Shown here one piece after another: positions 1 through 64,000 of a stretch of DNA of 64,000 nt. The stretch lies in assembly GCF_035348955.1 (NCBI RefSeq), contig NZ_DAOPRM010000002.1. One strand, written 5' to 3'. This DNA comes from Ottowia sp. (GTDB lineage Bacteria; Pseudomonadota; Gammaproteobacteria; Burkholderiales; Burkholderiaceae_C). Positions within the stretch are counted from its first letter, which is position 1. Every line of letters begins with the position of its first letter. The translations under genes were made by a program, and so were the position numbers. The notes under the pieces were generated by a model. It saw nothing but the letters and a program-made list of their open reading frames with translations, did no database searches and had not been told where the DNA came from.

Positions 1-404
1 TTGCGGACGGCTTTCCGCTGCTGCTGGCCAGCCAGGCTTCGTTGGACGAATTGAACGCCCGTTTGCCCGCCCCCGTGGGCATGGAGCGTTTTCGCCCCAA
101 CCTGGTGATCGCCGGCGTCGATGCGCAGGACGAAGACCGCCTGGCCGAACTGCGCATCACCACCGCCGAGGGCGAAACGGTGGTGCTGCGCCCTGTCAAG
201 CCGTGCCCGCGCTGCCCGATCCCCAACGTCGATCCGGCCACGGGCGAAAGCAGCCCCGAAGTGCTGGCCGCGCTGTCGGCCTACCGCGCCAATCCGGTGG
301 TGGATGGCGCCGTCACCTTCGGCATGAACTGCGTCATCGTGCAGGGCGCCGGCCACACGCTGCGCGTGGGCGACGCGGTTGCCGCCAATTGGCATTTTGA
401 TTGA
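1..404 (+). CDS. MOSC-domain protein, C-terminal part (5'-truncated by window)
   Basis: RFRPNLVI and KPCPRCPIPNVDP motifs; upstream ADGFPLLL in frame; TFGMN motif. Confidence 0.85.
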   Translation, partial: ADGFPLLLASQASLDELNARLPAPVGMERFRPNLVIAGVDAQDEDRLAELRITTAEGETVVLRPVKPCPRCPIPNVDPATGESSPEVLAALSAYRANPVVDGAVTFGMNCVIVQGAGHTLRVGDAVAANWHFD

Positions 405-405
405 C

Positions 406-469
406 GCTATTTAAAATATAGCTATACGCGCTGAACTGGCAAGCGCGCAAGGCCGATTTCATTCAAAAA
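406..469 (+). repeat. Family B fixed-spacing motif copy (intergenic)
   Basis: gctatttaaaatatagc-tatac-gcgc-tgaactggcaa-gcgc-gcaaggccgatttcattcaaaa. Confidence 0.8.
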
Positions 470-540
470 CCGGCGCCGGCGCGCCGGCGGGGCGCCGGTA
501 GAATCGACGCTTTCCCCCCGATTCCAACGAAAGCCCCGAC

Positions 541-1635
541 ATGAGCCTGCAATGCGGCATCGTGGGCCTGCCCAACGTGGGCAAGTCCACGCTTTTCAAC
601 GCGCTGACCAAAGCCGGCATCGCGGCGGAGAATTACCCCTTCTGCACGATCGAGCCCAACACCGGCGTGGTCGAGGTGCCCGATCCGCGCCTGGCCGATC
701 TGGCGGCCATCGTCAAGCCAGAGCGCGTGTTGCCCGCCATCGTCGAATTCGTCGACATCGCCGGCCTGGTGGCAGGCGCGAGCCAGGGCGAGGGGCTGGG
801 CAACCAGTTTCTGGCCCACATCCGCGAAACGGACGCCATCGTCAACGTGGTGCGCTGCTTTGAGGATCCGAACGTGATCCACGTCGCGGGCAAGGTGGAT
901 CCGATTGCCGACATCGAGGTGATCCAGACCGAGTTGTGCCTGGCCGACTTGGGCACGGTCGAAAAAGCCGTGCAGCGCTACACCAAGGCCGCCAAGTCGG
1001 GCAACGACAAGGAGGCCACGGCGATGCTGAAAGTGCTCGGCCCCGTGCAGGCGGCACTGAACGAGGCCAAGCCGGTGCGCACGCTGCAGCTCTCGAAAGA
1101 AGAGCAGGCGCTGCTGAAACCCCTGTGCCTGATCACCGCCAAGCCCGCGATGTTCGTCGGCAACGTGAGCGAGGACGGGTTCGAGAACAACCCCTTCCTG
1201 GATCGCCTGAGCGAGTACGCCGCCACGCAGAACGCCCCCGTGGTCGCCATCTGCGCCAAGATGGAAGCCGACATGGCCGAGATGAGCGACGAGGACAAGG
1301 CCATCTTCCTGGAAGAAATGGGCCAGACCGAGCCCGGCCTGAACCGCCTGATCCGCGCCGCCTTCAAGCTGCTGGGCCTGCAGACCTACTTCACCGCCGG
1401 TGTGAAGGAAGTGCGCGCCTGGACCATCCACATCGGCGACACCGCACCGCAGGCGGCCGGCGTGATCCACGGCGACTTCGAGCGCGGCTTCATCCGCGCG
1501 CAGACCATCGCCTTCGACGACTACATCCAGTTCAAGGGCGAGCAGGGCGCCAAGGACGCGGGCAAGATGCGCAGCGAGGGCAAGGAATACGTCGTCAAGG
1601 ACGGCGACGTGATGAACTTCCTGTTTAACGTTTGA
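541..1635 (+). CDS. ychF: Redox-regulated ATPase YchF (Obg family)
   Basis: [35 protein letters not shown]-terminal [12 protein letters not shown]. Confidence 0.97.
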
Positions 1636-1638
1636 ACA

Positions 1639-1730
1639 CCCCCTGAGCCGCTGACGCGGCTTCCCCCTCTCCTGCGGGAGGGGGACAACGCCTGCGGCCG
1701 GCGCAGGTCCGGCCGTGGCGTTCCCGCCAT
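1639..1730 (+). repeat. Family A multi-hairpin repeat, just after ychF stop
   Basis: cccctgagccgc..gcggcttccccc..gggggacaacgcc..ggcgttcc, matches copies at 6110, 38986, 41149. Confidence 0.85.
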
Positions 1731-1776
1731 CGGTTTGCGCCCAATGGGTTGGTTCGGGTTCTCACTGCCGCTGCTG

Positions 1777-2427
1777 CTATCCGGCGCGGCGCAGCGTGAC
1801 GTTGATGCGCTGCGCGCCGGTCAGCGGGTGGTGCGCTTGCCGCAGCGGCGCGATGCCGTGAAAGCGCAATCGGTCGACGCCGCCCCACACGGCCACGTCG
1901 CCATGCAGCAGGGTCACGCGCTCGGTGCGGTCGATGCGTCGCAGGCCACCCCACAGAAACACCGCCGGCACGCCCAGCGAGACCGAGACGATAGGATGGC
2001 TGAGGTGGCGTTCGTCGCGGTCCTGGTGCAGGCCCATGCGGGCGCCGGGGGCGTAGCGGTTGATGAGGCACGCGTCGGGCGTGAAATCGGCGAACCCCGC
2101 CGCTTCAGCGGCGCCGCGCGCCAGTTCGAGCCAGGGCACGGGCAGCGCCGGCCAGGGGCGCCCGCTGTCGGGATCAAGCGGCGCATAGCGGTAGCCACGC
2201 CGGTCGCTGACCCAGCCCAGCGCGCCGCAGTTGGTCAATGCCACCGACATGCGCTGGCCGCCGGGCGTGACCATGTGGCGCAGCGGCGCCTTTGCAATGA
2301 CGGCTTGTAGCCCGGGCCACAGCGCATCCACGTGCGCTAGCGCGAACCCGCGCAGCACACGGGCGTGGGCGCCCAATGGCAGGGTGGTGCCGCATAACGC
2401 GCGGTCAGCGAACAGGTCACCCGTCAT
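1777..2427 (-). CDS. alkB: DNA oxidative demethylase AlkB
   Basis: MVTPGG..MSVA, GWVSDRRGYRY, PDACLINRY, HQDRDE, RFHG, RINVTLRRA. Confidence 0.95.
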   Translation of the reverse strand: MTGDLFADRALCGTTLPLGAHARVLRGFALAHVDALWPGLQAVIAKAPLRHMVTPGGQRMSVALTNCGALGWVSDRRGYRYAPLDPDSGRPWPALPVPWLELARGAAEAAGFADFTPDACLINRYAPGARMGLHQDRDERHLSHPIVSVSLGVPAVFLWGGLRRIDRTERVTLLHGDVAVWGGVDRLRFHGIAPLRQAHHPLTGAQRINVTLRRAG

Positions 2428-2623
2428 GCAAGCTTGAGGAGTTCATGGGCAGCGGCTCCCACGGCGTATGGTTGTAAATCAGTCGGGACAGCGCCGCGAA
2501 ATCGATGCAATGTGCATCACCAGCTGAGAGGGTGATCTTCGAGCAAAAACAGCTGCTGGCAGATGCCCGCCAGGCGCTGCATCGCCGACCAAGGCTTGCC
2601 GCGAGAGCGCTTTGGCTTGGCGG

Positions 2624-3442
2624 TCAGCGTGCGCGCACAGCGGTCGGTGCGATGCTTTGACGACTCTGAAGCGGTGCCAGCAGCAGCTGATCCAGCCGCT
2701 GGTCGCGTGCGCTGCGCGAATGGGCCAGCCCCAGTTCCATCTGCCGCTGTTGCTCGACCGGTTCCACCGCCGTCGCCGTGCCCAGCAGGCGGTCGAACCA
2801 GGGCAGCACGATGCCGTAATTGCTGTCGGTCCAGCGCTGTGCGCTGCGGTGGTGGTTGCGATGAAAGTCAGGCGTGACCAGCAGCCAGCCCAGCGCGCGC
2901 GTGAGCCTGGGGCCGAACGACAGGTTGGCGTGGGCCAACGTCGTGACCACCAGGGCGAACAAGGAATACGCCAGCACCGCCAGCGGTGGTGCACCCAGTG
3001 GCAGCAGCACGGCCAGCGAGATCAGCGCCGTCACCCCGTTTTCCAGCGGGTGGTGGCGGTGCGTGGTGGTCGCGTCCATCTCCGGGTCGGTGTGGTGCAC
3101 GGCGTGCAGGCGCCACAGCCAGGGCACGACGTGGCTGATGCGGTGCACGGCGTAACCCAGGGCGTCGAGCACGAGGAAGGTGACCGGCCAGGCCAGCCAG
3201 GCCGGCATCTCAAGCCAGTGCAGCAGTCCAAACGGAGCGCCGCGCTGCACCGACAGCAGGCCAGCCAGCGCCCAGAACAGCAGCGGCGTCAGCAGCGTGA
3301 CGGCCGTGGCCAGGGCCGCAAGCAGCAGGTTGTTGAGCCAGCGCCACGGCGCGCCGGGCGCGAGGGGGCGCAGCGGCTTTGCCGATTCAAGCGCCAGCAC
3401 GGCGACCAAGCTGGCGATCAGGACAAGCAGGTACAGCTGCAT
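2624..3442 (-). CDS. Sterol desaturase / fatty acid hydroxylase family membrane protein
   Basis: His boxes HRISH, LHAVHH, RHHPLE, HRNHH and NYG..WFDRLLGT; start at ATG 3442 (MQLYLL) assumed. Confidence 0.85.
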   Translation of the reverse strand: MQLYLLVLIASLVAVLALESAKPLRPLAPGAPWRWLNNLLLAALATAVTLLTPLLFWALAGLLSVQRGAPFGLLHWLEMPAWLAWPVTFLVLDALGYAVHRISHVVPWLWRLHAVHHTDPEMDATTTHRHHPLENGVTALISLAVLLPLGAPPLAVLAYSLFALVVTTLAHANLSFGPRLTRALGWLLVTPDFHRNHHRSAQRWTDSNYGIVLPWFDRLLGTATAVEPVEQQRQMELGLAHSRSARDQRLDQLLLAPLQSRQSIAPTAVRAR

Positions 3443-3512
3443 CAAAGGGTTGTATCGACCGCCAGCATCCGTCAGCGGCCTTGATGTCCGAGCCAACGAG
3501 ACATTGAGGAGA

Positions 3513-4052
3513 TCAATTCACGTAGTAAAAACGGACATAGCATGGGTTTCCGGGTTGGACCACCAGGCCGACCGTGCATTCCGGTGTGTCGGGCGCGGGG
3601 CTCAGGACTCCCGAACGGGGGGGATCCGGTCGGATGGCCTTGATCCGCTGCGGCACGCCCGTGGCGTTGGTGATCTTTAAGTAGTAAATTCCAGTGACGG
3701 TGCCACCGGTCGGGCTCGTCATGTTGACCGCATTTGGAATGAACTGCGCCTCTGCGCGCCGGATAAGCTCGTGCCCCGCTAGGCCGCTGGCAGCCAGCCC
3801 GCCGATCAACACCGCATGGGCCATCAAGCGCCCATTGACGCCGCGTGCACGCAGGACGCGCCAGGCCACCACGACCAGCAGCAGGCCTGTGGCGAGCAAG
3901 GTCCATTCAGACAGCGTGGGCACGCCTTGCGCCGCGGACAGCAGGGGTTCGTAGTCAACCGCGCCGCCGGGTGATCCGGCGTGCGCGGCCGTGGCCGCAG
4001 CGAAAGCCAGAAGTGACAAAAGTCCGCGAATCGAGCGCGACATTCGGATCAT
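3513..4052 (-). CDS. Exported protein with internal IPTL-CTERM-like sorting signal (midcut-by-XrtH type)
   Basis: Signal peptide ending AHA, then VPTLSEW + TM helix + RVLRAR in mid-protein; GGAGG RBS before ATG 4052. Confidence 0.75.
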   Translation of the reverse strand: MIRMSRSIRGLLSLLAFAAATAAHAGSPGGAVDYEPLLSAAQGVPTLSEWTLLATGLLLVVVAWRVLRARGVNGRLMAHAVLIGGLAASGLAGHELIRRAEAQFIPNAVNMTSPTGGTVTGIYYLKITNATGVPQRIKAIRPDPPRSGVLSPAPDTPECTVGLVVQPGNPCYVRFYYVN

Positions 4053-4228
4053 GTTTACCCTCCAATGTTTAAACAAGCCGATCCATAGGCGTTTTGGATC
4101 GTGCAGCGCGAAATACTAACGGGAAAACACAACTCGATAAAGCAATCGTTGCTGGAATCGATGGACAGTGGTTGCGTGTGTGGCGAACGCGTTCGTGCAG
4201 ACCGTCCAACGCTTCCGATGATCTTGGC

Positions 4229-4702
4229 TTAGCCCGAGGGCCAAACGAACAGCAACGCGGTCGTCATGACCACATAGCGCGCGAACTTGCCCGCAGCCAT
4301 CCACGCGGTGCAGGGCAGCAGCGGCATCTTCAGCCAGCCGGCGACGGCGCACAGCGGGTCGCCGATGACCGGCAAAAACGACAAAAAGCACGCCGGTGGC
4401 CCGATGCGCCGCAGCCAGTCGAGCGCGCGCAGGTGTGTGGGCGAGTCGCGGTACTTGTCCACCGCCTGGTGCGCGCCGTAGCCCATCCACCAGGTCACCA
4501 CGCCGCCCAGGGTGTTGCCAGCGGTGGCCACCAAGATGGCGGGCCAGAACAGGTGCAGGTTGAGCTTGATCAAGCCGAAGACCGCCGGTTCAGAGCCCAA
4601 TGGCAGGAGCGTGGCGGATACGAAGGCCACCACGAAGACCGTCGACAGGCCGAATTCCGGCAGCGCCAGCGCCGTGAGCAGTTGTTGCATCCACGCTTCC
4701 AT
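4229..4702 (-). CDS. YqaA-like DedA/VTT family membrane protein
   Basis: FVSATLLPLGSE, ATAGNTLGG, LPVIGDPLC..AGWLK, GKFARY. Confidence 0.9.
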   Translation of the reverse strand: MEAWMQQLLTALALPEFGLSTVFVVAFVSATLLPLGSEPAVFGLIKLNLHLFWPAILVATAGNTLGGVVTWWMGYGAHQAVDKYRDSPTHLRALDWLRRIGPPACFLSFLPVIGDPLCAVAGWLKMPLLPCTAWMAAGKFARYVVMTTALLFVWPSG

Positions 4703-4832
4703 CAGGCAGAGTGTAGGCAGGTGGGCGAGGGCGGCGACAGGTTTCGGTTGCTGAAATTTTGGGCAGGTAGAATGCGCTCCCCTGCCGCGTTACGGCCCTG
4801 CCGGCCACGCACACGCGCGCGCCTTGTTCATC

Positions 4833-5870
4833 ATGCAGATCGGTCCCCACAGCCTGCCCAACCGCCTGTTCGTCGCCCCGATGGCCGGGGTGACGGATCG
4901 GCCGTTTCGTCAGCTGTGCCGCGCGTTCGGCGCGGGCTACGCGGTCAGCGAAATGGTGACGTCGCGCCGGGACTTGTGGCACACCCTGAAGACCTCGCGC
5001 CGCGCCGACCACACGGGCGAGCCCGGGCCCATCGCCGTGCAGATCGCCGGCACCGACTCCGCCATGATGGCCGAGGCCGCTGCCTACAACATCGACCGTG
5101 GCGCGCAGATCATCGACATCAACATGGGCTGCCCGGCCAAGAAGGTGTGCAACAAATGGGCGGGCAGCGCGCTGATGCAGGACGAGGCGCTGGCGCTGCA
5201 GATCATCGAGGCCGTGGTGGCCGCCTGCGCGCCGCGCGGCGTGCCCGTGACGCTGAAGATGCGCACCGGCTGGTGCGCCAAGGCCCGCAACGCGGTGCCG
5301 ATCGCGCTGGCCGCCGAAAGCGCCGGCGTGCAGATGGTTACGGTGCATGGCCGCACGCGCGAACAGGGCTACAAGGGCCAGGCCGAATACGACACCATCG
5401 CCGAAGTGAAGTCGCGCCTGCGCGTGCCGGTGGTGGCCAATGGCGACATCGATTCGCCCGCCAAGGCCGAAGCGGTGCTGCGCGCCACCGGCGCCGATGC
5501 GGTGATGATCGGCCGCGCCGCGCAGGGCCGGCCGTGGATCTTTCGCGAGATCGCGCATTACCTGGCGACCGGCCAGTCGCTGGCGCCGCCGCTGGTGCTG
5601 GAAGTGCGCCGCGCGCTGCTGGATCACCTGCAGGACCACTATGCGCTGTATGGTGAATACAGTGGCGTGCGGTCGGCACGCAAGCACATTGGCTGGTACG
5701 TGCGCGACCTGCCGGGTGGCGCCGCGTTTCGTGAACGCATGAACACACTGGACGACGCCGGCTTGCAGTGGCAGGGGGTGGCCGATTATTTTGAGGAATT
5801 GGCTGACCGGCACGAGCGCCTGCCCGTGGCGCTCGTCGCCCAGCCCGAGGGAGCGGTGGAGGCCCGATGA
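4833..5870 (+). CDS. dusB: tRNA dihydrouridine synthase DusB
   Basis: APMAGVTDRPFR, DINMGCPAKKV, HGRTR, NGDI; upstream of fis. Confidence 0.95.
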   Translation: MQIGPHSLPNRLFVAPMAGVTDRPFRQLCRAFGAGYAVSEMVTSRRDLWHTLKTSRRADHTGEPGPIAVQIAGTDSAMMAEAAAYNIDRGAQIIDINMGCPAKKVCNKWAGSALMQDEALALQIIEAVVAACAPRGVPVTLKMRTGWCAKARNAVPIALAAESAGVQMVTVHGRTREQGYKGQAEYDTIAEVKSRLRVPVVANGDIDSPAKAEAVLRATGADAVMIGRAAQGRPWIFREIAHYLATGQSLAPPLVLEVRRALLDHLQDHYALYGEYSGVRSARKHIGWYVRDLPGGAAFRERMNTLDDAGLQWQGVADYFEELADRHERLPVALVAQPEGAVEAR

Positions 5871-5874
5871 CATC

Positions 5875-6108
5875 ATGAGCAAGAAGGACATCGAGGAAAG
5901 CGTTCGAGACAACCTGCAGGCCTACTTTCGCGACCTGCGCGGCACCGAGCCGGACGGGCTGTATGACATGGTGCTGCGCGTGGTCGAGCGGCCGCTGCTC
6001 GACGTGGTGATGGAACACGCAGGGCAGAACCAGTCCCGCGCGGCGGAGTGGCTGGGCATGAACCGCAACACGCTGCGCAAGAAGCTGGTCGAGCATAAGT
6101 TGTTGTGA
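5875..6108 (+). CDS. fis: Fis family DNA-binding protein
   Basis: VERPLL..VM..AGQNQSRAAEWLGMNRNTLRKKL; dusB-fis-purH synteny. Confidence 0.92.
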   Translation: MSKKDIEESVRDNLQAYFRDLRGTEPDGLYDMVLRVVERPLLDVVMEHAGQNQSRAAEWLGMNRNTLRKKLVEHKLL

Positions 6109-6109
6109 A

Positions 6110-6226
6110 CCCCCCTGAGTCGCCTGCGGCGCCTTCCCCCCTTTTGCTGCGCAAGGGGGGACAACGCCAGCGGGCGGGCCAAGCCCTTCCGCGGCGTTCG
6201 CTGGATTGGCCTGCTCCGCGGCCACC
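6110..6226 (+). repeat. Family A repeat after fis stop
   Basis: ccccctgagtcgcctgcggcgccttcccc..gggggacaacgcc..ggcgttc..ggcctgctccgcggcc. Confidence 0.85.
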
Positions 6227-6238
6227 GGTGAGGGGGAT

Positions 6239-6301
6239 GCTTTGGTTTTGATAGCTGCCGGCGCTTGTCGGGTGGGCGCTGGGGGCTTTTTCTATTTCTA
6301 A
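6239..6301 (+). repeat. Family B motif copy
   Basis: gctttggttttgatagc-tgccg-gcgc-ttgtcgggtgg-gcgc-tgggggcttttt. Confidence 0.8.
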
Positions 6302-6316
6302 CTTTGGGTTGTTTTC

Positions 6317-7948
6317 ATGAATGCACTGATTTCCGTTTCGGACAAGACGGGCGTGGCCGAGTTTGCGGCGGCGCTGGTGGGGCTGGGCTTCAACCTGCTG
6401 TCGACCGGCGGCACGGCCAAGCTGCTGCAGGAGGCGGGGCTGCCCGTGACCGAGGTGGCCGAGGTGACGCGCTTTCCGGAGATGCTGGATGGCCGCGTGA
6501 AGACGCTGCACCCGGCCGTGCACGGCGGCCTGCTGGCGCGGCGCGACCTGCCGGCGCACATGCAGGCGCTGGCCGACCACGGCATCGGCAGCATCGACCT
6601 GGTGGTGATCAACCTGTATCCGTTCGAGTCCACGGTGGCACGCAAAGGCTGCACGCTGGCCGACGCGATCGAGAACATCGACATCGGCGGGCCGGCCATG
6701 GTGCGCAGCGCGGCCAAGAACTGGCAACACGTGGCCGTGCTGACCGACGCCAGCCAATACGCGCCGGTGCTGGCCGAATTGCAGGCCCATGAGGGCAAGC
6801 TGTCCGACAAGACGCGCTTCGGGCTGGCGGTGGCGGCGTTCAACCGCATCAGCAACTACGACGCGGCCATCAGCGATTACCTTTCTGCTATTGATTTCGA
6901 AGCTGCAGGCGCAGATGGCGTGCCGGCCAGGGGCCTGTTTTCTGCACAAAGCAATGGCCGATTCGTCAAGCTGCAGGACTTGCGCTACGGCGAAAACGCC
7001 CACCAGCAGGCGGCGCTGTACCGCGACCTGTACCCGGCGCCGGGCTCCATCGTCACGGCCGAGCAGTTGCAGGGCAAGGAGCTGAGCTACAACAACATCG
7101 CCGACGCCGACGCGGCGTGGGAATGCGTCAAGCAGTTCGACACGGGACCGAACGCGACCCTGGGCGCGGCCGCGGCCTGCGTGATCGTCAAGCACGCCAA
7201 CCCGTGCGGCGTGGCGGTGGGTGCGGATGCACTGCAGGCCTACCAGAAGGCCTTCAAGACCGACCCGACCAGCGCCTTTGGCGGCATCATCGCCTTCAAC
7301 GTGCCGGTCGATGGTGCGGCGGCCGAAGCGGTGTCCAAGCAGTTCGTCGAGGTGCTGATGGCGCCCGACTTCACGCCCGAGGCGCTGGCCGTGTTGCAGG
7401 CCAAGGCCAACGTGCGCGTGCTGCGCATTCCGCTGGACGGCGTGCAGCGCGACGGAGCCACCGACTGGGCGCGTGGCCAGAACGCCATCGACGTCAAGCG
7501 CGTGGGCTCGGGCCTGTTGATGCAGACCGCCGACAACCACGAGCTGAAGCTGTCGGACCTGAAAGTGGTGACGAAGAAGGCGCCGACCGATCAACAGCTG
7601 CAGGACCTGCTGTTCGCCTGGAACGTGGCCAAGTTCGTCAAGAGCAATGCCATCGTCTTCTGCAAGGACGGCATGACGATGGGCGTGGGCGCGGGGCAGA
7701 TGAGCCGCCTGGATTCGGCGCGCATCGCCAGCATCAAGGCCGGCCACGCCGGCTTGTCGCTGCAGGGCACGGCGGTGGCGAGCGATGCGTTCTTCCCGTT
7801 CCGCGACGGGCTGGACGTGGTCATCGACCACGGCGCCACCTGCGTGATCCAGCCCGGCGGCTCGATGCGCGACCAGGAAGTGATCGACGCGGCCGACGAG
7901 CGGGGTGTGGCGATGGTGTTCTCAGGCGTGCGGCACTTCAGGCACTGA
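6317..7948 (+). CDS. purH: Bifunctional AICAR formyltransferase / IMP cyclohydrolase
   Basis: [47 protein letters not shown]. Confidence 0.97.
6887..6950 (+). repeat. Family B motif embedded in purH coding sequence
   Basis: gctattgatttcgaagc-tgcag-gcgc-agatggcgtgc-cggc-caggggcctgtttt; local run of AT-ending codons. Confidence 0.65.
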
Positions 7949-8025
7949 GGCCCACGGGGCCGCATGGCACACGCGCCGACCCTGTAGCTTATTGAAGCAC
8001 CGGGTGAGGGGCGCGCGTTGCGCTG

Positions 8026-8304
8026 TCAGCGCTGACAGCGCACCGGGTACAGCGTGCAGTCGACTCCGCGCGCGTCATAGTGATGCGTGGGGTTGGCCTG
8101 CCAGGGCGGACGGCGCTCCGTGGTGCCGTATTCGGTGGTTTGCAGGCTGCTCAGGTCGGCTTCGGCCGTCGTCGGGGCCGATGGGCTGGCGGACTGGCTG
8201 GTGGCGGCCTGCGCGCGCGGCGGCTTGGGCCGGGAAGTGCGGGCGTCCGCCGCCAGCGGCAGCAGAGCCAGGGCGGCGGCCAGGGTCAGGGTGAACGGGG
8301 TCAA
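8026..8304 (-). CDS. Small secreted hypothetical protein with C-terminal Cys pair
   Basis: GGAGGGA RBS + TTG; hydrophobic signal ending ADA; ends GVDCTLYPVRCQR. Confidence 0.6.
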   Translation of the reverse strand: MTPFTLTLAAALALLPLAADARTSRPKPPRAQAATSQSASPSAPTTAEADLSSLQTTEYGTTERRPPWQANPTHHYDARGVDCTLYPVRCQR

Positions 8305-8357
8305 TGGATGTTCCCTCCATAGCGCTTGACGGTTCATGCTAAACCACCCTGCGATGT

Positions 8358-9665
8358 TCAGCGCAGCGGCGCCAGCGCGTCACGGAACGCGGACAGCGTG
8401 GCGTCAATGTCGTCATCGGTATGCGCGCCGCTGACGAAGCCGGCCTCATACAGCGCGGGGGCGATGTAGATGCCGCGGTCCAGCAGGCCATGGAACAGCT
8501 GGTTGAAGCGCGTGCCGTCGGTCTTCATCACCTGCGTGTAGTTCTGCGGCAGCTCGGGCAGCAGGAAGAAGCCGAACATGCCGCCCTCGCAGTCGGCGCT
8601 GAAAGGCACGCCGGCCTGCGCGGCCTCGGCCTTCAGGCCGTCGACCAGGCGGCGCGTGCGGGCGCTCAGCGCGTCGAAGAAGCCGGGCTTTCTGATTTCG
8701 CGCAGCGTGGCCAGCCCGCACGCGGTGGCCACCGGGTTGCCCGACAAGGTGCCGGCCTGGTAGACCGGGCCGAGCGGCGCCAGTTGCTCCATCACCGCGC
8801 GCTTGCCGCCGAAGGCCGCCAGCGGCATGCCGCCGCCGATGACCTTGCCCATCACGGTGATGTCGGGCTCGAAGCCGGGGATGGCCTTGGCGTAGACGCT
8901 TTGCGCGCTGCCCAGCGCCACGCGGCAGCCGGTCATGACTTCGTCGTAGATCAGCAGCGCGCCATGCCGCGTGCACAGCTCGCGGCAGCGGCGGGTGAAT
9001 TCGACGCTGGCGCGCACGAAGTTCATGTTGCCGGCAAGCGGCTCGATGATCAGGCCGGCGATCTGGTCGCCGTGCAGCGCAAAGGCTTCTTCAAGCTGCG
9101 TGACGTTGTTGTATTCGAGCACCAGCGTGTGCTGCACCACGTCGGGCGGCACGCCGGCGCTGGTCGGGTTGCCGAAGGTGGCCAGCCCCGAGCCGGCCTT
9201 GACCAGCAGCGCGTCGGCGTGGCCGTGGTAGCAGCCCTCGAACTTGATGATCTTGGTGCGCCCGGTGGCGCCGCGCGCCAGGCGGATCGCCGTCATGCCG
9301 GCTTCGGTGCCGCTGCTGACCAGGCGCAGCATCTCCATGCTGGGTACCAGCGAGAGGATTTCCTCGGCCAGCTCAATCTCGCGCTCGGTCGGCGCGCCGT
9401 ACGAAAAGCCCTCGTTGGCGGCCTTCTGCACGGCTTCGAGCACGGCCGGGTGGCCGTGGCCCAGGATCATGGGGCCCCAGGAGCCGATGTAGTCGATGTA
9501 GCGGGTGCCATTGGCGTCCCAGAAATAGGCGCCCTGCGCACGCTGCACGAAGCGCGGCGTGCCGCCCACGGCGCGAAACGCCCGTACCGGCGAGTTGACG
9601 CCGCCAGGAATCACCTGGCGTGCGCGCGCCATCAGGGTTTCGTTCAGGTCAGTGCTTGGTTTCAT
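8358..9665 (-). CDS. hemL: Glutamate-1-semialdehyde 2,1-aminomutase
   Basis: [46 protein letters not shown]. Confidence 0.97.
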
Positions 9666-10590
9666 TGGAGGGGTGGGGAATGTCGATAAGGGTGGGTTCA
9701 CCGTCCGGCACTGCGTCGTCGTCCGGGGCGCTGTCGGCCCAGAAAAGCCGGTCGGCCACGGCGCGGCCCATGCCGGGCCGGAACCCGTGGTCCAGCGCCT
9801 GGTCGAGGTATTGCAGCGCTTCGCCGACGGCGTCGGTCAGCTCGGAGCCGGTGGCGATGAGCGCCGCCAGCGCGGCCGACAGGATATCGCCCGCGCCCAG
9901 GAAGCCGGCGTCGATGCGCTCGAAACCCTGGCTGAACAGTTCGGCCTGGGGCGACGCCAGCACGTTGCCGATCTGGTCGCCCAGCGTGGGCACGCCCGTC
10001 ACCAGCACGTAGGACACGCCTGCTTGCGAGGCGGCGCGCGCCAGATCGGTGGCGCGGGCGCGGCGGTCGGTGGCCGATTCGGGCAGCAGCCAGTGCCGCA
10101 GCGTGGTGTTGTTGCCCACCAGCACCGCCGTCTGCGGCAGCAGCAGCTCACGAAAGGCATCGAGGTAGCTGTCGATTTCCTGCTCGTCCCACCAGGACAG
10201 GTCGGGCAGATAGGCAATCAGCGGCACGGTGGGATAGTCGGCGGCGAAGGCGGCCACCTGCGATACCGCCTCGGCGCCGCCCAGAAAGCCGACCTTGATG
10301 GCATGGATGGGGATATCCTCGGCCACCGCGACCGCCTGTTCGGCCACGGCGCTGTCGTCCAGCGCCACATGACCGTGGATTTCGCGCGTGTCGCGGATGT
10401 ACACGCCCGTGACCACCGGCAGTGCATGCGCCCCGATGGACGCGATGACCGTGGCGTCGCCAGCCGCGCCGCCGGCGCCCGTGGGGTCGTTGGCGTTGAA
10501 GCTCAGCACGCAAGGCAGCGTTTCGCTTTCCGCTGACAGCTCGAGGGTGTCGCTGGAGCGCGACGGATCGGGCGCATTGCTGCGAGTCAT
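9649..10590 (-). CDS. Hydroxymethylpyrimidine/phosphomethylpyrimidine kinase-like (ThiD family)
   Basis: [27 protein letters not shown] ribokinase-type motif; hemL-thiD-rubredoxin-pilG synteny. Confidence 0.8.
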
Positions 10591-10686
10591 GGGCGTGAAA
10601 CAGGCGTCGGACGCGACACGATGCCCCCTGGCCCATACCCCGCCGATACAATCATTTGCATTTTAAGTACACGCAACCTAAGCTGT

Positions 10687-10857
10687 ATGAACACGAAGAC
10701 TTGGATGTGCCTCATCTGCGGCTGGCTTTACGACGAAACCGCGGGCGCACCCGACCATGGTATCGCGCCTGGTACACCCTGGGAGCAGGTGCCCATGAAC
10801 TGGACTTGCCCGGAATGCGGGGCGCGCAAGGAAGATTTTGAAATGGTGCAGATCTGA
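10687..10857 (+). CDS. Rubredoxin
   Basis: CLICGWLYDE..PGTPW..VP.NWTCPECG..KEDF. Confidence 0.93.
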   Translation: MNTKTWMCLICGWLYDETAGAPDHGIAPGTPWEQVPMNWTCPECGARKEDFEMVQI

Positions 10858-10929
10858 TCCCGCGCGCGGGGCGGCTCTGTGGTGGTGTAAGGGGCCGTGC
10901 GCGGCCCGGATGAAGAGCGGCGAGGGGAC

Positions 10930-11316
10930 ATGGCATCAAAGCGAGTGCTCGTCATAGACGACAGCAACACCATTCGGCGCAGCGCCGAGATATTTCTCAA
11001 GCAAGGCGGCCACGAAGTGATGCTGGCCGAGGACGGCTTCGACGCGCTGGCCAAGGTCAACGACAGCCAGCCCGACCTGATCTTCTGCGACATCCTGATG
11101 CCGCGCCTGGACGGCTACCAGACCTGCGCCATCATCAAGCGCAACGAAAAGTTCGCCTCCACCCCGGTGGTCATGCTGTCGTCCAAGGACGGCGTGTTCG
11201 ACAAGGCGCGCGGCCGCATGGTCGGTTCGCAGGAATACCTGACCAAGCCATTCACCAAGAACCAGTTGCTGCAGGCGGTGCAGCAGTTTGGCACTGCCAA
11301 CGAAGGAGCCCTGTAA
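10930..11316 (+). CDS. pilG: Twitching-motility response regulator PilG
   Basis: VLVIDDSNTIRRSAE, MPRLDGYQTCAIIK, LSSKDGVFDKARGR. Confidence 0.92.
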   Translation: MASKRVLVIDDSNTIRRSAEIFLKQGGHEVMLAEDGFDALAKVNDSQPDLIFCDILMPRLDGYQTCAIIKRNEKFASTPVVMLSSKDGVFDKARGRMVGSQEYLTKPFTKNQLLQAVQQFGTANEGAL

Positions 11317-11681
11317 TGCCGATCCGCAACGTGCTGGTCGTGGACGATTCGAAGACCGAGCTGATGTATCTCAGCGACATGCTGAAGAGGGCAGGTTACG
11401 CGGTGGCAACGGCCGAGAGCGGCGACGATGCGCTGCGCCGCCTGGAGCAGCTCAAGCCCGATTTGATTTTGATGGACGTGGTCATGCCGGGGCAAAACGG
11501 CTTTCAGCTGACGCGGGGCATCTTGCGCGACCCGCGCTACGCCGACTTGCCAATCATCATGTGCACCAGCAAAAATCAGGAGACCGACCGCGTGTGGGGC
11601 CTGCGCCAGGGCGCGCGCGACTACATCACCAAGCCGGTGGACCAGGCCGAGCTGATCGGCAAGATCAAGGCGCTGGGCTGA
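11316..11681 (+). CDS. pilH: Response regulator PilH
   Basis: Single REC domain, MDVVMPGQNGFQLTR, ETDRVWG; TAATG overlap with pilG. Confidence 0.9.
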   Translation: MPIRNVLVVDDSKTELMYLSDMLKRAGYAVATAESGDDALRRLEQLKPDLILMDVVMPGQNGFQLTRGILRDPRYADLPIIMCTSKNQETDRVWGLRQGARDYITKPVDQAELIGKIKALG

Positions 11682-11687
11682 CCGCGC

Positions 11688-12221
11688 ATGGCGACCAAGC
11701 AAGCCCTGCGCGAATTTCAGACCCGGCTGGCCGAGCGCTTGCAGTCGGCGCGCACCACCGGTGTGACGGCCTCGTGGCTCGCGGTGGAAGCGCGCACGGC
11801 GCGCCTGCTGTTTCCGCTCAGCCATGCGGGCGAGATCTTCTCCTGGACCGACGTGCAGCGCGTGCCCTATGTGCAGCCCTGGTTCATGGGCGTGGCCAAC
11901 CTGCGCGGCGCATTGTCGGCCGTGATCGACTTGGCAGCCTTCATGGGCGTGGCCGGCGCCGACCGCGCACGCAATGACGGCGAAAGCTCTCAATGCCGCC
12001 TGGTGGCGCTCAATCCGATGCTTGAAGCCAACTGCGCCTTGCTGGTTGATCGCCTGCTCGGGCTGCGTACCCCCGATTCGTTCACTTCATCGGCGCCGGC
12101 CGACGCCGCCGCGCCGTCCTACTTCAGCCACCGCTACACCGATGCCGAAGGTCGGCAGTGGCAGGAACTTAACCTCCAGGCTCTTTCCCAGCACCCGTCA
12201 TTCCTGGGCATCGGTGCTTAA
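11688..12221 (+). CDS. pilI: CheW-like adaptor PilI
   Basis: VPYVQPWFMGVANLRG..VIDL; position in operon. Confidence 0.85.
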   Translation: MATKQALREFQTRLAERLQSARTTGVTASWLAVEARTARLLFPLSHAGEIFSWTDVQRVPYVQPWFMGVANLRGALSAVIDLAAFMGVAGADRARNDGESSQCRLVALNPMLEANCALLVDRLLGLRTPDSFTSSAPADAAAPSYFSHRYTDAEGRQWQELNLQALSQHPSFLGIGA

Positions 12222-12244
12222 GCAGGTTTCTCAAGGTTTGCAAC

Positions 12245-14494
12245 ATGGCCATTTCCGATATGTTCAAAAAGACGCCGCAGACACCCGCCGCCGACGAAGG
12301 CAAGGCGCTGCTTTCCGCCGAGCTGGCCGATGCGCCGCCTTCCCTTGACGGCCATGAGCCGCCCATGGCCAGCGAGAACACCGCCCTGGCACCGAGCGTC
12401 GACGTGCCGGAAGTGCCCGCGCTGCCACCCGGAGACGTTTTCGCGGTGCCGCTGCTGGGCTTGCGCACGGCGGCGGCGCATCAGCGGCTGCTTTCCATGC
12501 TGCTGGCGCTGGCGTTGGTGGTGCTGGCCGTGATGGTGTTTCTCACCGTGTATCAAACCGGCAAGGGATCGCAACAGGTGGCGGCGGTGGGTCAGTCGTT
12601 GATGCAGTCGCAGCGTCTGGCCAAATCGGTGTCCCAGGCGCTGATCGGCAACGCCGAAGCCTTTCCTGAACTGAAGGAAAGCGCGGCCGCGCTGTCGGGC
12701 AACGTGCATGGCCTGCAGTCCGGCAGCCCCAGCGTGCCGGCGCTCGGCGACGCCTACAGCGCCGAGCTCGGCAAGATCCTGCCGCTGATTGACCGCGCCG
12801 ACCAGAATGCCGCCATCGTGATGGGGCAGCAGAAGACGCTGACCCAGGTGGGGGCTGCCTTGCGCTCGGTCAGCCGCCAGTCGTCCGACCTGCTGGAGCT
12901 GGCCGAAACCGTGTCGTCGCTCAAGCTGCAGCAGAACGCGCCGGCGTCCGAGATTTCCGCCGCCGGCCAGCTGGTGATGCTGACCCAGCGCATCGGCAAA
13001 TCGGCCAACGAATTCCTGACCATGGAAGGCGTGAGTCCCGAGGCGGTGTTTCTGCTGGGCAAGGACTTGAACTCCTTCAAGGAGGTGGCTCAGGGCTTGC
13101 TGGAAGGCAGCCAGGAGTTGCGCCTGGCGCCGGTGCGCGATGAGCAGACCCGCGAGCGGCTGAACGACCTCATGAAGATGTACGAGCAAACGCGTGCGCA
13201 GGCCAGTGGCATTCTGGGCAACCTGCAGGGCCTGGTGTCCGCGCGCGAGGCGCAGACCGTGATCGTGTCCGACAGCGAACCGTTGCGCAAGGAACTCGAA
13301 GCGCTGCAGGACCGGCTGGCAGGGGTATCGGGCCTGGGCTTCACCGGCCTGCTGATGCTGCTGGTGCCCGCGGCTCTGGCGCTGCTGGCGGCCGCTGGCC
13401 TGGCGTACGTGCAACTGCGTGAAAGCCGCCAGCGCCAGCAACTGGCCGAACAGCAGCGCCACGCGGCCGAATTGCAGCAGCAGGAGGGCAAGCGCGTCAA
13501 CGACGCCAACCAAGCGGCGATTCTGCGGCTGATGAACGAACTGCAGACGGTGGCCGAGGGCGACCTGACACAAGAAGCCACGGTGACCGAAGACATCACC
13601 GGCGCCATCGCCGACTCGGTGAACTACACCGTCGAGGAACTGCGCTCGCTGGTGGGCAACGTGCAGAGCACGGCCACGCGGGTCGCGCAGACCACCTCGA
13701 AGGTGGAAACCACGTCCACCGAACTGCTGGCCACGTCCACCGAGCAGCTGCGCGAAATCCGCGAAACCGGCCAGTCGGTGCTGGACATGGCCGCGCGCAT
13801 CAACGACGTGTCGGCGCAGGCGCAGGAATCGGCATCGGTGGCGCGGCAGTCGCGCGAAGCCGCCGAAACCGGCTTGGCCGCCGTGCAGAACGCCATCGGC
13901 GGCATGAACGCGATTCGCGACCAGATTCAGGAAACGTCCAAGCGCATCAAGCGCCTGGGCGAATCGTCGCAGGAGATCGGCGAAATCACCGAGCTGATTG
14001 CCGACATTACCGAACAGACCAACGTGCTGGCCCTCAACGCCGCCATCCAGGCCGCGTCCGCCGGTGAAGCCGGGCGCGGCTTCTCGGTGGTGGCCGAGGA
14101 AGTGCAGCGGCTGGCAGAGCGCTCGGGCGACGCCACGCGCCAGATCGCGGCGCTGGTCAAAGCCATTCAAACCGACACCCAGGGCGCCGTGGCCGCCATG
14201 GAGCGCTCGACGCAGGGCGTGGTCGAAGGCGCACGCCTGTCCGACCACGCGGGCACCGCGCTGTCCGAGATCGACCGCGTGTCGCGCCGCCTGGCCGAAC
14301 TGATTGAGCAGATTTCCGCCTCGGCGTCCAAGGAAGCCGATCAGGCCAACGAAGTGGCCGGCAACATTCAGCACATCTTCGCCGTGACCGAGCAGACCGG
14401 CGAGAGCACACGCTCGACCGCCAACCAGGTGCGCGATCTGGCGCGCATGGCCGATGAACTGCGGCAGTCGGTGGCCCGCTTCAAGATCGCCTGA
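12245..14494 (+). CDS. pilJ: Methyl-accepting chemoreceptor PilJ
   Basis: Two TM segments; NQAAILRLMNE; EQTNVLALNAAIQAASAGEAGRGF hairpin tip. Confidence 0.93.
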   Translation: MAISDMFKKTPQTPAADEGKALLSAELADAPPSLDGHEPPMASENTALAPSVDVPEVPALPPGDVFAVPLLGLRTAAAHQRLLSMLLALALVVLAVMVFLTVYQTGKGSQQVAAVGQSLMQSQRLAKSVSQALIGNAEAFPELKESAAALSGNVHGLQSGSPSVPALGDAYSAELGKILPLIDRADQNAAIVMGQQKTLTQVGAALRSVSRQSSDLLELAETVSSLKLQQNAPASEISAAGQLVMLTQRIGKSANEFLTMEGVSPEAVFLLGKDLNSFKEVAQGLLEGSQELRLAPVRDEQTRERLNDLMKMYEQTRAQASGILGNLQGLVSAREAQTVIVSDSEPLRKELEALQDRLAGVSGLGFTGLLMLLVPAALALLAAAGLAYVQLRESRQRQQLAEQQRHAAELQQQEGKRVNDANQAAILRLMNELQTVAEGDLTQEATVTEDITGAIADSVNYTVEELRSLVGNVQSTATRVAQTTSKVETTSTELLATSTEQLREIRETGQSVLDMAARINDVSAQAQESASVARQSREAAETGLAAVQNAIGGMNAIRDQIQETSKRIKRLGESSQEIGEITELIADITEQTNVLALNAAIQAASAGEAGRGFSVVAEEVQRLAERSGDATRQIAALVKAIQTDTQGAVAAMERSTQGVVEGARLSDHAGTALSEIDRVSRRLAELIEQISASASKEADQANEVAGNIQHIFAVTEQTGESTRSTANQVRDLARMADELRQSVARFKIA

Positions 14495-14559
14495 ACCGCC
14501 GATGAGCGCGGTGCCGGCGGCGTGCTGCCACGGCCTGCCTTTCGAGCATCGCTTCCGGA

Positions 14560-17500
14560 GTGCATGAAGTCATGGTGACGAGTTCCCCCGCCGATAGCCG
14601 CGCAGACGGCGCGCCCGCCACCGACCTGGGGCCGTTGGCCTGGGTGCTGGACGAGACGCGCAAGTCGATCGAATCGGCCAGCAAATCCATCAAGCGCTTC
14701 GCGCGCGACGCCCAGGAGGCGCGCGGCGTCGACCTGGCTTCCATCGACGCCAGCCAGTTGCGCGCGGCGCGGCAGCAATTGCACCAAGTCGTGGGCGCAC
14801 TCGAAATGGTGGGGCAATCGACCGCCGCCCAGTTGGTGCGCGGCATGGAAGGCGCGGCGCAGCGCTTTGTGGCGCACCCCGAACAATGCACCACCGACGC
14901 GGCGCATGTGCTGGAGCGCGCGGGTTTTGCGCTGGTCGAATACCTCGATTCGCAACTGGGTGAGCGGGCGCGTTCTGCGCTCGGCATGTTCCCCCAGTTC
15001 CGGCAGGTGCAGGAACTGGCGGGGGTGGACCGCATCCACCCCGCCGACCTGTGGACCGTGCCCTGGCGCTGGATCGACCCGATGTCGCCTGGCGCGACGC
15101 AGCCGCTGGTCTACGGCCCCGACGTGCGCAGCCGCCTGGACCAGCGCCTGCTCAAGTTCATGCAGCACGGCGACCGCAACGCGGCGTCCGAAATCGGCGT
15201 CATCAGCCTGGGGCTGGCGCAGGGCGAGCCCGCGCGCCAGCCCGCCATTTTCTGGAAGCTGTCCGCGGGTTTCTTCGAGGCGTTGAGCCAGTCGCTGATT
15301 CCGGTCGATCTGTATGCCAAGCGGGCCGCGTCGCGCGTGCTGCTGCAGTTCGCCTCGCTGGCGCGGGGCGACGCCGGCATTTCAGAGCGGCTGGCGCACG
15401 ACCTGCTGTTCTTCTGCGGGCAGGCCCAACCCGCGCCGGACCAGGCGGCACCGGCGCTGATGGCCGTGCGCAGGGCGTGGTCGCTCGATCGCCAGCCGGC
15501 CACGCGATACGACCAGTCCACCTTTGGTCTCTACGATCCGTCCTTGCTCATGCAGGCGCGGCGTCGCATCGACCAGGTCAAGGAAAGCTGGTCCGCCCTG
15601 GCGGGGGGTGATCTGGCCCGCGTCAAAGCGTGCGTTGACCAGTTCGCGCTGGTGGCGGAATCGCTCGAAAAGTTGCACGAACAGGGCCGGCCGCTGGGTG
15701 CCGTGCTCAATGCGGCGGCGCAGCAGACCGCGCAGTCCGGCCAGCCGCCCCCTCCCGAACTGGCGATGGAAATGGCGACTGCCGTGCTGTTTCTCGAAGC
15801 ATCATTTGCGGACTTTCGACCCGGCGACCAGGCCTTTGCCACCCGCATGCACCAGCTGGCCGAGCGCCTTGATGCCGTGCGCGCTGGCGGCATGGCGCCA
15901 CCGCTCGAATCGTGGATGGAAGAGCTGTACCGCCGTGTCAGCGACCGCCAGACCATGGGCACCGTGGTCGGCGAGCTGCGTGTCACGCTGAGTCAGGTCG
16001 AGCAGCACCTGGACCAGTTCTTCCGCCAGCCGGCCGACCGCAACCTGCTGGCGCCCGTGCCCGGCCTCATGGCACAGATGCGCGGCGTTTTGTCGGTGCT
16101 GGGTCTGGATCAGGCGGCCACCGCCGTCGGGCACATGCGCGACGTGGTCGGCGAATGGCTGCTGGCCGACACCGATCTTGACCAGGCAAAGGGCGCTGGC
16201 GCGTTCGAGCGCGTGGGCAACAGCCTGGGCGCGCTGGGCTTTCAGATCGACATGCTCGCCTACCAGCCGTTGCTGGCGCGCAAGCTGTTCGTGTACGACG
16301 CTGACTCGGGTGAGCTGCGGCACGTGTCTGGCCGCATGGGTGCGTCTGTGGCGACGGCCGCGGCCATCGACGTGGGCACGGTCGACATGGTGCTGGACAT
16401 CGATCCGGGGGCGCTTGTGCCCGCGCCATCGGGCGCGCTGCCGGCAGGCACCGCATCGCCCCAGGCCTTCATGGGCCAGCTCGACCAGATCGCCACCATG
16501 GCGGCGCTGGACGAAAAGCTGGCACTGGCCCAGGTCGCGCAACGCGCGGCCGAAGCCGCGCGCGTGCATGACCAGGCCGAGCTGACGGGCGCGCTGCAGG
16601 CGCTGCAAGCCCCCACCGTGGTGCCGGCGTTTGAGCCCGGCGCGGCCACCGCAGCAGGCAACGACGATTTGCACGACGACGACCTGCTCGGCATCTTTCT
16701 GGAAGAAGCGCGCGAAGTCGTGCACGCCGGCAGCGAAGCGGTCGACGCGCTGGGGCTGGAGCCCGGCGACCTGGCGCAACAAACCGCGTTGCGCCGCGCC
16801 TTTCACACGCTCAAGGGCAGCTCGCGCATGGTCGGGCTGGCAGAGTTCGGCGAGGCTGCCTGGTCGATGGAGCGGCTGATGAACGCCTGGCTGGCCGAAC
16901 AAAAGCCCGTGACCGAGGAAGTCCGTTCGCTCGCGAGCGACGCCTTGTTCGGCTTAGGCGCGTGGGTGGAACACATCGCCAACCAGAGCGGAGACGAATG
17001 GCGCAGTGCGCCGTTCGCGGCCGCGGCCGACGCCCTGCGACTGCAAGGTCGTCGCGTGCCGCTGAACTGGGGCCCGGCCGATATCGGTGCAGGCGCGCTT
17101 GACTCCGTGACGGCCACGCCAGCGCCAGCCGGCACCCATGACAGCGCCGCAGCCCCCCAGCCGCTGACGTCGTTCGAGCTGCCCGACCTCGATCTGGCGG
17201 ACACCGAGTCGACCATTGCGACCGTGCTGGACGACGCCCTGGTGGCCACTGTGCCGGACGCATTGCCCGTCGCGCCGGCGATTGAAATGTTCGAGCTGGA
17301 TCTGTCCGCCGACGATGCCGAGACGCCCGCCTTGGCGCCGTTGCCGCCGGTGTGGGAGCGTGGCACCGTCGACATCGACAGCAACGCGGCGGCGTCGCCG
17401 CGGCCTTGGGCGCTAGACGCGTTGCCGGCCACCCCCGATGCGGCCGTCGAAGCCATCGAGCTCGACGCCGATGCCGCGGCGCTGCTCGATTTCCCCAGTC

Positions 17501-20500
17501 TTGAACTGGTGCCAGCACCACCGATGGCGGCGGCCGCACCAGAGGCTGGGCCTGTCGTCCCCGCGCCGCCCGCGGCTCGATACGGCGACGACCTGAGCGC
17601 GCTTGGCACGGCGGCTGACAGCGCCGTGGCTGCATCCGCGGAACCGCTGGCCGCCGCAATGCCGCCCGCATCCGAAGCCGTTGCCGCTGACGATGCGGAG
17701 GGGCCGAGCGACGACGATCTGTACCGTCAGGTCGGCGAATTGCGCATCAGCACGCCGCTCTACAACGTCTACCTGAACGAAGCCGACGAGTGGTCGCGCC
17801 AGTTGATCACCGAATTGTCCGAATGGGCACTGGAGCTGGACCAGCCGGTGCCCGAACGCGCCATCGCCCGCGCGCATTCGCTGGCCGGCAGTTCGGCCAC
17901 CGTGGGTTTTGCTGCGCTGTCCGAACTGGCGCGCTCGGTCGAGCATGCCCTGCAGCGACTGCACGGCCAGCCCCGGGGCACGGCAGAGCAGGCGCGGGTG
18001 CTGCGCGACGCCGCTGAGGACATTCGTCGCGTGCTCCATCAATTCGCCGCCGGCATGCTGAAGGCGCCCAGTCCGGACATTCAGGCCGCGGTGCATGCGC
18101 TGGAGCCGACCGCGCCGTCCGCCGCCCCAGACGCCGCGTCGCCGCAGGCGGCCACCACCGCCACGCTCGACATGGGGCCGTCCGCGCCCCTGCCGGCCAG
18201 CCCCGCCATGGCGGCGGTGGTCAGGGCGGTCGATCCGTTGCCCCGCGCCCGCTCGATCGACGAGGACATCGACGTCGTCGACGCGGTCGACCCTGACCTG
18301 TTTCCCATCTTCGAGGAAGAGGCCGAGGAGCTGCTGCCGCAACTGGGCACTGCGCTGCGCCAATGGGTGGCGCACCCGGACGACCGCGACGCGCGCGGAC
18401 AGGTGCTGCGGGTGTTGCACACCTTGAAGGGCAGCGCGCGCCTGGCCGGCGCGCTGCGCCTGGGTGAGATGGCGCACCGCACCGAATCCGAAATCGAAGC
18501 CATCGGCAGCGACCACCTTGGCTCGGCCCAGGTGGCGCCGCTGCTCGACCATCTGGACGAGCTTGAATGGGGCCTGCGCCGCCTGCAGCCGACCAGTGGC
18601 GCGTCGCTGGTGGCTTCGGCCGCGCCCGCCGTCGTGGTCGCGCCCGCCGTGCTTGCCGCACCCGCACCCGCACCGACGCAAACCGAGCCGCCCGCCGCAG
18701 CCGCGGCTGCGGATATCGGCACGGACGGCAGCGCCGCTGGTATGCGCGCGCCCGTGGCCCTGCCGGCCCCGTTGGTGCTGACCTCGGCGCGCGTGGCCGC
18801 CAGCCAGGCGGTGCGCGTGCGTTCGCAGTTGCTCGACCGTCTGGTGTCGCAGGCGGGCGAGGTGGTCACCTCGCGCGCTCGGCTTGAGGCTGAAATGGGG
18901 CAACTGCGCGGTTCGCTGGGCGATCTCACCGGCAACCTGGAGCGGTTGCGCGGCCAGCTGCGCGACGTCGAACTGCAGGCCGAAACCCAGATGCAATCGC
19001 GGCTGGCCCTGAGCAAGGACACGCAGCAGGGCTTCGACCCGCTGGAGTTCGACCGCTTCACCCGCATGCAAGAGCTGACCCGCATGATGGCCGAGTCGGT
19101 CAACGACGTGGCCACCGTGCAGCGCAGCCTGCAGCGCGCCGTCGAAGCCAGCGAAGACGACCTGGCCGCCCAGGCGCGCCAGTCGCGCGAATTGCAGCGT
19201 GATTTGCTGCGCACGCGCATGGTCGAATTCGAAGGGCTGTCCGAGCGTCTCTATCGTGTGGTGCGCTACGTGTCGAAGGAAACCGGCAAGCAGGTTCGGC
19301 TGGACATCGTCGGCGGCAGCATCGAAATGGACCGCGGCATCCTCGAGCGCATGGTGCCGGCCTTCGAGCATCTGCTGCGCAATTGCGTCGTGCATGGCAT
19401 CGAGTCGCAGGCGGCGCGCGCGGCCAGCGGCAAGGACGCCGTCGGCCACATCCAGATCGAGGTACAGCAGGCCGGCAACGACGTCTCGGTCGAATTCCGC
19501 GACGACGGCGCCGGACTGAATTTGACGCGCATCCGCGAGCGCGCCCTGCAGTTGGGCTTGATGCGGGCGGGCCAACCGCTGACCGACGCCGAGGCAGCCA
19601 ACCTGGTGTTCTCGCCCGGCTTTTCCACCGCCACCGAAGTCACCGAACTGGCTGGCCGTGGCGTCGGCATGGACGTGGTGCGCAGCGAGGTGCAGGCGCT
19701 TGGCGGCCGCATCGAAACGCAGACCCGTGCCGGGCAAGGCACCCGCTTTCGCCTGGTGCTGCCGCTGACCACCGCGGTCACGCACGTGGTCATGCTGCGC
19801 GCTGGCGTGCTGGCCGTGGGCGTGCCGTCCAACCTGGTCGAAATCGTGCAGCGCGCCAGCAGCGCCGACCTGCAGCGGGCCTACGCCAACGGCACCTACC
19901 CGCATGGCGGCGAGCAACTGCCATTCTTCTGGGCCGGTGCGCTGCTGCAAAGTTCGCCGCGCAGCGTGGAGCCGCCCGGCCGCACCACGCCCGTGGTCAT
20001 CTTCCGCTCGGCCGACCAGCGTGTGGCGGTGCACGTCGACGAAGTGCTGGGCAACCAGGAAGTGGTGGTGAAATCGCTGGGGCCGCAACTGTCGCGCTTG
20101 CCGGGCCTGGTGGCCATCACGGCGCTGGCGTCCGGCGCGGTGGCGCTCATCTACAACCCCGTGGTGCTGGCCGGCGTGTATGGCGACCAGGCCCGCGCGC
20201 TCGGTGCGCGCGCGCCGGCCGAGGCGCAGGCGGGCGGCGCGCCCGCGGGCGCACCCGCCGCGCCGGCGCCGATTGGCGCGCACTCCGATATTCCGCTGGT
20301 GCTGGTGGTCGACGATTCCATTACCGTGCGTCGCGTCACGCAGCGCCTGCTGCAGCGCGAGGGTTACCGCGTGGCACTGGCCGCCGACGGCTTGCAGGGG
20401 CTTGAAAAGCTGCAGGGCGAGCGGCCCGCCGTGGTGCTGTCCGACATCGAAATGCCGCGCATGGACGGTTTCGACTTCGTGCGCAATATTCGCGCCGACG

Positions 20501-20676
20501 GCCAGTTGCACGACCTGCCGGTCATCATGATCACCTCGCGCATCGCCGAAAAGCACCGCGAGCACGCGCGCGAGCTGGGCGTTGACCACTATCTGGGCAA
20601 GCCCTACGCCGAAGACGAACTGTTGGGCCTGATCAAGCGTTACGCGCGCACCGCCAAGGCGCGCGCGAGCGCCTGA
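14560..20676 (+). CDS. chpA: Hybrid CheA-like kinase ChpA/PilL (multiple Hpt, HATPase, CheW, REC)
   Basis: RAFHTLKGS, AHSLAGS, LHTLKGS Hpt motifs; FDPLEFDRF; PGFSTA..GRGVGMDVV; C-terminal REC. Start may be ATG 14572. Confidence 0.93.
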   Translation: MHEVMVTSSPADSRADGAPATDLGPLAWVLDETRKSIESASKSIKRFARDAQEARGVDLASIDASQLRAARQQLHQVVGALEMVGQSTAAQLVRGMEGAAQRFVAHPEQCTTDAAHVLERAGFALVEYLDSQLGERARSALGMFPQFRQVQELAGVDRIHPADLWTVPWRWIDPMSPGATQPLVYGPDVRSRLDQRLLKFMQHGDRNAASEIGVISLGLAQGEPARQPAIFWKLSAGFFEALSQSLIPVDLYAKRAASRVLLQFASLARGDAGISERLAHDLLFFCGQAQPAPDQAAPALMAVRRAWSLDRQPATRYDQSTFGLYDPSLLMQARRRIDQVKESWSALAGGDLARVKACVDQFALVAESLEKLHEQGRPLGAVLNAAAQQTAQSGQPPPPELAMEMATAVLFLEASFADFRPGDQAFATRMHQLAERLDAVRAGGMAPPLESWMEELYRRVSDRQTMGTVVGELRVTLSQVEQHLDQFFRQPADRNLLAPVPGLMAQMRGVLSVLGLDQAATAVGHMRDVVGEWLLADTDLDQAKGAGAFERVGNSLGALGFQIDMLAYQPLLARKLFVYDADSGELRHVSGRMGASVATAAAIDVGTVDMVLDIDPGALVPAPSGALPAGTASPQAFMGQLDQIATMAALDEKLALAQVAQRAAEAARVHDQAELTGALQALQAPTVVPAFEPGAATAAGNDDLHDDDLLGIFLEEAREVVHAGSEAVDALGLEPGDLAQQTALRRAFHTLKGSSRMVGLAEFGEAAWSMERLMNAWLAEQKPVTEEVRSLASDALFGLGAWVEHIANQSGDEWRSAPFAAAADALRLQGRRVPLNWGPADIGAGALDSVTATPAPAGTHDSAAAPQPLTSFELPDLDLADTESTIATVLDDALVATVPDALPVAPAIEMFELDLSADDAETPALAPLPPVWERGTVDIDSNAAASPRPWALDALPATPDAAVEAIELDADAAALLDFPSLELVPAPPMAAAAPEAGPVVPAPPAARYGDDLSALGTAADSAVAASAEPLAAAMPPASEAVAADDAEGPSDDDLYRQVGELRISTPLYNVYLNEADEWSRQLITELSEWALELDQPVPERAIARAHSLAGSSATVGFAALSELARSVEHALQRLHGQPRGTAEQARVLRDAAEDIRRVLHQFAAGMLKAPSPDIQAAVHALEPTAPSAAPDAASPQAATTATLDMGPSAPLPASPAMAAVVRAVDPLPRARSIDEDIDVVDAVDPDLFPIFEEEAEELLPQLGTALRQWVAHPDDRDARGQVLRVLHTLKGSARLAGALRLGEMAHRTESEIEAIGSDHLGSAQVAPLLDHLDELEWGLRRLQPTSGASLVASAAPAVVVAPAVLAAPAPAPTQTEPPAAAAAADIGTDGSAAGMRAPVALPAPLVLTSARVAASQAVRVRSQLLDRLVSQAGEVVTSRARLEAEMGQLRGSLGDLTGNLERLRGQLRDVELQAETQMQSRLALSKDTQQGFDPLEFDRFTRMQELTRMMAESVNDVATVQRSLQRAVEASEDDLAAQARQSRELQRDLLRTRMVEFEGLSERLYRVVRYVSKETGKQVRLDIVGGSIEMDRGILERMVPAFEHLLRNCVVHGIESQAARAASGKDAVGHIQIEVQQAGNDVSVEFRDDGAGLNLTRIRERALQLGLMRAGQPLTDAEAANLVFSPGFSTATEVTELAGRGVGMDVVRSEVQALGGRIETQTRAGQGTRFRLVLPLTTAVTHVVMLRAGVLAVGVPSNLVEIVQRASSADLQRAYANGTYPHGGEQLPFFWAGALLQSSPRSVEPPGRTTPVVIFRSADQRVAVHVDEVLGNQEVVVKSLGPQLSRLPGLVAITALASGAVALIYNPVVLAGVYGDQARALGARAPAEAQAGGAPAGAPAAPAPIGAHSDIPLVLVVDDSITVRRVTQRLLQREGYRVALAADGLQGLEKLQGERPAVVLSDIEMPRMDGFDFVRNIRADGQLHDLPVIMITSRIAEKHREHARELGVDHYLGKPYAEDELLGLIKRYARTAKARASA

Positions 20677-20716
20677 CGCGGCGGCGCCAGCGGTGGTGGC
20701 CCGGTAAAATCGGGCC

Positions 20717-21316
20717 ATGTCCGATGACGCGCAGCCGATCAACCTGACGAACCATTTCCTGATCGCCATGCCCGGCATGGAAGATGGCACCTTCACCCGC
20801 AGCGTGGTCTACATTTGCGAGCACAGCGACCGCGGCGCGCTCGGCCTGATCATCAACAAGCCAGGCGGCATCAGCTTGGCAGACCTGTTCGAGCGGGTTG
20901 ATCTGCCACTGGCGCGTCCCGACCTGGGCGAACAGCCGGTGTTCCATGGCGGCCCGCTGCAGACCGAGCGCGGTTTCGTGCTGCACGACCCGATCCTGGC
21001 CGAAGGCCTGCCGACCGACCAGTCCATCTACGCATCGACCCTGACGGTGCCGGGCGGGCTGGAAATGACCACCTCGCGCGACGTGCTGGAGGCCATGTCC
21101 TCCGGTGGCGGCCCGCGGCGCGTGCTGATCACGCTGGGCTATTCGTCCTGGGGCGAAGGGCAGTTGGAGTCGGAAATCGCGCGCAACAGCTGGCTCACGG
21201 TGGACGCCAATGCCGACCTCGTCTTCGATGCGCCGGTCGAGCAGCGCTACGACCAGGCGCTGCGGTTGCTCGGGCTCGAATCCTGGATGCTGTCGCCCGA
21301 CATAGGGCACGCCTGA
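20717..21316 (+). CDS. yqgE: YqgE/AlgH family protein
   Basis: HFLIAMP, SVVYICEH, GGP...ERGFVLH, LGYSSW..GQLE.E. Confidence 0.93.
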   Translation: MSDDAQPINLTNHFLIAMPGMEDGTFTRSVVYICEHSDRGALGLIINKPGGISLADLFERVDLPLARPDLGEQPVFHGGPLQTERGFVLHDPILAEGLPTDQSIYASTLTVPGGLEMTTSRDVLEAMSSGGGPRRVLITLGYSSWGEGQLESEIARNSWLTVDANADLVFDAPVEQRYDQALRLLGLESWMLSPDIGHA

Positions 21317-21738
21317 TGCCCGCCGACCTGCCCGCGCCGCCCTACGTTCCCGCCCACCTTGGCAGTTTTCTGGCTTTCGATTTCGGGCTCAAGCGCACCG
21401 GCGTCGCCGTCGGCAACCGGCTGACCCGCACCGCCACGCCGCAGCCCACCATCCGCGCTGAGGGCGACGCGCGCTGGGCGCCCATCGAAAGTCGCCTGGC
21501 CGAATGGCAGCCCGACGCGTTGGTGGTCGGCGTGCCGCTGCATCCCGACGGCGCCGCGCACGAGAACACGGCGCGCGCGCGCAAGTTCGCGCGGCAATTG
21601 CGCGGTCGCTTCGGCCTGCCGGTGTATGAAGTGGACGAGCGCTACAGCACGACAGAGGCGCACGCCGCCGGCGCGCGCGATGCCGACGCCGCCGCGGCCG
21701 CCATCATTCTTGAGCAGTTTTTGAGGAGTCTTCCATGA
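21316..21738 (+). CDS. ruvX: Holliday-junction resolvase-like protein RuvX/YqgF
   Basis: LAFDFGLKRTGVAVG, VVGVP, VDERYSTTEA, DAAAAAIILEQF. Confidence 0.92.
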   Translation: MPADLPAPPYVPAHLGSFLAFDFGLKRTGVAVGNRLTRTATPQPTIRAEGDARWAPIESRLAEWQPDALVVGVPLHPDGAAHENTARARKFARQLRGRFGLPVYEVDERYSTTEAHAAGARDADAAAAAIILEQFLRSLP

Positions 21739-22250
21739 GTTCCACCCACGGCAGCGCGCTGGCGCTGGATGCCGAGGCGCTGTATGCCGAACTGCTGCGC
21801 GCGGTGCGCCCGGCGCTGACGGCCGACACGCGGCTGGTCGGCATCGTCACGGGCGGCCAGTGGCTGGCCCAGCGCATGCAGCGCGACCTGGGCCTGCCGG
21901 GCGAGGCCGGCGCGATCTCGTCGGCCATGCACCGCGACGACTATGCCAAGCGCGGCCTGGCGGCCAGCGGCCAGACCGCGCTGCCCTTCGAGATCGACGG
22001 CGCCGACATCCTGCTGCTCGACGACGTGCTCTACACCGGGCGCACCATCCGCGCCGTGGTCAACGAGCTGTTCGACTACGGGCGCCCCGCGCGCGTGCGG
22101 CTGGCGGTGCTGGTCGACCGTGGCGGGCGCCAGTTGCCGGTGGCGGCCGAGCTGGCCGCCGCGCGCCTGACGTTGCCCGCCACGCAGTCGTTGCGGCTGG
22201 CGCGCGGTGACGGCGGAGCGTTCAGCTTCAGCATCACCGAGAAGGAATGA
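21735..22250 (+). CDS. pyrR: PyrR-like regulator / uracil phosphoribosyltransferase
   Basis: [32 protein letters not shown]. Confidence 0.92.
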
Positions 22251-23218
22251 CGCCCATGCTGGCCCGACGCAACCCGCAACTCAACCCGCACGGCGAACTG
22301 ATCCACCTGCTGTCCACCGAGGGGCTGCCGCGCGACATCCTCACGCACATTCTCGACACCGCCGCGCAGTTCGTCGGCGTGAGCGAGCGCGAAGTCAAGA
22401 AGGTGCCGCTGCTGCGCGGCAAGAGCGTGTTCAACCTGTTCTTCGAGAATTCCACGCGCACCCGCACCACCTTCGACATTGCCGCCACGCGCCTGTCGGC
22501 CGACGTCTACACGCTCGACATTGCGCGCTCGTCCACCGCCAAGGGCGAATCGCTGCTGGACACGGTGGCCAACCTGTCCGCCATGGCGGCCGACATCTTC
22601 GTCGTGCGCCATTCCGAAAGCGGCGCGCCCTATCTGCTGTCGCAGCACGTGGCGCCGCACGTGCACGTCGTCAACGCGGGCGACGGTCGCCACGCGCACC
22701 CCACGCAGGGGTTGCTCGACATGTACACCATCCGCCACTACAAGAAGGACTTCAGCAACCTGGTGGTGGCCATCGTGGGCGACGTGCTGCATTCGCGCGT
22801 GGCGCGCAGCGATATCCACGCGCTGACCACGCTGGGCGCGGCCGAAGTGCGCGTGGTCGGCCCGCGCACACTGGTGCCAGGCGACTTTGGCCCCATGGGC
22901 GTGCGCGTGTGCCATACGCTCGAAGAAGGCATCCGCGACGCCGACGTCGTGATCATGCTGCGCCTGCAGAACGAGCGCATGAGCGGCGCGCTGCTGCCGT
23001 CCAGCCAGGAGTTCTTCCAGAGCTTCGGCCTCACGCCCGAGCGCCTGCGCTGGGCCAAGCCAGACGCCATCGTGATGCACCCGGGGCCGATCAACCGCGG
23101 CGTCGAGATCGATTCGCAGGTCGTCGACGGCCGGCAAAGCGTGATCCTGCCGCAGGTGACCTTCGGCATCGCCGTGCGCATGGCGGTGCTGAGCATCGTG
23201 GCGGGCAACGAGGCCTGA
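22247..23218 (+). CDS. pyrB: Aspartate carbamoyltransferase catalytic subunit
   Basis: [40 protein letters not shown]. Confidence 0.96.
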
Positions 23219-23228
23219 GGCGCGGTTG

Positions 23229-23499
23229 AACAGCCATGAACAGCCGGACGCAGAGCAAGCGCAGGTTGCGCACAGGACGCAGAGGCGTCTTTTGGCGTTG
23301 CCACCGCCCAGCCTCCCGCTCCGTCATTCCCGCGGAGGCGGGAATCCACTCATCGTCGTGCCGGGCGCGGTGGTCGACCGAGACATGGATTCCCCCTTTC
23401 GCGGGAACGACGAAGCCGCAGAGCGCGTCAGTTCAGAGCTGGATCAGCCAACATCTTCTGCGACCTTTGCGACCCCTTCGCGCCCTTTGCGTTCAAGAA
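23229..23499. repeat. Family C inverted element (acagccggacgca... / ...tgcgttc) enclosing a dRS3-like inverted pair
   Basis: Left arm resembles 26884-26930; right arm 23455-23499 is an imperfect reverse complement. Confidence 0.6.
23322..23412. repeat. Inverted pair of ATTCCC-N8-GGGAA(T) palindromes (dRS3-like)
   Basis: cgtcattcccgcggaggcgggaatcca ... tggattccccctttcgcgggaacgacg. Confidence 0.75.
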
Positions 23500-23501
23500 T
23501 T

Positions 23502-23562
23502 GCTCCCAAAACCAGAGCTGCCAGCCCTTGCGGGGCAAGCGCCAAAGCCTGATTTGATTGAT
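23502..23562 (+). repeat. Family B motif copy
   Basis: gctcccaaaaccagagc-tgcca-gccc-ttgcggggcaa-gcgc-caaagcctgatttgattga. Confidence 0.75.
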
Positions 23563-23567
23563 TCACC

Positions 23568-24878
23568 ATGAAAATCCTGATCCAGCACGGCCGCGTGATC
23601 GACCCCGCCAGCGGGCGCGACGAAGTGGCCGACGTGGCGGTCGCCGCCGGCCGCATTCTCGGCATCGGCCAATTGCCGGCCGACTTCAAGCCCACGCGCA
23701 CCATCGACGCGCGGGGCTGTTGGGTGCTGCCCGGCCTGGTCGACCTGGCGGCGCGCTTGCGCGAGCCGGGGCACGAACACGCCCGCATGCTCGAAAGCGA
23801 AATGGCGGCGGCCGTCGCCGGCGGCGTGACCAGTCTGGTTTGCCCGCCCGACACCGACCCGGTGCTGGATGAGCCGGGCCTGGTCGAAATGCTGAAGACT
23901 CGGGCCGAGCGCCTGCACCAGGCGCGCGTGTTTCCGCAAGGCGCGCTCACCCGCGGCCTGAAGGGCGAGGTGCTGACCGAGATGGGTCAACTGACCGACG
24001 CCGGCTGCGTGGCCTTCGGCCAGGCCGAGTCGCCCATCGTCAACACGCAGGTGCTGCAACGCGCGCTGCAGTACGCCGCCACCTTTGGCTACGCCGTGTG
24101 GCTGCGCCCCATCGACCCCTGGCTGGGCACCGGTGTGGCCGCCAGCGGGCCGCTGGCCATGCGCATGGGGCTGTCGGGCGTGCCGGCGGCGGCCGAAACA
24201 ATTGCGCTGCACACCGTGATCGAACTGCTGCGCGCCATGGGCGGCGGCGCCACCCGCGCGCGCGTCCACCTGTGCCGGCTGTCCAGCGCGGCGGGGGTGG
24301 CGCTGCTGCGCCAGGCCAAGGCCGACGGTCTGCCGGTGACGGCCGATGTCAGCATCAACTCGCTGCACCTGATCGACCACGACATCGGCCACTTCGACAG
24401 CAGTGCGCGCCTGAACCCGCCCTTGCGCCAGCAGCGCGACCGCGACGCGCTGGCCGAGGCGCTGGCCGACGGCACCCTCGACGCGCTGGTGTCCGACCAC
24501 ACGCCGGTCGACGCCGACGCCAAGCAGCTGCCCTTTGCCGAGGCCGAGCCCGGCGCCAGCGGCTTGGAGCTGCTGCTGCCGCTGGCACTGAAATGGGGCC
24601 TGGGCGCCCACGGCCCCGGCCTGCAGCGCGCGCTGGCCAGCGTGACCAGCGCGCCGGCGCGCGTGCTGGGCGGCGCGCTGGGCACCCTGGCCGCCAGCTG
24701 CGGACGGCTGGTCGAAGGCGGCGTGGCCGACCTGTGCGTGTTCGACCCCGAAGCGCGCTGGATCGTCACGCCCGCCGCGCTGCGCAGCCAGGGCAAGCAC
24801 ACGCCCTTCGCCGGCCACGAATTGACGGGCCGCGTGCGTTGCACACTGGCGGGCGGGCACCTGGCGCACGGCGAGTGA
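23568..24878 (+). CDS. Dihydroorotase-like protein, probably non-catalytic PyrC' subunit of ATCase
   Basis: PGLVDLAARLREPG (metal-binding HxH replaced), NPPLR, SDHTP; follows pyrB. Confidence 0.85.
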   Translation: MKILIQHGRVIDPASGRDEVADVAVAAGRILGIGQLPADFKPTRTIDARGCWVLPGLVDLAARLREPGHEHARMLESEMAAAVAGGVTSLVCPPDTDPVLDEPGLVEMLKTRAERLHQARVFPQGALTRGLKGEVLTEMGQLTDAGCVAFGQAESPIVNTQVLQRALQYAATFGYAVWLRPIDPWLGTGVAASGPLAMRMGLSGVPAAAETIALHTVIELLRAMGGGATRARVHLCRLSSAAGVALLRQAKADGLPVTADVSINSLHLIDHDIGHFDSSARLNPPLRQQRDRDALAEALADGTLDALVSDHTPVDADAKQLPFAEAEPGASGLELLLPLALKWGLGAHGPGLQRALASVTSAPARVLGGALGTLAASCGRLVEGGVADLCVFDPEARWIVTPAALRSQGKHTPFAGHELTGRVRCTLAGGHLAHGE

Positions 24879-25618
24879 AGGCGTTCACCGCGCTCTGGCT
24901 GCTGCTGCGCGGCGGCGCGCACATCGCGCGCGGCTGGTGGACCATTCGCACGCGCTTCGCATTGCTATCGCAAGCAGAGCGCGAAGGCGAGATACAACGC
25001 TGGGCGCGCCAGTTTCTGCGCCTATGGCGCATTGATCTGCAGGTCAACGGCCAGGCGCCGGCGCGCGGGCCTTTGCTGCTGGTGGCCAACCACATTTCGT
25101 GGCTCGACATTCTGGTGCTGCACGCGGCGGGCTTCTGCCGTTTCGTGTCCAAGGCCGATGTGCAGCGCTGGCCCGTCATCGGCATGATGGCGACCAGCGC
25201 GGGCACGCTGTACATCGCGCGCGATTCGCGCCGCGACGCGCTGCGCGTGGTGCACCACATGCGCGACGCATTGGCGCGCGGCGAGGTGGTGGCGGTGTTT
25301 CCCGAAGGCACCACCAGCGACGGCCTGACGCTGCTGCCGTTTCACGCCAACCTGATCCAGGCGGCCATCTCGGCGCCGTCGCCCGTGATGCCGGTGGCGC
25401 TGCAGTTCATCGACCGGCGCGACGGCCGCATGAGCACGGCGCCCATGTACATCGGCGAGCAGACGCTGCTTGAATCGGTGTGGCGCACACTGACCACGCC
25501 CGGCCTGCGCGCCGTCGTCACCTATGGCGCGCCGCAATCGCCCGAGGGGCGTGAGCGGCGCGAATGGGCGGCGGCGTTGCGGGATGCGGTGGGCGCGCTG
25601 CGGTCGGCGCGGCCGTAG
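24875..25618 (+). CDS. Lysophospholipid acyltransferase (PlsC-like)
   Basis: NHISWLD (HX4D), FVSK, FPEGTT; GTGA overlap with upstream stop. Confidence 0.88.
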   Translation: MKAFTALWLLLRGGAHIARGWWTIRTRFALLSQAEREGEIQRWARQFLRLWRIDLQVNGQAPARGPLLLVANHISWLDILVLHAAGFCRFVSKADVQRWPVIGMMATSAGTLYIARDSRRDALRVVHHMRDALARGEVVAVFPEGTTSDGLTLLPFHANLIQAAISAPSPVMPVALQFIDRRDGRMSTAPMYIGEQTLLESVWRTLTTPGLRAVVTYGAPQSPEGRERREWAAALRDAVGALRSARP

Positions 25619-25642
25619 GGCGGGCACAATTGCCCGCCCTAC
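25615..25642. repeat. Perfect GTAG-flanked palindrome between convergent genes (REP-like or terminator)
   Basis: GTAGGGCGGGCA-caat-TGCCCGCCCTAC, 12-bp perfect stem. Confidence 0.6.
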
Positions 25643-25645
25643 ATT

Positions 25646-25709
25646 GCTCATGTTTTGATAGTGGCTGACGCGCGATCCATGAGCGACGCCAGCGAAATGG
25701 GCTTGAAAC
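25646..25709 (+). repeat. Family B motif copy (degenerate)
   Basis: gctcatgttttgatagt-ggctg-acgc-gcgatccatga-gcga..gggcttgaaa. Confidence 0.6.
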
Positions 25710-25748
25710 CCCGGCAGGCCTCGTGCAGGCAGCCCTGCGTCTTCGCCG

Positions 25749-26819
25749 TCAGGCCGCCTGCGGCGGAAACGTCACCACGTGGTGTACCGCCGGCACGATG
25801 CCGATGCGCTCGCCGACCTTGTGCTGGTGGTGGCTGGGCACGTAGGTCATCACGGTCTCGCCGCTGTCAAGCTGCAGCGTGTACAGGAACTCCGAGCCGC
25901 GAAACGCCTTGCGCACGATCCTGGCGGTGACCGGCGCGTCGTCGTCGTGCAGGATGTCGTCGGCGCGCAGCAGCAGGTCGCAGTGGCCGTCGGGGTAGGC
26001 GGAGGGCAGGGGGCAGTCGGTCAGGTTGCGCAGCGTGCCCAGCGGCGTGTCCACCTTGGCGCCGCGCTCGGTGGCGACGATGCGCGCCGGCACGAACACG
26101 CCGTGCCCGATGAAGTCCGCCACAAAGCGCGTGGCCGGCCGGTGGTACAGCGAATACGCGTCGTCCCACTGGTGCAGGTGACCGTCGTGCATCACGCCGA
26201 TCTGGTCGCCGATGGCAAAGGCTTCCAGCTGATCGTGCGTGACGAACAGCGCGGTGGCGCCGGCGGCTTTCAGGATCAGGCGCAGTTCGTGCGCCAGCCG
26301 CTCGCGCAGATCGACGTCGAGGTTGGAAAACGGCTCGTCCAGCAGCAGCAGGCGCGGCGCCGGTGCCATGGCGCGGGCCAGCGCCACGCGCTGCTGCTGG
26401 CCGCCCGACAGCTCATGCGGAAAGCGCTGCTCGCTGCCGGCCAGGTCGACCAGGGCCAGCACTTCGGCCACGCGCCGCGCGCGCTCGGCGGCGGCCAGGT
26501 GCTTCAGCCCGAACGCCACGTTGCGGCCCACGTCCAGGTGCGGAAACAGGGCGTAGTCCTGAAACACCATGCCGATGCGGCGCGCCTCGGGGGGCACGTG
26601 CTGGTGCGCGCTGCTGACGCGCTCGCCACCCAGGCGGATTTCGCCACCGCTGACACGCTCCAGCCCGGCGACGGCGCGCAGCAGCGTGGTCTTGCCGCAG
26701 CCCGACGGGCCGATCAGCACGCCAATGTCGCCCGCGCGCAGGCCCAGCGACACGCCATGCACGGCGGGGTGTCCTTGGCCGGGGTAGCGCACATCGACCT
26801 GATCGATCTTCAGGAACAT
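25749..26819 (-). CDS. Fe3+ ABC transporter ATP-binding protein (FbpC-like)
   Basis: GPSGCGKTT, VFQDYALFPHL, LSGGQQQRVALARA, LLLDEPFSNLD. Confidence 0.85.
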   Translation of the reverse strand: MFLKIDQVDVRYPGQGHPAVHGVSLGLRAGDIGVLIGPSGCGKTTLLRAVAGLERVSGGEIRLGGERVSSAHQHVPPEARRIGMVFQDYALFPHLDVGRNVAFGLKHLAAAERARRVAEVLALVDLAGSEQRFPHELSGGQQQRVALARAMAPAPRLLLLDEPFSNLDVDLRERLAHELRLILKAAGATALFVTHDQLEAFAIGDQIGVMHDGHLHQWDDAYSLYHRPATRFVADFIGHGVFVPARIVATERGAKVDTPLGTLRNLTDCPLPSAYPDGHCDLLLRADDILHDDDAPVTARIVRKAFRGSEFLYTLQLDSGETVMTYVPSHHQHKVGERIGIVPAVHHVVTFPPQAA

Positions 26820-26832
26820 GGGTGGGATTGTA

Positions 26833-26851
26833 GATGCGTACAATTCTCATT
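26833..26851 (-). promoter_or_regulatory. Probable Fur box adjoining a TACAAT -10 element of the ATPase gene
   Basis: Minus strand AATGAGAATTGTACGCATC directly followed by TACAAT (26827-26832). Confidence 0.65.
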
Positions 26852-26883
26852 TGCGCGGGCGGCGGCGGGGCGGTCGGGCGGCA

Positions 26884-26991
26884 AACAGCCGGACGCAAAG
26901 GGCGCGACGGGTTCGTGAAGGACGCGAAGAAGATTCAATGGGCTTTCTTCTGCTTCCTCCGCATGATTTGCACGGTGTCCGCTCCGGCTGT
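26884..26991. repeat. Family C element
   Basis: aacagccggacgcaaagggcgcg..gaaggacgcgaag ... ccggctgt terminal inverted ends; similar to 23229. Confidence 0.6.
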
Positions 26992-27002
26992 CCTGACGGT
27001 TT

Positions 27003-27064
27003 TTTTGAATAAAAACCTTGCCAGCGCTTGCTTATAAAGCGCGGATAGCTATCATTTTCATAAC
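27003..27064 (-). repeat. Family B motif copy
   Basis: rc: gttatgaaaatgatagc-tatcc-gcgc-tttataagcaa-gcgc-tggcaaggtttttattcaaaa. Confidence 0.8.
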
Positions 27065-27083
27065 AACATCCATTCCATCCACC

Positions 27084-28715
27084 GTGCGCGCCCTTCCCAC
27101 CGCGTTGCTGCTGCTCGTGACCTGCGTGCTGGCGCTGCCCGTGCTGGCGCTGGTCGGCTCTTGGGCGCAGTGGGACGCGCAAACCGCCGGCATCCTGCGC
27201 GAGATGTCGGCCACGGTGCTGCCCGACTACCTGTGGGTCACGCTGCAGCTGGTGGTGATGGTCGGCCTTGGCGTGGTGGCCATGGGCGTGCCGGCGGCGG
27301 TGCTGGTGACGGTGTTCGACTTTCGCGGCCGGCGCGCCTTTGAATGGCTGCTGCTGCTGCCGTTGGCCATGCCGGCCTACGTCACGGCGTACGCGTACAC
27401 CGACTTCCTGCAGTATTCCGGCCCGCTGCAAAGCTGGCTGCGCGCGACCTTCGGGCTGGAAGGCCGCCTGCTGCCCGACGTGCGCAGCGTGTGGGGCGCG
27501 GCATGGGTGTTTTCGTTTTCGCTGTACCCGTACGTTTATCTGCTGGCGCGCACGGCGCTGGCCGAACGGGCGCCGCAGTTGATGGAGGCCGCGCGCCTGC
27601 TGGGCGCGCCCCTGTCGCGCCGCCTGCGCGAAGTGGCGCTGCCCATGGCACGGCCGGCGGTGGCCGCCGGCACGGCGCTGGCGCTGATGGAGGTGCTGGC
27701 CGACTACGGCGTGTCGGTCTACTTCGGCATCCAGACCTTCACCGCCGGCATCTACAAGGCCTGGCTGTCAATGGACAACCGCATCGCCGCCGCGCAACTG
27801 GCCACCGTGCTGCTGGTGCTGGTGATGGGCCTGCTGTGGCTGGAGCAGCGCGCCCAGCGCCGCCTGCGCTTTGCCAGCAGCGCCACGGCGCGCGCCAGTT
27901 CGGGCGAAGCGCGGCCGATCACGCTGCGCGGCGCGCGCGGCGCACTGGCCTGGGTGCTGTGCCTGCTGCCGGTGCTGATGGGTTTTGCGCTGCCCGTGGC
28001 CTTCATGCTGCGGCCGCTGTCGGCCGACTGGTCGGTGCTGCCGTGGGACCGCTTTCTGGTCTGGACCTGGAACAGCGTGCGCCTGGGCGCCAGCACCGCC
28101 GTGCTGGCGGTGCTGGCGGCCTGGTTCCTGGCCTACAGCCTGCGCCGCGCGCCCACGCTGCTGCGGCGCGGGGCGGTGCAGGTGGTGTCGCTCGGCTACG
28201 CGGTGCCGGGGGCGGTCATCGTCGTCGGCCTGCTGCTGCCGGTGGGCTGGCTGCAGGTGCGCTGGCCCGACAGCGGCGTCGGCGCGCTGGTCACGGTGAC
28301 GGTGTCGGGGCTGATCTGGGCCTATCTGGTGCGGTTTGTCTCGGTCGCCCTGCAGTCGATGCAGAGCGGCTACGCGCGGCTACCGCGCAGCCTGGACGAA
28401 TCGGCCCGCATGCTGGGTGCCACCGGGGTCGGGTTGGCGGCGCGCGTGCACTGGCCGCTGCTGCGCCGCGCGGCCTTCGCGGCCGGGCTGCTGGTGTTCG
28501 TCGACGTGATGAAGGAGCTGCCCGCCACCATCGTGCTGCGCCCGTTCAACACCGACACGCTGGCCGTGGTGGCCAACCAGCTGGCGCGCGACGAGCGGCT
28601 GGGCGAGGCGGCGCTGCCCTCGCTGGCGCTGGTGCTGGTGGGGCTGGTGCCGGTGGTGCTGCTCAGCCGCACGCTGCGCTCCGAGCGCCGGTCGGTCGAC
28701 GCCGAATTGCTATAG
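27084..28715 (+). CDS. Fe3+ ABC transporter permease (FbpB-like, duplicated)
   Basis: LPLAMPAYV.AYAY, LYPYVYLLAR, EAARLLG, DVMKELPAT..LRPFN; GTG start assumed. Confidence 0.88.
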   Translation: MRALPTALLLLVTCVLALPVLALVGSWAQWDAQTAGILREMSATVLPDYLWVTLQLVVMVGLGVVAMGVPAAVLVTVFDFRGRRAFEWLLLLPLAMPAYVTAYAYTDFLQYSGPLQSWLRATFGLEGRLLPDVRSVWGAAWVFSFSLYPYVYLLARTALAERAPQLMEAARLLGAPLSRRLREVALPMARPAVAAGTALALMEVLADYGVSVYFGIQTFTAGIYKAWLSMDNRIAAAQLATVLLVLVMGLLWLEQRAQRRLRFASSATARASSGEARPITLRGARGALAWVLCLLPVLMGFALPVAFMLRPLSADWSVLPWDRFLVWTWNSVRLGASTAVLAVLAAWFLAYSLRRAPTLLRRGAVQVVSLGYAVPGAVIVVGLLLPVGWLQVRWPDSGVGALVTVTVSGLIWAYLVRFVSVALQSMQSGYARLPRSLDESARMLGATGVGLAARVHWPLLRRAAFAAGLLVFVDVMKELPATIVLRPFNTDTLAVVANQLARDERLGEAALPSLALVLVGLVPVVLLSRTLRSERRSVDAELL

Positions 28716-28742
28716 TCACGTGACCCTCTGCCTTGCAGGGAC

Positions 28743-29090
28743 ATGCAGAAAAAAAGCGCCGCCTCCACCATGCCCGACAACGAACTCGAATCCGACGAAG
28801 TGTTTGAGTTGGCGGCCGAGGTGTTTCGCGTCATGTCGGCGCCCATGCGGCTGAAGATCATCAGCGCGCTGTGCAACGGCGAAAAGAACGTGGGCGAATT
28901 GCTGACCGAGATCCACACCACGCAGCCCAACATGAGCCAGCACCTCAACACGCTGTACAAGGCCGGCGTGCTGGGGCGGCGGCGCGAGGGCGTGCAGATC
29001 TACTACCGCATCATCAACGACCGCGTGGTGACGCTGTGCCGCGCGGTCTGCACGCAGATCGCAATCGAGTCGGTGGGCGAGCCGCGCTGA
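28743..29090 (+). CDS. ArsR/SmtB family regulator, probable SoxR/BigR-like sulfur sensor
   Basis: RLKIISALC.GEKNVGEL, QPNMSQHL, RREG.QIYY; three Cys; heads the sox cluster. Confidence 0.8.
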   Translation: MQKKSAASTMPDNELESDEVFELAAEVFRVMSAPMRLKIISALCNGEKNVGELLTEIHTTQPNMSQHLNTLYKAGVLGRRREGVQIYYRIINDRVVTLCRAVCTQIAIESVGEPR

Positions 29091-29190
29091 CGCGCCGCGC
29101 CACGTGGCGGTGTCGCGGGCGACGGACCCGCACTTGTCGGGGTTAGTCCCGAGATGCGCCTGTCGTGCGCACGCCTATGATTCCTTAAAT

Positions 29191-29206
29191 ATAAGTCGCG
29201 GCGAAT
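29191..29206 (+). promoter_or_regulatory. Putative sox-regulon operator
   Basis: ATAAGTCGCGGCGAAT, similar to sites at 33848, 35859, 38489. Confidence 0.5.
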
Positions 29207-29245
29207 TTTTACGCCGCCGTGCAACCACCGAGGAAGGTCATCACC

Positions 29246-29557
29246 ATGAAATCCCGCATTCTTTCCGGGCTGGGCGCGCTGGCGCTGGGCATGGCGGCCA
29301 GCGCCGCGCACGCGCAGGTCGATCCGATGCAGGTACGCAGCTGGGCCGCGGCCTGCGCCAACTGCCATGGCACCGCTGGGCGCGCCATGCCTGGCAACGA
29401 GCCGCTGGCCGGCCAGAGCAAGGACGAGATGATGAAGAAGCTGATGGACTTCAAGAGCGGCGCCAAGCCCGCGACCATCATGCACCAGCTCAGCAAGGGC
29501 TATACCGACGAGCAGCTGGCCGCCATCGTGGCCTGGTTTGCCGCGCAGAAGAAATAA
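29246..29557 (+). CDS. Monoheme cytochrome c, flavocytochrome c cytochrome subunit (FccA-like)
   Basis: Signal peptide, CANCHGT, TIMHQLSKGYTD. Confidence 0.85.
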   Translation: MKSRILSGLGALALGMAASAAHAQVDPMQVRSWAAACANCHGTAGRAMPGNEPLAGQSKDEMMKKLMDFKSGAKPATIMHQLSKGYTDEQLAAIVAWFAAQKK

Positions 29558-29567
29558 GGAGGCCACC

Positions 29568-30851
29568 ATGGATCGTCGTCAATTCATCCAGGCGGGCTCG
29601 GCCGCCTCGGCCGCTTCGGTGCTGGGGCTGTCGGCCGGCTGTGCGTCCACCGCCGGCGGCGCGGGCGGCAACGTGGTCGTCGTCGGTGGCGGCTACGGCG
29701 GCGCCACGGCCGCCAAGTACATCCGCCTGTGGTCCGAGGGGCGCGTCAACGTCACGCTGGTCGAGCCCAATGACGCCTTCATCTCCTGCCCCATCTCCAA
29801 CCTGGTCATCGGCGGCAGCAAGCAGATGGCCGACATCACCACGCCCTACGACAACCTGGCCAGGCGCCACGGCGTGAAGATCGTCAAGGACCGCGCGGTC
29901 GCCATCGACGCCGACAAGCGCCAGGTGCGCCTGGCGGGTGGGCAGACGCTCAGTTACGACCGGCTGGTGCTGTCGCCCGGCATCGAATTCATGTGGGAAG
30001 CGCTGCCCGGCATGAAGGCGCCCGGCGCGCAGGACAAGGTGCTGCATTCGTGGAAGGCCGGCCCGCAGACCGTGGCGCTGCGCAAGCAGCTTGAAGCCAT
30101 GCCCGATGGCGGCGTGTACGCGCTCAGCATTCCGCTGGCGCCGTACCGTTGCCCGCCCGGCCCGTACGAGCGCGCCTGCCAGGTGGCGCACTACTTCAGC
30201 CAGGCCAAGCCCAAGTCCAAGGTGCTGATCCTGGACGCCAACGACGACGTCACCTCCAAGGGGCCGCTGTTCAAGAAGGCCTGGGCCGACCGCTACAAGG
30301 GCATCATCGACTACCGCCCCAAGCACAACCTGACCGACGTCGACGCCGCCACCGGCACGCTCAAGTTCGAGTTCAACGACGACGTCAAGGCGCAGGTGCT
30401 CAACGTGCTGCCGCCCCAGCGCGCGGGCGACATCGCCCACCACGCGGGCCTGACCACCGCCAACAAGCGCTGGTGCGAAGTCGACTGGCAGACCATGGAA
30501 TCCAAGGCCGCCAGGAACATCCACATCCTGGGCGACGCGCTGCAGGTGGCGCCTTTGATGCCCAAGTCGGGCCACATGGCCAACCAGCACGGCAAGGTGG
30601 CGGCCGCCGCCATCGTCGCGCTGCTGTCGGGTCGCCAGCCCAACGCCCTGCCGATCTACAACAACACCTGCTACAGCTTCGTCAGTGACACCGACGTGGT
30701 GCACGTGGCCAGCGTGCACCGCTACGACGCCGCGCAGAAGACGATGCTGACGGTGCCCGGCTCGGGCGGCGTGTCGGTGGCCGCCAGCGAGCTGGAAGGC
30801 AAGTACGCCATGGCCTGGGCGCGCAACATCTGGGCCGATACCTTGGCCTGA
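29568..30851 (+). CDS. fccB: Flavocytochrome c sulfide dehydrogenase flavoprotein (FccB/SoxF)
   Basis: Tat RRQFI, VVVVGGGYGGATAAKY, SCPISN, YRCPPGPYERA, NTCYSF. Confidence 0.92.
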   Translation: MDRRQFIQAGSAASAASVLGLSAGCASTAGGAGGNVVVVGGGYGGATAAKYIRLWSEGRVNVTLVEPNDAFISCPISNLVIGGSKQMADITTPYDNLARRHGVKIVKDRAVAIDADKRQVRLAGGQTLSYDRLVLSPGIEFMWEALPGMKAPGAQDKVLHSWKAGPQTVALRKQLEAMPDGGVYALSIPLAPYRCPPGPYERACQVAHYFSQAKPKSKVLILDANDDVTSKGPLFKKAWADRYKGIIDYRPKHNLTDVDAATGTLKFEFNDDVKAQVLNVLPPQRAGDIAHHAGLTTANKRWCEVDWQTMESKAARNIHILGDALQVAPLMPKSGHMANQHGKVAAAAIVALLSGRQPNALPIYNNTCYSFVSDTDVVHVASVHRYDAAQKTMLTVPGSGGVSVAASELEGKYAMAWARNIWADTLA

Positions 30852-30852
30852 C

Positions 30853-30945
30853 CCGCAGGCTCCACTGCTTCGCATGTTCCGCCACCCCCCTTTCAGGGGG
30901 CAATGCCAGCGGCCGGGCCAAGCCCGCTCCGCGGCAGCCCTGGAG
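30853..30945 (+). repeat. Degenerate family A repeat after fccB stop
   Basis: ccccc..ggggg-caatgccagcggccgggccaagcccgctccgcggca, similar to 38986 copy. Confidence 0.6.
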
Positions 30946-30957
30946 GGGTTTGGGGTG

Positions 30958-31584
30958 ATGCACGGGTCGCGCTTTCTCAATCAAACCGCTATGAAATCAG
31001 TCACTGTTGCCGCTGCTTTGATGCTGCTTGCGGGGCTTTCCCACGCCCAGGCCGACGAGGCGCGGGCCAAGAAGATCATCGGCGGCTCGTGCTTTCTGTG
31101 CCACGGCGCCGAGGGCGAATCGGCCAGCGAGGTGTTTCCGCGCCTGGCCGGGCAGAACGCCGACTACATCGCCAAGCAGCTGGAAAACTTCAAGACCGGC
31201 AAGCGCAAGAGCAGCGCCATGGCGCCGATGGTGGCGGATTTGAAACCTGACGAGATGGTCGCGCTGGGCCAGTTCTTCGCCAGCCGTCCGCCGCACAAGG
31301 AAGCCCCCAAGGACACGCAGCTGGCCGCCGTCGGCCAGTACATCTACAGCCAGGGCAACAAGTTCAGCGGCGTGCCGGCATGCGCCAGCTGCCACGGCCC
31401 CGACGGCGCTGGCAGCAACGCGCTGCCGCGCCTGGCGGGCCAGCACGCGGCCTATCTGGACAGCCAGCTCAAGCAGTTCAACAAGCGCGAACGCAACAAC
31501 GACAACGCCGTGATGCACACCGTGGTCGAGAAAATGACGGCGCTGGAGATGGCGGCCGTGTCCGAATACTTGAGCGGCAAGTAA
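30958..31584 (+). CDS. Diheme cytochrome c4 family
   Basis: CFLCH and CASCH, PRLAGQ twice; alternative start 30991. Confidence 0.9.
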   Translation: MHGSRFLNQTAMKSVTVAAALMLLAGLSHAQADEARAKKIIGGSCFLCHGAEGESASEVFPRLAGQNADYIAKQLENFKTGKRKSSAMAPMVADLKPDEMVALGQFFASRPPHKEAPKDTQLAAVGQYIYSQGNKFSGVPACASCHGPDGAGSNALPRLAGQHAAYLDSQLKQFNKRERNNDNAVMHTVVEKMTALEMAAVSEYLSGK

Positions 31585-31714
31585 GCCGACGCGCGGGACT
31601 CATCACCGTCGGCTGGCGCGGCGAGTAGTCACGGCGCCGCGCCGGCGCGGACCGACGCGGCGAGTCATACTCGGGTGATAGGGTGCGAATGGACGCACAC
31701 TGTCCGGGACCACC

Positions 31715-32140
31715 ATGAACGAGCCATTGCCCAACCCTTCATCGCCCGAAGTCGCCATGCCCGCCGACCCGCTGGACGCGCTCAATCGGCCCGCGGATCG
31801 CGCGAGCGGCGCCAATGCAGGGGACGATTCGCCGGTCCACCTTGAATTGCCAAGGGACCTTCAAGAAGTGGATCAGCGGATCGCGCGCCTGGCCTTGCTG
31901 TGCAAGGTTCGGCTGCTCGAACGCCCCGTCCTGCAGCGCGTGCTGGACAACGACGCCAGCGTTTGCGGCGCACCCAATGAACGGGCGTTCGTCGAGTTGC
32001 GCGGCCTGCTGGGTCTTCACTTCAAGATTCAGGACCAGCTGACCGACGAACTCACGCCCCAGGAATCGGCGCGCGTCATCGCCCAGATCCACGACACGCT
32101 GCGCGCGCGGTTGGGCCCGCACCTGGCTGAACTGGAGTGA
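31715..32140 (+). CDS. Hypothetical protein
   Basis: ATG-started ORF filling the gap; helical; no motif recognised. Confidence 0.6.
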   Translation: MNEPLPNPSSPEVAMPADPLDALNRPADRASGANAGDDSPVHLELPRDLQEVDQRIARLALLCKVRLLERPVLQRVLDNDASVCGAPNERAFVELRGLLGLHFKIQDQLTDELTPQESARVIAQIHDTLRARLGPHLAELE

Positions 32141-32229
32141 TGGCGCCACCACGGCTTCATGCGGCGTGAGATCACGGCACGACCGCCTGCCGCCGCGCCG
32201 ATCTGGTGCAGCCGCCGAAACCTCCACGC

Positions 32230-32715
32230 ATGGCCTCGAATGACCGCATGCGCGCCACGCTCAAGAGCGTGGCTGTGTTCGAAGCCCTGAAAGGCCTGGC
32301 CGCCTTGGGCGGACTGCTGGGGCTGCTGGGCTTGATGCACCACGACCTGCATCGCCTGGCGCTGGAGCTGATCGGCCACTTCGGTCTCGACCCGGCGGCC
32401 CATTACCCGGCGCTGCTGCTGCAGGCGGTGGATCGACTCAACGCCACGCCGTTGCGCACGCTCGAACTGTTGGGCGCCGCGTACGTCATCACCCGCTGGA
32501 CCGAGGCCTGGGGCCTGTGGCACGACCACGCGTGGGGCGAATGGTTTGGTGCGTTGTCCGGCGGCGTCTACATTCCGTTTGAACTGCGCCATCTCGCGCA
32601 CAAGCCCAGTTGGCAGGCTGCGCTGGTGGTATTGCTCAATGCGGCGCTGGTGACGGTGCTGCTGCTGCGCCTGCGCCAGCGCGCGCGGACGGCGGGCCGA
32701 TCGGCGACCGGCTGA
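32230..32715 (+). CDS. DUF2127-like membrane protein
   Basis: VAVFEALKG, EAWGLW...WGEW, YIPFE, VLLNAALV. Confidence 0.75.
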   Translation: MASNDRMRATLKSVAVFEALKGLAALGGLLGLLGLMHHDLHRLALELIGHFGLDPAAHYPALLLQAVDRLNATPLRTLELLGAAYVITRWTEAWGLWHDHAWGEWFGALSGGVYIPFELRHLAHKPSWQAALVVLLNAALVTVLLLRLRQRARTAGRSATG

Positions 32716-32718
32716 CCG

Positions 32719-33834
32719 TCAGGGCGCCAGCGGCACCACCACCGGCGCCTGCTGCGTGGGCGGTTGCGCGGTCTGCACCGGCTCGGCCAGCAGGCGGTCC
32801 ATCAGGCCGCCGCCGACGAACATGCCGGCCAGCGTGACCCAGGACGTGATGGCGAAGATGGCGCCGCCCGTCAGGCCCGCGCCCACCGCGCAACCGCCGG
32901 CCAGCATGCTGCCAAAGCCCATCAGCATGGCGCCGACGATGTAGCGCGCCATGCTGTAGCCGTCCTTGAAACCTTCCACCTTCCATTCGCGCCCGACCAG
33001 CGCGCCGAGGAACGAGCCGGCAAACACCGCCGGCAGCATGCCGGCGTCAAAGCCGAACGCCGGCGCCGGGTTGACCAGCACGCGCATCAGCCACTCGGCC
33101 GACGGGCCGCTGAAGGTGAGGCCCTGCATCTGCACCGCTTCAGCGCTGAACGAGGCCTGTGATACCGCGTAAGTGAACCACCACGCCAGGGCCACCGCCA
33201 GCCCGGTGCCGATGCCGCCCAGCCACATCCACACCCGGTTGGCCGTGCGGTGGGCGAAGAATATGGCGACGGCCAGCCAGACGATGCCCATCGCCAGGCC
33301 GTCCCACGGCCCGCCGCCCATGCGCGTCAGCACGTTGCGGGCCGCGCCGCCGTCCACCGTCCACCCACTGGAAATCGCGCTGCGCAGCGGCGCCAGGCTG
33401 CCCGACAGCGCGGCCTGTGCGGTGACGGCAAACACCAGCCCCGACAGCAGCGCGCGCAGGTTGCCGTTGGCCGACAGCACCAGCAGCCGGCTGGCGCAGC
33501 CGCGCGTCATGATCATGCCGCCGCCAAACAGCAGCCCGCCCACCAGCGCCCCCGACAGCGAGCCGCGGTTGCTGAGCTGGCGCGCGCCGCCCACGTCCAG
33601 CCAGCCCAGCAGCACCAGCCCCTGCACGGCCACGACGGCGGTGGCGAAGGTCAGCAGCCAGACCGAGAGCTTTTCGCCAAACTTGCCGTGCCAGAACTCG
33701 ATGACGGCCGCGCGCAGGCAAAAGCGAGAGCGCTGCGCACAAAAGCCGAACAGCGCGCCAATGGCGGCGCCACCCATCGCCAGCACCGCCGCCGTGCCGA
33801 AGCGTTCCACCCAGCTTGCCAATTCCATCGCCAT
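32719..33834 (-). CDS. YeeE/YedE (SoxT-like) sulfur-compound transporter
   Basis: RSRFCLRAA, TRGCASR, AGGCAVGAG; multiple TMs. Confidence 0.88.
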   Translation of the reverse strand: MAMELASWVERFGTAAVLAMGGAAIGALFGFCAQRSRFCLRAAVIEFWHGKFGEKLSVWLLTFATAVVAVQGLVLLGWLDVGGARQLSNRGSLSGALVGGLLFGGGMIMTRGCASRLLVLSANGNLRALLSGLVFAVTAQAALSGSLAPLRSAISSGWTVDGGAARNVLTRMGGGPWDGLAMGIVWLAVAIFFAHRTANRVWMWLGGIGTGLAVALAWWFTYAVSQASFSAEAVQMQGLTFSGPSAEWLMRVLVNPAPAFGFDAGMLPAVFAGSFLGALVGREWKVEGFKDGYSMARYIVGAMLMGFGSMLAGGCAVGAGLTGGAIFAITSWVTLAGMFVGGGLMDRLLAEPVQTAQPPTQQAPVVVPLAP

Positions 33835-33847
33835 CTTCAATAATTAA

Positions 33848-33863
33848 TTCAGCAATGACTTAT
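33848..33863 (-). promoter_or_regulatory. Putative sox-regulon operator in the divergent yeeE/soxH promoter
   Basis: rc ATAAGTCATTGCTGAA within an AT-rich 42-bp gap. Confidence 0.55.
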
Positions 33864-33876
33864 AAATATTAAGCGG

Positions 33877-34860
33877 ATGATGCATTCTGTGATTGATCGG
33901 CGTCAACTTCTTCAGCGTTGCCTGTGCGTGCCGCTCGGCGGCATGGCCTGGGCGCGCTATTCGGACGCTGCCGCGCAACCGGCGGCGCTGCCCGACATGA
34001 CGGCGCGCGAGGCGGCGCCCGGCTGCTGGTATGTCGAAGGGCTGTCGGCGCTGGGCTCGCCGGCCAACCAGAACTTCATCTCCAACGCCGGCTTCATCGT
34101 CACGTCGGCCGGCGTGGTGGTGATCGACGCGCTGGGCTCGCCCGCGCTGGCCGAGCGCCTGCTGGCCGAGATCGCCAAGGTCACTCCGCAAAAGGTCACG
34201 CATGTCGTGTTGACGCACTACCACGCCGACCACGTGTACGGGCTGCAAGTGTTCGAGCGGCTGGGCGCGCGCATCTACGCCCACCAGGCCGGGCGCGAAT
34301 ACCTGCACGCCGACACCGCGCGCCTGCGGCTGGAAGCCTCGCGCAAGGACCTGGCGCCGTGGATCGACGAGCGCACGCGCCTGGTGCCCGCCACCGAGTG
34401 GATCGACGCGCGCCGCGAAATCACCGTGGGCGACACGCGCCTGGTGCTGCAGCCGGTGGGGCCGGCGCACACGCCCGAAGACCTGGCGGTCTATGTGCCC
34501 GATAAAAAGGTGCTGTACGCGGGCGACCTGGTGTTCCGCAGCCGCGTGCCGTTTGTGGGCCAGGCCGACAGCCGCAACTGGATCGTCTCGCTCGACAAAC
34601 TGTTGGCCTTCGATGCCGCGGTCGTCGTGCCGGGCCATGGGCCGGTGTCGACCGAGGCGCGCAAGGACATGCAGCTGACGCGCAACTACCTGGCCTACCT
34701 GCGCAAGACCATGGGCCAGGCCGCGCGCGACATGACGCCGTTCGACGAAGCCTACAAGGCCACCGACTGGAGCGCGTACGAGCACCTGCCGCTGTTCGGT
34801 GCCGCCAACCGCATGAACGCGTACAACACCTACCTGCTGATGGAGCACGACCCCGAATGA
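33877..34860 (+). CDS. Tat-exported metallo-beta-lactamase fold protein (SoxH-like)
   Basis: RRQLL, SNAGF, THYHADH, AHTPED, VVPGHG. Confidence 0.85.
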   Translation: MMHSVIDRRQLLQRCLCVPLGGMAWARYSDAAAQPAALPDMTAREAAPGCWYVEGLSALGSPANQNFISNAGFIVTSAGVVVIDALGSPALAERLLAEIAKVTPQKVTHVVLTHYHADHVYGLQVFERLGARIYAHQAGREYLHADTARLRLEASRKDLAPWIDERTRLVPATEWIDARREITVGDTRLVLQPVGPAHTPEDLAVYVPDKKVLYAGDLVFRSRVPFVGQADSRNWIVSLDKLLAFDAAVVVPGHGPVSTEARKDMQLTRNYLAYLRKTMGQAARDMTPFDEAYKATDWSAYEHLPLFGAANRMNAYNTYLLMEHDPE

Positions 34861-35348
34861 GCGGGGGCGCGCCTTCGTCCTGCACGCGCCGCGCGGGTCT
34901 GCGGGCGCTGGGCCTGCTGGGCTGCGGCGCGGCGCTGCCGGCGGCGTGGGCGGCCGGGCGCGGCTTGCCGCTGTCCGCCTCATTGCCCGACGAACTGGCG
35001 CGCGCGCTGAAGGCAGGGCAGCCGCTCGTCGTCATGGTCAGCCTGCACGGCTGCCCGTGGTGCGAGCAGGTGCGCAACCACTACCTGGCGCCCATGCACG
35101 CGCAGGACGGCCTGCCGGTGGTGCAGGTCGACATGCGCAGCGCCCGCATGACGCGCACCGCGGGCGGCGAGGCGATGTCGCACGACGCGCTGGTGCGCGC
35201 CTGGGGCGTGAAGGTGGCGCCGACGGTACTGTTCCTGGGCCGGGGCGGGCGCGAACTGGCGGATCGGCTGGTGGGGGGCTCGACGGACTTCTATGCCGCC
35301 TACCTGGACCGGCGGCTGGAGCAGGCGCGCCAGGCGCTGGCCGCTTGA
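34857..35348 (+). CDS. Exported thioredoxin-like protein (SoxW/SoxS-like)
   Basis: GCPWC, VAPTVLFL; RR signal; ATGA overlap. Confidence 0.8.
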   Translation: MSGGAPSSCTRRAGLRALGLLGCGAALPAAWAAGRGLPLSASLPDELARALKAGQPLVVMVSLHGCPWCEQVRNHYLAPMHAQDGLPVVQVDMRSARMTRTAGGEAMSHDALVRAWGVKVAPTVLFLGRGGRELADRLVGGSTDFYAAYLDRRLEQARQALAA

Positions 35349-35357
35349 TCGATGCAG

Positions 35358-35421
35358 TATGGGCGTCCAATATGCCCCTTGCGCTTGTCTGACTTGGGTT
35401 TGTTGCTATTAATAAGTTAGC
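35358..35421 (-). repeat. Family B motif copy
   Basis: rc: gctaacttattaatagc-aacaa-accc-aagtcagacaa-gcgc-aaggggcatattggacg. Confidence 0.65.
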
Positions 35422-35451
35422 GATCGCCGATCGCTGCTACCGGAGACCGCC

Positions 35452-35781
35452 ATGAACGCTTCGCTGTACCGCTGGGCCTGGTCGATCTGTCTGGCCGGCG
35501 CCGTGCTGCCGGTGGGGGCGCAGACGCCCGCCATCTTCCAGGGCGCCGACCTGGCGCTGGGCGAAAAACTGATCGCGCAGAACAAGTGCAACCAGTGCCA
35601 CGCCAGGCAATGGGCGGACGACGGCAAGGCCATCTATCGTCCGCAGGGGCGCATCAACACGCCGGGGCTGTTGCGCGGCATGGTCGAGCAGTGCAACACC
35701 GAGATGAACCTGAGCCTGTTCCCCGAAGAAGTCACGGCCATTGCCGCCGTGCTCAACCGCGACCACTACCGGTTCCGCTGA
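35452..35781 (+). CDS. Small monoheme cytochrome c
   Basis: Signal peptide, CNQCH, LRGMVEQC, LNRDHYRF. Confidence 0.8.
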   Translation: MNASLYRWAWSICLAGAVLPVGAQTPAIFQGADLALGEKLIAQNKCNQCHARQWADDGKAIYRPQGRINTPGLLRGMVEQCNTEMNLSLFPEEVTAIAAVLNRDHYRFR

Positions 35782-35858
35782 CCGGCACTGCCGCCGCGCT
35801 GAATGCGGGGCGCGATTGGGGCAAACCCCATGGGGCACGCGCTACCCCAAGCCTTAAC

Positions 35859-35874
35859 ATAAGCGATTGCGCAT
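35859..35874 (+). promoter_or_regulatory. Putative sox-regulon operator upstream of soxC
   Basis: ATAAGCGATTGCGCAT. Confidence 0.55.
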
Positions 35875-35890
35875 ATAGCGAATAAAAAGC

Positions 35891-37264
35891 ATGACGAACG
35901 ACATCCTTTCCCCCGCGCCGGCCAGCGTGCCCGGCGGCAGGCTGCGCAAGGCGCCGGAAAATTTCCTCGACCCGGCGGGTGTGCGCACCGTGTTCGCCGA
36001 AGGCAAGCGCGGCCGGCGTGACTTCATCCGCAGCGCGTTTGCGGCGGCGCTGGCGGGCGGCGCCGCGGCGGGCGCGCAGGGCAAGTCGGTGGGCGAGGGC
36101 GATCCGGCCATCCTGAAGCTGCCGGCGCACAGCACCGGCCTGGGCCAGCCGGTGGCCACCGACGGCTACGGCCTGCCGTCCAGGTACGAAGGCAACGTGC
36201 AGCGCCGGCCCAGCCCGGGCCTGACGCAAACCAGCCAGGCGTCGGTGTCGTTCGCGCCGCTGCAGTCGCTGTTCGGCATCGTCACGCCCAGCGGGCTGCA
36301 CTTTGAGCGGCATCACCAGGGCTGGTGGGACATCGATCCGGCGCAGCACCGCTTCATGGTCAACGGCATGGTCAAGTCGCCCAAGGTGTTCACCATGGAC
36401 GAGATCATGCGGCTGCCGAGCGTGAGCCGCTTCCACTTCATCGAATGCGGCGCCAACACCGGCATGGAATGGGGCAACGTGGCCGTGCCCACCTGCCAGT
36501 ATTCGCACGGCATGCTTTCGTGCAGCGAATTCACCGGCGTGCCGCTGATCACCTTGCTGGAGCTGGCGGGCGCCGACCTGAAGGCCGGCAAGTTCGTGCT
36601 GGCCGAGGGCGCCGATGGCTCCAGCATGACGCGCACCATCCCCATGAGCCTGATCACCAGCGGCCAGGTGCTGGTGGCCTACGGCCAGAACGGCGAGATG
36701 CTGCGACCCGAAAACGGCTACCCGCTGCGCCTGGTGGTGCCGGGCGTGCAGGGCGTCAGCTGGGTCAAGTACCTGCGCCGCTGCGAAGTGGGCGACCAGC
36801 CCTGGGGCGCCAAGGACGAAGCGGTGCACTACATCGACCTGATGCCCGACGGCACGCACCGCCAGTACACCAGCATTCAGGAATGCAAGAGCGTCATCAC
36901 CACGCCCTCGGGCGGGCAGGTGCTGCTGGACAAGGGCTTCTACAACATCAGCGGCCTGGCGTGGTCGGGCCGCGGCAAGATCAGGCGGGTGGACGTGTCG
37001 GTCGACGGGGGCCGCAACTGGCGCACCGCGCGCCTTGAATCGCCGGTGATGGACAAGTGCCTGACGCGCTTCAACATCGACTGGGTGTGGGACGGCAAGC
37101 CCACCATCGTGCAAAGCCGCGCCATGGACGACACCGGCTACGTGCAGCCGACGTCGCGCGAATTGCGCGCGGTGCGCGGCACGCGCTCCATCTATCACAA
37201 CAACTCGGTCCAGTCGTGGCTGGTACAGGAAAACGGCGAGGTGAAGAATGTCCAGCTCGCGTGA
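35891..37264 (+). CDS. soxC: Sulfane-sulfur dehydrogenase molybdoprotein SoxC
   Basis: Tat RRDFI, TPSGLHFERHH, FIECGAN, GYPLRL, YHNN. Confidence 0.95.
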   Translation: MTNDILSPAPASVPGGRLRKAPENFLDPAGVRTVFAEGKRGRRDFIRSAFAAALAGGAAAGAQGKSVGEGDPAILKLPAHSTGLGQPVATDGYGLPSRYEGNVQRRPSPGLTQTSQASVSFAPLQSLFGIVTPSGLHFERHHQGWWDIDPAQHRFMVNGMVKSPKVFTMDEIMRLPSVSRFHFIECGANTGMEWGNVAVPTCQYSHGMLSCSEFTGVPLITLLELAGADLKAGKFVLAEGADGSSMTRTIPMSLITSGQVLVAYGQNGEMLRPENGYPLRLVVPGVQGVSWVKYLRRCEVGDQPWGAKDEAVHYIDLMPDGTHRQYTSIQECKSVITTPSGGQVLLDKGFYNISGLAWSGRGKIRRVDVSVDGGRNWRTARLESPVMDKCLTRFNIDWVWDGKPTIVQSRAMDDTGYVQPTSRELRAVRGTRSIYHNNSVQSWLVQENGEVKNVQLA

Positions 37265-38438
37265 CAAGCACGCCCCCAGGCTGCGCGGACTTCCGCTGGG
37301 GGCGACACCAGCCTCCCGGCCAAGCGGGATCGGCGTTGTCTCTCGAACAGCGCTCGCTGCCAGCAGCTTGCGCGTTGCCGTTGCCGCAGGCATGGCGGCC
37401 GCGCTGGCGCTTGGCGCCACGGCGGCAGTGGCGCAAGGAAAATTCCCCGGCATTGGCCGCGACGCCACACCGAAGGAAGTGGCGGCCTGGGACATTGACG
37501 TGCGCCCCGACTTCAAGGGCCTGCCGCCCGGCAGCGGCAGCGTCGCCAAGGGTCAGGACGTGTGGGAAGCCAAGTGCGCCGGTTGCCATGGTGTGTTCGG
37601 CGAATCCAACTCGGTGTTCTCGCCGCTGGTCGGCGGCACCACGGCCGAGGACGTGAAGACCGGCCGCGTGGCCATGCTCAAGCGCGCCGATTACCCCGGC
37701 CGCACCACGCTGATGAAGGTGCCCACCGTGGCGACGCTGTGGGACTACATCCACCGCGCCATGCCGTGGGACAAGCCCAAGTCGCTGACGCACGACGAGG
37801 TGTATGCCGTCACCGCCTTCCTGCTGAACCTGGGCCATGTGGTGCCCGACGACTTCACGCTGTCGGACAAGAACATCGCCGAAGTGCAGCACCGCCTGCC
37901 CAACCGCAACGGCATGAGCACCGCGCACGCCATGTGGCCCGGCAAGGAGCTGGGCGGCGCCGCCGCGCCCGACGTGCGTGCCACCGCCTGCATGAGTAAC
38001 TGCGGCCCCGAGCCGAAGGTGGCGTCGTCGCTGCCCGACCACGCGCGCAACAACCACGGCAACCTGCGCGAGCAGAACCGCACCGTCGGCCCGCAGCGCG
38101 GCTCCGACACCACCCGGGCCGAAGGCAAGCTGGGCGACGCCGCCGGCCCGGTCAAGGTGGTCGGCCCCGCCGGCGGTGCCGCCAGTCCCAACGCCGCGGC
38201 CATTGCCCTGACGCAAAAGCACGCCTGCACCGCTTGCCATAACATCGAAGGCAAGCTGGTTGGCCCGAGCTTTGTCGACATCGCCAAGAAGCACGGCGGC
38301 AAGGCCGACTACTTGGCCGGCAAGATCAAGGCAGGCGGCGCGGGCGTTTGGGGCGAAGTGCCCATGCCGCCACAGACACTGCCCGACGAGGACACCAAGG
38401 CCATCGCCGCGTGGCTGGCCGCGGGCGCCAGCAAATGA
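37248..38438 (+). CDS. soxD: Diheme cytochrome SoxD with repeat-derived N-terminal segment
   Basis: WDIDVRPD, CAGCHG, DYIHRAMP, PNRNG, CTACH. Confidence 0.93.
   Translation: MSSSRDKHAPRLRGLPLGATPASRPSGIGVVSRTALAASSLRVAVAAGMAAALALGATAAVAQGKFPGIGRDATPKEVAAWDIDVRPDFKGLPPGSGSVAKGQDVWEAKCAGCHGVFGESNSVFSPLVGGTTAEDVKTGRVAMLKRADYPGRTTLMKVPTVATLWDYIHRAMPWDKPKSLTHDEVYAVTAFLLNLGHVVPDDFTLSDKNIAEVQHRLPNRNGMSTAHAMWPGKELGGAAAPDVRATACMSNCGPEPKVASSLPDHARNNHGNLREQNRTVGPQRGSDTTRAEGKLGDAAGPVKVVGPAGGAASPNAAAIALTQKHACTACHNIEGKLVGPSFVDIAKKHGGKADYLAGKIKAGGAGVWGEVPMPPQTLPDEDTKAIAAWLAAGASK
37270..37362 (+). repeat. Degenerate family A-like repeat after soxC stop, in frame in the soxD N-terminus
   Basis: cccccaggctgcgcggacttccgctgggggcgacaccagc..ggccaagc..ggcgttgtc. 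Confidence 0.5.
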
Positions 38439-38488
38439 AGAGCTTGGGTTGAATGGGGATTTCCCCATCAACTTGATTCCCGTTAAGT

Positions 38489-38504
38489 ATTAGCATTGAC
38501 TTAT
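38489..38504 (-). promoter_or_regulatory. Putative sox-regulon operator upstream of soxY
   Basis: rc ATAAGTCAATGCTAAT. Confidence 0.55.
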
Positions 38505-38521
38505 TTTTAGGAGCAACCGCG

Positions 38522-38980
38522 ATGCAGACCCGTCGTCAAACCCTCAAGCAAAGCGCCGTGGTGGCTGGCCTGCTGGCCGGCACCGGCCTGTTCCCGCAGT
38601 ACGCGCTGGCCTTCAACAAGGCCGCGTTCGAGGCCAAGAGCCTGAACGACGCGCTGAAGGCGCTGGGCGCCTCGGGCGCGCCGGCGGCCAGTGGTGCGGT
38701 CACGCTCACCGCGCCCGACATCGCCGAGAACGGCGCCGTGGTGCCGCTGGCCGTGGCCAGCAGCCTGCCCAACGTCAAGCAGCTGGTGCTGCTGGTCGAG
38801 AAGAACCCCAACGCCCTGGTGGCGGTGTTCAACGTCACGCCCGAAGTCGACGCCAACTTCGCCACGCGCTCCAAGATGGGTGAAACCTCCGACGTCTACG
38901 CGGTGGCCATCACCGCCGACGGCAAGGCGCACTACGCCAAGAAGGAAGTCAAGGTCACTTTGGGCGGTTGCGGCGGCTAA
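38522..38980 (+). CDS. soxY: Sulfur carrier protein SoxY
   Basis: Tat TRRQTLK, PDIAENGAVVP, C-terminal VKVTLGGCGG. Confidence 0.97.
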   Translation: MQTRRQTLKQSAVVAGLLAGTGLFPQYALAFNKAAFEAKSLNDALKALGASGAPAASGAVTLTAPDIAENGAVVPLAVASSLPNVKQLVLLVEKNPNALVAVFNVTPEVDANFATRSKMGETSDVYAVAITADGKAHYAKKEVKVTLGGCGG

Positions 38981-38985
38981 CAAGG

Positions 38986-39085
38986 CCCCCCTGAGTCGCC
39001 TGCGGCGCCTTCCCCCAGGGGACAACGCCAGTGGCCGGGCAAAGCCCGCTCCACGGCGTTCCCGAACGGCCTGCTCCGCGGCCAC
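38986..39085 (+). repeat. Family A repeat between soxY and soxZ
   Basis: ccccctgagtcgcctgcggcgccttcccccaggggacaacgcc..ggcgttccc..ggcctgctccgcggcc. Confidence 0.85.
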
Positions 39086-39122
39086 ACGAGTGTTGAAAAG
39101 TTATTGAATCAGGAGAAAAGAC

Positions 39123-39434
39123 ATGGCAGACCCGATGCGAATTCGCGCTCAGGCCGCTGGCGACAAGGCCACGGTGCGCGTGCTGATGAGCCACGAAATG
39201 GAATCCGGACAGCGCAAGGACGCTTCTGGCAAGCTGGTGCCGGCGTGGCATATCTCGGACGTGACGGCCAGCCTGAACGGCAAGCCGGTGTTCTCGTGTG
39301 AATGGGGCGCGGCGGTGTCCAAAAACCCGTTTCTGCAGTTCAACGTCAAGGGCGCCAAGGCCGGCGACAAGATCAGCGTCACCTGGAAAGACAACAAGGG
39401 CGATACGCGCACCGACGAAGCCACGGTGTCGTGA
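39123..39434 (+). CDS. soxZ: SoxZ
   Basis: MSHEMESGQRKD, AVSKNPF, WKDNKG. Confidence 0.96.
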   Translation: MADPMRIRAQAAGDKATVRVLMSHEMESGQRKDASGKLVPAWHISDVTASLNGKPVFSCEWGAAVSKNPFLQFNVKGAKAGDKISVTWKDNKGDTRTDEATVS

Positions 39435-39576
39435 CCGATTGGCGCATGGCAGTTCCGCAGCACGCTCGACCAGGGGTCGTGCGGGTGTGCCGTGCGCCCT
39501 GGCCGCCGCCGGATGTGGCCACCTGGCGCCATGCATCGGGTGTGATGCGGCCCGGTTAGTCCCATGCGCAGCAGAC

Positions 39577-39612
39577 AGCGGGCGTGCCCCAATCCACGCC
39601 CGCTTTGTTTTT
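39577..39612 (+). terminator. Intrinsic terminator-like hairpin between soxZ and soxA
   Basis: agcgggcgtg-ccccaatc-cacgcccgct (perfect 10-bp stem) + ttgttttt. Confidence 0.65.
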
Positions 39613-39640
39613 GGTTATTCAGGAAGTAGGAGACAAGCCC

Positions 39641-40450
39641 ATGAGCAATACGATCCGGGTGGCCTGCGCCGCCTTGCTGGTCGGCCTGACCGGCGCGCAT
39701 GCGCTGGCGCAGGATAAGACCTCCATCCAGGCCATCGAGGAATACCGTGAGATGCTGCAGGACGGCAACCCCGCCGACCTGTTCGAGGCCAAGGGCGAAG
39801 AGTTGTGGAAGAAGGCGCGCGGCCCGCGCAACGCCTCGCTCGAACGCTGCGACCTGGGCCTGGGCCCGGGCGTGGTCAAGGGGGCTTTCGTGCAGCTGCC
39901 GCGCTACTTCAAGGACACCGGCAAGGTGCAGGACCTGGAATCGCGCCTGGTCACTTGCATGACCACGCTGCAAGGCATCGACGCCAAGGACATCGTCAAC
40001 GGCCAGTGGGGCCGTGGCGAGCGCGCCAACACCACCGCACTGGCGACCTGGATCGCCGCGCAATCCAAGGGCATGGCGTTCAACCTGCCGCAGTCGAACG
40101 AGCAGGAACGCGTGATGTACCAGGTGGGCAAGCGCCTGTTCTACCAGCGCGGCGGCGCGCACGACTTTGCGTGTGCGTCATGCCATGGCGAAGAAGGCAA
40201 GCGCATCCGCCTGCAGGATTTGCCGCTGCTCACCAAGAACCCCGGCGACGGCGTCGGCTTTGCCGCTTGGCCGGCCTACCGCGTGTCCAACGGCCAAATG
40301 TGGAGCATGCAGCACCGGCTGAACGACTGCTATCGCCAGCAGCGCTTCCCCGAGCCCGACTTCGCCAGCGACGTCACCGTGGCCCTGGGCGTGTACCTGG
40401 GCGTCAACGCCAAGGGCGCCAAGTCCGCCGTCCCGACCATCAAGCGCTGA
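39641..40450 (+). CDS. soxA: SoxA (monoheme type)
   Basis: DGNP, LPRYF.D, single CASCH, WPAYR, RLNDCYRQQR. Confidence 0.95.
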   Translation: MSNTIRVACAALLVGLTGAHALAQDKTSIQAIEEYREMLQDGNPADLFEAKGEELWKKARGPRNASLERCDLGLGPGVVKGAFVQLPRYFKDTGKVQDLESRLVTCMTTLQGIDAKDIVNGQWGRGERANTTALATWIAAQSKGMAFNLPQSNEQERVMYQVGKRLFYQRGGAHDFACASCHGEEGKRIRLQDLPLLTKNPGDGVGFAAWPAYRVSNGQMWSMQHRLNDCYRQQRFPEPDFASDVTVALGVYLGVNAKGAKSAVPTIKR

Positions 40451-40464
40451 AAGAGAGCCCACCC

Positions 40465-41148
40465 ATGAAGATGAACAGGAAGCACGTGTTTGCGCTGTCG
40501 CTGGTGGCGGCGGTGGTGGTGGCCGGGTGTGCGGCGGGCGGCGGTGCGTCGTCCAGCGTGTCCATGACGTCGGCCGAACTCGACGCGCTGACGCGCAAGA
40601 TCGTCAACGAGTCGTTCCACGACAAGGGCATCGTCAAGGTGAAGACCGCCTTCGCCGACGACGAGACGCTGAAGGCGTGCAACGCCGCCGACGTGGCGGG
40701 CAAGCCGCTCGACGAAGCCACCGCCAAACGGCTGGAAGCGCTGAACCTGCAGACCATCAAATGGCCCACCGGTGGCAAGTATCTGGGCGACTGGAAGGAA
40801 GGCGAAAAGCTGGCGCAAAGCGGCCGCGGCATGACCTGGACTGACGACGCCAAGACCCCCAACGGCGGCAACTGCTACAACTGCCACCAGATCGACAAGA
40901 AGGAAATCTCCTTCGGCACCATTGGCCCCAGCCTCTACCACTACGGCAAGCTGCGCGGCGTGGCCGACCCGAACAGCCCGCAGTCGCAAGAGATCGTGAA
41001 GTACACCTGGGGCAAGATCTGGAACGCCAAGGCCTACAACGCCTGCTCCAACATGCCGCGCGCCGGCCACATGGGCATCTTGACCGAGAAGCAGGTGGCC
41101 GACGTCGTGGCGCTGCTGCTCGACCCCAAGTCGCCTGTGAACCAGTAA
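40465..41148 (+). CDS. soxX: SoxX (probable lipoprotein)
   Basis: VAGC lipobox, GGNCYNCHQ, GTIGPSL, CSNMPR. Confidence 0.95.
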   Translation: MKMNRKHVFALSLVAAVVVAGCAAGGGASSSVSMTSAELDALTRKIVNESFHDKGIVKVKTAFADDETLKACNAADVAGKPLDEATAKRLEALNLQTIKWPTGGKYLGDWKEGEKLAQSGRGMTWTDDAKTPNGGNCYNCHQIDKKEISFGTIGPSLYHYGKLRGVADPNSPQSQEIVKYTWGKIWNAKAYNACSNMPRAGHMGILTEKQVADVVALLLDPKSPVNQ

Positions 41149-41247
41149 CCCCCTGAGCCGCTTCGCGGCTTCCCCCTGAAAGGGGGACAACGCTGGTGGC
41201 CGGTGCAAGCCCGGCCACGGCGTTCCCGCATGGCCTGCTCCGCGGCC
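41149..41247 (+). repeat. Family A repeat directly after soxX stop
   Basis: ccccctgagccgcttcgcggcttccccctgaaagggggacaacgc..ggcgttccc..ggcctgctccgcggcc. Confidence 0.85.
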
Positions 41248-41264
41248 TTTTGAGAGCCTTGGAT

Positions 41265-42998
41265 ATGAACCTCACCAAACGCGAATTTCTGCAAGTCCTG
41301 AGTGCCGCCAGCGCAGCAGGCATGGGCCTTGGCAGCTATCAAAATGCAAGCGCACAGACGGCGGCCGAGGGGCTGTACGACATCCCCAAATTCGGCAACG
41401 TGTCGTTCCTGCACATCACCGACTGCCACGCGCAGCTCAAGCCCATCTACTTCCGCGAGCCCAGCGTCAATCTGGGCGTGGCCGACATGAAGGGCAAGCT
41501 GCCGCACCTGGTGGGCGAGCACCTGCTGAAGGTGGCCGGCGTCAAGCCCGGCACGGCCCAGGCGCACGCGCTGACCTACCTCGACTTCGAGCAGGCGGCG
41601 CAGCGCTACGGCAAGGTGGGCGGCTTTGCGCACCTGGCCACGCTGGTCAAGCGCCTGCGCGCCAGCCGCCCCGGCGCGCTGCTGCTGGACGGCGGCGACA
41701 CCTGGCAGGGCAGCGGCACGGCGCTGTGGACCAAGGGCCAGGACATGGTCGATGCCTGCAAGCTGCTCGGCGTCGATGTGATGACCGGCCACTGGGAATT
41801 CACCCTGGGCATGGACCGCGTGAAGGAAATCGTCGAGAAAGACTTTGCCGGCAAGGTCGACTTCGTCGCCCAGAACGTCAAGACACTCGACTTTGGCGAC
41901 CCGGTGTTCAAGCCCTACGTCATCAAGCCCATGAACGGCGTGCCGGTGGCCATCATCGGCCAGGCGTTTCCGTACACGCCCATCGCCAACCCGCGCTACA
42001 TGGTCAAGGACTGGGAATTCGGCATCCAGGACGAGAACATGCAGAAGATGGTCGACGAGGCCCGCGCCAAGGGCGCGCAGGTGGTGGTCGTCATCAGCCA
42101 CAACGGCATGGACGTCGATCTGAAGATGGCCAGCCGCGTGCGCGGCATCGACGCCATCATGGGCGGCCACACGCACGACGGCATGCCCGTGGCCAGCGTC
42201 ATCAAGAACGCCGGCGGCCAGACGCTGGTGACCAATGCCGGCAGCAACGGCAAATTCATCGGCGTGCTGGACTTTGACGTGAAGAACGGCAAGGTGGCCG
42301 ACTACCGCTACAAGCTGCTGCCCGTGTTTGCCAACATGCTGCCGGCCGACAAGGACATGGACGCGCTCATCACCAAAATCCGCGCCCCGTATGAAAGCAA
42401 ACTTGCCGAACAGCTGGGCGTGACCGAAGGCCTGCTGTACCGCCGCGGCAATTTCAACGGCACGGGCGACCAGCTCATCGTCGATGCCCTGATGGAAGCG
42501 CAGGGCGCGCAGATCGCCTTCTCGCCCGGCTTCCGCTGGGGCACCACGCTGCTGCCCGGCCAGCCCATCACGCGCGAATGGCTGCTGGACATGACCGCCA
42601 CCACCTACAGCTACGCCACGCTGACCGAGATGAAGGGCGAGATGCTCAAGACCATCCTCGAAGACGTGGCCGACAACCTGTTCAACCCCGACCCGTACTA
42701 CCAGCAAGGCGGCGACATGGTGCGCGTCGGCGGCCTGACCTACGCCTGCGACCCCCTGGCCAGCCAGGGCAAGCGCATCAGCGACATGCGCCTGAAGGGC
42801 CAGCCCATCGACGCCAGCAAGAACTACCTCGTCGCCGGCTGGGCGCCCGTCGCCGAAGACGCGTCGAAAGCCGGCAACAAGATGGTGTGGGACGTGATCG
42901 AGGACTGGCTCAAGTCCAAGGCCGGCAAGGTGACACCGCGCCAGGTCAACCAGCCCAAGCTGACCGGCGGGCTGCCGAATCCGGGGTATGCGGGCTGA
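41265..42998 (+). CDS. soxB: Thiosulfohydrolase SoxB
   Basis: KREFLQ Tat-like, HITDCHAQL, FREPSVNLG, DGGDTWQG, GGHTHD, QQGGDM. Confidence 0.97.
   Translation: MNLTKREFLQVLSAASAAGMGLGSYQNASAQTAAEGLYDIPKFGNVSFLHITDCHAQLKPIYFREPSVNLGVADMKGKLPHLVGEHLLKVAGVKPGTAQAHALTYLDFEQAAQRYGKVGGFAHLATLVKRLRASRPGALLLDGGDTWQGSGTALWTKGQDMVDACKLLGVDVMTGHWEFTLGMDRVKEIVEKDFAGKVDFVAQNVKTLDFGDPVFKPYVIKPMNGVPVAIIGQAFPYTPIANPRYMVKDWEFGIQDENMQKMVDEARAKGAQVVVVISHNGMDVDLKMASRVRGIDAIMGGHTHDGMPVASVIKNAGGQTLVTNAGSNGKFIGVLDFDVKNGKVADYRYKLLPVFANMLPADKDMDALITKIRAPYESKLAEQLGVTEGLLYRRGNFNGTGDQLIVDALMEAQGAQIAFSPGFRWGTTLLPGQPITREWLLDMTATTYSYATLTEMKGEMLKTILEDVADNLFNPDPYYQQGGDMVRVGGLTYACDPLASQGKRISDMRLKGQPIDASKNYLVAGWAPVAEDASKAGNKMVWDVIEDWLKSKAGKVTPRQVNQPKLTGGLPNPGYAG
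41286..41351 (-). repeat. Family B motif embedded in the soxB signal-peptide coding sequence
   Basis: rc: gcttgcattttgatagc-tgcca-aggc-ccatgcctgct-gcgc-tggcggcactcaggacttgcag. Confidence 0.7.
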
Positions 42999-43041
42999 GG
43001 GGTGGCTCAAGCGTCGGCCCGCGTCCCATGATCCGGCCGGC

Positions 43042-43070
43042 TTGACGGCGCAGATTTTTGTAGCTACATT
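43042..43070 (+). promoter_or_regulatory. Sigma70 promoter of the TA operon with palindromic operator
   Basis: TTGACG-N17-TACATT; TGTAGCTACA palindrome 43059-43068 overlaps -10. Confidence 0.65.
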
Positions 43071-43076
43071 AATTGC

Positions 43077-43388
43077 GTGCGGATTACTTGCGACCCCGAC
43101 AAGCGACAGCTGACGCTTTCGGAGCGAGGTTTGGACCTGATTCGGGCAAAAGAAGTTTTTGCGGGCCCGCACTTCACCCGCGCGGACGATCGCTTGGATT
43201 ACGGCGAACCTCGCTTCATCACGGCGGGTTGGCTTGATGCAAGACTGGTCGTTTTCGTATGGACGCCTCGCGGAAGCGCCAGGCGAATCATCAGCATGAG
43301 GTACTGCCATGAGCGCGAAGCCAAAAAACTCCGTCCGCACCTTGAACCAGACGGACGAAGCGCCCGAGATCACGGATGCCTGGATTGA
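43077..43388 (+). CDS. brnT: BrnT family toxin
   Basis: D..KR..T..ERGLD, DYGEPRFIT.G, VWTPRG..RRIISMR. Confidence 0.88.
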   Translation: MRITCDPDKRQLTLSERGLDLIRAKEVFAGPHFTRADDRLDYGEPRFITAGWLDARLVVFVWTPRGSARRIISMRYCHEREAKKLRPHLEPDGRSARDHGCLD

Positions 43389-43581
43389 GAGCGCTGATCT
43401 TTACCAGGGCGACAAGCTGGTGCGTCGTGGGCGCCCCAAGCTGGAACACCCCAAGCAACTGCTTTCTTTGCGCTTGCCGCCCCAGGTCATCGCACGCTGG
43501 AAGGCGTCGGGGCCTGGCTGGCAAAGCCGCATGGCGTCCACGTTGGAAAGTGCCGCGCCCAAAACAAGGTCTGCAGGTTAG
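43309..43581 (+). CDS. brnA: BrnA family antitoxin
   Basis: DEAPEITD, RRGRP, LSLRL...VIARWKASGPGWQSRM. Confidence 0.88.
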   Translation: MSAKPKNSVRTLNQTDEAPEITDAWIESADLYQGDKLVRRGRPKLEHPKQLLSLRLPPQVIARWKASGPGWQSRMASTLESAAPKTRSAG

Positions 43582-43659
43582 CTGGCTTCCAGCCGCTCTT
43601 GCTTTGCGGCGTCGTCCGAAAGTGGACACCCGCCTGGCTCGGGCGTCCAGCGTTGGGCT

Positions 43660-43722
43660 GCTTCTCTTTAGATAGCGCTTGGCGCTTGTTCTGAAAGCGC
43701 TTGCGGCTGATTAGACTGTCAA
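43660..43722 (+). repeat. Family B motif copy
   Basis: gcttctctttagatagc-gcttg-gcgc-ttgttctgaaa-gcgc-ttgcggctgattagac. Confidence 0.8.
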
Positions 43723-43738
43723 GGAACGGTTTTGCGAC

Positions 43739-45139
43739 TCAATCCCGCGTCACCCGCAGCACTTCCTCGCGGCTCGTGATGCCGCGCTCGATCAGCCGCT
43801 CGCCGTCGTCGCGCATCAGCGTCATGCCCTTGGCCAGTGCGGCGGCGCGGATGTCGGCTTCGCCGGCTTGGGCGTGGATGCGGGCGCGGATGTCGTCGTC
43901 GACCGTGAGCAACTCGAACACGCCGGTGCGGCCCTGGTAGCCGGTGTGGCCGCAGGCGTCGCAGCCGGCGCCGTGGCAGGCGGCGCAGTATTTGCGCACC
44001 AGCCGCTGCGCCAGCACGCCCAGCAGCGAGCTGGACAGCAGGAAGGGTTCGACGCCCATGTCGATCAGGCGGGTGACGGCGCTGGCGGCGTCGTTGGTGT
44101 GCAACGTGGCCAGCACCAGGTGGCCGGTCAGGCTGGCCTGGATGGCGATCTGCGCGGTTTCGATGTCGCGGATTTCGCCGATCATGACGATGTCCGGGTC
44201 TTGCCGCAGGATGGCGCGCAGGGCGCGGGCAAAGGTCAGCTCGATGCGCGGGTTGACCTGCGTCTGGCCAACGCCGGGCAGGTCGTACTCGATCGGGTCT
44301 TCCACCGTCATGATGTTGTTGCGGTGGGCGTCCAGCCGCGCCAGGCTGGCGTACAGCGTGGTGGTCTTGCCGCTGCCGGTGGGGCCGGTGACCAGGATGA
44401 TGCCGTGCGGCTGGCCGATCAGATGCTCGAATTTTTGTAGCACGCTGCCCTGCATGCCGACGGCTTCCAGGCTCAGTTTGCTTTCAGACTTGTCGAGCAG
44501 GCGCAGCACCGCGCGTTCGCCGTGCGCGCTGGGTAGGGTGGACACGCGCACGTCGATGGCTCTTGTCCCTAAGCGCAGGCTGATGCGGCCGTCCTGCGGC
44601 AGGCGCTTTTCGGCGATGTCGAGGTCCGCCATGATCTTCAGGCGGCTGATGAGCGCGGCGTGCAGCGCGCGATTGGGCTGCACCACCTCGCGCAGCGCGC
44701 CGTCGACGCGAAAGCGCACGCTGCTGTGGCGCTCGTACGCTTCGATGTGAATGTCGCTGGCGCCGTCGCGCGCGGCCTGCGTCAGCAGCGCGTTCAGCAT
44801 GCGGATGATGGGCGCGTCGTCGGCGCTTTCCAGCAGGTCTTCAACCGCGGGCAGCTCCTGCATGATGCGCGACAGGTCGGCGTCGCTCTCGACTTCGCTC
44901 ACCACGGCAGCGGCGCTGCTTTCGCTTTGTGAATAGGCGGTGCTGATGCGCTGCGCCAGACGGTGCGGCTCGTCCTGCTGCAGGGCCAACGGCAGTGCGC
45001 CGTTGCCGTGGCGGCGCATCACCTCGCTCAGGTGCCCGGCGTCGGGACGGCCGTCATGCCAGAGCGTCAGCGCCTGGCCGTCGTCTTCGAGCAGCAGCCG
45101 CGCGGTGCGCGCGAAGGCGTAGGGCAGCGGGTAGCGCAT
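43739..45139 (-). CDS. gspE: T2SS ATPase GspE
   Basis: [42 protein letters not shown]. Confidence 0.95.
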
Positions 45140-45154
45140 GCGCGTCGGCCAGCC

Positions 45155-47569
45155 CTAGGGCGTTCGGAAGGTGGTGCCGCCGTAGTAGTTGCCTTCGCCG
45201 GCGGCCGGCCCGCTGCTCATGCCGTGCTGGCCGCGCAGGGGCGGCGGTGGCGCGGGGCGCGTCCACGCCTCGGGGTTGGCGGGCACCAGCGGCGGCATGA
45301 CGGGCGCCTCGTTGACGGGCATGGCGGCGCTGGGCTGCGGCTGGTTGGCCTGCTGCGCGGCGCGCATGTAGTCGTAGCGGTCGAGCGAGAAGGCCTCGGT
45401 GGCCGCGGCGTCGCGCACGATGACCGGGCGCAGGAAGACCATCAGATTGGTCTTGATCAGCTTGCGGTTGCGGTTCTTGAACAGGTTGCCCAGCACGGGC
45501 ACGTCGCCCAGCAGCGGCACCTTGTCTTCGCCTTCGCTGAACTGGTCTTCCATCAGGCCGCCCAGCACGACGACGGCGCCGTCGTCCACCAGCACGCTGG
45601 ATTCGATGGCGCGCTTGTTGGTGGTGGGGCCCGACAGGCTGGCCGCGGTGGCGGGGTCGACGCTGGAGGTCTCCTGGTAGATCACCATCTTGACCGTGCC
45701 GTTTTCGTTGATCTGCGGGCGCACGCGCAGGGTCAGCCCGACGTCCTTGCGCTCGTAGGTCTGAAACGGGTTGACGGTGCCGCCGCTGGCGCCGGTGTTG
45801 GTGAAGCTGCCGGTGGGCATGGGCACGTTCTGGCCCACCATGATCTTGGCTTCTTCATTGTCCAGCGTCAGCAGCGTGGGGGTGGACAGCACGTTGCCCG
45901 CGCCACTGGTCTGGATGAAGTTGGCCAGCAGCATCAGGTTGCGCGTGCCCAGCGCAAAGTTGAAGCCGGTGTTGGGCTTGGCCGCCAGCAGGCTGCTGAC
46001 GGTGTTGTTGTTGACGTAGTTGGTCACTGCGCCGGCCACGTCGAAGATGTTGGTGTTGGGCGTCATCGGCGAGGTGGCACGCCCCGACGAATAGTTGGTG
46101 CCCAGCACGCCGATGGTGTTGCGGCCGTTGCCCAGCAGCTGCTGCCACTGCACGCCCAGGTCGGCCGCCTTGCTCATGCTGACCTCGGCGATCAGGCTTT
46201 CGACGTAGACCTGCGCGCGGCGCTGGTCCAGCCGGTCGATGACGGCGCGCAATTCGCGGTACACCGGCTCGGCCGCGCTGATGATGAGCGAGTTGGTCGC
46301 CGGGTCGGCCTGAATCTGGCCGCCGGTGGCCGGCTGGTTGTTGGCGGCGGCGTTGATGCTCGGCCCGGTGGCCAGGCCGCCCGCGGTGCCGCCCATCTGC
46401 GCGCCGGCCAGCATCTGGTTGATGCCTGCCGGGCTGCTGGGGATGGCGCTGCCCGTGCCCCCCACCGCGCCGGCGGACGGCGTCTGCCCCGGCAGCGCCG
46501 CCAGCGCGGCGCGCAGCGTGACGGCCAGCTTGGCGGCGTCGGCGTTCTTCAGGTAGACGACGTGGATGTTGCCGGTGCTGCCGTCGGCGCGCACCTGCGG
46601 CGGCTGGTCGAGCTGCTGGATCAGCGTCTTGGCCAGCGCCAGCCGCGCCGGGTTGGCGGCGCGCACGATGATGGCGTTGCTGCGCGGCTCGGGCACCAGC
46701 GTGGTGCGGTAGCCACTGTCGCCGCCGCCCAGGGCCGCCGCGACGGGCATGGCGGGCTGCCCCGGCGCCGCGGTCGCGGGCGCGCCGCCGGCGCCCGAAT
46801 CGATGAGCCGCGCCACCAGCGGCGCCAGGTCAGACGCCACCGCGTGGCGCAGGCGAACCACTTCGACCCCGGTGGCGTTGGACACGTCCAGCGCCGCGAT
46901 GATGCGGGCCAGGCGCTGCAGGTTGTCGCCGTAGTCGGTGATGACCAGCGCGTTGGTGCCGGGGTTGACGTTGATGGTGTTGTTGGGGCTGATCAGCGGG
47001 CGCAGCACCGGCACCAGGTTGTTGGCGTTCTCGTGCGTCAGGCGGAATATCTGCGTCTGCACCTGCCCGCCGCCGCGCACCGCGCCGGCCGATACGCTGG
47101 ACGCCTGCAGCTTGGCGTCGGATTCGGGCAGGACCAGCACCATGCCGCTGGATTCAAGCAGCGCGAAGCCCTGCGTGCGCAATTGCGCGCCAAACAGCCG
47201 CAGCGCCTGAGCCGGCGACACCGGCGTGGTGCTGGTCAGCGTCATGGTGCCCTTGACGCGCGGGTCCACCACCACGTTGCGCCCGGTGATGGTGGCCATG
47301 GTGCGCGCCACGGCGTCGATCTCGGCGTTGGCAAAGTCCAGCGTGACGTTGCCGCCGCCGCTGGCCGCGCTCTGCGCCATGGCTGGTGCCAGCGGCAGCG
47401 CCGTGGCCAGCGCCAGCAGCACGGCCAGCGCCGTGCGCGCGGCGCGCGGCGGGGGAGTGATGCAAAAGGCGCGTGGCATGGGCGGACGTGACCAGAAAGC
47501 TATGGGTAATGTAGCAAATGGCCGCCGGGGGGCGGGCGCCGGGGCGGTATCTTGATGCAAAAAAGCCAT
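45155..47569 (-). CDS. gspD: T2SS secretin GspD
   Basis: VVDPRVKG, LRPLISP, QVYVESLIAEV, LDNEEA, KVPLLGDVP; start 47569 or 47479. Confidence 0.95.
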   Translation of the reverse strand: MAFLHQDTAPAPAPRRPFATLPIAFWSRPPMPRAFCITPPPRAARTALAVLLALATALPLAPAMAQSAASGGGNVTLDFANAEIDAVARTMATITGRNVVVDPRVKGTMTLTSTTPVSPAQALRLFGAQLRTQGFALLESSGMVLVLPESDAKLQASSVSAGAVRGGGQVQTQIFRLTHENANNLVPVLRPLISPNNTINVNPGTNALVITDYGDNLQRLARIIAALDVSNATGVEVVRLRHAVASDLAPLVARLIDSGAGGAPATAAPGQPAMPVAAALGGGDSGYRTTLVPEPRSNAIIVRAANPARLALAKTLIQQLDQPPQVRADGSTGNIHVVYLKNADAAKLAVTLRAALAALPGQTPSAGAVGGTGSAIPSSPAGINQMLAGAQMGGTAGGLATGPSINAAANNQPATGGQIQADPATNSLIISAAEPVYRELRAVIDRLDQRRAQVYVESLIAEVSMSKAADLGVQWQQLLGNGRNTIGVLGTNYSSGRATSPMTPNTNIFDVAGAVTNYVNNNTVSSLLAAKPNTGFNFALGTRNLMLLANFIQTSGAGNVLSTPTLLTLDNEEAKIMVGQNVPMPTGSFTNTGASGGTVNPFQTYERKDVGLTLRVRPQINENGTVKMVIYQETSSVDPATAASLSGPTTNKRAIESSVLVDDGAVVVLGGLMEDQFSEGEDKVPLLGDVPVLGNLFKNRNRKLIKTNLMVFLRPVIVRDAAATEAFSLDRYDYMRAAQQANQPQPSAAMPVNEAPVMPPLVPANPEAWTRPAPPPPLRGQHGMSSGPAAGEGNYYGGTTFRTP
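47499..47562 (+). repeat. Family B motif copy at the gspD 5' end
   Basis: gctatgggtaatgtagc-aaatg-gccg-ccggggggcgg-gcgc-cggggcggtatcttgatgcaaaa. Confidence 0.65.
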
Positions 47570-47603
47570 AAGTGCAGATCACTTGCGTGCGAGGCGCCGG
47601 CCG

Positions 47604-48413
47604 TCAGCCCAGCGATATCAGCGCCCGGTTGCCCTGGCGGCGGCCCAGCAGGTTGAGCAGGTTGGCCAGCTGCGCCTCCTGGCCGGGGGCGGCGCTGGCC
47701 TCGCCCGTAAAGCGCAGGCGCGAGCCGACCCAGCGGCCGCTGCCCGACAGCTGCAGCGCGCCTTCCAGCGTGGACAGCTCCATCGACACCGCGTCGCCAC
47801 CGCGCAGCTGCACGCGGTACGAACCGAGGGGTTGCAGCGTCGACAGGCGCGACGACAGCTGGCGCAGCGTCAGGTCGGCGCCGCCAGCCATGCTGGCGCG
47901 GCCGGCACGCCATTCGGCCGCCAGGCCCTGTGTGGCCAGCGTCAGCTCGCCCTGCGGCTGGACGGTGTTGAACGGGGTGCCCAGCCCGGCCAGCAGCGCG
48001 GCGGGCCATTGTGTCTGCGCGTCGGCCAGCAGCAGCCGCGCGCCGCCCCACAGCGGGCTGATGCGCATGGCCAGCGGCGCCGCGGGCGTGCAGCAGTCGG
48101 CGCGCAGGTCCAGCCGCAGCGCGCCCAGCGCCGGCCGCAGCCGCCAGTGCACCTGGCCGGGCAGGGCGCTGCGGTCCTGGCTGCCCGCGCCGCCCGTCAC
48201 CAGCAGGCGGGCCGAGCCGTTCCACAGGCTGCCGGTCGGTTCGGCCAACTGCAGCATGCCGCCTGTGCCCCGCGCCACCCCTTCAGCCAACCAGCGCGCC
48301 GGGGCCGCCAGCACGCCCACCAGCAACAAGCCCAGCAGCAAGCCTGCAAATGCCCAGCCCCAAGGGGCGCGGGTCGAGGGTGCGGCAGGTGCTGCACGGC
48401 GCAGCGTCCTCAT
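47604..48413 (-). CDS. gspN: T2SS protein GspN
   Basis: N-terminal TM, APARWL, GSLWNGSA, GLGTPFNT, PLGSY. Confidence 0.85.
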   Translation of the reverse strand: MRTLRRAAPAAPSTRAPWGWAFAGLLLGLLLVGVLAAPARWLAEGVARGTGGMLQLAEPTGSLWNGSARLLVTGGAGSQDRSALPGQVHWRLRPALGALRLDLRADCCTPAAPLAMRISPLWGGARLLLADAQTQWPAALLAGLGTPFNTVQPQGELTLATQGLAAEWRAGRASMAGGADLTLRQLSSRLSTLQPLGSYRVQLRGGDAVSMELSTLEGALQLSGSGRWVGSRLRFTGEASAAPGQEAQLANLLNLLGRRQGNRALISLG

Positions 48414-48610
48414 ATCGCGACGTCCCCGCCAATGCCCGAAGCGAAGCGGCCGCCAAAGCGCCCGTCATGCCCCGTGCCGCTCCACATGTCCGATGGCCGC
48501 GGAGCAGGCCACGCGTGGGCGCCGTGGCCGGGCTTGCACCGGCCAGGGGCGCCGTCCCCCTCCCATAGGAGAGGGGGAAGACGCCACAGGCGTCTCAGGG
48601 GGTGCGTCAT
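48410..48610 (-). other. 66-aa repeat-derived bridge ORF overlapping gspM stop and gspN start (ATGA at both ends)
   Basis: tcat at 48607-48610 and 48410-48413; open frame MTHPLRR...GDVAI. Confidence 0.5.
48495..48602 (-). repeat. Family A repeat after gspM stop
   Basis: rc ccccctgagacgcctgtggcgtcttccccctctcctatgggagggggacggcgcc..ggcctgctccgcggcc. Confidence 0.85.
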
Positions 48611-49140
48611 GGAATCCCCAGCGCCACCGTGCCGTTCCACAGCACCGGCGCCCCCGGCGCGTTGTCGCCGGCGCGGGTCAGGCGCGCCTCGACGGGGTTG
48701 GCGCGCGCGTTGGCGCGGGCGTCGGCCAGCCATTGCGCCAGCGCGTCGGCGGGCGCCTGCTTCAGCACCACGTTGGCGCGGTCGCCCACCACGCTCAGCT
48801 GGGCGTTGGCGCCCAGCCGCTGCTTGACGGTGGCTTCCAGCGCGTGCAGCGCCTCGTCGCGGCCCAGCTTGGGCAGCGCCTTCAGCGATTCGGCCTCGTC
48901 GCGCAACTGCTGCAGGCGCTGCGACTGGGCGGCCAGTTCGGTGCGCTGCGCCTCGGCCTGGCGCAGCGTGCGCAGCGCGGGCGCCAGTGCCAGCAGCCAC
49001 AGCAGGGCCAGCGCGACCACCGCAGCAGCCAGCGCCACCAGACGGCGTTCGCGCGCGTCCAGCCGGGCCCAGGCGGCGCGCGCGCGGGCCGGGGCGCTGC
49101 CGGGCGCGGCGGTGGTGGGGCGGCGGGCCAGCGTGCTCAT
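48607..49140 (-). CDS. gspM: T2SS protein GspM
   Basis: W..L..RERRL + TM, LAQWLADAR.NAR, WNGTV; ATGA overlap with gspL. Confidence 0.88.
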   Translation of the reverse strand: MSTLARRPTTAAPGSAPARARAAWARLDARERRLVALAAAVVALALLWLLALAPALRTLRQAEAQRTELAAQSQRLQQLRDEAESLKALPKLGRDEALHALEATVKQRLGANAQLSVVGDRANVVLKQAPADALAQWLADARANARANPVEARLTRAGDNAPGAPVLWNGTVALGIP

Positions 49141-50354
49141 GGCGCGGCCACCTGTCGCAGCACGGTGCTGTCGCCTTCGGCGGACAGGGCGTAGCCTTGC
49201 GGGCGCAGGCGCTGGTTGGCGTCGGTCAGCGCGGCGGCGGCCACCGTGACGCCTTTCAGCCGCAGCTCGCCTGCTGCAAATTCGATAGCTGTCGGCGCAG
49301 TACTGACGGGCGCTGACTGCGCAAAAGCCTGCAGCATCGGCTCCAGGTCGCGCGGCGAGGCGGCGCCGGTGGCCTGGCGCAGCTGGGCGACCTCGCGCGC
49401 CATCTGCGCCGGCGCGTCCACCACCACCTTGACGGCGGGGAAAGTCTGGGTCAGCAGCGCCTGGTTGGCGGCGCGGCGCGCGGCCAGATCGTCCTGCGTG
49501 CGCCAGGCCAGCACGTTCAGGCCGATCAGGTTGGCCAGCACCAGCAGCGCCAGCCCCCAGCGGGCTGGCCGCCACAGCGGGGCGTGCAGAAAGTCGCGCC
49601 ACAGCGCACCGGCGCGCTTGGCGGCGCGCGCGCGCCCGGTGCGGGCAAACTGGAACTGCGCCAAATCCCACCCGCTGCGGCTGGCGCGCAGCAGGCGCTG
49701 CGCGGGCGATTCGATGGCGACCGGTTGCTGCAGCGTCTGTTCGGCCAGCGCCGCCACGGCCGGTTCGGCGCGCAGCTCGGGCAGCGGCGCGTCGTCGGGG
49801 CGGGGCGGCAGCAGCGCCAGCGTGCCGACGTCGAGCGGCAGCGCCTGCGCGCCGCCCGGCACCTCGGCGCCGCTCATCAGCAGCAGGGCGCGCTCCGGCG
49901 TGCCGGTCACCAGCCATTGCAGCGGCCCGTCCTGCGGCGGCAGCTCGGGCACGATGCGGCTGACCGGGCGGCCGGCGGCTTCCAGCGCGGCCATGTGGTC
50001 GGCCAGCCAGGCGCGGTCGCATACGGCCACCCAGGCGCTGGCGCCGGCCTGTGCGCCGGGCGCCAGGGCGAAGTGAAGGCCTTCGACGTCGTCCAGCACC
50101 TGCTCTTCCAGCAGGCCGTCGAGCACGGTGCGCAGGCGCGGCGAGGCGGGGCCAACGCCGCGGGGCAGCGTCACCCGCTGCCACGACAGCTGGCTGGCCG
50201 GCGCCACGGCCACCACTTCGACACCGCGCCCGGCCGGCGGCAGCAGCGCCGGCGCCGCGCTGCCATGCGCCGCCACGCCCTGGCCGTCGTCCGAGGTGGC
50301 AAAGTCATAGCCGGCCGGCGCACCCGGCGGCAGGGCGATCAGAAGGAGGCTCAT
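49137..50354 (-). CDS. gspL: T2SS protein GspL
   Basis: LSWQRV.LP, LEEQVLDD..LHFAL, WDLAQF, TM, TFP.V.VVVDAP.QM. Confidence 0.9.
   Translation of the reverse strand: MSLLLIALPPGAPAGYDFATSDDGQGVAAHGSAAPALLPPAGRGVEVVAVAPASQLSWQRVTLPRGVGPASPRLRTVLDGLLEEQVLDDVEGLHFALAPGAQAGASAWVAVCDRAWLADHMAALEAAGRPVSRIVPELPPQDGPLQWLVTGTPERALLLMSGAEVPGGAQALPLDVGTLALLPPRPDDAPLPELRAEPAVAALAEQTLQQPVAIESPAQRLLRASRSGWDLAQFQFARTGRARAAKRAGALWRDFLHAPLWRPARWGLALLVLANLIGLNVLAWRTQDDLAARRAANQALLTQTFPAVKVVVDAPAQMAREVAQLRQATGAASPRDLEPMLQAFAQSAPVSTAPTAIEFAAGELRLKGVTVAAAALTDANQRLRPQGYALSAEGDSTVLRQVAAP
49273..49335 (+). repeat. Family B motif embedded in gspL coding sequence (antisense)
   Basis: gctgcaaattcgatagc-tgtcg-gcgc-agtactgacgg-gcgc-tgactgcgcaaaagcc. 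Confidence 0.7.
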
Positions 50355-50756
50355 GGGGTTCGGCGCATTGTAGGCGTGGCACCCAGCAGGGCAGACTCAT
50401 GCAGCAGACGCCTGTACGGCAGACGAACTGAGGCAGACCCCAAGATGTCATAGCGCCTCATTGCTCAGGTGTCGCAACCAGTTCGCCTCGCTCAGACAGG
50501 CTGAACCGTGCGTCAGATCCTTTGAGCCGAGGGGACAGTCCGTTTTGGTGGGCTGCGCCGGTTCGCGGCCATGAACGGACTTTTCGACCCCTCCGATCGA
50601 ACACCCGCTTTCCACGTGTCAACAGACGTGTTAGTGGTTGGATGGTGATCGCTGCGATCTACAGAACTATTTCCGTGGTCTGCATGTTGAGCTGGACGTG
50701 GAAACCGATGCAACGGCTTGCATCATCAGCATGCAACCGCCCGACCATCGGGACGA

Positions 50757-51443
50757 TCAGCCGATAAACCGATAGCCCACGCCAGCTTCCGTCACAAGAT
50801 GCTTCGGGCGCGACGGGTCGCTCTCGATTTTCTTGCGCAGATTAGCCACGTGCACGCGCACGTAGTGAGTGTCTTCTGCGTGACCTGGCCCCCAGACCGC
50901 GCGCAGCAGTTGGCGGTGCGTGACCACTCGCTCAGGCTGACCGATCAGGTGCGTCAGAAGACGGTATTCAATAGGCGTCAAATGCAGTACTTCATCGGCT
51001 CGTGTGACCACGCGCCGGCTCAAATCGACGCTCACCTCGCCGAACGAGACGGTGGCTTCGCCAGTTTGCCCAGCAGTCCCTTGGCGCCGCAACTGAGCAC
51101 GAACGCGCGCCAGTAATTCACCGGCACCAAACGGTTTCACAAGGTAATCGTCGGCGCCTGCGTCGAGTGCTTCAATCTTTTCGGCTTCACGGCTGCGCGC
51201 AGATAGGACGATGATGGACGTGTCCGACCAGTTGCGCAAGTCACGAATCAGATCTACGCCGTCGCCGTCGGGCAATCCCAAATCCAGCACAAGCAAATCG
51301 GGGCGGCGCGTGCCAGCTTCAATCAGTCCGCGATCACAAGTGGCCGCCTCATACACTTCGTATCCAGCGCTCTCCAAGGCCATGCGCACGAAGCGCCGAA
51401 TGTCGGCCTCGTCTTCAACGATCAGGATACGCACAACGTTCAT
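50757..51443 (-). CDS. kdpE: Response regulator KdpE
   Basis: GTRRPDL..LDLGLPDGDG, HLTPIEYRLL, VWGP, THYVRV. Confidence 0.95.
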   Translation of the reverse strand: MNVVRILIVEDEADIRRFVRMALESAGYEVYEAATCDRGLIEAGTRRPDLLVLDLGLPDGDGVDLIRDLRNWSDTSIIVLSARSREAEKIEALDAGADDYLVKPFGAGELLARVRAQLRRQGTAGQTGEATVSFGEVSVDLSRRVVTRADEVLHLTPIEYRLLTHLIGQPERVVTHRQLLRAVWGPGHAEDTHYVRVHVANLRKKIESDPSRPKHLVTEAGVGYRFIG

Positions 51444-54196
51444 GATTCGGCATTGTCCGCCAGCGCTGGCACCGCACTGCCGTCATCCTGGGGCGGCGTA
51501 CCACGCGGCAAGGTGATGACAAAGCGCGCGCCCCCCACACCGCCATTCTCGACGCGGTTTTCACCGTGAATCCTGCCGCCGTGGGCCTGAAGGATGGCGC
51601 GGCAGATGGCCAGGCCCAGGCCCACGCCCGGCGTGGCCGTCTCCTTGTCGCCGCGCTCGAATTTATCGAACACCGCCTCTTCGCGCCCACGCGGCAGGCC
51701 GGGACCATCGTCCTCAATGGTGATGCGCACATCGCTGCCGCTCAGGGCCGCGCCGACGTGGATCGCGGTGGCCGGTGGCGTGTACTTGGCGGCGTTTTCA
51801 AGCAGGTTCACCAGCACACGCTCAAACATCGCGGCGTCCAGGCGCAGCATGGGCAAGTCGGGCGCCAGTTGCACAGTCACCTGACGCTTACCCAACGCAG
51901 GCCCGCAGGCGGCGAGCGCGCTGCCCAGCACTTCTTCGAGGGGCTGCCATTCGCGCCGCAATTGCACCGCGCCTGACTCCAACCGCGCCATGTCGAGCAG
52001 GTTGGTGACCAGCGCGTTCATGCGCAACGCTGAGGCACGGATGGCGCCGGCCACTTCCACCTGGGCGGGCGCCAGGGGTGAAGTTATGACCAGCGTATCG
52101 GCCAGGCCCACGAGCGCTGCCAGCGGAGTGCGCAAATCGTGCGAGATGGCCGACAAGAGCGAGTTTCGTAGCCGCTCTGATTCAATTTGCACCGTGCTGG
52201 CTTGCGCCACTTCAATGTAGTGGATGCGTTCCAAGGAAATCGCCAACAGCGACGCGCAGGTGTCAAGCAACTGGCGCTGCTCGGGAGTTAGCAATGTGGC
52301 CTGCGTGGGTTGAACGGCCAACACCCCGCGCAGCCGCATCGGTGCTTTCAGCGGCAGCATCAAGCAGTCGCTGGACGGCAGCGTGTTGGTGCCGCGCCCG
52401 GCCGCCTCGCCCTTATCGAAAGCCCATTGTGCGACGGCCCGATCAGGCTGGGCGGTGGCACCAGGCTGCAATTGCAGTTGATCGCTCGCGTCGGCGACCA
52501 GCAGCGCCGACCGTGCAGCAAGCTCACCCGACAGAAAGCGCGCGCCGATCTCGGCGACCTGCTCCGGTTGCAGGGCAGCGGAGAGTTCGCGCGACATCTG
52601 GTAGAGCCCACGCACCCTTCGTTCGCGCTCGGTGGCGGCCTGTGCCTGCGCACGCAGCCCGGCCGTGAGTTGCCCCACCACTAGCCCCACCAGCAACATG
52701 ACGGCGAAGGTAATGAGGTACTGCACGTCGCTGACGGTGAACGAAAAGCGCGGGGGCACGAAAAAGAAATCGAACAGCGCGACACCGACAAAGGACGCCA
52801 GCACCGCCGGCCCGCGCCCATAGCGCAGCGCGATGCCGACCACCGCCAGCAGGAACAGCATCACGATGTTGCTGAGTTCCAGCACGCTGATAAGCGGGGT
52901 CGCGGCGACTCCGATGAGTGCACAACCGACTGTCGCGGCCACGTAGCCCTGCCACTGAATGGCGTTCGACTCAAGTTCTTTCCGGCGTGTCTTGAAGCCT
53001 TTGCGCTCCTCTATCGGTAGCGGAACCTGGAGTACGTCCATGTCGGGCGTCTGACCCGCCAAGCGTTCGGTCAACGAGCGCTCCCACGGCCAGCGTCGCG
53101 GCCGCCAGCCCAGCACCAGACGCGAAAGGTTGTGTTCGCGCGCATAGCGCACCAGTGTGTCGGCTACGTCGGCGCCAGTGGGCGTGGCGGTAGTTGCGCC
53201 CAGCTCCTGAGCCAGCTTCAACGCCCGCAGCGCCTGTTGGCGAGCGGCGTCGCCCACGCGCTGCCCAGCGGGCGCATCCACGAAGATGGCGTGCCACGGT
53301 AAATCGGTCTGCGCAGCCAGGCGCGCCGCGCTGCGTACGACCGCCTCTCCACCCGCGCCGGGGCCGACGCAGGCCAGCAGCGCATCGCGCGTTGACCAGG
53401 CTGGCTGCCCTGGCACACCATCGCCGCTGCTGCGGCGCCAGTGCTGCATCTGTGTGTCCACGCGGTCGGCGGTGCGGCGCAGTGCCAGCTCGCGCAGCGC
53501 AATGAGGTTGCCCTTGCGAAAGAAGTTGGCCGCCGCCCGCTCGGCCTGTTGCGGCACGTAGACCTTGCCGGCCTTCAGGCGCGCCAGCAACTCGTCGGGC
53601 GGCAGGTCGACCACCACCACTTCATCGGCGGCGTCGAACAGGGTGTCGGGCACCGTCTCCCATACGCGAATGCCCGTAATCCCGCCGACGATGTCGTTCA
53701 GGCTTTCGAGGTGCTGCACGTTCATCGTGCTCCACACGTCGATGCCGGCGGCCAGCAGCTCTTCCACGTCCTGCCAGCGCTTGGGGTGGCGCGAGCCTGG
53801 CGCGTTGCTGTGCGCCAGCTCGTCCAGCAAAACCAGCGGCGGCTCGGCTCCGCCCTTGTGCTCGGCGCCAAATGCCAGCGCCGCGTCGAGGTCGAACTCC
53901 TTCAGCACGCGCTCGCGGTAAGGCACATCTTTCAGCGCCAGCAGCGGCAGGCCGGCCACCAGGGCCTCAGTCTCGGCGCGGCCATGCGTCTCGACCAACC
54001 CCACGATCAGGGGCACGTCCTGCGCCAGCGCGGTGCGCGCGGCCGACAGCATCGCGTAGGTCTTGCCGACGCCAGCCGAGGCACCGAAGAAGATTTTTAG
54101 GCGCCCGCGCCGCGCCTTGGCTTCTTCCTGCTGCACGCGCGCGAGCAGCGCGTCTGGGTCTGGACGGTCGTCCTCTGGTGACGCGTGGGATGGCAT
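51440..54196 (-). CDS. kdpD: Sensor histidine kinase KdpD
   Basis: RPDPDALL, GVGKTYAML, DELAHSN, KRWQDV, 4 TM, ISHDLRTPL. Confidence 0.96.
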   Translation of the reverse strand: MPSHASPEDDRPDPDALLARVQQEEAKARRGRLKIFFGASAGVGKTYAMLSAARTALAQDVPLIVGLVETHGRAETEALVAGLPLLALKDVPYRERVLKEFDLDAALAFGAEHKGGAEPPLVLLDELAHSNAPGSRHPKRWQDVEELLAAGIDVWSTMNVQHLESLNDIVGGITGIRVWETVPDTLFDAADEVVVVDLPPDELLARLKAGKVYVPQQAERAAANFFRKGNLIALRELALRRTADRVDTQMQHWRRSSGDGVPGQPAWSTRDALLACVGPGAGGEAVVRSAARLAAQTDLPWHAIFVDAPAGQRVGDAARQQALRALKLAQELGATTATPTGADVADTLVRYAREHNLSRLVLGWRPRRWPWERSLTERLAGQTPDMDVLQVPLPIEERKGFKTRRKELESNAIQWQGYVAATVGCALIGVAATPLISVLELSNIVMLFLLAVVGIALRYGRGPAVLASFVGVALFDFFFVPPRFSFTVSDVQYLITFAVMLLVGLVVGQLTAGLRAQAQAATERERRVRGLYQMSRELSAALQPEQVAEIGARFLSGELAARSALLVADASDQLQLQPGATAQPDRAVAQWAFDKGEAAGRGTNTLPSSDCLMLPLKAPMRLRGVLAVQPTQATLLTPEQRQLLDTCASLLAISLERIHYIEVAQASTVQIESERLRNSLLSAISHDLRTPLAALVGLADTLVITSPLAPAQVEVAGAIRASALRMNALVTNLLDMARLESGAVQLRREWQPLEEVLGSALAACGPALGKRQVTVQLAPDLPMLRLDAAMFERVLVNLLENAAKYTPPATAIHVGAALSGSDVRITIEDDGPGLPRGREEAVFDKFERGDKETATPGVGLGLAICRAILQAHGGRIHGENRVENGGVGGARFVITLPRGTPPQDDGSAVPALADNAES

Positions 54197-54217
54197 GGCC
54201 GATGGTATGCGTGAAGC

Positions 54218-55075
54218 TCAGAACGTCTTGCCCACCTGCAGCACCAGCGCCGCTCGGTTGAGTGCGCGCGTGGCGCCGTCGGTGGCCGACAGGCCGCCGG
54301 TGGGCGGGCGGTAGAAGCGGTTGTTGGTGGCGCCGACGACGCCGACCGAGGCGCTCCAACCGCCCTCGAAGGTCTTGGCCAGCGCCACGCGCCAGTCGGC
54401 GTAGTTGGGGCTGTGGCCACTCGCCGTCGCGCGCAGGTCGGTGTAGCCGGCGTGCAGGATCAGGTGCAGGCTGCCGTCCAGCGGCACCGTGGCCGTCAAA
54501 TCGTGATACAGCGTTCCGCGCGTGCCTCGGCTGTAACTGGTGCGCGTGTTGGCACCAAAGTAATCGGTGGCGGAAACCGACACCTTATAGGCCAGCCACT
54601 TCCAATTCACCCCGGCGTTGATTTCAAGCGTGTTGAAGCGTTGGCTCGGCAAGCCGCCACAGGGTGCGCTTAAAGCAGCCGACGGGCAGGTGGCCTGGCT
54701 CACATTGGCGCCAGGGTAGATGTAACCATACAGGCCGGCGGTGTAGCCCCAGTCCTCATTGACCTTGCCGTTGTAGCCGCCGTACACATCCAACTCGGCG
54801 CCGCCGCCGGGGTAGGCTCGCGAACTCACGTTGGAAGCCCAGAAACCGGCGTACCAGCCGCTGGGATGGGCGTAGTCCACGCCGCCTTGCAGCGCCGGCC
54901 GTCCCCAAGTCTGGTCGATGCCGCGAAAGCGGTAGTGGCTGACGAGGTTCAGGTTGGCGGTGAAGGGCTTGCCCGGCGGCGCCTCGTCGGCCCAGGCGGG
55001 AGCGGACAACAAGGAAGCGGCAAGCACAAGACAAGAGGTGTGTTTCATGGCCGTGAATCCATTCACAGGGGTCAT
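54218..55075 (-). CDS. TorF-family putative outer-membrane porin
   Basis: Signal peptide, S.YRFRGIDQT...PALQGG.DY...GWYAG.WASNV, C-terminal F; start 55075 or 55048. Confidence 0.8.
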   Translation of the reverse strand: MTPVNGFTAMKHTSCLVLAASLLSAPAWADEAPPGKPFTANLNLVSHYRFRGIDQTWGRPALQGGVDYAHPSGWYAGFWASNVSSRAYPGGGAELDVYGGYNGKVNEDWGYTAGLYGYIYPGANVSQATCPSAALSAPCGGLPSQRFNTLEINAGVNWKWLAYKVSVSATDYFGANTRTSYSRGTRGTLYHDLTATVPLDGSLHLILHAGYTDLRATASGHSPNYADWRVALAKTFEGGWSASVGVVGATNNRFYRPPTGGLSATDGATRALNRAALVLQVGKTF

Positions 55076-55191
55076 TCGTCCGGCGCATCGCTGGGTGACC
55101 TGTTGCGCCGAACCAGCCAGCGCGCCAGCAACAAGGGCATCAGCACGATCAGCAGCGCCAAGCTCAGAGACAGCCAGTCGGTCGAACCCAT
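55072..55191 (-). CDS. 39-aa single-TM peptide between kdpB and the porin gene
   Basis: MGSTDWLSLSLALLIVLMPLLLARWLVRRNRSPSDAPDE; ATGA overlap with porin ATG 55075. Confidence 0.55.
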   Translation of the reverse strand: MGSTDWLSLSLALLIVLMPLLLARWLVRRNRSPSDAPDE

Positions 55192-55207
55192 GGTCGCGCC
55201 CCGTGCC

Positions 55208-57301
55208 TTAGGCCATGCCCAGCGCGGTCAGCGCCAAGTCAATCAGCTTGATGCCAATGAAGGGCACCACCACGCCACCGACACCATAAAGCAGCAGATT
55301 GCGGCGAAGCAGATCGGCGGCGGGCGCTGCGCGGTATTTCACGCCTTTGAGCGCCAGTGGAATCAAAAACACGATGATGAGTGCGTTGAAAATCACCGCC
55401 GACAGAATCGCCGACGAGGGGCTGGCCAGTCTCATCACGTTCAGCGCGCCCAGTTGCGGATAGGTGCTGACAAAGGCCGCCGGGATGATGGCGAAATACT
55501 TGGCCACATCGTTGGCGATGCTGAACGTGGTGAGCGAGCCACGCGTCATCAGCATCTGCTTGCCGGTCTCGACGATCTCGATCAGCTTGGTCGGGTTGCT
55601 GTCCAGATCGACCATGTTGCCGGCTTCCTTGGCGGCCTGGGTGCCGGTGTTCATGGCCACCGCCACGTCGGCCTGCGCCAGCGCGGGGGCGTCGTTGGTG
55701 CCGTCTCCGGTCATCGCCACCAGTTGGCCGCGCGCCTGGTGCTCGCGGATCAGCGCCAGCTTGGCTTCGGGCGTGGCCTCGGCCAGAAAATCGTCCACGC
55801 CGGCTTCGGCGGCAATAGCGGCGGCCGTCAACCGGTTGTCGCCGGTGATCATAACCGTCTTGATGCCCATGCGGCGCAGCTCGGCAAAGCGCTCCTTGAT
55901 GCCGCCTTTGATGATGTCTTTCAGCTCGACCACGCCCAGCGCCCGCGCGCCGTCGGCTACCACCAGTGGCGTGCTGCCCCGGCGCGAAACTTCGTCCACC
56001 GCTTGTTGCACTTCGGGTGGGAAGTGGCGGCCCAGCGCCTCAACGTACTTTCGCAGCGCGTCGGCGGCGCCTTTTCGGATGGCGCGGCCTTCGGGCAGGT
56101 CAACGCCGCTCATGCGCGTCTGGGCGGTGAAGTGCACGAACTGCGCGCCCAGCGCTTCGACCTCGCGCTCGCGCAGGTTGAACTTCTGCTTGGCCAACAC
56201 CACGATGCTGCGGCCCTCGGGCGTCTCATCGGCCAGCGAGGCCAGTTGCGCGGCGTCGGCCAGTTGCTCCTCGCTCACGCCGGGCGCGGGCAAGAAGCTG
56301 CTCGCTTGCCGATTGCCCAGCGTGATGGTGCCCGTCTTGTCCATCAGCAGCACGTCCACGTCGCCAGCGGCTTCCACCGCGCGGCCCGATGTGGCAATCA
56401 CATTGGCCTGCATCATGCGGCTCATGCCTGCCACGCCGATGGCCGAGAGCAAACCGCCAATGGTGGTGGGAATCAGGCATACCAGCAGGGCCACCAGCAC
56501 CGTGACGCTGACCACCGCGCCGCTGCCCGCCTGCGCCACGGCAAAGGCCGAATACGGCCGGAGCGTGACGATGACCAGTAGAAACACCAGCGTCAGGCCG
56601 ACCAGCAAAATCGTCAGCGCAATCTCGTTGGGCGTTTTCTTGCGGCTGGCGTTCTCGACCATGGCGATCATGCGGTCAACAAAAGTCTCGCCCGGGTTGA
56701 CCGCCACGCGCGCCACGATCCAGTCCGACAGCACACGCGTGCCGCCGGTCACCGCCGAGAAATCGCCGCCCGATTCGCGGATCACCGGCGCCGATTCGCC
56801 GGTGATGGCCGATTCATCGACCGAGGCCACGCCGTCGATCACCTCGGCATCGGCCGGAATCACGTCGCCCGCCTCAATCAGCACCACGTCGCCCTTGCGC
56901 AGGCTGGTGGCTTCGGTCGGTAGCCAATTCAGTTCGCTGCGCTGGCATGCTCGGTCATAGGCCCCGCCGTCGAGCTTTTTGGCCCAAGTCTGCTTCTTCA
57001 ACCCGCGCAGGCTGGCCGCCTGTGCCTTGCTACGCCCTTCGGCCAGCGCCTCCGCGAAGTTGGCGAACAGGACGGTGAACCACAGCCACAGCGCAATCGC
57101 CAGGATGAAGCCCGCCGGCGCCTCGCCCTTGCCACCCAGCGCCTGGAAGAACAGCATGGTGGTGAGGATGGAACCCAGATAGACCACGAACATCACCGGG
57201 TTTCGCCACTGTTGCTGCGGTGCGAGCTTGCGCGCCGCGTCCCACAGCGCGGTGCGCATCAGCGACCGGTCAAACAGAGAGAGGGATTTGTTTTCGGACA
57301 T
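55208..57301 (-). CDS. kdpB: K+-transporting ATPase subunit KdpB
   Basis: [32 protein letters not shown]. Confidence 0.97.
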
Positions 57302-57323
57302 GGGAGATGCTCCGATTCGCTAT

Positions 57324-58013
57324 TTATTTGGTAGCTGGCTGCGCTTGTTGAACGCCGGGAAAGGCGGCATTCAATGCCAAATTGAGCCGAAGCACGTTGA
57401 CGCGCGGCTCGCCCAGCAAGCCAAGCACGCGGCCTTCCGTATGCTGACTCAAAAATTGTTGCACCTGCTCCAAGGGGATGCCGCGCGCCTTGGCCACGCG
57501 CCCCACCTGGGCTTGCGCGTTGGCGACCGAGATGTGCGGATCGAGCCCGGAGGCTGAGGCGGTGACGGCGTCCACCGGCACTGGCGCGGTAGAGCCGAGC
57601 CCGTTGGTTTTGCGGTAATCCGCCACGCGCTGCGTCACGGCGTCAATCAGCGCCTGGTTGGTCGGCCCCTGGTTGCTGCCAGCGGACAACGCGGCGTTGT
57701 AGGGCGCGGCGACGGTCTTGCTGGCGTCCTGCGGATCGGGCGCGCTGGTGGCGCTGGGGCGCGGGTGGAAGTGGCGCGCGTCGCTGAAATGCTGGCCGAT
57801 TAGGTCGGAGCCGATCAACGCGCTGCCGCGCTCGATCAGGCTGCCGCCCGCTTGGCGCGGCATCAGCATCTGCGCCACGCCGGTGGTCAGCAGCGGATAA
57901 ACCAGGCCGGTGAGCAGCGCCACGAAGACGGCGCCGCGCAGGCAGGGGCCGATCAGGCCACGCAGCGGTGATGCGGCAGCCACGGTGTCGGGGGTGATTT
58001 CAAGTGTGTTCAT
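57324..58013 (-). CDS. kdpC: KdpC
   Basis: GLVYP, GS.LIGQ.F, FHPRPSA, VTASASGLDPHIS, VNVLRLN. Confidence 0.95.
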   Translation of the reverse strand: MNTLEITPDTVAAASPLRGLIGPCLRGAVFVALLTGLVYPLLTTGVAQMLMPRQAGGSLIERGSALIGSDLIGQHFSDARHFHPRPSATSAPDPQDASKTVAAPYNAALSAGSNQGPTNQALIDAVTQRVADYRKTNGLGSTAPVPVDAVTASASGLDPHISVANAQAQVGRVAKARGIPLEQVQQFLSQHTEGRVLGLLGEPRVNVLRLNLALNAAFPGVQQAQPATK

Positions 58014-58028
58014 GCGTGCGCTCCTGCT

Positions 58029-59735
58029 TCACGGATAGACATTGCCAGCCAGCATCTGCAACTGCTCGACCAAGGGGCCAAGCGCCAGCGCGGGCAAAAA
58101 AGTGAGGCCGCCGACGATCAGCACCACAAACACCAGCAGGCCCATGAACAGCGGCGTGGCTGTGGGGAAAGTGCCTGGCCCGGCTGGCACCGTCTTCTTG
58201 GCCGCCAGTGAACCGGCGACGGCCAGCATGGGCAAGAGCGTGAGGTAGCGGCCCACCAGCATCGCCAGACCGATGGTGGTGTTGAAAAACGGCGTGTTGG
58301 CGTTAAAGCCCGCAAAAGCCGAGCCGTTGTTGGCCGTGCCCGAGGTGTAGGCGTACAGCACTTCTGAAAAGCCGTGCGGGCCGTGGTTGGCCAGGCTCGC
58401 GGGCGTGTCCGGCCACATACTGGCCAGCGCGGTGAAGCCGAGGATGGCCGCCGGATGCGCCAGCACCGACAGCATCACCAGCTTGATCTCACGCGCCTCG
58501 ATCTTCTTGCCCAAAAACTCCGGTGTGCGGCCAATCATCATGCCGGCCAGGAACACGGTGAGGATGGCGTATTGCATCAGGTTGATGAAGCCCACGCCGT
58601 CACCGCCGAACACGCAGTTGAGCATCATCTGCGCCAGCGGCACGGCACCGCCCAGCGGCGTGAGCGAGTCGTGCATGGTGTTGACCGAGCCCGTGGTGGC
58701 GGCCGTGGTCACGGCCACGAACAAGGCACTGTCGGCGATGCCAAAGCGCATCTCCTTGCCTTCCATGTTGCCGCCGGGCTGCGTGGCGGTGAGCGTCTGG
58801 TCAGCACCCGCCTTGCTGAGCAGCGGGTTTCCGGTCTGCTCGGCGCCATAGACCATCGCCAAAAAGCCGATGAACATCACCACAAAAGCGCCGAAGAACA
58901 CCCAGCCTTGCCTTTTGTTTGCGAGCATCGTGCCGAAGGCGACGGTAAGCGCCGACGGAATCAAGAGCATCGACAAGATGTGCAACAGGTTTGTGAGCGG
59001 CGTCGGGTTTTCGAACGGGTGGGCCGCGTTCATGCTGAAAAAGCCGCCACCATTGGTGCCGATGTGCTTGATGGTCTCGAAGCTCGCGACTGGCCCCAGG
59101 ATGATTTGCTGGCGCGCGCCTTCCACCGTGGTCACCGTGGCTTGCGAGGCCAGCGTCTGCGGCATGCCCTGCCACACATACACCAGCGCCAGCACAAAGC
59201 ACAGCGGCAGCATCACGCGCCACAGCACGCGCATGAAATCGACCCAGTAGTTGCCGATGTCTGCGCTGCTGGCACGCCCCAACGCACGGATGAAGCCGCC
59301 CGCCGCCGCCACGCCCGCCGTCGCGCCGGCAAACATCAGGAAGGTGATCGCCACCATCTGCGTCGCGTTGGACAGACTGGCTTCGCCCGCGTACGCCTGC
59401 CAGTTGGTGTTGGTGATGAAGGAGGCCGCCGTGTTGAACGCCAAGTCGGGCGGCTGCGCAGCATTGCCCAGCCCGTTCAACGGCAGCACGCCCTGCAAGC
59501 GCAGCAGTAGGTAGCCCAGCCCCATCATCGCTGCGTTGGACAGCAGCAGCGCCAGCCCGTAGCGCGGCCAGCCCATGCGCTCCGATGGATTGACGCCAAG
59601 CGCGCGGTAGCTCAGGCGCTCCGCCGCCCAATGATGTGGGTCATCGAAAGCGCGCGCCAACCAGCGGCCCATTAGCAACGCCAGGCCGGTCATCACGGCC
59701 AGCACCAAGGCAAATTCAAACAGGTTGAGTCCCAT
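58029..59735 (-). CDS. kdpA: KdpA
   Basis: [41 protein letters not shown]. Confidence 0.97.
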
Positions 59736-59744
59736 GGCGGCTCC

Positions 59745-59828
59745 TTACAAACGCCGAAGCGCCAGCACCATCCAGGCCACGGCAGCAAAGAAGGCTACGG
59801 ACACGCCGACAAAGATCAGGTCTTGCAT
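59745..59828 (-). CDS. 27-aa hydrophobic peptide between kdpF and kdpA
   Basis: MQDLIFVGVSVAFFAAVAWMVLALRRL; its TAA runs into the AGGAG RBS of kdpA. Confidence 0.65.
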   Translation of the reverse strand: MQDLIFVGVSVAFFAAVAWMVLALRRL

Positions 59829-59840
59829 GGCGGCCCCGCT

Positions 59841-59939
59841 TTAGAACTGCTCGGGCCGCAGCAAGGCGTAGCCCAAGTAGACGAACAGCCCCAGCGCGCC
59901 TGCGCCGGCCAGCCAGTAGATGAGGGTGAGCGAAGTCAT
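59841..59939 (-). CDS. kdpF: KdpF
   Basis: MTSLTLIYWLAGAGALGLFVYLGYALLRPEQF (YL.YALL.PE.F signature); AAGGA RBS. Confidence 0.88.
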   Translation of the reverse strand: MTSLTLIYWLAGAGALGLFVYLGYALLRPEQF

Positions 59940-60029
59940 GGCGTTCCTTTTGCGAATGAACCCGAAATCCCGGTATGGCGACGCTTCGTCGCCCTTGTTC
60001 ATGCGATAGGAAATGCTAGGCAGCGCGCC

Positions 60030-60081
60030 ATCAAGGCGCCGCCAAGATTGGGGCTTGGCGTATCAAGAATGCATCAAGAAT
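60030..60081 (-). promoter_or_regulatory. Putative KdpE binding sites (11-bp-period direct repeats)
   Basis: rc ATTCTTGAT twice (60073-81, 60062-70) plus TCTTGGC/CCTTGAT pair (60041-47, 60030-36); TAGCAT -10-like at 60013-18. Confidence 0.6.
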
Positions 60082-60205
60082 TCCGCAGCTCTTGTATTCC
60101 GCACCGGCTCAGCCGGCTGGCGATGCCGGAGAGTCCGAAATGCGTTCCTTGGCGGTCATTCCTTCGAGCCACACTACCGGCAGATATGGGTCGAAAGCGC
60201 CCTAG

Positions 60206-61210
60206 CTACGAGCCCCCGGCGGGCGTGCGAATCGCCGTGCGCTCGCGCCACAGCGTGGTCACGCGGCGCGTGGAGGGGTCGCGCTGCACCACCGACACTT
60301 CTTCCACCGCCAGCTGGTCCAGCCGCAGCCGGCCGCGCACCTCGAAGAAGCGGCTGCCGACGGCGGTCCAGCTGGCGTCGGCCTCGCCCGTGGCGACCTG
60401 GGCGATGGCGCTGGCGGCGTTGCGCAGGTAGGCGCGGTCGCGCTCGCCCACCAGGCGCTGCGCGGCCGCCAGGTCCAGCCCCGGCACCGCCGCGTAGATG
60501 ACCTGCGCGCTGGCGGTGTTGACGTTGACCAGCGTCGGCGCCTGCCCCTGCAAGGGCAGCACGGTGACGTAAGGCCGCAGCGCCGCCAGCGTGGCGGGCG
60601 ACACGCCCACCCACACCAGCTGGTCGAAGCGGCGCGGCAGCAGCGGCGCGTCGCCGCCCTCGCTGGCGCTGGCGGTCATGGCGGCCTGGGCGCGCGCCAG
60701 GTTGCGCTGCAGCGCGCCCAGCTCGGCCGACGGCAGGCCCAGCAGTTCAAACAGGCGCTGAAACCGCAGCAGCGCCTTCATGCGCGCGTCGGGGTCGGTC
60801 AGCGTCAGGTTCATGGCGTTCAGGCGCGACTGCAGGTCGACGATCTGTCCCGACAGGAAGGCGTCGCGCTCGATGTCGCCGGCGCTGGCCTCGCCCGCCG
60901 CCAGAAAGGTGGACAGCCGCGCCTCGGCCAGCGGCACCGCCCACGGCTCGCCCAGGTGGTCGACCGCGCCCGATTCGCGCAGGTCGCCCGCCAGAATCAG
61001 CCGGCTCCAGTCCAGCGCGCCCGACAGCAGCCAGGCCGACTGCCCGCGCGTGCGCTCGGCGGCCTCCACCTCGACCCCGCGCCACTGGCGCCACAGCGCG
61101 CCGGCCGCCAGCGTGGCGACCAGCACCACGGTGAGCATCGCCGCTAGCAGCGCCGCGCCGGTCTGGCGGTGCGCGGTCTGGCGGGTGCGGACAGGCGGGC
61201 GGCGCGGCAT
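60206..61210 (-). CDS. gspK: Minor pseudopilin GspK
   Basis: RQTG|AALLAAML, DHLGEPWA.PL, DLQSRLN, VNVNTAS. Confidence 0.9.
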   Translation of the reverse strand: MPRRPPVRTRQTAHRQTGAALLAAMLTVVLVATLAAGALWRQWRGVEVEAAERTRGQSAWLLSGALDWSRLILAGDLRESGAVDHLGEPWAVPLAEARLSTFLAAGEASAGDIERDAFLSGQIVDLQSRLNAMNLTLTDPDARMKALLRFQRLFELLGLPSAELGALQRNLARAQAAMTASASEGGDAPLLPRRFDQLVWVGVSPATLAALRPYVTVLPLQGQAPTLVNVNTASAQVIYAAVPGLDLAAAQRLVGERDRAYLRNAASAIAQVATGEADASWTAVGSRFFEVRGRLRLDQLAVEEVSVVQRDPSTRRVTTLWRERTAIRTPAGGS

Positions 61211-61956
61211 CACGAGCCCCCCACGAAGTCGGGCCGCACCCAGTCGATCACCAGCGGCCCGGCCAGCGGCTGGCCGGGCGCCAGGGTGAGGAACAGGCGC
61301 ACGCCGTCCGGCAGCACGCGCGTGTCGGCGCCCGACGGCGCGCCGCTGGACAGCGGGTGGGTCCAGGCGTTCTGGCGGAAGTAGTGCAGTTGCCAGTCCA
61401 GCGCGGCGGCCACGGTGACCGCCTGCGCGCCGCCCGGCAGTGCGCCGGTGGCGGCGTCGCCGCCCTGGCCCCACGCCGCGGCCGCGTCCCAGGCGCTGGC
61501 CCACGCCGCCTGCGACAGCACCGGCGCCGACTGCCAGCGCTGCCACTGCCCGCCGGTGCTGCGGCGCGTCCACGCCACCACGCGCAGCCCCGCCGCCGCA
61601 TCGCCCGCGGCGGTGCGGGTGATGCGCAGCGTGTGCCCGTCCCACGCCAGGCTGCGCTGCAGCGCGGGCGGCGGCTGTGCGGTCGGCGAATCGGCGGCAG
61701 CGGCCGGCCACGTCATCATCGCGTCCAGATCGGTGCGCCACTGCGCCAGCCCCGCCTGCGTCGCCAACACCTCGTCCGTGTACCGCCGCGTCGCGTCCTG
61801 CGCCCGCAACATCCCGTCGATCCCGCGCCAGCTCAGCACCGCGATCACCGCCATGATCGTCAGCGCGACCAGCACTTCGATCAAGGTAAAGCCGCGCGAT
61901 TTTTTCAAGCTAAATACGGCCTCAGCGCTTTCCAAATCGGCGCACTCAGCTATCAA
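61210..61956 (-). CDS. gspJ: Minor pseudopilin GspJ; start uncertain (TTG 61956 or TTG 62286)
   Basis: SRG|FTLIEVLVAL, SWRGIDGM, QWRTDLD, LPDGVRL. Confidence 0.85.
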   Translation of the reverse strand: MIAECADLESAEAVFSLKKSRGFTLIEVLVALTIMAVIAVLSWRGIDGMLRAQDATRRYTDEVLATQAGLAQWRTDLDAMMTWPAAAADSPTAQPPPALQRSLAWDGHTLRITRTAAGDAAAGLRVVAWTRRSTGGQWQRWQSAPVLSQAAWASAWDAAAAWGQGGDAATGALPGGAQAVTVAAALDWQLHYFRQNAWTHPLSSGAPSGADTRVLPDGVRLFLTLAPGQPLAGPLVIDWVRPDFVGGS

Positions 61957-61965
61957 AACCGTAGT
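61901..61965 (-). repeat. Family B motif forming the gspJ leader
   Basis: rc actacggttttgatagc-tgagt-gcgc-cgatttggaaa-gcgc-tgaggccgtatttagcttgaaa. Confidence 0.8.
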
Positions 61966-61988
61966 TTCGCCACCCGCCACCCCCCATC

Positions 61989-62280
61989 GCGGCCGCGCAG
62001 CAGGCCGCCCCAAACGGCCGCGGAGCAGGCCACGCGCGAACGCCGTCGCCGGACCTGCGCCGGCGACTGGCGTTGTCCCCCTGGGGGGATGGCGCCGAAG
62101 GCGATCTGGAACCTGCTCGAAGCCCCGGCGCGAGGCGGATGGGATGCGGCTTGGGATGGGATGCCAGGCGCGATTCGCCGCCAATGGCTCGTGCCATTGG
62201 CAAGAATCGCAACGCCGCAGCCCGCCCAAGTCCGCGCCCAGCCGTCCGCGGCGGGGCTTCGAGCAGGTTCCCAGGGGGGG
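61989..62280 (-). repeat. Family A repeat (interrupted by a MITE) after gspI stop
   Basis: Near-identical to the 62900-63041 and 63563-63689 copies. Confidence 0.8.
62108..62271. mobile_element. 164-bp MITE-like element with 20-bp perfect terminal inverted repeats
   Basis: GGAACCTGCTCGAAGCCCCG ... CGGGGCTTCGAGCAGGTTCC; splits a family A copy at ccccctg|ag. Confidence 0.75.
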
Positions 62281-62282
62281 CC

Positions 62283-62687
62283 TCAATTCCTCCCCACAAT
62301 CGTAGAAAGCTGCAACACCGGCACGCCCCCCTCGCTGACCGCCGCCTCGACGCGCCGGAAGTTGGGGTTGGGCGTGGGCCGCACGATCTGCGCCACCTGA
62401 AACTGCCGCCCCGCCTGCGGGCATTCGACCACGCTGTCGCCCACGCCCGGCAACTGGCGCGCCAGCCGCAACTCGGTCAGCCGGTTCTCGGCGCAAATCT
62501 GCGCCAGCAGCACCGTGGCCTGCCGCCCCGCGTTGTCCGTCAGCGCCGACGTGGCCTTCAACCCCGCCGTCAGCGCAATCGCCGTGATGGCCAGCGCCAC
62601 CAGCACCTCGACCAGCGTGAAGCCGCGTGCTCGATGAGCGCCTGATGCCCCGTCAGCCCGCAATGGACAAGCGCGGAACGCTATCAA
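62283..62687 (-). CDS. gspI: Minor pseudopilin GspI; start uncertain (TTG 62687 up to ATG 63032)
   Basis: ARG|FTLVEVLVALAI, AQICAENRL, PTPNPNFRRV. Confidence 0.88.
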   Translation of the reverse strand: MIAFRACPLRADGASGAHRARGFTLVEVLVALAITAIALTAGLKATSALTDNAGRQATVLLAQICAENRLTELRLARQLPGVGDSVVECPQAGRQFQVAQIVRPTPNPNFRRVEAAVSEGGVPVLQLSTIVGRN

Positions 62688-62696
62688 AACAGGATT
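62634..62696 (-). repeat. Family B motif forming the gspI leader
   Basis: rc aatcctgttttgatagc-gttcc-gcgc-ttgtccattgc-gggc-tgacggggcatcagg. Confidence 0.75.
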
Positions 62697-62740
62697 GCAG
62701 TCGATGCCACGCCATGACCGACGCTCGCTTGGGCGGTGGG

Positions 62741-62845
62741 CTCCTGCCCCCGCTGGGGGAAGGCTGGGATAGGGGCTGACCATCTTCGAGAAATCCCCCG
62801 TGGCGGGCCCCCACCCCAACCCTCCCCCAACGGGGGAGGGAGGAA
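62741..62845. repeat. Inverted pair of CCCCC..GGGGG hairpin repeats (family E)
   Basis: ctcctgcccccgctgggggaaggctgggataggggc ... gcccccaccccaaccctcccccaacgggggagggagg. Confidence 0.65.
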
Positions 62846-62899
62846 GAAACGTCGGATGGTTTTTGCAGACAGCCATGACCGAACCCTTCGCGCCCACCG

Positions 62900-63041
62900 G
62901 CGGCCGCGCAGCAGGCCGCCCCCAAAGGCCGCGGAGCAGGCCACGCCAGAACGCCGTCGCCGGACCTGCGCCGGCGCCTAGCGTTGTCCCCCTGGGGGGA
63001 TGGCGCCGCAGGCGACTCAGGGGGGATGTCATCTCAGGGGG
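62900..63041 (-). repeat. Family A repeat after gspH stop, with a ~16-bp tandem duplication of its 5' end
   Basis: rc atgacatccccctgag-atgacatcccccctgagtcgcctgcggcgcc... Confidence 0.8.
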
Positions 63042-63044
63042 ATG

Positions 63045-63515
63045 TCATCTGACTTCAAAAGGCCGCAGCCCATCGCTCACGACCTCCAGCGTGGCCGCGC
63101 CGTCGCCCGCCGCGCCCAGCAGCACCACCGCCTGCGCGTCGATGATGGGGTCAGGCCCCAGCCGCAGCGCGGCGTTGCCCACGGTGCGCGTGCGGGTGTC
63201 CAGCCAGTGCGTGGGCAGCGGCGGGCCGCCGGGCGGCAGGCCGTCCCACGCAAAGCCGGTGGCGGTGGCGCGCCAGGTGATCGGCACGCCGGCCGCCCGC
63301 GACTGCGCCCGCGCCGATTCCAGCAGCGCCGCCAGCCGGTCGGCCTCGCGCGCCAGGGCGCTCGCCCCGCTGTCGCGCAGCGCCAGGCTGGCCACGGCCG
63401 TGCCGATGGCGATGACGGCAATCACCACCATCAACTCCAGCAGGGTGAAACCGCGCCGGTTCTTCAAGCAAAAATGGCCTGGAGCGCTGGAGGGATAAGC
63501 GCGAGCAGCTATCAA
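63045..63515 (-). CDS. gspH: Minor pseudopilin GspH; start uncertain (TTG 63515 or TTG/GTG ~63539)
   Basis: RRG|FTLLELMVVIAVI, READRLAALLESARA.SR, LGPDPII, SDGLRPF. Confidence 0.88.
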   Translation of the reverse strand: MIAARAYPSSAPGHFCLKNRRGFTLLELMVVIAVIAIGTAVASLALRDSGASALAREADRLAALLESARAQSRAAGVPITWRATATGFAWDGLPPGGPPLPTHWLDTRTRTVGNAALRLGPDPIIDAQAVVLLGAAGDGAATLEVVSDGLRPFEVR

Positions 63516-63524
63516 AAAAGCAGT
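63461..63524 (-). repeat. Family B motif forming the gspH leader
   Basis: rc actgcttttttgatagc-tgctc-gcgc-ttatccctcca-gcgc-tccaggccatttttgcttgaag. Confidence 0.8.
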
Positions 63525-63562
63525 ATCTTTCGCCACCAACCGACACCCCCCTTCCCAATCAG

Positions 63563-63689
63563 CGCGGCCGCGCAGCAGGCCGCCCCCAATGGCCGCGGAG
63601 CAGGCCACGCCAGAACGCCGTCGCCGGACCTGCGCCGGCGACTGGCGTTGTCCCCCTGGGGGGATGGCGCCGGAGGCGACTCAGGGGGG
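63563..63689 (-). repeat. Family A repeat after gspG stop
   Basis: rc cccccctgagtcgcctccggcgccatccccccagggggacaacgcc..ggcctgctccgcggcc. Confidence 0.85.
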
Positions 63690-63697
63690 AACATCTA

Positions 63698-64000
63698 CTA
63701 CCAGGAGCCGACGTCCGCGTTCTTGCCCTCGCCGCCGCTGGCGCCGTCGGCGCCGAAGCTCATCACGTCCACCTCGCCCTTGACGCCCGGGTTCAGGTAC
63801 TGGTAGGGCCGGCCCCAGGGATCGTTGGGCAGCTTTTCGAGGTAGGGCTTCCAGTTGGTGGGCACGGGCGGGGCGGTGGGGCGCTGCACCAGCGCCTGCA
63901 GGCCCTGTTCGGCGCTCGGAAAGCGCTGGTTGTCCAGCTTGTAGAGCTTGAGCGCCTGCATGATGTTGTTGACGTCGGTGCGGGCGGCGGTGGCGCGGGC
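63698..64000 (-). CDS. gspG: Major pseudopilin GspG, C-terminal part (5'-truncated)
   Basis: ALKLYKLDN.RFP..EQGL.ALV, YLEKLPNDPWG.PYQY.NPG, S.GADG..GGEG.NAD.GSW. Confidence 0.95.
   Translation of the reverse strand, partial: ARATAARTDVNNIMQALKLYKLDNQRFPSAEQGLQALVQRPTAPPVPTNWKPYLEKLPNDPWGRPYQYLNPGVKGEVDVMSFGADGASGGEGKNADVGSW

Follow-up and report, generated by a model that had tools for sequence, protein, structure and literature searches.

Family B of Ottowia sp., a DNA element of about 67 bp that is probably a cis-acting recognition signal maintained in place

Results

Family B, which recurs throughout a 64,000-nucleotide stretch of Ottowia sp. DNA (contig NZ_DAOPRM010000002.1; hereafter the window), is probably a recognition signal that acts in cis, about 67 bp long and represented by a family of sites maintained in place. 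It behaves as a signal read by a protein, since there are about 1000 copies, mostly length-neutral and at the same sites across genera, and it is not a repeat that spreads by copy-and-paste today. The initial annotation of the window is partly supported as a whole; its central proposal, a recognition-type site and not a transposon, is borne out by the lack of near-identical copies, the independence of the columns, the rigid register, the conserved sites, the dialects, and the coding copies, which overwrite codons mostly without change in length.

The consensus of the copies is a unit of about 67 nt with some 33 informative columns, consisting of a left dyad (GCTAY-N7-ATAGC) with an A- or T-tract inside, two GCGC boxes separated by 11 nt, and an ATTT...AAA tail; it includes an imperfect palindrome of 35-40 nt with ATAG just before. 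A gapless 72-column position weight matrix (PWM), seeded from TTGATAGC and iterated, recovers all 14 previously listed copies at 19.7-64 bits, confirming their positions, gapless alignment, occurrence in both orientations, and intergenic as well as coding locations; the weakest three begin at 47494 (19.7), 41285 (24.9), and 62630 (25.2), and the PWM finds two additional matches in the window (57314-57385, 37.4 bits, and a doubtful one at 44420-44491, 14.1 bits). Genome-wide, TTTTGATAGC occurs 86 times versus 0.7 expected; raw PWM matches number 1476 at 20 bits or more (0 in block-shuffled sequence) and 1761 at 12 bits or more (9 block-shuffled), corresponding to 928 and 1022 non-overlapping copies, respectively, in the 3.23-Mb draft; and ATAGCT-N4-GCGC-N11-GCGC has 277 matches, its reversed-pattern control 0. 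Bare GC anchors are non-specific in a genome of 68% GC, and AGC-N5-GCGC-N11-GCGC with at most one mismatch finds 57 sites in the window; specificity resides in the AT-rich parts and the register. When three blocks of the motif (A, B, and C) were detected independently of one another, the A-to-B offset was 0 in 721 of 735 cases (98%) and the B-to-C offset in 963 of 1075 (90%). The rigid geometry thus stands, as does the excess over shuffled sequence; the resemblance to a LysR box is true for the left dyad, which shows T-N11-A geometry, but is a generic match.

Among the 928 copies, mean pairwise identity is 0.49, no pair is 85% identical or more, there are no subfamilies, nearest-neighbor identity is barely higher than for column-shuffled copies, no predicted stem shows compensatory variation, and the columns are independent (maximum mutual information for any pair, 0.054 bit). 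The copies diverge about 40% from the consensus, yet the register is kept. All copies are drawn independently from a single position-specific profile in fixed register; and given the absence of 85% pairs, the independent columns, and the rigid spacing, Family B is not a recently copied repeat.

About two thirds of the copies are intergenic, mostly at gene 3′ ends, and 32% lie inside genes, where they exhibit a reading-frame bias. Copies are present in 40% of convergent gaps, compared with 21% for tandem and 9% for divergent ones, and a second copy in the same gap is very rare; after co-oriented genes the two orientations are about equally frequent (193 same, 230 opposite). Copies are slightly denser than the 4-5 kb spacing first described, averaging one per ~3.3 kb across the genome and one per 4 kb in the window, and are spaced more evenly than random (CV 0.86 versus 1.04 ± 0.04), with copy-to-copy gaps below 300 bp making up 1% versus 14.5% expected (4 close pairs in 878). 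A low-GC cluster of polysaccharide and secretin genes forms the longest stretch without Family B. There was no Rfam match at the gathering score, and the best copy had none even at E≤5.

We compared the sites of the window copies with those in other genomes (given by G numbers). Two copies lie between tandem genes: 401..472 (+; 59.2 bits), whose left-dyad spacer is mixed T/A (TTTAAAA), has a counterpart at the equivalent place in G008, and 35355..35426 (−; 47.9) is matched in orientation by the G020 copy and opposite to the G008 copy. The copy directly upstream of purH (6234..6305, +; 57.2) has its place and orientation matched in G020, G008, and G017, and, in other genera, kept by 10 of 13 motif-rich genomes; G016 and G001 have a shorter gap that lacks the motif. 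For the copy immediately next to the ATG start of the gene that follows pyrB (23497..23568, +; 50.3), the matching spot is occupied in G008, G020, G012, G003, G007, and G004, and the gap is merely 0-33 bp in G006, G011, G014, G002, G019, and G016, and about 58 bp in G010. Convergent genes flank the copies at 43655..43726 (+; 49.6) and 25641..25712 (+; 31.1), the latter site having a + copy in G008, a − copy alone in G017, and a tail-to-tail pair in G020; G020 also contains three nearly identical copies arrayed in tandem. The best match in the window (26998..27069, −; 64.0), an A-tract form between divergent genes, has counterparts in G020 and G008, and none in G017, G016, or G001. The copy missing from the earlier list (57314..57385, +) lies at a junction between genes in the kdp region, and a weak, degraded intergenic copy (47494..47565, +) has a weak counterpart (27.7) in G020. 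T-tract copies overlie the 5′ ends of ORF 61210-61935 (61899..61970, −; 51.8) and ORF 63045-63467 (63458..63529, −; 55.8), both with counterparts in G020 and G017 that, for the former, each show their own genome's dialect; a weak copy (62630..62701, −) lies just upstream of ORF 62283-62606. Membership is doubtful for 41285..41356 (−), a weak match in the 5′ (signal-peptide) region of ORF 41265-42998 with no counterpart detected in G020, G008, or G001, and relatives have no copy at the place equivalent to the doubtful match at 44420..44491 (+) inside ORF 43739-45139.

Coding copies mostly overwrite existing codons by base substitution, leaving protein length unchanged. Five of them (in purH, an ABC-transporter linker, and three places in a helicase-nuclease) show no consistent length gain over motif-free congeners; 4 of the 5, namely purH, the ABC linker, and two UvrD-like helicase-nuclease copies, are exactly equal in carriers and non-carriers, and two length-neutral copies sit in conserved protein segments. 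A sixth (49268..49339, +; 38.5 bits; in minus-strand ORF 49137-50354), compared among carriers, has copies at matching codons in G020 (54.5), G008 (36.5), and G017 (16.0), again with equal length. At the ABC-linker and helicase sites most carriers reach 18-67 bits, versus −25 to +5 for non-carriers. Separation is poorer at the interdomain linker of purH (6882..6953, +; 30.7), where protein length is equal across all congeners and most carriers have AT-ending codons: 11 of 13 carriers score 10.9-34.3 (G013 and G021 score −4.0 and −20.8), and of the 8 genomes with 0-1 pattern hits, 6 lie between −24 and −1.7 (the other two, G006 and G002, score 9.2 and 18.1). Some coding copies do add length, about 19 residues in a YgiQ-like protein and 8 in a FemAB-like protein.

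Single copies are kept at fixed sites across ten or more genera: helicase copy 2, for instance, scores 31-63 bits in 11 of 12 genomes of other genera; the purH linker copy is absent there. Orthologous copies are 0.77 identical in anchor columns and 0.37 in spacer columns, versus 0.64 and 0.31 for unrelated copies. Some congeners are without Family B genome-wide, and lineages without the family are without it at every site; at places where a copy is present in carriers, non-carriers have gaps of 0-60 bp, and insertion, or deletion after loss, must therefore also occur. Each genome has a dialect of its own, which both the informative columns and orthologous copies follow: the N5 block reads TGCCA in 36 of 100 G017 copies versus 1 of 100 in G020, and TGCTC in 5 versus 40 (Fisher 2e-16).

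In G017, a complete genome, T-tract copies switch strand from one chromosome arm to the other, and A-tract copies show the exact reverse (145 conforming versus 43 not, p 4e-14). One switch coincides with the GGGCAGGGC strand switch at 2.5 Mb and the other is near dnaA (0.97 Mb), with tract polarity and the GGGCAGGGC switch disagreeing over 0.46-0.86 Mb. G000 has a similar tendency, the A-tract being on the GGGNAGGG-rich strand in 141 versus 97 copies (p 0.005). The orientation of the whole element shows no polarity between arms, and its A/T content no clear 10.5-nt phasing.

A reading of the motif as an HUH or RAYT target is not supported. RAYT-like PF01797 genes are found in genomes with and without the motif, but not in two carriers that are 99% complete, G010 and G024; G000 has a single one, with a Family B copy at its 3′ end. 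ComEC is common to carriers and non-carriers, and therefore does not co-vary with the motif either. The search found no receptor candidate for DNA uptake and no candidate chromosome-architecture protein.

Discussion

The initial annotation was right that Family B has no described function, but the element has been reported in part. Tong et al. 2017 (PMC5217627) listed two unexplained motif pairs in Comamonadaceae, one from Polaromonas naphthalenivorans (ATAGCT(N)22CAAAAG) and one from Acidovorax ebreus (GCTTAT(N)5AAGCG), the latter in 44 convergent, 4 divergent, and 59 co-oriented gaps. The A. ebreus pair fits the register of our second block (GCTT-N7-AAGCG), the P. naphthalenivorans pair shares ATAGCT, and both share the bias toward convergent and co-oriented gaps; they are, however, pentamer pairs, each in a single genome. 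Only fragments of Family B are thus in the literature, and the complete unit, its overprinting of coding sequence, its conservation, its dialects, and its polarity are new relative to PMC5217627.

We consider it unlikely that Family B is the binding site, selected locus by locus, of an abundant protein that shapes chromosome architecture or is linked to replication (for example a nucleoid-associated protein, a gyrase-type enzyme, or a multimeric LysR-like regulator) and that contacts the ATAGC dyad and both GCGC boxes over about 65 bp. The long footprint and rigid register, the even spacing with almost never a second copy per gap, the T-N11-A dyad, and the tract polarity by arm in G017 and G000, with its switches at the GGGCAGGGC switch and near dnaA, all favor such a site; but the discordant 0.46-0.86 Mb of G017, the lack of clear helical phasing, and the failure to identify a candidate protein do not, the unpolarized orientation of the whole element makes a strongly asymmetric reader unlikely, and healthy congeners completely without Family B indicate that the family is dispensable. 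KOPS and Chi are polar motifs that change strand between chromosome arms. Like them, Family B has a feature that swaps strand between arms, and Chi in E. coli is of similar order in copy number and spacing, but the polarity of Family B is confined to the left-dyad A/T-tract. That internal polarity may reflect a second, replication-linked constraint.

Quite unlikely, in our judgment, is an old REP- or MITE-like palindromic element, selfish or domesticated, which a transposase (RAYT-like Y1 or other) disseminated in an ancestor of the carrier genera and which is now immobile and decaying. The imperfect palindrome preceded by ATAG, the filled and empty gaps among congeners, the length-adding copies, the pair and array in G020, and the RAYT-like gene of G000 with its adjacent copy would all fit. 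REP/BIME sequences mobilized by RAYTs (REPINs) likewise have a short palindromic consensus, hundreds of copies, a location downstream of genes, and vertical persistence within a bacterial family; unlike REPINs, however, one third of Family B copies are in coding sequence, copies are singletons with neither doublets nor clusters, stems lack compensatory change, near-identical copies are missing, and there is no co-variation with PF01797, which non-carriers have and two carriers appear to lack. Some copies might be tolerated in frame, as are Rickettsia palindromic elements, which are read through within functional genes, often in linkers; but those add residues to their host proteins, and most Family B copies tested are length-neutral, even in conserved protein segments. 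Moreover, a decaying relic should lose anchors and spacers equally fast, but across genera the anchors are kept and the spacers randomized, the register survives, and orthologous copies follow their own genome's dialect. The 3′-end preference and avoidance of divergent gaps, also seen in A. ebreus (PMC5217627), are compatible with such a relic. A transcribed RNA element acting through a hairpin (an intrinsic terminator, an mRNA 3′-end stabilizer, or a small RNA) could account for the 3′-end location and for a GC-rich palindrome followed by a T-rich tail, but is highly improbable given the absence of compensatory variation and of Rfam matches, the roughly equal orientations after co-oriented genes, and the third of copies inside genes.

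Returning to a signal maintained in place, we suggest that a sequence-specific trans-acting process may favor profile-matching bases at every site, most likely a bias in DNA uptake with subsequent recombination, the 'molecular drive' put forward for uptake sequences in Neisseriaceae and Pasteurellaceae. We regard DNA uptake as a possible reader, and only tentatively. Enhancement of uptake is a candidate property, by analogy with the DUS of Neisseriaceae (10-12 nt) and the USS of Pasteurellaceae (a 9-nt core plus flanks). Specifically, i) copies number about a thousand per genome, lie in both orientations, and are variants of one profile accumulated in place; ii) coding copies occupy preferred frames, and gene 3′ ends are enriched; iii) there are lineage dialects, and probable foreign DNA is depleted; and iv) relatives are transformable and prefer self-DNA. 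The placement of Family B (convergent-gap preference, frame bias, even spacing, and an empty low-GC cluster) thus resembles that of uptake sequences; but its 67 nt, compared with 10-32 nt, is several times longer than any of those known, it is sparser (1 per 3.3 kb versus about 1 per kb), its replichore-polarized A/T-tract is not predicted by an uptake model, some copies add length, and it is missing from many congeners that retain comEC. According to a 2025 preprint (10.1101/2025.10.24.684340), terminators contain about half of the known uptake sequences, their coding copies are frame-biased, and dialects exist. Natural transformation is documented for Acidovorax temperans, A. facilis, and Verminephrobacter eiseniae, with own-species DNA alone effective in A. 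temperans and uptake selective in V. eiseniae, but no uptake sequence is named for them (PMC4212676); the motif is present in the A. temperans and A. facilis genomes. If DNA uptake is indeed the reader, Family B would mark self-DNA for a type IV pilus-linked receptor.

Family B is a rigid, genome-wide motif

The initial annotation had aligned 14 copies of Family B in the window and proposed a genome-wide scan with a gapless PWM; the 14 positions are correct, the alignment is indeed gapless, and in the scan real copies lie far above shuffled sequence. The observation is thus confirmed, and we extend it as follows. Taken by themselves, the GC anchors are frequent in DNA of 68% GC, unlike the AT-rich core TTTTGATAGC, for which the 3.23-Mb draft genome (G000) has 86 occurrences against 0.7 expected. 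From 226 seed instances we obtained a column profile with sharp borders ~67 nt apart, and the iterated 72-column PWM gave 1476 raw matches of ≥20 bits, compared with 0 in block-shuffled sequence; once overlaps are removed, 928 copies remain at ≥20 bits and 1022 at ≥12 bits (0-9 in shuffled sequence), and the exact pattern is found 277 times versus 0 for a reversed control. Within the window the PWM recovers 14/14 of the listed copies, together with an additional copy at 57314-57385 and a doubtful match at 44420-44491.

The consensus, ttGCTAY-N7-ATAGCTgcc-n-GCGCTTg-N7-cAAGCGCtgg-n-GGCC-n-ATTTg-N6-aAAa, has a conserved span of ~67 nt with ~33 informative columns and a mean GC content of 0.505 (genome, 0.676). 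It is built from a left dyad of T-N11-A geometry, an imperfect palindrome in the middle with the two GCGC boxes, and an AT-rich tail. The geometry is as rigid as had been claimed, with three independently detected blocks at offset 0 in 721/735 and 963/1075 cases, and the profile has no terminal inverted repeat, although its borders are sharp. The suggested likeness to a LysR box also holds, since the left dyad GCTAY-N7-ATAGC fits it, but the geometry is generic and identifies no regulator. The 7-base spacer of this dyad contains a T-tract in 365 copies and an A-tract in 310, which are mirror forms of the same module; the A/T columns of the motif gave no clear 10.5-nt peak in a test for helical phasing.

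Copies follow a profile rather than one another

Among the 928 copies, pairwise identity averages 0.49 and 0 pairs reach 85%; median identity to the nearest neighbor (0.68) is barely above that of column-shuffled copies (0.65), and median identity to the consensus is 0.60. Mutual information between any two columns reaches at most 0.054 bit; subfamilies and compensatory pairing are therefore absent. Nor did the 928 copies contain covariation supporting an RNA fold, and Rfam returned no match in a gathering scan of the window or in a scan of the best copy at E≤5. An exact-sequence literature search retrieved nothing relevant. In viral contigs, a match was present in 51, mostly one apiece and often at contig ends, which is uninformative. 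The only sign of recent duplication that we saw is tandem, not dispersed: at G020:C1:1018253-1018601 (within L206 of the compared genome G020), in a region syntenic with putative pseudopilin genes of the window, three copies 96-99% identical are spaced at 165 bp, and 168 bp upstream of them is a fourth, which has diverged.

Placement in the genome

With genes called by our own method from codon use (3023 genes, 88% coding), the 928 copies divide into 504 between genes, 125 across a gene end, and 299 wholly inside genes, so the earlier description of a motif found both between and within genes stands. The 299 intragenic copies are spread evenly along genes and are frame-biased, and several were confirmed in Pfam-supported genes. 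Gaps holding Family B comprise 155/390 convergent, 423/2054 tandem, and 37/401 divergent gaps, and the two orientations are about equally common 3′ of co-oriented genes. Spacing is more even than random placement would give (CV 0.86 versus 1.04 ± 0.04), and copies separated by <300 bp are rare (1% of gaps versus 14.5% expected, with 4 close pairs among 878 copies). The longest stretch free of Family B, G000:C12:31210-57317 (26 kb, GC 0.642, poor codon score), has genes of the glycosyltransferase, methyltransferase, Wzt ABC (polysaccharide), secretin, and PilN-like types; it is probably a surface-polysaccharide and pilus region subject to horizontal exchange.

At 61899-63529 of the window, three short ORFs on the minus strand, putative pseudopilins in the initial annotation, each have a copy overlapping the 5′ end, and the same places are occupied in the compared genomes G020 and G017. 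Elsewhere, two copies fall in interdomain linkers of LigD and three in a UvrD/PD-(D/E)XK helicase-nuclease (G000:C22:13583-16609, G000:C26:15205-18546). Uptake sequences are reported to be biased toward genome-maintenance genes, which these copies recall, as an anecdote of two genes.

Conservation, dialects, and loss

Counts in other genomes refer to exact patterns, which dialects can evade. So counted, a sub-pattern occurs in 15/24 congeners (up to 113 matches) and in 0/16 other families of the order; in a survey of 300 genomes of the GTDB family, 34 genomes from 20/166 genera have at least 10 matches, with at most 2 in controls. Named carriers include Acidovorax, Giesbergeria, Simplicispira, Ottowia, Comamonas, Diaphorobacter, Polaromonas, Rhodoferax, and Hylemonella, and congeners within a single genus can be as far apart as 0 and 179 matches (genus g104) or 187 and 4 (genus g105). 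In stretches of 72-76 kb syntenic with the window, G020 has 22 copies, G017 has 16, and G008 has 25; G016 and G001 have none. A single-gene, poorly resolved purH tree places the non-carriers in several separate groups, which suggests repeated loss.

Individual copies are conserved in place. Ten of the 14 stronger window copies (10/14) have a same-place copy in at least one carrier, and identity between orthologous copies is 0.77 in anchor columns (0.64 for unrelated copies) and 0.37 in spacer columns (0.31), while four-fold sites in flanking genes are 0.69-0.77 identical (0.46 for random pairs); the spacers are thus nearly randomised, and the anchors held. Outside this genus, the copy that lies upstream of purH keeps its place and orientation in 10/13 motif-rich genomes, and two copies in the helicase-nuclease gene are found at ≥31 bits in 8/12 (copy 1) and at 31-63 bits in 11/12 (copy 2), whereas the copy within the purH coding sequence occurs in this genus alone. 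Same-site copies across genera imply that single copies predate the genera, and that a DNA-level constraint on AT-ending codons has been equally long-lasting.

Carriers also differ in dialect. The N5 after ATAGC is TGCCA in 36/100 copies of G017 and 1/100 of G020, TGCTC in 5/100 and 40/100, respectively (Fisher 2e-16), and preferentially TGCCC in the low-count carrier G010; orthologous copies are each written in the dialect of their own genome. Copying of whole donor copies would make the spacers alike, yet the spacers differ, so the homogenising force works on one position at a time.

Most tested coding copies leave protein length unchanged

Most of the coding copies that we checked involve no change in protein length. 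Specifically, i) the purH coding copy scores 10.9 to 34.3 bits in 11/13 carriers (G013, -4.0; G021, -20.8), where the motif is spelled by AT-ending codons, and -24 to -1.7 bits in 6/8 non-carriers (G006, 9.2; G002, 18.1); ii) a copy in an ABC-transporter linker scores 33 to 67 bits in 7/8 carriers (G003, -23) and -25 to +5 in non-carriers; iii) two copies in conserved protein segments of the UvrD-like helicase-nuclease score 18 to 49 bits (copy 1) and 30 to 56 bits (copy 2), each in 11/12 carriers (exceptions G013, -18, and G012, -23), and -21 to -8 and -24 to +4 in non-carriers; and iv) the window copy at 49268 scores 16 to 54.5 bits with no length change among the three carriers that were compared, carriers alone being considered. 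Copies with added length, such as those in a YgiQ-like protein (about 19 residues) and a FemAB-like protein (8 residues), are a minority.

The gap 3′ of pyrB holds a copy in seven carriers, and measures 0-60 bp in seven genomes without a copy there, six with 0-1 pattern hits and the low-count carrier G010. We first read this difference as an insertion, but with outgroups drawn from other families and a motif that is ancient within the clade, its direction cannot be set; deletion after loss is equally possible. A third repeat type, an inverted pair of ATTCCCGCGGAGGCGGGAAT, lies upstream of the Family B copy in this gap (window 23219-23490).

Strand polarity of the A/T-tract

The initial annotation had raised the question of an origin-to-terminus strand bias. 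The A/T-tract changes strand between chromosome arms in G017; the orientation of the element as a whole has neither clustering nor arm bias in G000, G017, G316, or G196, and apparent runs of plus-oriented matches in the family survey were an artefact of row order. In the single contig of G017, T-tract copies lie on the plus strand at 0-0.83 and 2.6-3.6 Mb and on the minus strand at 0.95-2.4 Mb (79 conform, 21 do not) and A-tract copies on the opposite strands (66 versus 22), together 145 versus 43 (p = 4e-14, for arm boundaries picked after seeing the data). The strand-polar marker GGGCAGGGC switches strand at 2.54 Mb, in agreement with the tract switch, and at 0.45 Mb, in disagreement with it; dnaA, at 0.973 Mb, is near a tract switch. 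In the 0.45-0.97 Mb region, either a 0.4-Mb segment has been relocated or the origin is distant from dnaA. The GGGCAGGGC switch at 2.54 Mb is itself very sharp and dense, as expected near dif.

Tract polarity is present but weaker in G020. In draft G000, GGGNAGGG is strongly strand-polarised per contig (for example 19:1 in C6, 18:3 in C5, and 1:11 in C13) and can serve as a marker of replication direction; it replaced local GC skew, which tracked gene strand instead. A-tracts lie on the GGGNAGGG-rich strand in 141 cases versus 97, with similar ratios in gaps and genes. Two other causes of the polarity were rejected: transcription, because T-tracts in tandem gaps are on the sense strand in 166 cases versus 147, and background skew, because the leading-strand TTTT/AAAA ratio leans the opposite way.

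Candidate trans factors and neighboring repeats

A gene co-varying with the motif had also been proposed as a check, but neither PF01797 (RAYT-like) nor comEC behaves in this way. PF01797 is present in the non-carriers G001, G002, G009, G016, G018, G019, and G023, and was not found in carriers G010 and G024 (99% complete); comEC was found in G000 and nearly everywhere, and is hence uninformative. The single ~245-aa RAYT-like (Y1_Tnp) gene of G000 (G000:C93:8003-8737) is conserved in most of the genus, whether or not Family B is present, and the Family B copy at its 3′ end is unremarkable at this density. G020 has ~20 IS200-like PF01797 matches in place of the single gene.

A second, GC-rich repeat, GGGGGACAACGCC...GGCGTTC (Family A of the initial annotation), lies in the window at 1679-1727, 6156-6217, 41181-41250, 48490-48590, 62011-62082, 62922-62993, and 63586-63657; it often adjoins Family B copies and also occurs in the pyrB gap of G012, G007, G004, and G001. 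Matched by description (~90 bp, 69% GC), Family A may be the Beta-proteobacterial repeat element of Hot et al. 2011 (PMC3110155); Family B, at 50% GC, was rejected as that element.

What maintains Family B

We consider it probable that Family B is a family of sites maintained in place by a sequence-specific process. An old REP- or MITE-like element would be an improbable source: 299/928 copies lie inside called genes whereas REP/BIME-RAYT elements are strictly extragenic, close pairs are nearly absent whereas REPs form doublets or clusters (BIME, REPIN), and Family B does not co-occur with a RAYT gene. MITEs, moreover, are near-identical, length-adding insertions, whereas no pair of Family B copies reaches 85% identity and most tested coding copies are length-neutral; and, unlike a structured RNA, Family B has neither an Rfam match nor covariation. 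REPs are hairpins with a conserved 5′ tetranucleotide, GTAG; Family B has ATAG ahead of an imperfect palindrome, in which pairing is not kept up by compensatory change. An architectural or replication-linked protein as the reader of these sites is unlikely, if somewhat less so. A strand switch of the KOPS/Chi type is seen in the A/T-tract, clearly in G017 and more weakly in G000 and G020, but not in the whole element, and one switch disagrees with GGGCAGGGC.

By analogy with the DUS and USS, which are likewise over-represented genome-wide in both orientations, have copies that arise and persist in place by base substitution, genes included, and have lineage-specific dialects, we tentatively favor biased DNA uptake as the process that reads Family B, although its ~67-nt span is unlike their short core of ~9-12 nt. 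To our knowledge, uptake-type self-DNA signals are confined to two bacterial families, and whether such signals are maintained by molecular drive or by selection is still debated. It is conceivable, and we put this forward more tentatively still, that Family B is the self-recognition uptake signal of naturally transformable Comamonadaceae, which would make it the third family of uptake signals to have evolved independently and the longest by a wide margin, with a second layer in which replication direction sets the strand of the A/T-tract. Known uptake sequences also have terminator location, frame bias, and dialects (2025 preprint, 10.1101/2025.10.24.684340), and Tong et al. 2017 (PMC5217627) list two pieces of the Family B unit among unexplained motif pairs. 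Davidson et al. 2014 (PMC4212676) show that A. temperans, A. facilis, and V. eiseniae are naturally transformable, A. temperans by own-species DNA only and V. eiseniae with selective uptake, and name no uptake sequence for the three. The A. temperans and A. facilis genomes carry Family B.

If the uptake reading is true, species-level dialects would explain why A. temperans is transformed by own-species DNA only. Family B is much longer than the known signals, shares their evolutionary signature, and occurs in a sizeable group of bacteria of environmental, wastewater, and plant-associated origin. The question lends itself to direct testing: the group includes known self-preferring transformers for which no signal has been identified, close relatives with and without Family B, and two carriers, A. 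temperans and A. facilis, that can be cultured and transformed. Were the sites read by an architectural or replication-linked protein instead, the replichore-polarised A/T-tract would indicate an unrecognised chromosome-organising system. Under either reading, an unnamed factor constrains ~2% of the DNA in these genomes, synonymous positions of housekeeping genes among it, a constraint that bears on analyses of codon usage, selection, and annotation in the family.

Follow-up and report, generated by a model that had tools for sequence, protein, structure and literature searches.

A dispersed two-dyad DNA motif in the interdomain linker of an Ottowia purH gene, probably written in place

The purH gene of an Ottowia genome carries, in codons for the linker between the two domains of its product, a real copy of a DNA motif (family B) that recurs hundreds of times in the same genome, and the purH codons are spelt toward that motif wherever the protein permits. 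We consider it likely that this segment arose in place and is maintained as a signal at the level of DNA. The window, by which we mean the whole stretch of 64,000 nucleotides that was analysed, comes from a genome whose nearest named matches are Ottowia, family Comamonadaceae; the purH product matches TIGR00355 at 695 bits (cut-off 528). The features in and around the segment are as follows, in window positions:

6317 to 7948, + strand: purH, bifunctional AICAR transformylase/IMP cyclohydrolase, 543 aa, intact
6886 to 6943, + strand: family-B copy within purH, S190-S209, interdomain linker (nhmmer, PWM and synonymous test)
6887 to 6904, + strand: head dyad GCTAT-N8-WAGC(T), coding for AIDFEA, the best-conserved part across orthologs
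6909 to 6912, + strand: first GCGC block (motif columns 24-27), intact
6923 to 6925, + strand: Pro203 codon CCG, which disrupts the second GCGC block (columns 39-42, 6924-6927)

A family-B HMM trained on 134 other copies from the genome that have the head GCTAT-N8-WAGC and then GCGC-N9-11-AGCGC, with the purH copy excluded, found the purH site (6885-6943) at E=3.7e-4, which places it at rank 569 of about 700 copies with E<0.01; the HMM gives 704 sites at E<=0.01 in the genome and one in the reversed genome. By PWM the site scores 33.6 bits and the next best position in purH -20.6, 54 bits lower. Synonymous resampling with purH's own codon usage never attained the site's score (p<=0.0003, null mean -13.9), and this result and the reversed-genome control together rule out a chance match. 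The purH copy is a below-average member of its family (57% identity to the consensus, with the second GCGC block disrupted). A sequence-only reading of this DNA had described purH as ending its codons in G or C almost throughout and switching to A or T where the motif lies, with the frame intact. This is borne out: A/T-ending codons number 54 of 544 overall and 14 of the 23 from L189 (position 6881), the gene's highest window, and the reading frame runs unbroken through the copy. The switch is less exact than that reading had it, since it holds for the flanks (L189-D200 and F208-Q211) and not for G201-L207 between them, which are GC-ending, and the run of codons quoted there begins at 6881 rather than 6887. 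The A/T-rich tail of the copy extends to about 6950.

Two routes had been put forward for the segment: in-frame insertion of about 21 codons into a linker, in the manner of the Rickettsia palindromic elements, or overwriting of existing codons by selection or gene conversion. About 220 PurH linkers were gathered and their lengths measured between fixed anchors. Most outgroups, like many members of the family, have 43 aa between the anchors, and the remaining linkers have 47-54 aa; 36 of 39 Ottowia have a 50-aa linker, with or without the motif. A full family-B copy would add about 20 codons, and an indel of about 21 codons, looked for among the ortholog linkers, was not found, the largest step to the common short linker being 7 aa; the insertion claim is therefore not supported for purH. 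Variovorax, Xenophilus and Pseudorhodoferax have a 50-aa linker with SAIDF[D/E]A spelt in GC-ending codons and no motif, and a linker of the form SAID...VPAR..F is also present in G313, a genome with zero strict copies. The first codons of the motif coincide with S-A-I and the last with R-x-x-F, residues that are common in short linkers too. A proline five residues before that Phe (F-5) is found in 158 of the 159 linkers of 48-52 aa, and its codon disrupts the second GCGC block, which is 91-97% invariant in family B, in every motif-bearing purH. Since the linker ends and the proline are conserved irrespective of the motif, it is the motif that fits around the protein and not the reverse. Overall, these comparisons bear out the sequence-only reading in part: they support overwriting in place and do not support a Rickettsia-like insertion.

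The segment does lie between the two PurH domains, as had been proposed, in the loop after the cyclohydrolase domain's final helix (164-190 in the model), and it is gapped in alignment to the solved PurH sequences 3zzm and 4ehi. The AlphaFold PurH monomer has low confidence at 208-238 (pTM 0.56), so the loop assignment alone was used. One genome within Ottowia, G014, has a short 43-aa linker (L363), and G305 (L036), which belongs to another genus, falls close to Ottowia on PurH trees; these oddities may reflect exchange of purH or effects of binning.

An older event can also be envisioned: in a Comamonadaceae ancestor the purH linker would have received an in-frame insertion of a non-autonomous element, about 11-13 codons next to it being lost, and the element would afterwards have eroded or been domesticated as a signal. 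In its favour, the peptide AIDFEA is what the motif head would encode, one tree places the motif-bearing purH lineages close to the base of the clade, and some family-B sites do have extra length. However, such an event requires a chance deletion that left S-A-I and R-x-x-F in register, and the nearly invariant proline at F-5 is absent from the consensus-encoded peptide; conserved termini, target duplications and near-identical copies were not seen, and no Y1/RAYT transposase tracks family B. We regard this history as unlikely. One-step gene conversion from another copy, through partial similarity at the linker ends, would preserve length as observed and would make use of the resemblance between linker ends and motif ends, but we judge it more improbable still: no donor was found, the best other copy in the genome being 67% identical to the purH copy (the nearest-neighbour median is higher, at 74%), the Pro codon, fixed by protein constraint, was in no case overwritten, and at one coding site compared between G020 and G000 the differences are scattered substitutions with no converted block. 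Within the overwriting branch of the sequence-only reading, gene conversion is thus not supported.

Across the 11 family-bearing Ottowia, the codons for Ala191, Glu195 and Ala196 end in A or T in all 11, and 9 of the 21 motif codons are A/T-ending in at least 70% of species, as against 5 of 499 elsewhere in the gene; by the same criterion the count is 0 of 21 in family-poor Ottowia. Mean A/T3 in the family-bearing species (median 84% aa identity) is 0.51 in the motif and 0.08 outside, and in family-poor Ottowia 0.28 and 0.21. The purH synonymous signal reaches p<0.01 in 21 of 27 Ottowia with at least 17 motif heads but in only 1 of 12 with at most 6 (39 Ottowia genomes; Spearman 0.65). The same nucleotides in orthologs from genomes that lack the family would have meant a coincidental match, and what these genomes have here is different, GC-ending codons. 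Loss of family B needs about 7 changes on the PurH tree and there are only 3 independent pairs on well-supported branches, so the link between the purH site and the genome-wide family is to be read as a clear pattern and not as a formal test. The motif is also present at the purH site of G305, of G206 and of a clade of three near Rhodoferax-like genomes; motif heads are carried by G305, G206 and G205 (the clade member checked), clearly AT-rich ones in G206 and G205. Grouping the motif-bearing purH rows in one clade is rejected, though weakly (p-AU 0.037; a minimum of 4 changes), the clade for this test having been chosen after an earlier tree had been inspected. The scatter could reflect either repeated, independent gains by a peptide that was pre-adapted or a single old gain followed by losses. 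Motif-rich G306 and G144 have a 50-aa linker without the motif, and the purH site is therefore optional.

An explanation at the level of the purH mRNA, either a hairpin or slow codons between domains, would suit the presence of rare codons in an interdomain linker. It is largely refuted, and we give it hardly any credence: the segment's folding is no more stable than that of shuffled sequences (z=+0.93), an Rfam search returned chance matches only, there is no covariation, coding copies of the family lie on either strand, and the rare codons are gone once the family is lost. For family B as a whole, a structured RNA was likewise rejected for want of an Rfam match and of covarying structure.

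Family B is a motif of 58 columns with two dyads. The genome holds 716 non-overlapping copies of fixed length (660 of 663 are indel-free), which grade into partial matches as a continuum and have a nearest-neighbour identity of median 74% and maximum 86%; a repeat finder at default settings missed the family because its copies are too divergent. Conserved termini or a flanking consensus were sought among the copies and not found, and a covariation test detected no compensatory change in either dyad, so that what is conserved is sequence rather than structure. The copies are indifferent to strand, with a forward/reverse orientation of 52/60 and, among the about 128 copies that a codon-model filter places well inside coding frames, 61 sense and 67 antisense. 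They are spaced more evenly than random (variance/mean 0.78, with 4 spacings below 300 bp against about 36 expected) and are sparser in low-GC windows (0.3-0.8 copies per 5 kb) than in high-GC windows (1.4). Apart from the purH site, the 64-kb window contains these copies:

405 to 462, + strand: family-B copy, PWM 59.4
6238 to 6295, + strand: intergenic family-B copy in the gap between the upstream fis-like gene and purH, PWM 50.9 bits, nhmmer E=7e-6
23501 to 23558, + strand: family-B copy, PWM 35.9
27008 to 27065, - strand: family-B copy, PWM 52.0
35365 to 35422, - strand: family-B copy, PWM 33.2
43659 to 43716, + strand: family-B copy, PWM 46.4
49272 to 49329, + strand: family-B copy antisense within a 420-codon open frame (C2:93315), PWM 38.3
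57318 to 57375, + strand: family-B copy, PWM 36.5
61909 to 61966, - strand: family-B copy, PWM 47.4
63468 to 63525, - strand: family-B copy, PWM 43.5

A borderline B-like match lies in the SoxB signal peptide at 41295-41352 (- strand), where the head is present and the rest is weak (PWM 1.7 bits). The window also contains a second repeat family, GC-rich, about 100-130 bp long and with copies 87-97% similar, one of which (6110-6217) lies just upstream of the intergenic family-B copy before purH. Further copies are:

1679-1741, 30894-30935, 38986-39057, 41152-41252 and 48490-48590: GC-rich repeat
61989-62115, 62900-63026 and 63564-63690: GC-rich repeat

At about 37230-37440 of the window (C2:81287), G346 and G020 have a family-B copy, and this genome has a longer, different sequence that starts with a copy of the GC-rich repeat.

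The equal length seen at the purH linker extends to most of the other genes compared. In six of eight further genes (alr, tsaD, polA, dxr, recN and methylmalonyl-CoA mutase) length is unchanged relative to motif-poor Ottowia; the other two show differences, of 1-2 aa in aroA and 6-11 aa in a kinase. Orthologous family-B sites are retained at 82 of 92 positions in G346 and 55 of 60 in G020 but at 0 of 28 in motif-poor G016, and at retained sites conservation is 98-100% in the key columns but as low as 38-55% in the spacer columns. Some sites, a minority, have 54-78 nt more than their counterparts in a relative, a few intergenic ones about 70 nt, which may point to an insertion route for some copies or to deletion after loss. 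The best candidate for a true insertion is a coding copy at C30:4841 of G000, which sits in a 26-codon in-frame stretch missing from motif-poor G016. The G000 copy at C2:18263-18320 is missing (-70 nt) from the very close relative G346 and is flanked by a 6-bp direct repeat, TCACCA, which could be a target duplication or a trace of slipped deletion.

The strict family-B pattern was found in 98 of 300 genomes of the family, patchily distributed, and in 0 of 16 from elsewhere in the order; in a viral collection it occurred in 47 stretches only, nearly all with single matches. It undercounts dialects (G206 has 0 strict matches and 165 heads), and a head-only pattern was used for the genus. G206, G002, G012 and G305 have 117-173 motif heads and few strict matches, which suggests lineage dialects in the downstream half of the motif, although in G305 the head count is no higher than its control.

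Several classes of dispersed repeat invite comparison. REP/REPIN sequences, which are associated with RAYT transposases, are likewise short, abundant and dyad-containing and often lie near gene ends; family B differs in that its consensus has no GTAG tag, hairpin pairing is not conserved, a substantial share of its copies is coding, and no Y1 transposase tracks it: Y1_Tnp was not found in motif-rich G022 and G024 and is present in motif-poor G001, G016 and G018. A MITE was rejected, as terminal inverted repeats and near-identical copies were not found (maximum identity 86%, with one possible 6-bp flanking repeat). The Rickettsia palindromic elements are insertions of about 150 bp that add a peptide (PMC10969869). 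Like family B, they are palindromic repeats lying in frame within metabolic genes, and the purH copy too lies in a tolerant protein loop; unlike them, family B leaves length unchanged in purH and six of eight other genes, and what its copies have in common is key bases, not descent from one ancestral sequence. Among dispersed repeats from Comamonadaceae, the BRE of Bordetella and other Betaproteobacteria (75-91 bp, 69% GC, 1-29 copies, tandem; PMC3110155) is a different, GC-rich repeat and was rejected as an identity for family B, and VeiPR1 is described as unique to Verminephrobacter eiseniae (PMC3975124). The second, GC-rich repeat in the window is possibly BRE-like.

The closest analogues may be the uptake signals USS of Pasteurellaceae and DUS of Neisseriaceae, which are short and non-palindromic with 9-10-bp cores (PMC2817400). 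Family B shares with them hundreds of copies, both orientations, spacing more even than random, sparseness in atypical DNA, a mutational origin that does not involve insertion, and a coding spelling at tolerant protein positions. It differs in having, in place of a short non-palindromic core, about 60 bp with two dyads at fixed spacing, and its density is lower (about 0.2 per kb against 0.8-0.9). The print literature searched for family B yielded two unexplained fragments only, the spaced motifs GCTTAT(N)5AAGCG of Acidovorax ebreus and ATAGCT(N)22CAAAAG of Polaromonas naphthalenivorans reported by Tong et al. 2017 (PMC5217627). The first corresponds to family-B columns 26-41, and the second, which starts with the right arm of the head dyad, is probably a dialect. 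In that work both are short statistical pairs, mostly intergenic, and the full motif, the overwriting of coding sequence and an evolutionary analysis are absent.

We infer that the purH site is one of many in a genome-wide recognition motif of about 60 bp of double-stranded DNA, built by point substitutions in an existing linker peptide, SAIDF[E/D]A...P.R..F; it would be read by a protein and retained by a force acting on the DNA sequence itself, whether selection or drive. By analogy with USS and DUS, that force could be biased uptake of motif-bearing DNA in natural transformation, a molecular drive, which is the one we prefer, though only tentatively. Natural transformability is on record for two Acidovorax species and for Verminephrobacter, and in the latter there is evidence that uptake is selective (PMC4212676). 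In Ottowia, comEA is present in all 17 genomes with at least 80 motif heads, in 4 of 11 with 17-61 and in 3 of 13 with at most 6; G016 and G001 have no comEA at its place after lapB. This link comprises 4-5 independent contrasts only, almost none opposite (sign test p~0.5), so that comEA loss going with motif loss is a lead and not support. At the family level there is no link, comEA being absent from 4 of 33 motif-rich genomes and from 46 of 301 overall (the 301-genome tallies include the unpublished G184, on which no claim depends), and the association is not significant after phylogenetic control. The complete, motif-rich genome G061 lacks comEA by two methods, and a comEA-less clade (G003, G339, G351, G353) retains the purH site. 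Neither ComEC nor ComP_DUS separates motif-rich from motif-poor genomes, both being present in each, and DprA is retained in five comEA-less genomes. The ComEA-like protein of G000 on C77 (L311:853-1380, - strand) matches TIGR01259 below the cut-off, and its long tail is of low complexity, made up of MSG repeats; another ComEA-like gene is at C13:17357-17551.

The same in-place origin would be expected if a cytoplasmic chromosomal protein bound the motif, for nucleoid organisation, segregation, repair or self-DNA protection, and ordinary selection maintained it. The two-dyad, fixed-spacing geometry of about 60 bp resembles the footprint of a multimeric protein, the spacing is even, orientation preference and covariation are absent, and the competence genes tested do not follow family B at the family level. 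However, no candidate protein was found, repeated loss within a genus and patchiness across genera are odd for a core chromosome function, and the Ottowia comEA hint favours uptake; we rate such a binder as possible and only slightly less likely than uptake. Returning to uptake, the fullest form of that reading, by which Comamonadaceae would have evolved, independently, a third signal for the uptake of self DNA, a two-dyad motif of about 60 bp and so far longer than USS or DUS, that rewrites housekeeping proteins such as PurH and decays with partial loss of the uptake machinery (comEA in Ottowia), is conjectural and something we would not yet lean on.

What is new here is the history of the Ottowia purH site, the proline constraint, the decay of the site after loss of the family, and the comEA lead with its counter-examples. 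The persistence of the site follows that of the genome-wide family, and it makes a clean test case, in which a proline constraint overrides the motif and motif-bearing and motif-free relatives are found in one genus. That a 60-bp DNA word could take over 20 codons of a housekeeping gene through substitutions implies that a strong force, so far undescribed, acts on DNA sequence in a common environmental family. If family B is a protein-binding site, it marks a chromosome-wide system without a known reader; as an uptake signal, it would account for the selective uptake reported for Verminephrobacter (PMC4212676) and could aid the development of genetic tools.

Follow-up and report, generated by a model that had tools for sequence, protein, structure and literature searches.

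The minus strand of the codons for the SoxB signal peptide resembles the left half of family B, an abundant hairpin repeat of Ottowia, and on balance we regard this stretch as an inherited look-alike of that half rather than as a B copy by descent. The site contains no insertion and no hairpin, and each of its B-matching states is shared with orthologues. The sequence itself is as the preliminary description gave it. The minus strand of 41286-41351 reads GCTTGCATTTTGATAGC-TGCCA-AGGC-CCATGCCTGCT-GCGC-TGGCGGC, and it does resemble family B, with a 16-nt core, a GCT and GCGCTGGCGGC in register. The features in the window, that is, the whole stretch of 64,000 nucleotides analysed, are collected in Table 1.

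Table 1. Features of the soxB region, in positions of the window
Feature	Position	Strand	Description
soxB CDS	41265..42998	+	Thiosulfohydrolase SoxB, 577 aa; TIGR04486 875.7 bits (cut-off 550), residues 4-568
Signal-peptide codons 1-30	41265..41354	+	MNLTKREFLQVLSAASAAGMGLGSYQNASA, by direct sequence reading
B-like site	41288..41354	-	Spans 67 PWM columns of family B; 12.4 bits in total (left +14.4, hairpin -4.1, right +2.1)
GCGCTGGCGGC	41304..41314	-	Columns 41-51, in register with the B right hairpin arm and tail; antisense of GCC GCC AGC GC (A-A-S-A)
Expected left hairpin arm GCGCTTG and loop	41315..41330	-	Antisense of the AGMGLG codons; arm absent
16-nt exact B-core match CATTTTGATAGCTGCC	41331..41346	-	Antisense of GGC AGC TAT CAA AAT G (G-S-Y-Q-N)
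Nearest full family B copy	43657..43723	+	Intergenic, downstream of the soxB stop; PWM 51.6 bits; nhmmer E=2.1e-7 in L001

SoxB and its leader peptide

SoxB carries the Pfam domains Metallophos and 5_nucleotid_C. The n-region of its leader, T-K-R-E-F-L-Q, is a K-R version of the twin-arginine motif; the h-region VLSAASAAGMGLG and the c-region SYQNASA follow, and by the AxA rule alone, cleavage is predicted after A-S-A, before Q31. The plus strand at 41286-41351 encodes MNLTKREFLQVLSAASAAGMGLGSYQNASAQ of this protein. The c-region contains four consecutive rare A/T-ending codons, TAT CAA AAT GCA.

Like Tat signal peptides, the leader begins with a polar n-region containing x-R-x-F-L, continues with an h-region that is rich in Ala/Gly and weakly hydrophobic, ends in a c-region of the AxA type, and heads a cofactor-containing periplasmic enzyme. 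The Tat consensus has R-R (S/T-R-R-x-F-L-K), whereas K-R is found throughout Ottowia and in most Comamonadaceae SoxB. The Pfam profile Tat_signal gave no match in SoxB at E<=0.1. More than 100 SoxB proteins have the same leader in conserved form. Judged from these sequences, the SoxB leader is an ordinary, ancient, fixed-length and conserved predicted Tat-like signal peptide of the K-R type. The preliminary description had likewise read the peptide as an ordinary Tat h/c-region.

Family B in the genome

The assembly comprises 3.23 Mb with 67.6% GC, and the 8-mer TTGATAGC occurs in it 227 times, mostly within one conserved motif. An HMM built from the genome's own copies of this motif, family B, gave 467 matches at E<=1e-6 in the 3.23 Mb. 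The consensus is ttGCTat..tTTTGATAGCTGcttGCGCTTG.c.GGCAAGCGCtgGcGGCc.aTTTgact..aAa. Its core TTTGATAGCTGC occupies columns 12-23, its left inverted pair is GCTAT-N7-ATAGC, and its inner hairpin has the two arms of GCGCTTG-N5/7-CAAGCGC. The strong intergenic copies lie in 214 tandem, 85 convergent and 17 divergent gaps, in both orientations. Family B is a REP-like hairpin repeat, real and abundant. A scan of the window at the Rfam gathering thresholds matched no family. The B sequence itself encodes Ala/Ser-rich peptides, and in the window pseudopilin genes carry strong in-frame copies at their 5' ends.

The abundance of B varies across Ottowia from 0 to 403 cores per genome. The highest number is found in G020, and Ottowia sp. 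VDI28 (G001), with 6.6 Mb, has 0 cores. A replichore strand bias of B was considered and dropped, the strands being interleaved in G020, a complete genome.

The match at the SoxB site

The core TTTGATAGCTGC is exact at the SoxB site, and the identity extends to 16 nt. This 16-mer has one further occurrence in the genome, and the 14-mer TTTTGATAGCTGCC is found 9 times, in every case within B copies. Upstream of the core, GCT stands at columns 4-6 in register with B; in place of the left inverted pair the site has GCTTG-N7-ATAGC, whose left member agrees with B at 3 of 5 positions. There is no left hairpin arm: where B has GCGCTTG, the site shows AGGCCCA at columns 26-32, identical at 2 of 7 bases, and the GCGC of the right arm is the only part of the inner hairpin present. 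The site thus amounts to the left half of B with a passable right half. A specific donor copy was sought and rejected; no B copy is identical to the site over more than 16 nt, and neighbouring GC-rich stretches share 16- to 17-mers with unrelated loci.

By the account of the preliminary description, a PWM score of this site within background would speak against its view. The local HMM score lies within background, and the full-length PWM score lies above it. With nhmmer the site reaches E=2.5 and 8.9 bits, HMM positions 9-29 alone being aligned, and the reversed genome yields 5 matches of equal quality. With the full-length, ungapped PWM of 67 columns, 0.005 sites per genome are expected at 12.4 bits or more under an iid null, the top score in the reversed genome is 10.8 bits, and 40 codon shuffles of 2771 genes produced 2 such sites (0.05 per genome). 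For the SoxB peptide under N-terminal codon usage, a PWM score of this size has P ~1e-4. The site is nevertheless the weakest when set beside the twelve other B sites in the window, which score 23-69 bits. Two further B-like sites in the window, one of them at 47496 and listed in the preliminary description, reach 2.7-3.8 bits (2.7 at 47496).

In the genome, 17 weak PWM sites of this level lie in otherwise B-free genes, and that in SoxB scores lowest among them. Most of these weak sites are therefore not due to chance. Both their number and the rarity of 12.4 bits in shuffled genes count against a mere look-alike at SoxB, and the same rarity favours a B site in the making.

Comparison with orthologues

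The architecture and length of the SoxB leader are the same in 29 of 29 Ottowia orthologues, with no indel. Among 80 other SoxB proteins from Comamonadaceae and Burkholderiales, LYD.P was detected in 69, at residue 36 in 68 of them. The leader consensus across these 80 is MNL[ST]KREF.QV.GA...AGMGLG, and AGMGLG is near-invariant across Comamonadaceae. Simple insertion is excluded, because the leader has the same length in Ottowia and in most other Comamonadaceae orthologues.

The right part of the site follows the conserved h-region. In the GCGCTGGCGGC columns, 10 of 11 are identical in all 14 tabulated orthologues, including those of B-free genomes. The exact 11-mer is present in about two thirds of the Ottowia orthologues, and most others are one base off. 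In one set of 15 of them, 11 have it and the rest deviate by one base, except L012, which deviates by two. The hairpin and right-part PWM scores of the SoxB site match the usual orthologue values, and the left hairpin arm is absent in every tabulated orthologue (n=14).

The c-region is the sole variable part, with the forms GSYQNAS, GHYQNAS, TRYQDAS, SSHQNAS, G[RH]FA[ND]AS and NRYAHA. The B-free genome of VDI28 has GSYQNAS, whose antisense is GCTTGCATTCTGATAGCTGCC; 20 of 21 core bases are identical, the difference being CAG for CAA, a synonymous change. Three further B-free genomes (G018, G064 and G009) have HYQNAS with TAT CAG AAT. With few exceptions, the Ottowia orthologues retain T at the third position of the Tyr/Phe codon. 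In the tree of the mature part of SoxB, the basal position is taken by the B-free YQNAS clade, and L001 pairs as sister with L002, whose c-region reads GRFANAS; because of this placement, the YQ haplotype appears to be old or recombined and not created by B in the source genome.

High scores at soxB are restricted to the genome analysed here (G000) and its sister species G054, with 12.4 and 12.7 bits. These two genomes are 97% identical, and 149 of 150 nt are the same at the SoxB site. The B-free genomes score -7.6 to -19.8 bits at this register. Most B-rich genomes lack the motif: 15 of 17 score -3 to -55 bits, among them G020, the most B-rich, which has the YQ haplotype yet scores -3.3. Lineage-unique bases occupy 4 of the 67 columns, with PWM contributions of -0.5, -0.1, -0.5 and -0.7, none toward B, and 10.1 of the 12.4 bits come from columns in which an orthologue from a B-free genome has the identical base. 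Every B-matching base at the site is found also in orthologues. These results, together with the missing hairpin half, do not support the earlier view that the SoxB stretch is a B copy.

The Gln codon remains as the point of difference. In the YQ haplotype it is CAA in three of three B-rich genomes and CAG in four of four B-free genomes, a contrast that weighs against the look-alike and goes back to only one or two independent events. On its own CAA is unremarkable, with a share of 26% among the Gln codons at codons 1-40 and of 22% after TAT.

Placement and enrichment of B sites

It had also been proposed to test whether B hits are enriched in DNA for signal peptides. The opposite was found at gene 5' ends, where PWM sites of 12.4 bits or more are depleted: of 253 such sites, the first 120 nt of genes hold 14, where 32 are expected. 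With nhmmer, strong matches at gene 5' ends number 12 against 21 expected and weak ones 13 against 13. Signal-peptide-like genes account for 4 of the 13 weak 5'-end nhmmer matches, with no over-representation. The gene calls are crude, from an ORF finder plus a codon-score caller, and the counts of intragenic B are upper bounds, in that some copies lie where two adjacent genes were called as a single ORF.

In genes without a B site, the exact core TTGATAGC occurs at 1.5x the codon-shuffle expectation and CTGATAGC at 0.72x. The one-mismatch neighbour 8-mers of TTGATAGC scatter from 0.09 to 2.2. A general push on isolated cores is not demonstrated, because the 1.5x excess falls within this scatter.

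Full B copies inside other genes

As positive controls, intragenic B copies in four genes were compared with orthologues from B-free Ottowia. In the purH linker the B-rich sequence scores 23 bits and the B-free ones -41 to -60. In gspL the values are 35 and 50 bits against -10 to -50, and in a purL loop 66, 66 and 62 bits against -25 and -33. The linker between TMD and NBD of an SbmA-like ABC transporter gives 84 and 57 bits against -27 to -39. None of the four copies is accompanied by an insertion at the site, and lengths are equal except in purL, for which 2 of 3 B-free orthologues are 4 codons shorter. Each of the four occupies a variable loop or an interdomain linker.

The purL copy is the closest parallel to soxB. 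Its core covers the conserved S-A-S-Y-Q-K, in the same antisense frame as G-S-Y-Q-N in SoxB, and there too CAG in B-free genomes contrasts with CAA in B-rich ones at the Gln codon. Judging by these alignments, B motifs do form in place in Ottowia coding DNA. The earlier argument for formation in place over insertion therefore stands in two respects, namely that insertion is excluded at SoxB and that in-place B copies occur in the four genes. It does not stand for conversion at SoxB, or for the status of the SoxB stretch as a B copy.

Comparison with known systems

REP/BIME elements are repetitive extragenic palindromes of proteobacteria that form GC-rich hairpins. Family B shares with them hundreds of copies, a GC-rich hairpin, conserved flanks, both orientations, a location in gaps after genes and scarcity in divergent promoter gaps. 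REPs are found outside genes, whereas the SoxB site is situated at the 5' end of a coding sequence and has no palindrome. Rickettsia palindromic elements (RPE) are reportedly repeats inserted in frame into ORFs (Ogata et al. 2000), adding residues. As with RPEs, the B-like DNA is translated within tolerant regions of proteins, but SoxB and the four other B-bearing genes have no added length at the site relative to repeat-free orthologues.

Uptake sequences (USS/DUS) occur inside coding regions, preferentially at poorly conserved residues (Findlay & Redfield 2009, PMC2817400). The full B copies in purL, gspL, purH and the ABC-transporter linker likewise lie within genes without a change of protein length, and uptake sequences would offer a model for a SoxB site at an early stage. 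The likeness concerns the sequence pattern; the USS/DUS core has 9-12 nt, whereas B has ~60 nt and is structured, with a hairpin. The SoxB site, moreover, is only half of a B motif, and nearly identical DNA is present in a motif-free genome.

Origin of the SoxB site

The look-alike that we favour would have drawn its likeness to B from two independent sources. First, the conserved Ala/Ser-rich h-region AASAAGMGLG gives GCGCTGGCGGC on the antisense strand in a high-GC genus, with B or without it. Second, the c-region haplotype G-S-Y-Q-N-A-S, with the A/T-ending codons AGC TAT CAA AAT GCA, gives TGCATTTTGATAGCTGCC; this haplotype is one among several c-region alternatives, found also in B-free Ottowia. 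G000 and G054 stand one synonymous transition, CAG to CAA, from the core of B-free VDI28. We infer that this last base change was neutral and that the site has no B function. The comparison with orthologues speaks for such an origin, and so do the lack of a donor copy, the missing left hairpin arm, the weak nhmmer match, the ordinary frequency of CAA and the depletion of B sites at gene 5' ends. Against it, beside the score and the codon contrast noted above, stands the in-place formation of full B copies where sites were pre-adapted in B-rich Ottowia, with purL (SASYQK) displaying the same CAG/CAA contrast.

A less probable reading, although one to be taken seriously, is that an incipient partial B site was formed in place on the pre-adapted c-region (SYQN) of SoxB, with fixation of the change from CAG to CAA. 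Molecular drive, selection for a DNA signal and short-patch conversion from the ~500 copies are candidates for the process, which would also underlie the persistence of the site, and extension into the hairpin half would be blocked by the invariant AGMGLG h-region below it. The insertion-free copies in the four control genes and the S-Y-Q-K core of purL speak for this reading, as does the mild excess of TTGATAGC in genes without B, although that excess is inside the neighbour scatter. On the other side, the core is at most one substitution from that of a B-free genome, CAA being expected in about 1 in 4 cases regardless, and no lineage-unique base goes toward B. The B-rich genomes show no trend either, as is evident from 15 of 17 and from G020 with its YQ haplotype, and a full B copy is already present 2.3 kb from the SoxB site. 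The wider form of this idea, of about the same probability, would take family B as a ~60-nt DNA signal that B-rich Ottowia write over tolerant codons while protein length stays the same, with the SoxB leader as a nascent site stalled after the change from CAG to CAA.

It is unlikely that the stretch is a functional antisense or DNA-level element, in which a half-site (GCT-N11-AGC plus core), preserved by selection on DNA, would be bound by a putative B reader or act on soxB transcription. The run of rare A/T-ending codons, the near identity of G000 and G054 at the site and the retention of the third-position T in the Tyr/Phe codon would all fit such an element. However, with 1 of 150 nt different, the two genomes are too similar for the conservation to tell anything, and TAT/TTT and AAT are present in B-free genomes as well, so they are not linked to B. 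The site also has no hairpin, and since divergent gaps hold no more than 17 of the 316 strong intergenic copies, their placement points to a role downstream of genes rather than inside gene 5' ends.

That an antisense B element once entered the soxB leader in frame, in the manner of RPEs, and has since eroded is highly improbable: the in-frame copies at the pseudopilin 5' ends offer a precedent, but the conserved leader length, extending to other genera without B, contradicts it, the would-be hairpin region encodes the family-wide conserved AGMGLG, and no orthologue has the left hairpin arm.

Implications

The look-alike and the incipient site differ over the cause of essentially one nucleotide. 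The SoxB case illustrates how half a repeat can be imitated by a conserved signal peptide where the genome is rich in GC, and why even a striking PWM score calls for comparison with orthologues before the stretch is taken for a copy.

The full copies in other genes carry a different message. Complete copies of a 60-nt hairpin repeat lie within essential genes without a change in length, and nothing of them is seen in the repeat-free orthologues. REPs, MITEs and other inserting elements behave otherwise than these intragenic copies. The pattern of B, as seen in the sequences, suggests a DNA motif under genome-wide positive pressure, with a putative reader. If B is indeed a signal written over tolerant codons, cleaved leaders and linkers would be places where it nucleates on chance core-like codons, for instance those of S-Y-Q, and the SoxB site, if it is an early stage, would provide a one-nucleotide handle on how B sites start.

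Family B copies within coding regions

The copy of the REP-like repeat family B in the gene for an SbmA-like ABC transporter fills the linker joining the membrane domain to the ATPase domain. The length of this transporter is unchanged in three orthologues from Ottowia genomes without family B cores (B-free), and the orthologue of the sister species, G054, has a B-like stretch at the linker, with small indels. The copy inside purL is a full one and is also kept in two other B-rich genomes, G054 and G020, the latter being the most B-rich. The B-free purL orthologues are equal in length to the B-bearing genes or four codons shorter; the PWM gives -25 and -33 at their sites, of which they retain SASYQK only. 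The Gln codon at this site is CAA in the B-rich genomes versus CAG in the B-free ones.

Family B sites in and near genes of the Ottowia genome studied (G000; C, contig; L, extracted locus)
Site	Position	Strand	Score (bits)	Comparison
SbmA-like ABC transporter	G000:C4:72895-74712 (L136:574-771)		84	L140-L143
purL	G000:C6:37232-41551 (L138:811-930), at AFQAKSAAGAVGTSAASYQKQSE	antisense to purL	66	L150-L154
purH	window 6884-6950			length same as B-free orthologues
gspL	window 49270-49336			length same as B-free orthologues
Additional copy	window 57316-57382	+	33.7

The gspL copy of G020 scores 50 bits and contains a perfect 11-bp inverted repeat. The additional copy, which is not among the 14 listed in the preliminary description, overlaps a gene call on the minus strand (57324-58013) at that call's 3′ end. 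Separately, purH of G000 carries a nine-residue insertion, DTGPNATLG, at residues ~275-283 (window ~7137-7165); it is located ~65 residues downstream of the purH B site and is not present in four other Ottowia genomes.

The soxB leader and its upstream gap

A multi-hairpin element of ~100 nt, earlier named family A, lies at window 41150-41262, in the gap separating the stop of the upstream gene from the start of soxB. G054 lacks this element upstream of soxB and has a short terminator-like hairpin in its place. Despite the differing upstream gap, G000 and G054 share 99% identity over the first 150 nt of soxB. The twin-arginine position of SoxB (codons K5-R6, window 41277-41282) is K-R, not R-R, in nearly all of ~110 Comamonadaceae sequences (including L056-L135); T-R is found in a few, and R-R in more distant sequences only (e.g. 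L126 and L014).

Architecture and distribution of family B

The left part of the B consensus (columns 4-20) is an inverted pair, GCTAT-N7-ATAGC, with an A/T-rich spacer. Several weak intragenic sites retain the GCT-N11-AGC and GCGC anchors and little more. Family B is patchy across Ottowia, where the number of cores in a genome varies between 0 and 403, and was not found in 16 genomes from other families of the order. Genome G012 has few exact cores, yet three strong HMM copies lie inside the 4.7 kb adjoining its soxB, showing that variant cores exist.

A family B copy possibly bridging two neighbouring genes

The crude gene caller reads G000:C5:44259-46709 (L137) as a single ORF of 816 codons that has a B copy inside it. 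The matches of this ORF in B-free genomes are two separate pieces, and its counterpart in G020 has an in-frame TGA. Both observations suggest that the B copy bridges two adjacent genes in frame.

Follow-up and report, generated by a model that had tools for sequence, protein, structure and literature searches.

In-frame dispersed repeats in the putative prepilin leaders of three pseudopilin genes of an Ottowia-like genus

How can mobile repeats persist between the packed genes of an operon, directly before the cleavage site of the proteins that these genes encode? This question is raised by the T2SS cluster of an Ottowia sp. genome (assembly GCF_035348955.1), a draft of 178 contigs and 3.2 Mb that is ~85% complete. 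The window, that is the whole stretch of 64,000 nucleotides of contig NZ_DAOPRM010000002.1 that we analysed, contains gspG, gspH, gspI, gspJ and gspK in this order on the minus strand, together with gspL, gspN, gspD and gspE (Table 1).

The hallmarks of class III signal peptides (Gly-1, Phe+1, Glu+5 and a hydrophobic helix) are present in gspH, gspI and gspJ, which all match PF07963 and TIGR02532 and share the motif GFTL(I/V/L)E, with the cleavage site between Gly and Phe. GspI (TIGR01707, 53 bits) and GspK (NF037980, 228 bits) exceed the cut-offs of their family models (44 and 130 bits), and the best matches of GspH (TIGR01708, 49 bits) and GspJ (TIGR01711, 26 bits) are below theirs (80 and 65 bits). 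All four genes are intact, with no frameshifts, and their mature parts have a dN/dS of 0.06-0.68 against four relatives. The genome encodes one prepilin peptidase gene (Peptidase_A24). Judged by the intact frames, the dN/dS and the presence of the peptidase and of gspL, gspN, gspD and gspE, the pseudopilin genes look functional, and the decay of the cluster that had been considered earlier is not observed.

Table 1. Genes, repeats and candidate starts of the gspG-K region, in the order of transcription. Negative numbers count codons before Phe+1.
Feature	Position (strand)	Description
gspG, 3′ part	63698..64000 (-)	Major pseudopilin; stop TAG 63700-63698; runs past the window end; PF08334 T2SSG, E 1.7e-39
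Family A, G-H gap	63564..63690 (-)	A few bases past the gspG stop; TGA 63683-63681 in the gspH frame
Candidate gspH starts TTG -30 (63539) and GTG -29 (63536)	63534..63539 (-)	Purine-rich GGGAAGGGGGG upstream
Family B, gspH 5′ end	63465..63527 (-)	Anchor TTG 63515-63513 (-22); tail TTG 63467-63465 (-6); nhmmer E 1e-13
gspH mature region, Phe+1 to TGA stop	63045..63449 (-)	Phe codon 63449-63447; PF07963 N_methyl; best match TIGR01708 gspH, below cut-off
16/17-nt tandem duplication, gspH-stop/gspI-start junction	63018..63050 (-)	AGATGACATCCCCC(C)TG
Family A, H-I gap	62900..63026 (-)	gspI frame reads through
Palindromic repeat D	62727..62859 (-)	~20 other genomic loci (BLAST census)
Family B, gspI 5′ end	62637..62699 (-)	3′ half degenerate; anchor TTG 62687-62685 (-22); inner TTG 62663-62661 (-14); nhmmer E 8e-6
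gspI mature region	62283..62621 (-)	Phe codon 62621-62619; PF02501 T2SSI, E 4e-23; TIGR01707 above cut-off
TTG overlapping the gspI stop (TTGA)	62284..62286 (-)	gspJ frame, 132 codons before Phe; relatives have a junction ATG (TGATG) here
Palindromic repeat C	62108..62271 (-)	25-nt arms, 96% complementary; a few further genomic copies
Family A, I-J gap	61989..62115 (-)	Same frame as the H-I copy
Family B, gspJ 5′ end	61906..61968 (-)	Anchor TTG 61956-61954 (-22); tail TTG 61908-61906 (-6); nhmmer E 1e-11
gspJ-like mature region	61210..61890 (-)	Phe codon 61890-61888; PF07963; best match TIGR01711 gspJ, below cut-off; flanked by gspI and gspK
gspK	60206..61213 (-)	Start overlaps the gspJ end, repeat-free junction; NF037980 T2SS_GspK, 228 bits

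As a previous reading made from the sequence alone (the sequence-only reading) had observed, a near-identical copy of a repeat, family A, precedes each of the three genes. These copies share 95-97% identity over ~120-127 nt and are each other's closest relatives, the next-best copies in the genome being 89-91% identical. A second repeat, family B, contains the motif TTTTGATAGC, the TTG of which (hereafter the anchor) is in frame and exactly 66 nt (22 codons) before Phe+1 in gspH, gspI and gspJ. The 22 codons hold neither a stop nor an ATG, and the three leader peptides that had been quoted were reproduced. With ~548 B copies on both strands of 3.2 Mb, the odds that a given base carries a sense anchor are ~1e-4, so the shared register is not due to chance. 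We attribute it to the rigid geometry of B, combined with the frame requirement and a narrow permissive window before the conserved basic residues and Gly-1. The register is exact in this genome and looser elsewhere: in relatives the distance from the anchor to the Phe is 63, 66, 72 or 90 nt, every one a multiple of 3. It does not extend to other prepilin loci, since B is found within 250 nt upstream of none of the 10 other prepilin genes.

Both families are dispersed in the genome, as are repeats C and D. We found ~548 nhmmer matches to B, in both orientations, and ~167 to A (~117 by BLAST). B is an imperfect palindrome of ~65 nt, mostly extragenic, with the consensus GCGCTTG-N6-CAAGCGC, an extended stem and a 5′ tag (A/G)TAGC, mostly ATAGC and less often GTAGC. 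The genome has one REP-associated tyrosine transposase (RAYT) gene (NF047646, 86.5 bits, above 80); a B copy lies immediately 3′ of its stop, with just a partial B-like GGTAGC upstream. In codirectional gaps, 113 copies of B are in sense and 130 in antisense orientation, and B is enriched in convergent gaps. This occurrence in both orientations and the convergent-gap enrichment rule out that B is a 5′-UTR element specific to gene starts. A sigma-70 promoter, with TTGATA of B as the -35 box, was rejected by eye for want of a correctly spaced -10 box. A is strongly co-oriented with transcription (112 copies versus 9). B looks like a REP, and the four repeats are best explained as non-coding repeats of REP/MITE type, dispersed in this Ottowia-like genus.

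The reading frame of the gaps was compared in 24 genomes of the same genus. In these genomes, the length of the gspH-I and gspI-J gaps varies between 14 and 719 nt. An in-frame start within a few bases of the stop of the upstream gene (ATGA, TGATG, TGAnATG or TTGA), hereafter the junction start, is nearly always kept, with the frame open to the Gly-Phe site (22/23 H-I and 22/24 I-J pairs). The length of the gspI-J gap is 2 mod 3 in 20 of the 24 genomes and in 12 of the 14 gaps longer than 100 nt (107-719 nt). Frame 0 is stop-free in 14/16 H-I and I-J gaps of more than 100 nt. Over 2052 gap codons, it has 11 stops; the two remaining sense frames have 40 and 63, and the antisense frames 15-35. 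Every one of the 17 B copies associated with pseudopilins in the genus is in the sense frame 0 and stop-free, compared to just 50-59% of generic copies without a stop in that frame. Owing to the relatedness of the species compared, naive probabilities overstate the significance of such counts. Outside the genus, 8/8 H-I and I-J gaps that reach 100 nt are open as well. The G-H gap behaves differently: a TGA within A closes the frame, and the lengths of this gap are not conserved mod 3.

To obtain a matched null, we used the other repeat-holding gaps of the Ottowia genome, delimited with a custom codon-usage gene finder; this tool is crude (it missed gspI and gspJ) and served solely for genome-wide null distributions. 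The downstream frame is open in 15/112 A-holding and 12/201 B-holding gaps and, at 300-450 nt, in 0/12 and 1/21, respectively.

We consider it likely that the repeats sit inside a translated leader that is cleaved off, and that starts can drift within this leader. With the genes from gspG to gspK packed so tightly that every downstream start sits on the upstream stop, the only DNA able to accept insertions would be the short segment encoding the prepilin leader. Insertions would persist in this segment when the reading frame stays open. The leader would stay cytoplasmic and be cut between Gly and Phe by the single prepilin peptidase, so that the sequence encoded by the repeats would never reach the mature pseudopilin. 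As insertions are kept where the frame is open and the leader would be removed, the repeats are probably translated as enlarged leaders. Within the open frame, starts may survive at the original junction, arise within a repeat, or disappear. The three pseudopilin leaders seem to tolerate in-frame, stop-free selfish repeats in this way and to be able to far exceed the textbook length of 6 residues. The putative leaders are strongly basic (net charge +5 to +29) and lack any membrane-like stretch.

The candidate starts differ from gene to gene. At the duplicated junction between gspH and gspI, the frame of the first ATG (63048), which shares bases with the gspH TGA, meets a stop after 4 codons; the duplication puts the second (63032-63030) in the gspI frame, 137 codons upstream of the Phe. 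The gspJ junction ATG has been lost in this genome and only the TTG at the gspI stop is retained, which limits our reading. In relatives, two of them serving as examples, the gspJ junction ATG precedes B and shares one open frame with it. More generally, nearly all genomes of the genus retain the junction start, and a replacement of native starts as a rule is not supported. B itself is probably translated as a part of the leader, as proposed earlier from the sequence: gspI has no canonical start nearer to the Phe than TTG -14, itself inside B. Among 14 expanded gspI-J gaps of the genus, 9 have no canonical start nearer than 14-60 codons, and in one complete genome the nearest canonical gspJ start is 60 codons upstream.

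Further in-frame starts, previously unmentioned, are TTG -6 in gspH (63467) and gspJ (61908). In gspJ there are also TTG -15 and GTG -30. In gspH, TTG -30 and GTG -29 have the strongest anti-SD pairing among all candidate starts, and no Shine-Dalgarno-like sequence is found upstream of gspI TTG -14 (62663) or TTG -22. Depending on the start, the minimum leader in this genome would be 6, 22 or 29-30 residues for GspH, at least 14 and possibly 54-137 for GspI, and 6 up to 132 for GspJ.

The starts near the cleavage site (gspH and gspJ TTG -6, gspI TTG -14) are central to an alternative explanation, according to which the repeats are untranslated intergenic REPs within the operon and the open frames a by-product of GC-rich, stop-poor DNA. 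Such REPs may still influence how stable the mRNA is, or attenuate transcription beyond gspG. TTG -6 would yield canonical 6-residue leaders, MKNRRG and MKKSRG, ahead of the Phe. A TTG at this tail position of the repeat is found in 9/17 pseudopilin-associated B copies compared to 13.5% of generic ones; given this enrichment, a short-leader start may be used additionally or instead. Numerous generic B copies lie immediately ahead of ordinary gene starts, with the ATG at +43 to +60 from the anchor, and the enrichment of B in convergent gaps resembles that of terminator-like REPs. The GC-rich repeats are stop-poor in several frames, the antisense frames of A being stop-free in ~90% of copies. 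Nonetheless, we regard this explanation as unlikely. It would have gspI start without a Shine-Dalgarno-like sequence, and it offers no near start for the 9 expanded gspI-J gaps mentioned above. In addition, the junction frame is kept in 12/14 expansions, junction starts are retained, and the matched null of the same genome gives 0-5% open gaps at 300-450 nt.

In its exact form, the sequence-only reading made the anchor TTG the start of all three genes, with leaders of 22 residues, and held that an A+B cassette had spread among paralogous Arg-Gly-Phe-Thr-Leu sites, either through gene conversion or by targeted insertion, replacing the native starts. The identical register agrees with this model, and so do the mutual closeness of the three A copies and an ATG at exactly the anchor position before gspH in two sister species. 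In one relative, a 165-nt (55-codon) A′+B unit has been amplified as a block, with 3.4 tandem in-frame copies that give 241 open codons; this in-frame amplification equally supports our reading of enlarged leaders. In the G-H gap, a 60-codon ORF starts 3 nt past the gspG stop and ends on a TGA overlapping the anchor TTG (TTGA), but this bridge ORF is not conserved in relatives.

Other observations make this model improbable. The B copies of gspH, gspI and gspJ are 52-60% identical, compared to a background median of 55%; being no more alike than random pairs of B, they did not arise from each other by recent copying. B is moreover old at gspH and gspJ, where it is common to 7-8 species of the genus (Ottowia-like Comamonadaceae), and a spread of B by gene conversion is not supported. 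Nor is the cassette fixed in this genome: the spacing from A to B differs by 16 nt between the G-H and I-J gaps and by more than 200 nt in the H-I gap, and the A copy of the G-H gap is read in a different frame, with a TGA. The anchor is not a start codon in 6/17 associated copies. An apparent enrichment of start codons at the anchor before gspH (7/8) was dropped, since 59% of well-aligned generic copies also have one. Finally, gspI TTG -22 lacks a Shine-Dalgarno-like sequence, which speaks against its use as a start, and relatives retain the upstream junction starts. Of the sequence-only reading, the probable place of B in a translated leader is supported, and the spread of B by conversion, a fixed cassette in this genome and the general replacement of starts are not.

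That the gsp genes are decaying or silent, with repeats piling up in dead DNA, or that near-identical A copies caused a misassembly, is barely credible: three 95-97% identical repeats within 2 kb of a fragmented, incomplete draft and the sub-cut-off matches of GspH and GspJ would fit, but the genes are intact with the dN/dS given above, the remaining T2SS and peptidase genes are present, and the layout with A after the stop and B before the Gly-Phe site recurs in relatives, including single-contig genomes.

A leader that tolerates in-frame repeats has partial parallels in known systems. Rickettsia palindromic elements (RPEs) are small, gene-less palindromic repeats in many copies that are found in frame and stop-free inside ORFs, where the host protein tolerates them (Ogata et al. 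2000, reviewed in PMC10969869). The gsp repeats are likewise multicopy, gene-less palindromes, in frame and stop-free in ORFs, and the comparative data show the corresponding features of an upstream junction start, an open frame and frame-preserving gap lengths. RPE peptides, however, stay in the mature protein, whereas the gsp repeats are confined to the segment that would be cut off by the prepilin peptidase. The sequences are unrelated, and the gsp leaders stack several repeat families in one leader.

REP/BIME elements are GTAG/CGTC-tagged palindromes mobilised by RAYT tyrosine transposases (PMC3733652). B shares with them its high copy number, its imperfect palindrome and its mostly extragenic location, with enrichment in convergent gaps. 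The single genomic RAYT gene has a B copy at its 3′ end and a partial B-like sequence upstream. The 5′ tag of B resembles theirs but usually reads ATAG where they have GTAG, and B is longer than the classic REPs of 20-40 nt, which are described as extragenic and not coding; mobilisation of B by the RAYT is putative.

Long class III signal peptides are found in type IVb and Streptococcus sanguinis pilins (PMC10191384). The putative gsp leaders would resemble these variable-length, hydrophilic or basic, cytoplasmic leaders, which are removed after Gly/Ala by prepilin peptidase, and their basic, non-membrane character fits the positive-inside topology described there (PMC10191384). They differ in length and content, as the gsp open frames imply 22 to ~240 residues of mobile repeats. 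To our knowledge, the known long class III leaders have ~15-30 residues and none is built of repeats, and the processing of leaders of more than 100 residues has never been demonstrated. ERIC, Correia and BOX are structured repeats between co-transcribed genes that may affect how the mRNA is processed or how stable it is, and are mainly discussed as untranslated. The gsp repeats similarly lie between genes of one transcription unit, with A strongly co-oriented with transcription, but no sequence relation to these elements and no Rfam match was found. In a non-exhaustive literature search, neither repeats within prepilin leaders nor the present repeats of Comamonadaceae were found to be described.

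A broader extension of our reading, which we put forward tentatively and with less than even confidence, is that prepilin leaders, being cleavable, generally offer selfish repeats a safe harbour. Made up entirely of REP/MITE sequence, leaders with 50 to ~240 residues would be translated from the former coupled start and then removed by the prepilin peptidase, with free turnover of starts inside them, and stacked hairpins may keep the stoichiometry of the minor pseudopilins below that of GspG. Were the long frames translated, prepilin peptidases would have to accept leaders several-fold longer than any characterised, and the leader would be a rare site that absorbs mobile DNA at zero cost to the mature protein. 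The gsp system would then be a natural test of the limit to which class III signal peptides can be extended. Gene callers will in that case mis-set the starts of such pilin genes, and leader length is no longer reliable for classifying pilin types. Translational coupling would limit where selfish repeats survive in compact operons.

The B copies of the gsp genes fold weakly (z-scores 0.3, -1.9 and 1.0). An Rfam scan of 61700-63800 returned sub-threshold microRNA-like matches only, on GC-rich hairpins including repeat D; they are spurious and correspond to no real family. As a separate observation, TTTGA occurs at both ends of B and, together with the duplicated junction at 63018-63050, hints at target-site duplication or terminal repeats.

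Dispersed repeats appear to be built into the cleavable leaders of three pseudopilins, GspH, GspI and GspJ. In each gene, the TTG of TTTTGATAGC (the anchor of repeat family B) lies 66 nt before the codon of Phe+1, the first mature residue, in frame and stop-free. Re-translation reproduced the leader peptides quoted by the sequence-only reading. The gap between gspG and gspH (G-H) contains a repeat of family A and a B copy, while the I-J gap holds palindrome C, A and B, and the H-I gap a duplicated junction (the former overlap of upstream stop and downstream start), A, palindrome D and B. The register is confined to these three genes: of 13 prepilin-type genes in the genome, the remaining ten have no B within 250 nt. 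These have the usual ATG or GTG starts with leaders of 5-19 residues, and one has its nearest start 34 codons upstream.

Features discussed in the text (positions in the window unless a contig is named)
Feature	Position	Strand	Remark
gspH, B anchor TTG / Phe+1	63515 / 63449	minus
gspI, B anchor TTG / Phe+1	62687 / 62621	minus
gspJ, B anchor TTG / Phe+1	61956 / 61890	minus
gspG, gspH, gspI, gspJ, gspK	last 4 kb	minus
gspL, gspN, gspD, gspE	43742-50354		beyond the kdp operon from gspK
kdpFABC-DE	50757-60002
gspI junction ATG	63032		137 codons before Phe
60-codon ORF in the G-H gap	63512-63694
REP-associated tyrosine transposase	G000 (this genome) contig C93:8003-8737 (L111:404-1138)		only one in the genome; NF047646, 86.5 bits

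All products of gspG to gspK carry the prepilin motif G|FTL.E. GspI and GspK score above the NCBIfam equivalog cut-offs; for GspH and the protein resembling GspJ, the top match is to their own family, with a score under the cut-off. With dN/dS of 0.06-0.68, the mature pseudopilin parts are under purifying selection. A single prepilin peptidase gene and the remaining type II secretion genes were found in the genome, a 3.23-Mb draft in 178 contigs (67.6% GC). The secretion cluster is interrupted between gspK and gspL by a potassium-pump operon, in which KdpA and KdpB are confirmed by Pfam and kdpF, C, D and E are named from ORFs only.

We compared 24 genomes of the same genus (Comamonadaceae, including Ottowia thiooxydans DSM 14619 and 'Burkholderiales bacterium 68-10'), with GspJ identities of 52-76%. 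As the sequence-only reading had anticipated, species free of insertions have short native leaders (6-19 residues), and in them stop and start overlap at both junctions (ATGA from gspH to gspI, TGATG from gspI to gspJ). Expanded gspI-J gaps range from 107 to 719 nt, and 12 of 14 have a length of 2 mod 3. An in-frame junction start followed by an open frame to the Gly-Phe cleavage site is found in 22/24 gspI-J pairs and 22/23 gspH-I pairs. Among 2052 gap codons, the gene's frame contains 11 stops and each of the five others 15 to 63. Several species lack any canonical start within 14-60 codons of Phe; for example, in the complete genome holding locus L012 the nearest gspJ start is 60 codons upstream and the junction ATG 69. 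The most extended case is the 719-nt gspI-gspJ gap of another complete genome (L004; G020:C1), where a 165-nt unit that joins the 3' half of an A to a B, exactly 55 codons, is repeated 3.4 times in tandem at 92-95% identity. All units are in the gspJ frame, leaving 241 codons open before the Gly-Phe site. Gap expansions fall in several clades of a GspK tree and differ in content, so they go back to many independent events. Because of the kinship among the species compared, however, naive probabilities make the evidence look stronger than it is.

One exception is the 233-nt gspI-gspJ gap of L006 (G015:C2), which encodes no long leader. There, an ORF starting at the gspI stop (TGAgATG) covers the insertion from end to end in a different frame and terminates one base short of a new gspJ ATG (TGAcATG), nine codons from Phe. 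The presence of the junction motif at both insertion ends recalls a duplicated target or a translational relay.

As a matched control, we used other repeat-holding co-directional gaps of the same genome. The downstream frame is open in 15/112 of those holding A (0/12 at 300-450 nt) and in 12/201 of those holding B (1/21 at 300-450 nt). The frame is open across each of this genome's two large gsp gaps (423 and 392 nt). It is also open in 8/8 of the H-I and I-J gaps with a length of 100 nt or more in genomes outside the genus.

Comparison across species gives unusually strong support to the view that the repeats are translated, and we read the locus as a probable in-frame colonisation of cleavable pseudopilin leaders by repeats. 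The repeats would sit within a translated leader-coding segment, not ahead of the gene, and an insertion would survive if it kept the frame, because the prepilin leader is cytoplasmic and removed at Gly-Phe (PMC10191384). With net charges of +5 to +29, the putative leaders are strongly basic, and they are without membrane-like stretches. The observation made in the sequence-only reading is borne out, its interpretation only partly. Among published cases, Rickettsia palindromic elements and other MITEs inserted in frame into ORFs come closest (PMC10969869); here, by contrast, the repeat-encoded part would be lost when the leader is removed. Type IVb and S. sanguinis pilins also have long natural leaders (PMC10191384), but these are not built of repeats. 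A literature search for repeats in prepilin leaders found no paper.

Family B has about 548 nhmmer matches in the genome, on both strands. In its core (about -12 to +50 around TTGATAGC), the palindrome GCGCTTG-N6-CAAGCGC is followed by GG.GGCC and a tail rich in T. Between co-directional genes B is found 113 times in sense and 130 times in antisense, and it is over-represented in convergent gaps. One B copy lies immediately 3' of the stop of the REP-associated tyrosine transposase and a partial GGTAGC-type copy just 5' of its start. Given its copy number, both orientations, the convergent-gap excess and the transposase with an adjoining copy, B is best described as a REP-like element, likely mobilised by this transposase. 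It resembles RAYT-associated REPs (PMC3733652).

The arrangement of B and A at gspH-I-J is not a product of chance. In the genus, B precedes gspH in 8 species (at a constant 66 nt from Phe), gspJ in 7 (63, 66, 72 or 90 nt) and gspI in 2 (66 and 72 nt), every copy being sense, in frame and stop-free; a search of these genes in genomes from outside the genus found no B. Generic B copies lack a stop in this frame in 50-59% of cases, and four of the five remaining orientation and frame combinations are about as open. The equality of 22 codons in three genes is only mildly surprising, since B is rigid (48 nt from the anchor to a second TTG at its tail), would have to insert in frame and ahead of Gly-1 and the basic residues conserved before it, and would meet an original leader of only 6-13 codons, leaving 5-8 codons between B and Phe, as in the relatives. 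Recent local spreading or homogenisation of B among the gsp genes is contradicted by pairwise identities of 52-60% against a background median of 55%. The uniform sense, frame-0 placement hints at ancient gene conversion between paralogous leaders or at a target preference, and either may lie behind it.

Family A, a multi-hairpin element of about 127 nt, has about 117 BLAST and 167 nhmmer matches in the genome. The three gsp copies are 95-97% identical to one another and 89-91% to the best copy elsewhere, so A has spread or been homogenised locally and recently. In gsp gaps, here and in relatives, A begins 2-14 nt past the upstream stop codon, and in co-directional gaps genome-wide it is sense in 112 cases and antisense in 9. 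Throughout the genome, B follows A on the downstream side 37 times and precedes it once. These biases suggest a function of A, or selection on it, in the RNA near gene 3' ends. Palindromes C and D are likewise dispersed; an Rfam scan of all four families found nothing. In L008 and L018, an antisense A-like element reaches the Gly-Phe codons of gspH (...cctcagggggGATTCACC) and seems itself to supply the Gly-1 codon.

Candidate starts are numerous (minus figures are codons before Phe). The suggested replacement of native starts does not apply to most relatives, which keep the junction start. In gspJ here, the junction ATG of the relatives is gone; the candidates are TTG -6, TTG -22, GTG -30 and one more TTG, which overlaps the stop of gspI. 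For gspI, the nearest canonical start is TTG -14, within B; no Shine-Dalgarno-like sequence was found upstream of it or of TTG -22, and such sequences precede ATG -85 and ATG -54. The gspI junction ATG is in frame through the 16/17-nt junction duplication. For gspH, TTG -30 and GTG -29 have the strongest Shine-Dalgarno-like site of all candidates, with TTG -22 and TTG -6 as further options. In the G-H gap, a TGA within A interrupts the gspH frame, and G-H gaps show no frame conservation. A 60-codon ORF begins there 3 nt past the gspG double stop (TAGTAGATG), reads through A and ends on a TGA overlapping the gspH anchor (TTGA); it is not conserved in the relatives.

The tail TTG (+48) is present in 9/17 pseudopilin-associated B copies versus 13.5% of generic ones, and such a near start is probably used as well in some species. 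In others it is mutated to TTA, TTC or CCC, leaving upstream starts alone. We read this pattern as probable start-codon turnover within a permissive open frame. The GGAGG of B (+33 to +37) could also serve ordinary genes as a ribosome-binding site, and B may often donate or frame their starts. Generic copies often end at a gene start (e.g. C6:78993, C28:19291, C54:9929), with the ATG placed at exactly 49 nt from the anchor in at least eight of them and at +43/44 in others. The TTGATAG motif always combines a start codon in one reading frame with two stop codons in the following frame.
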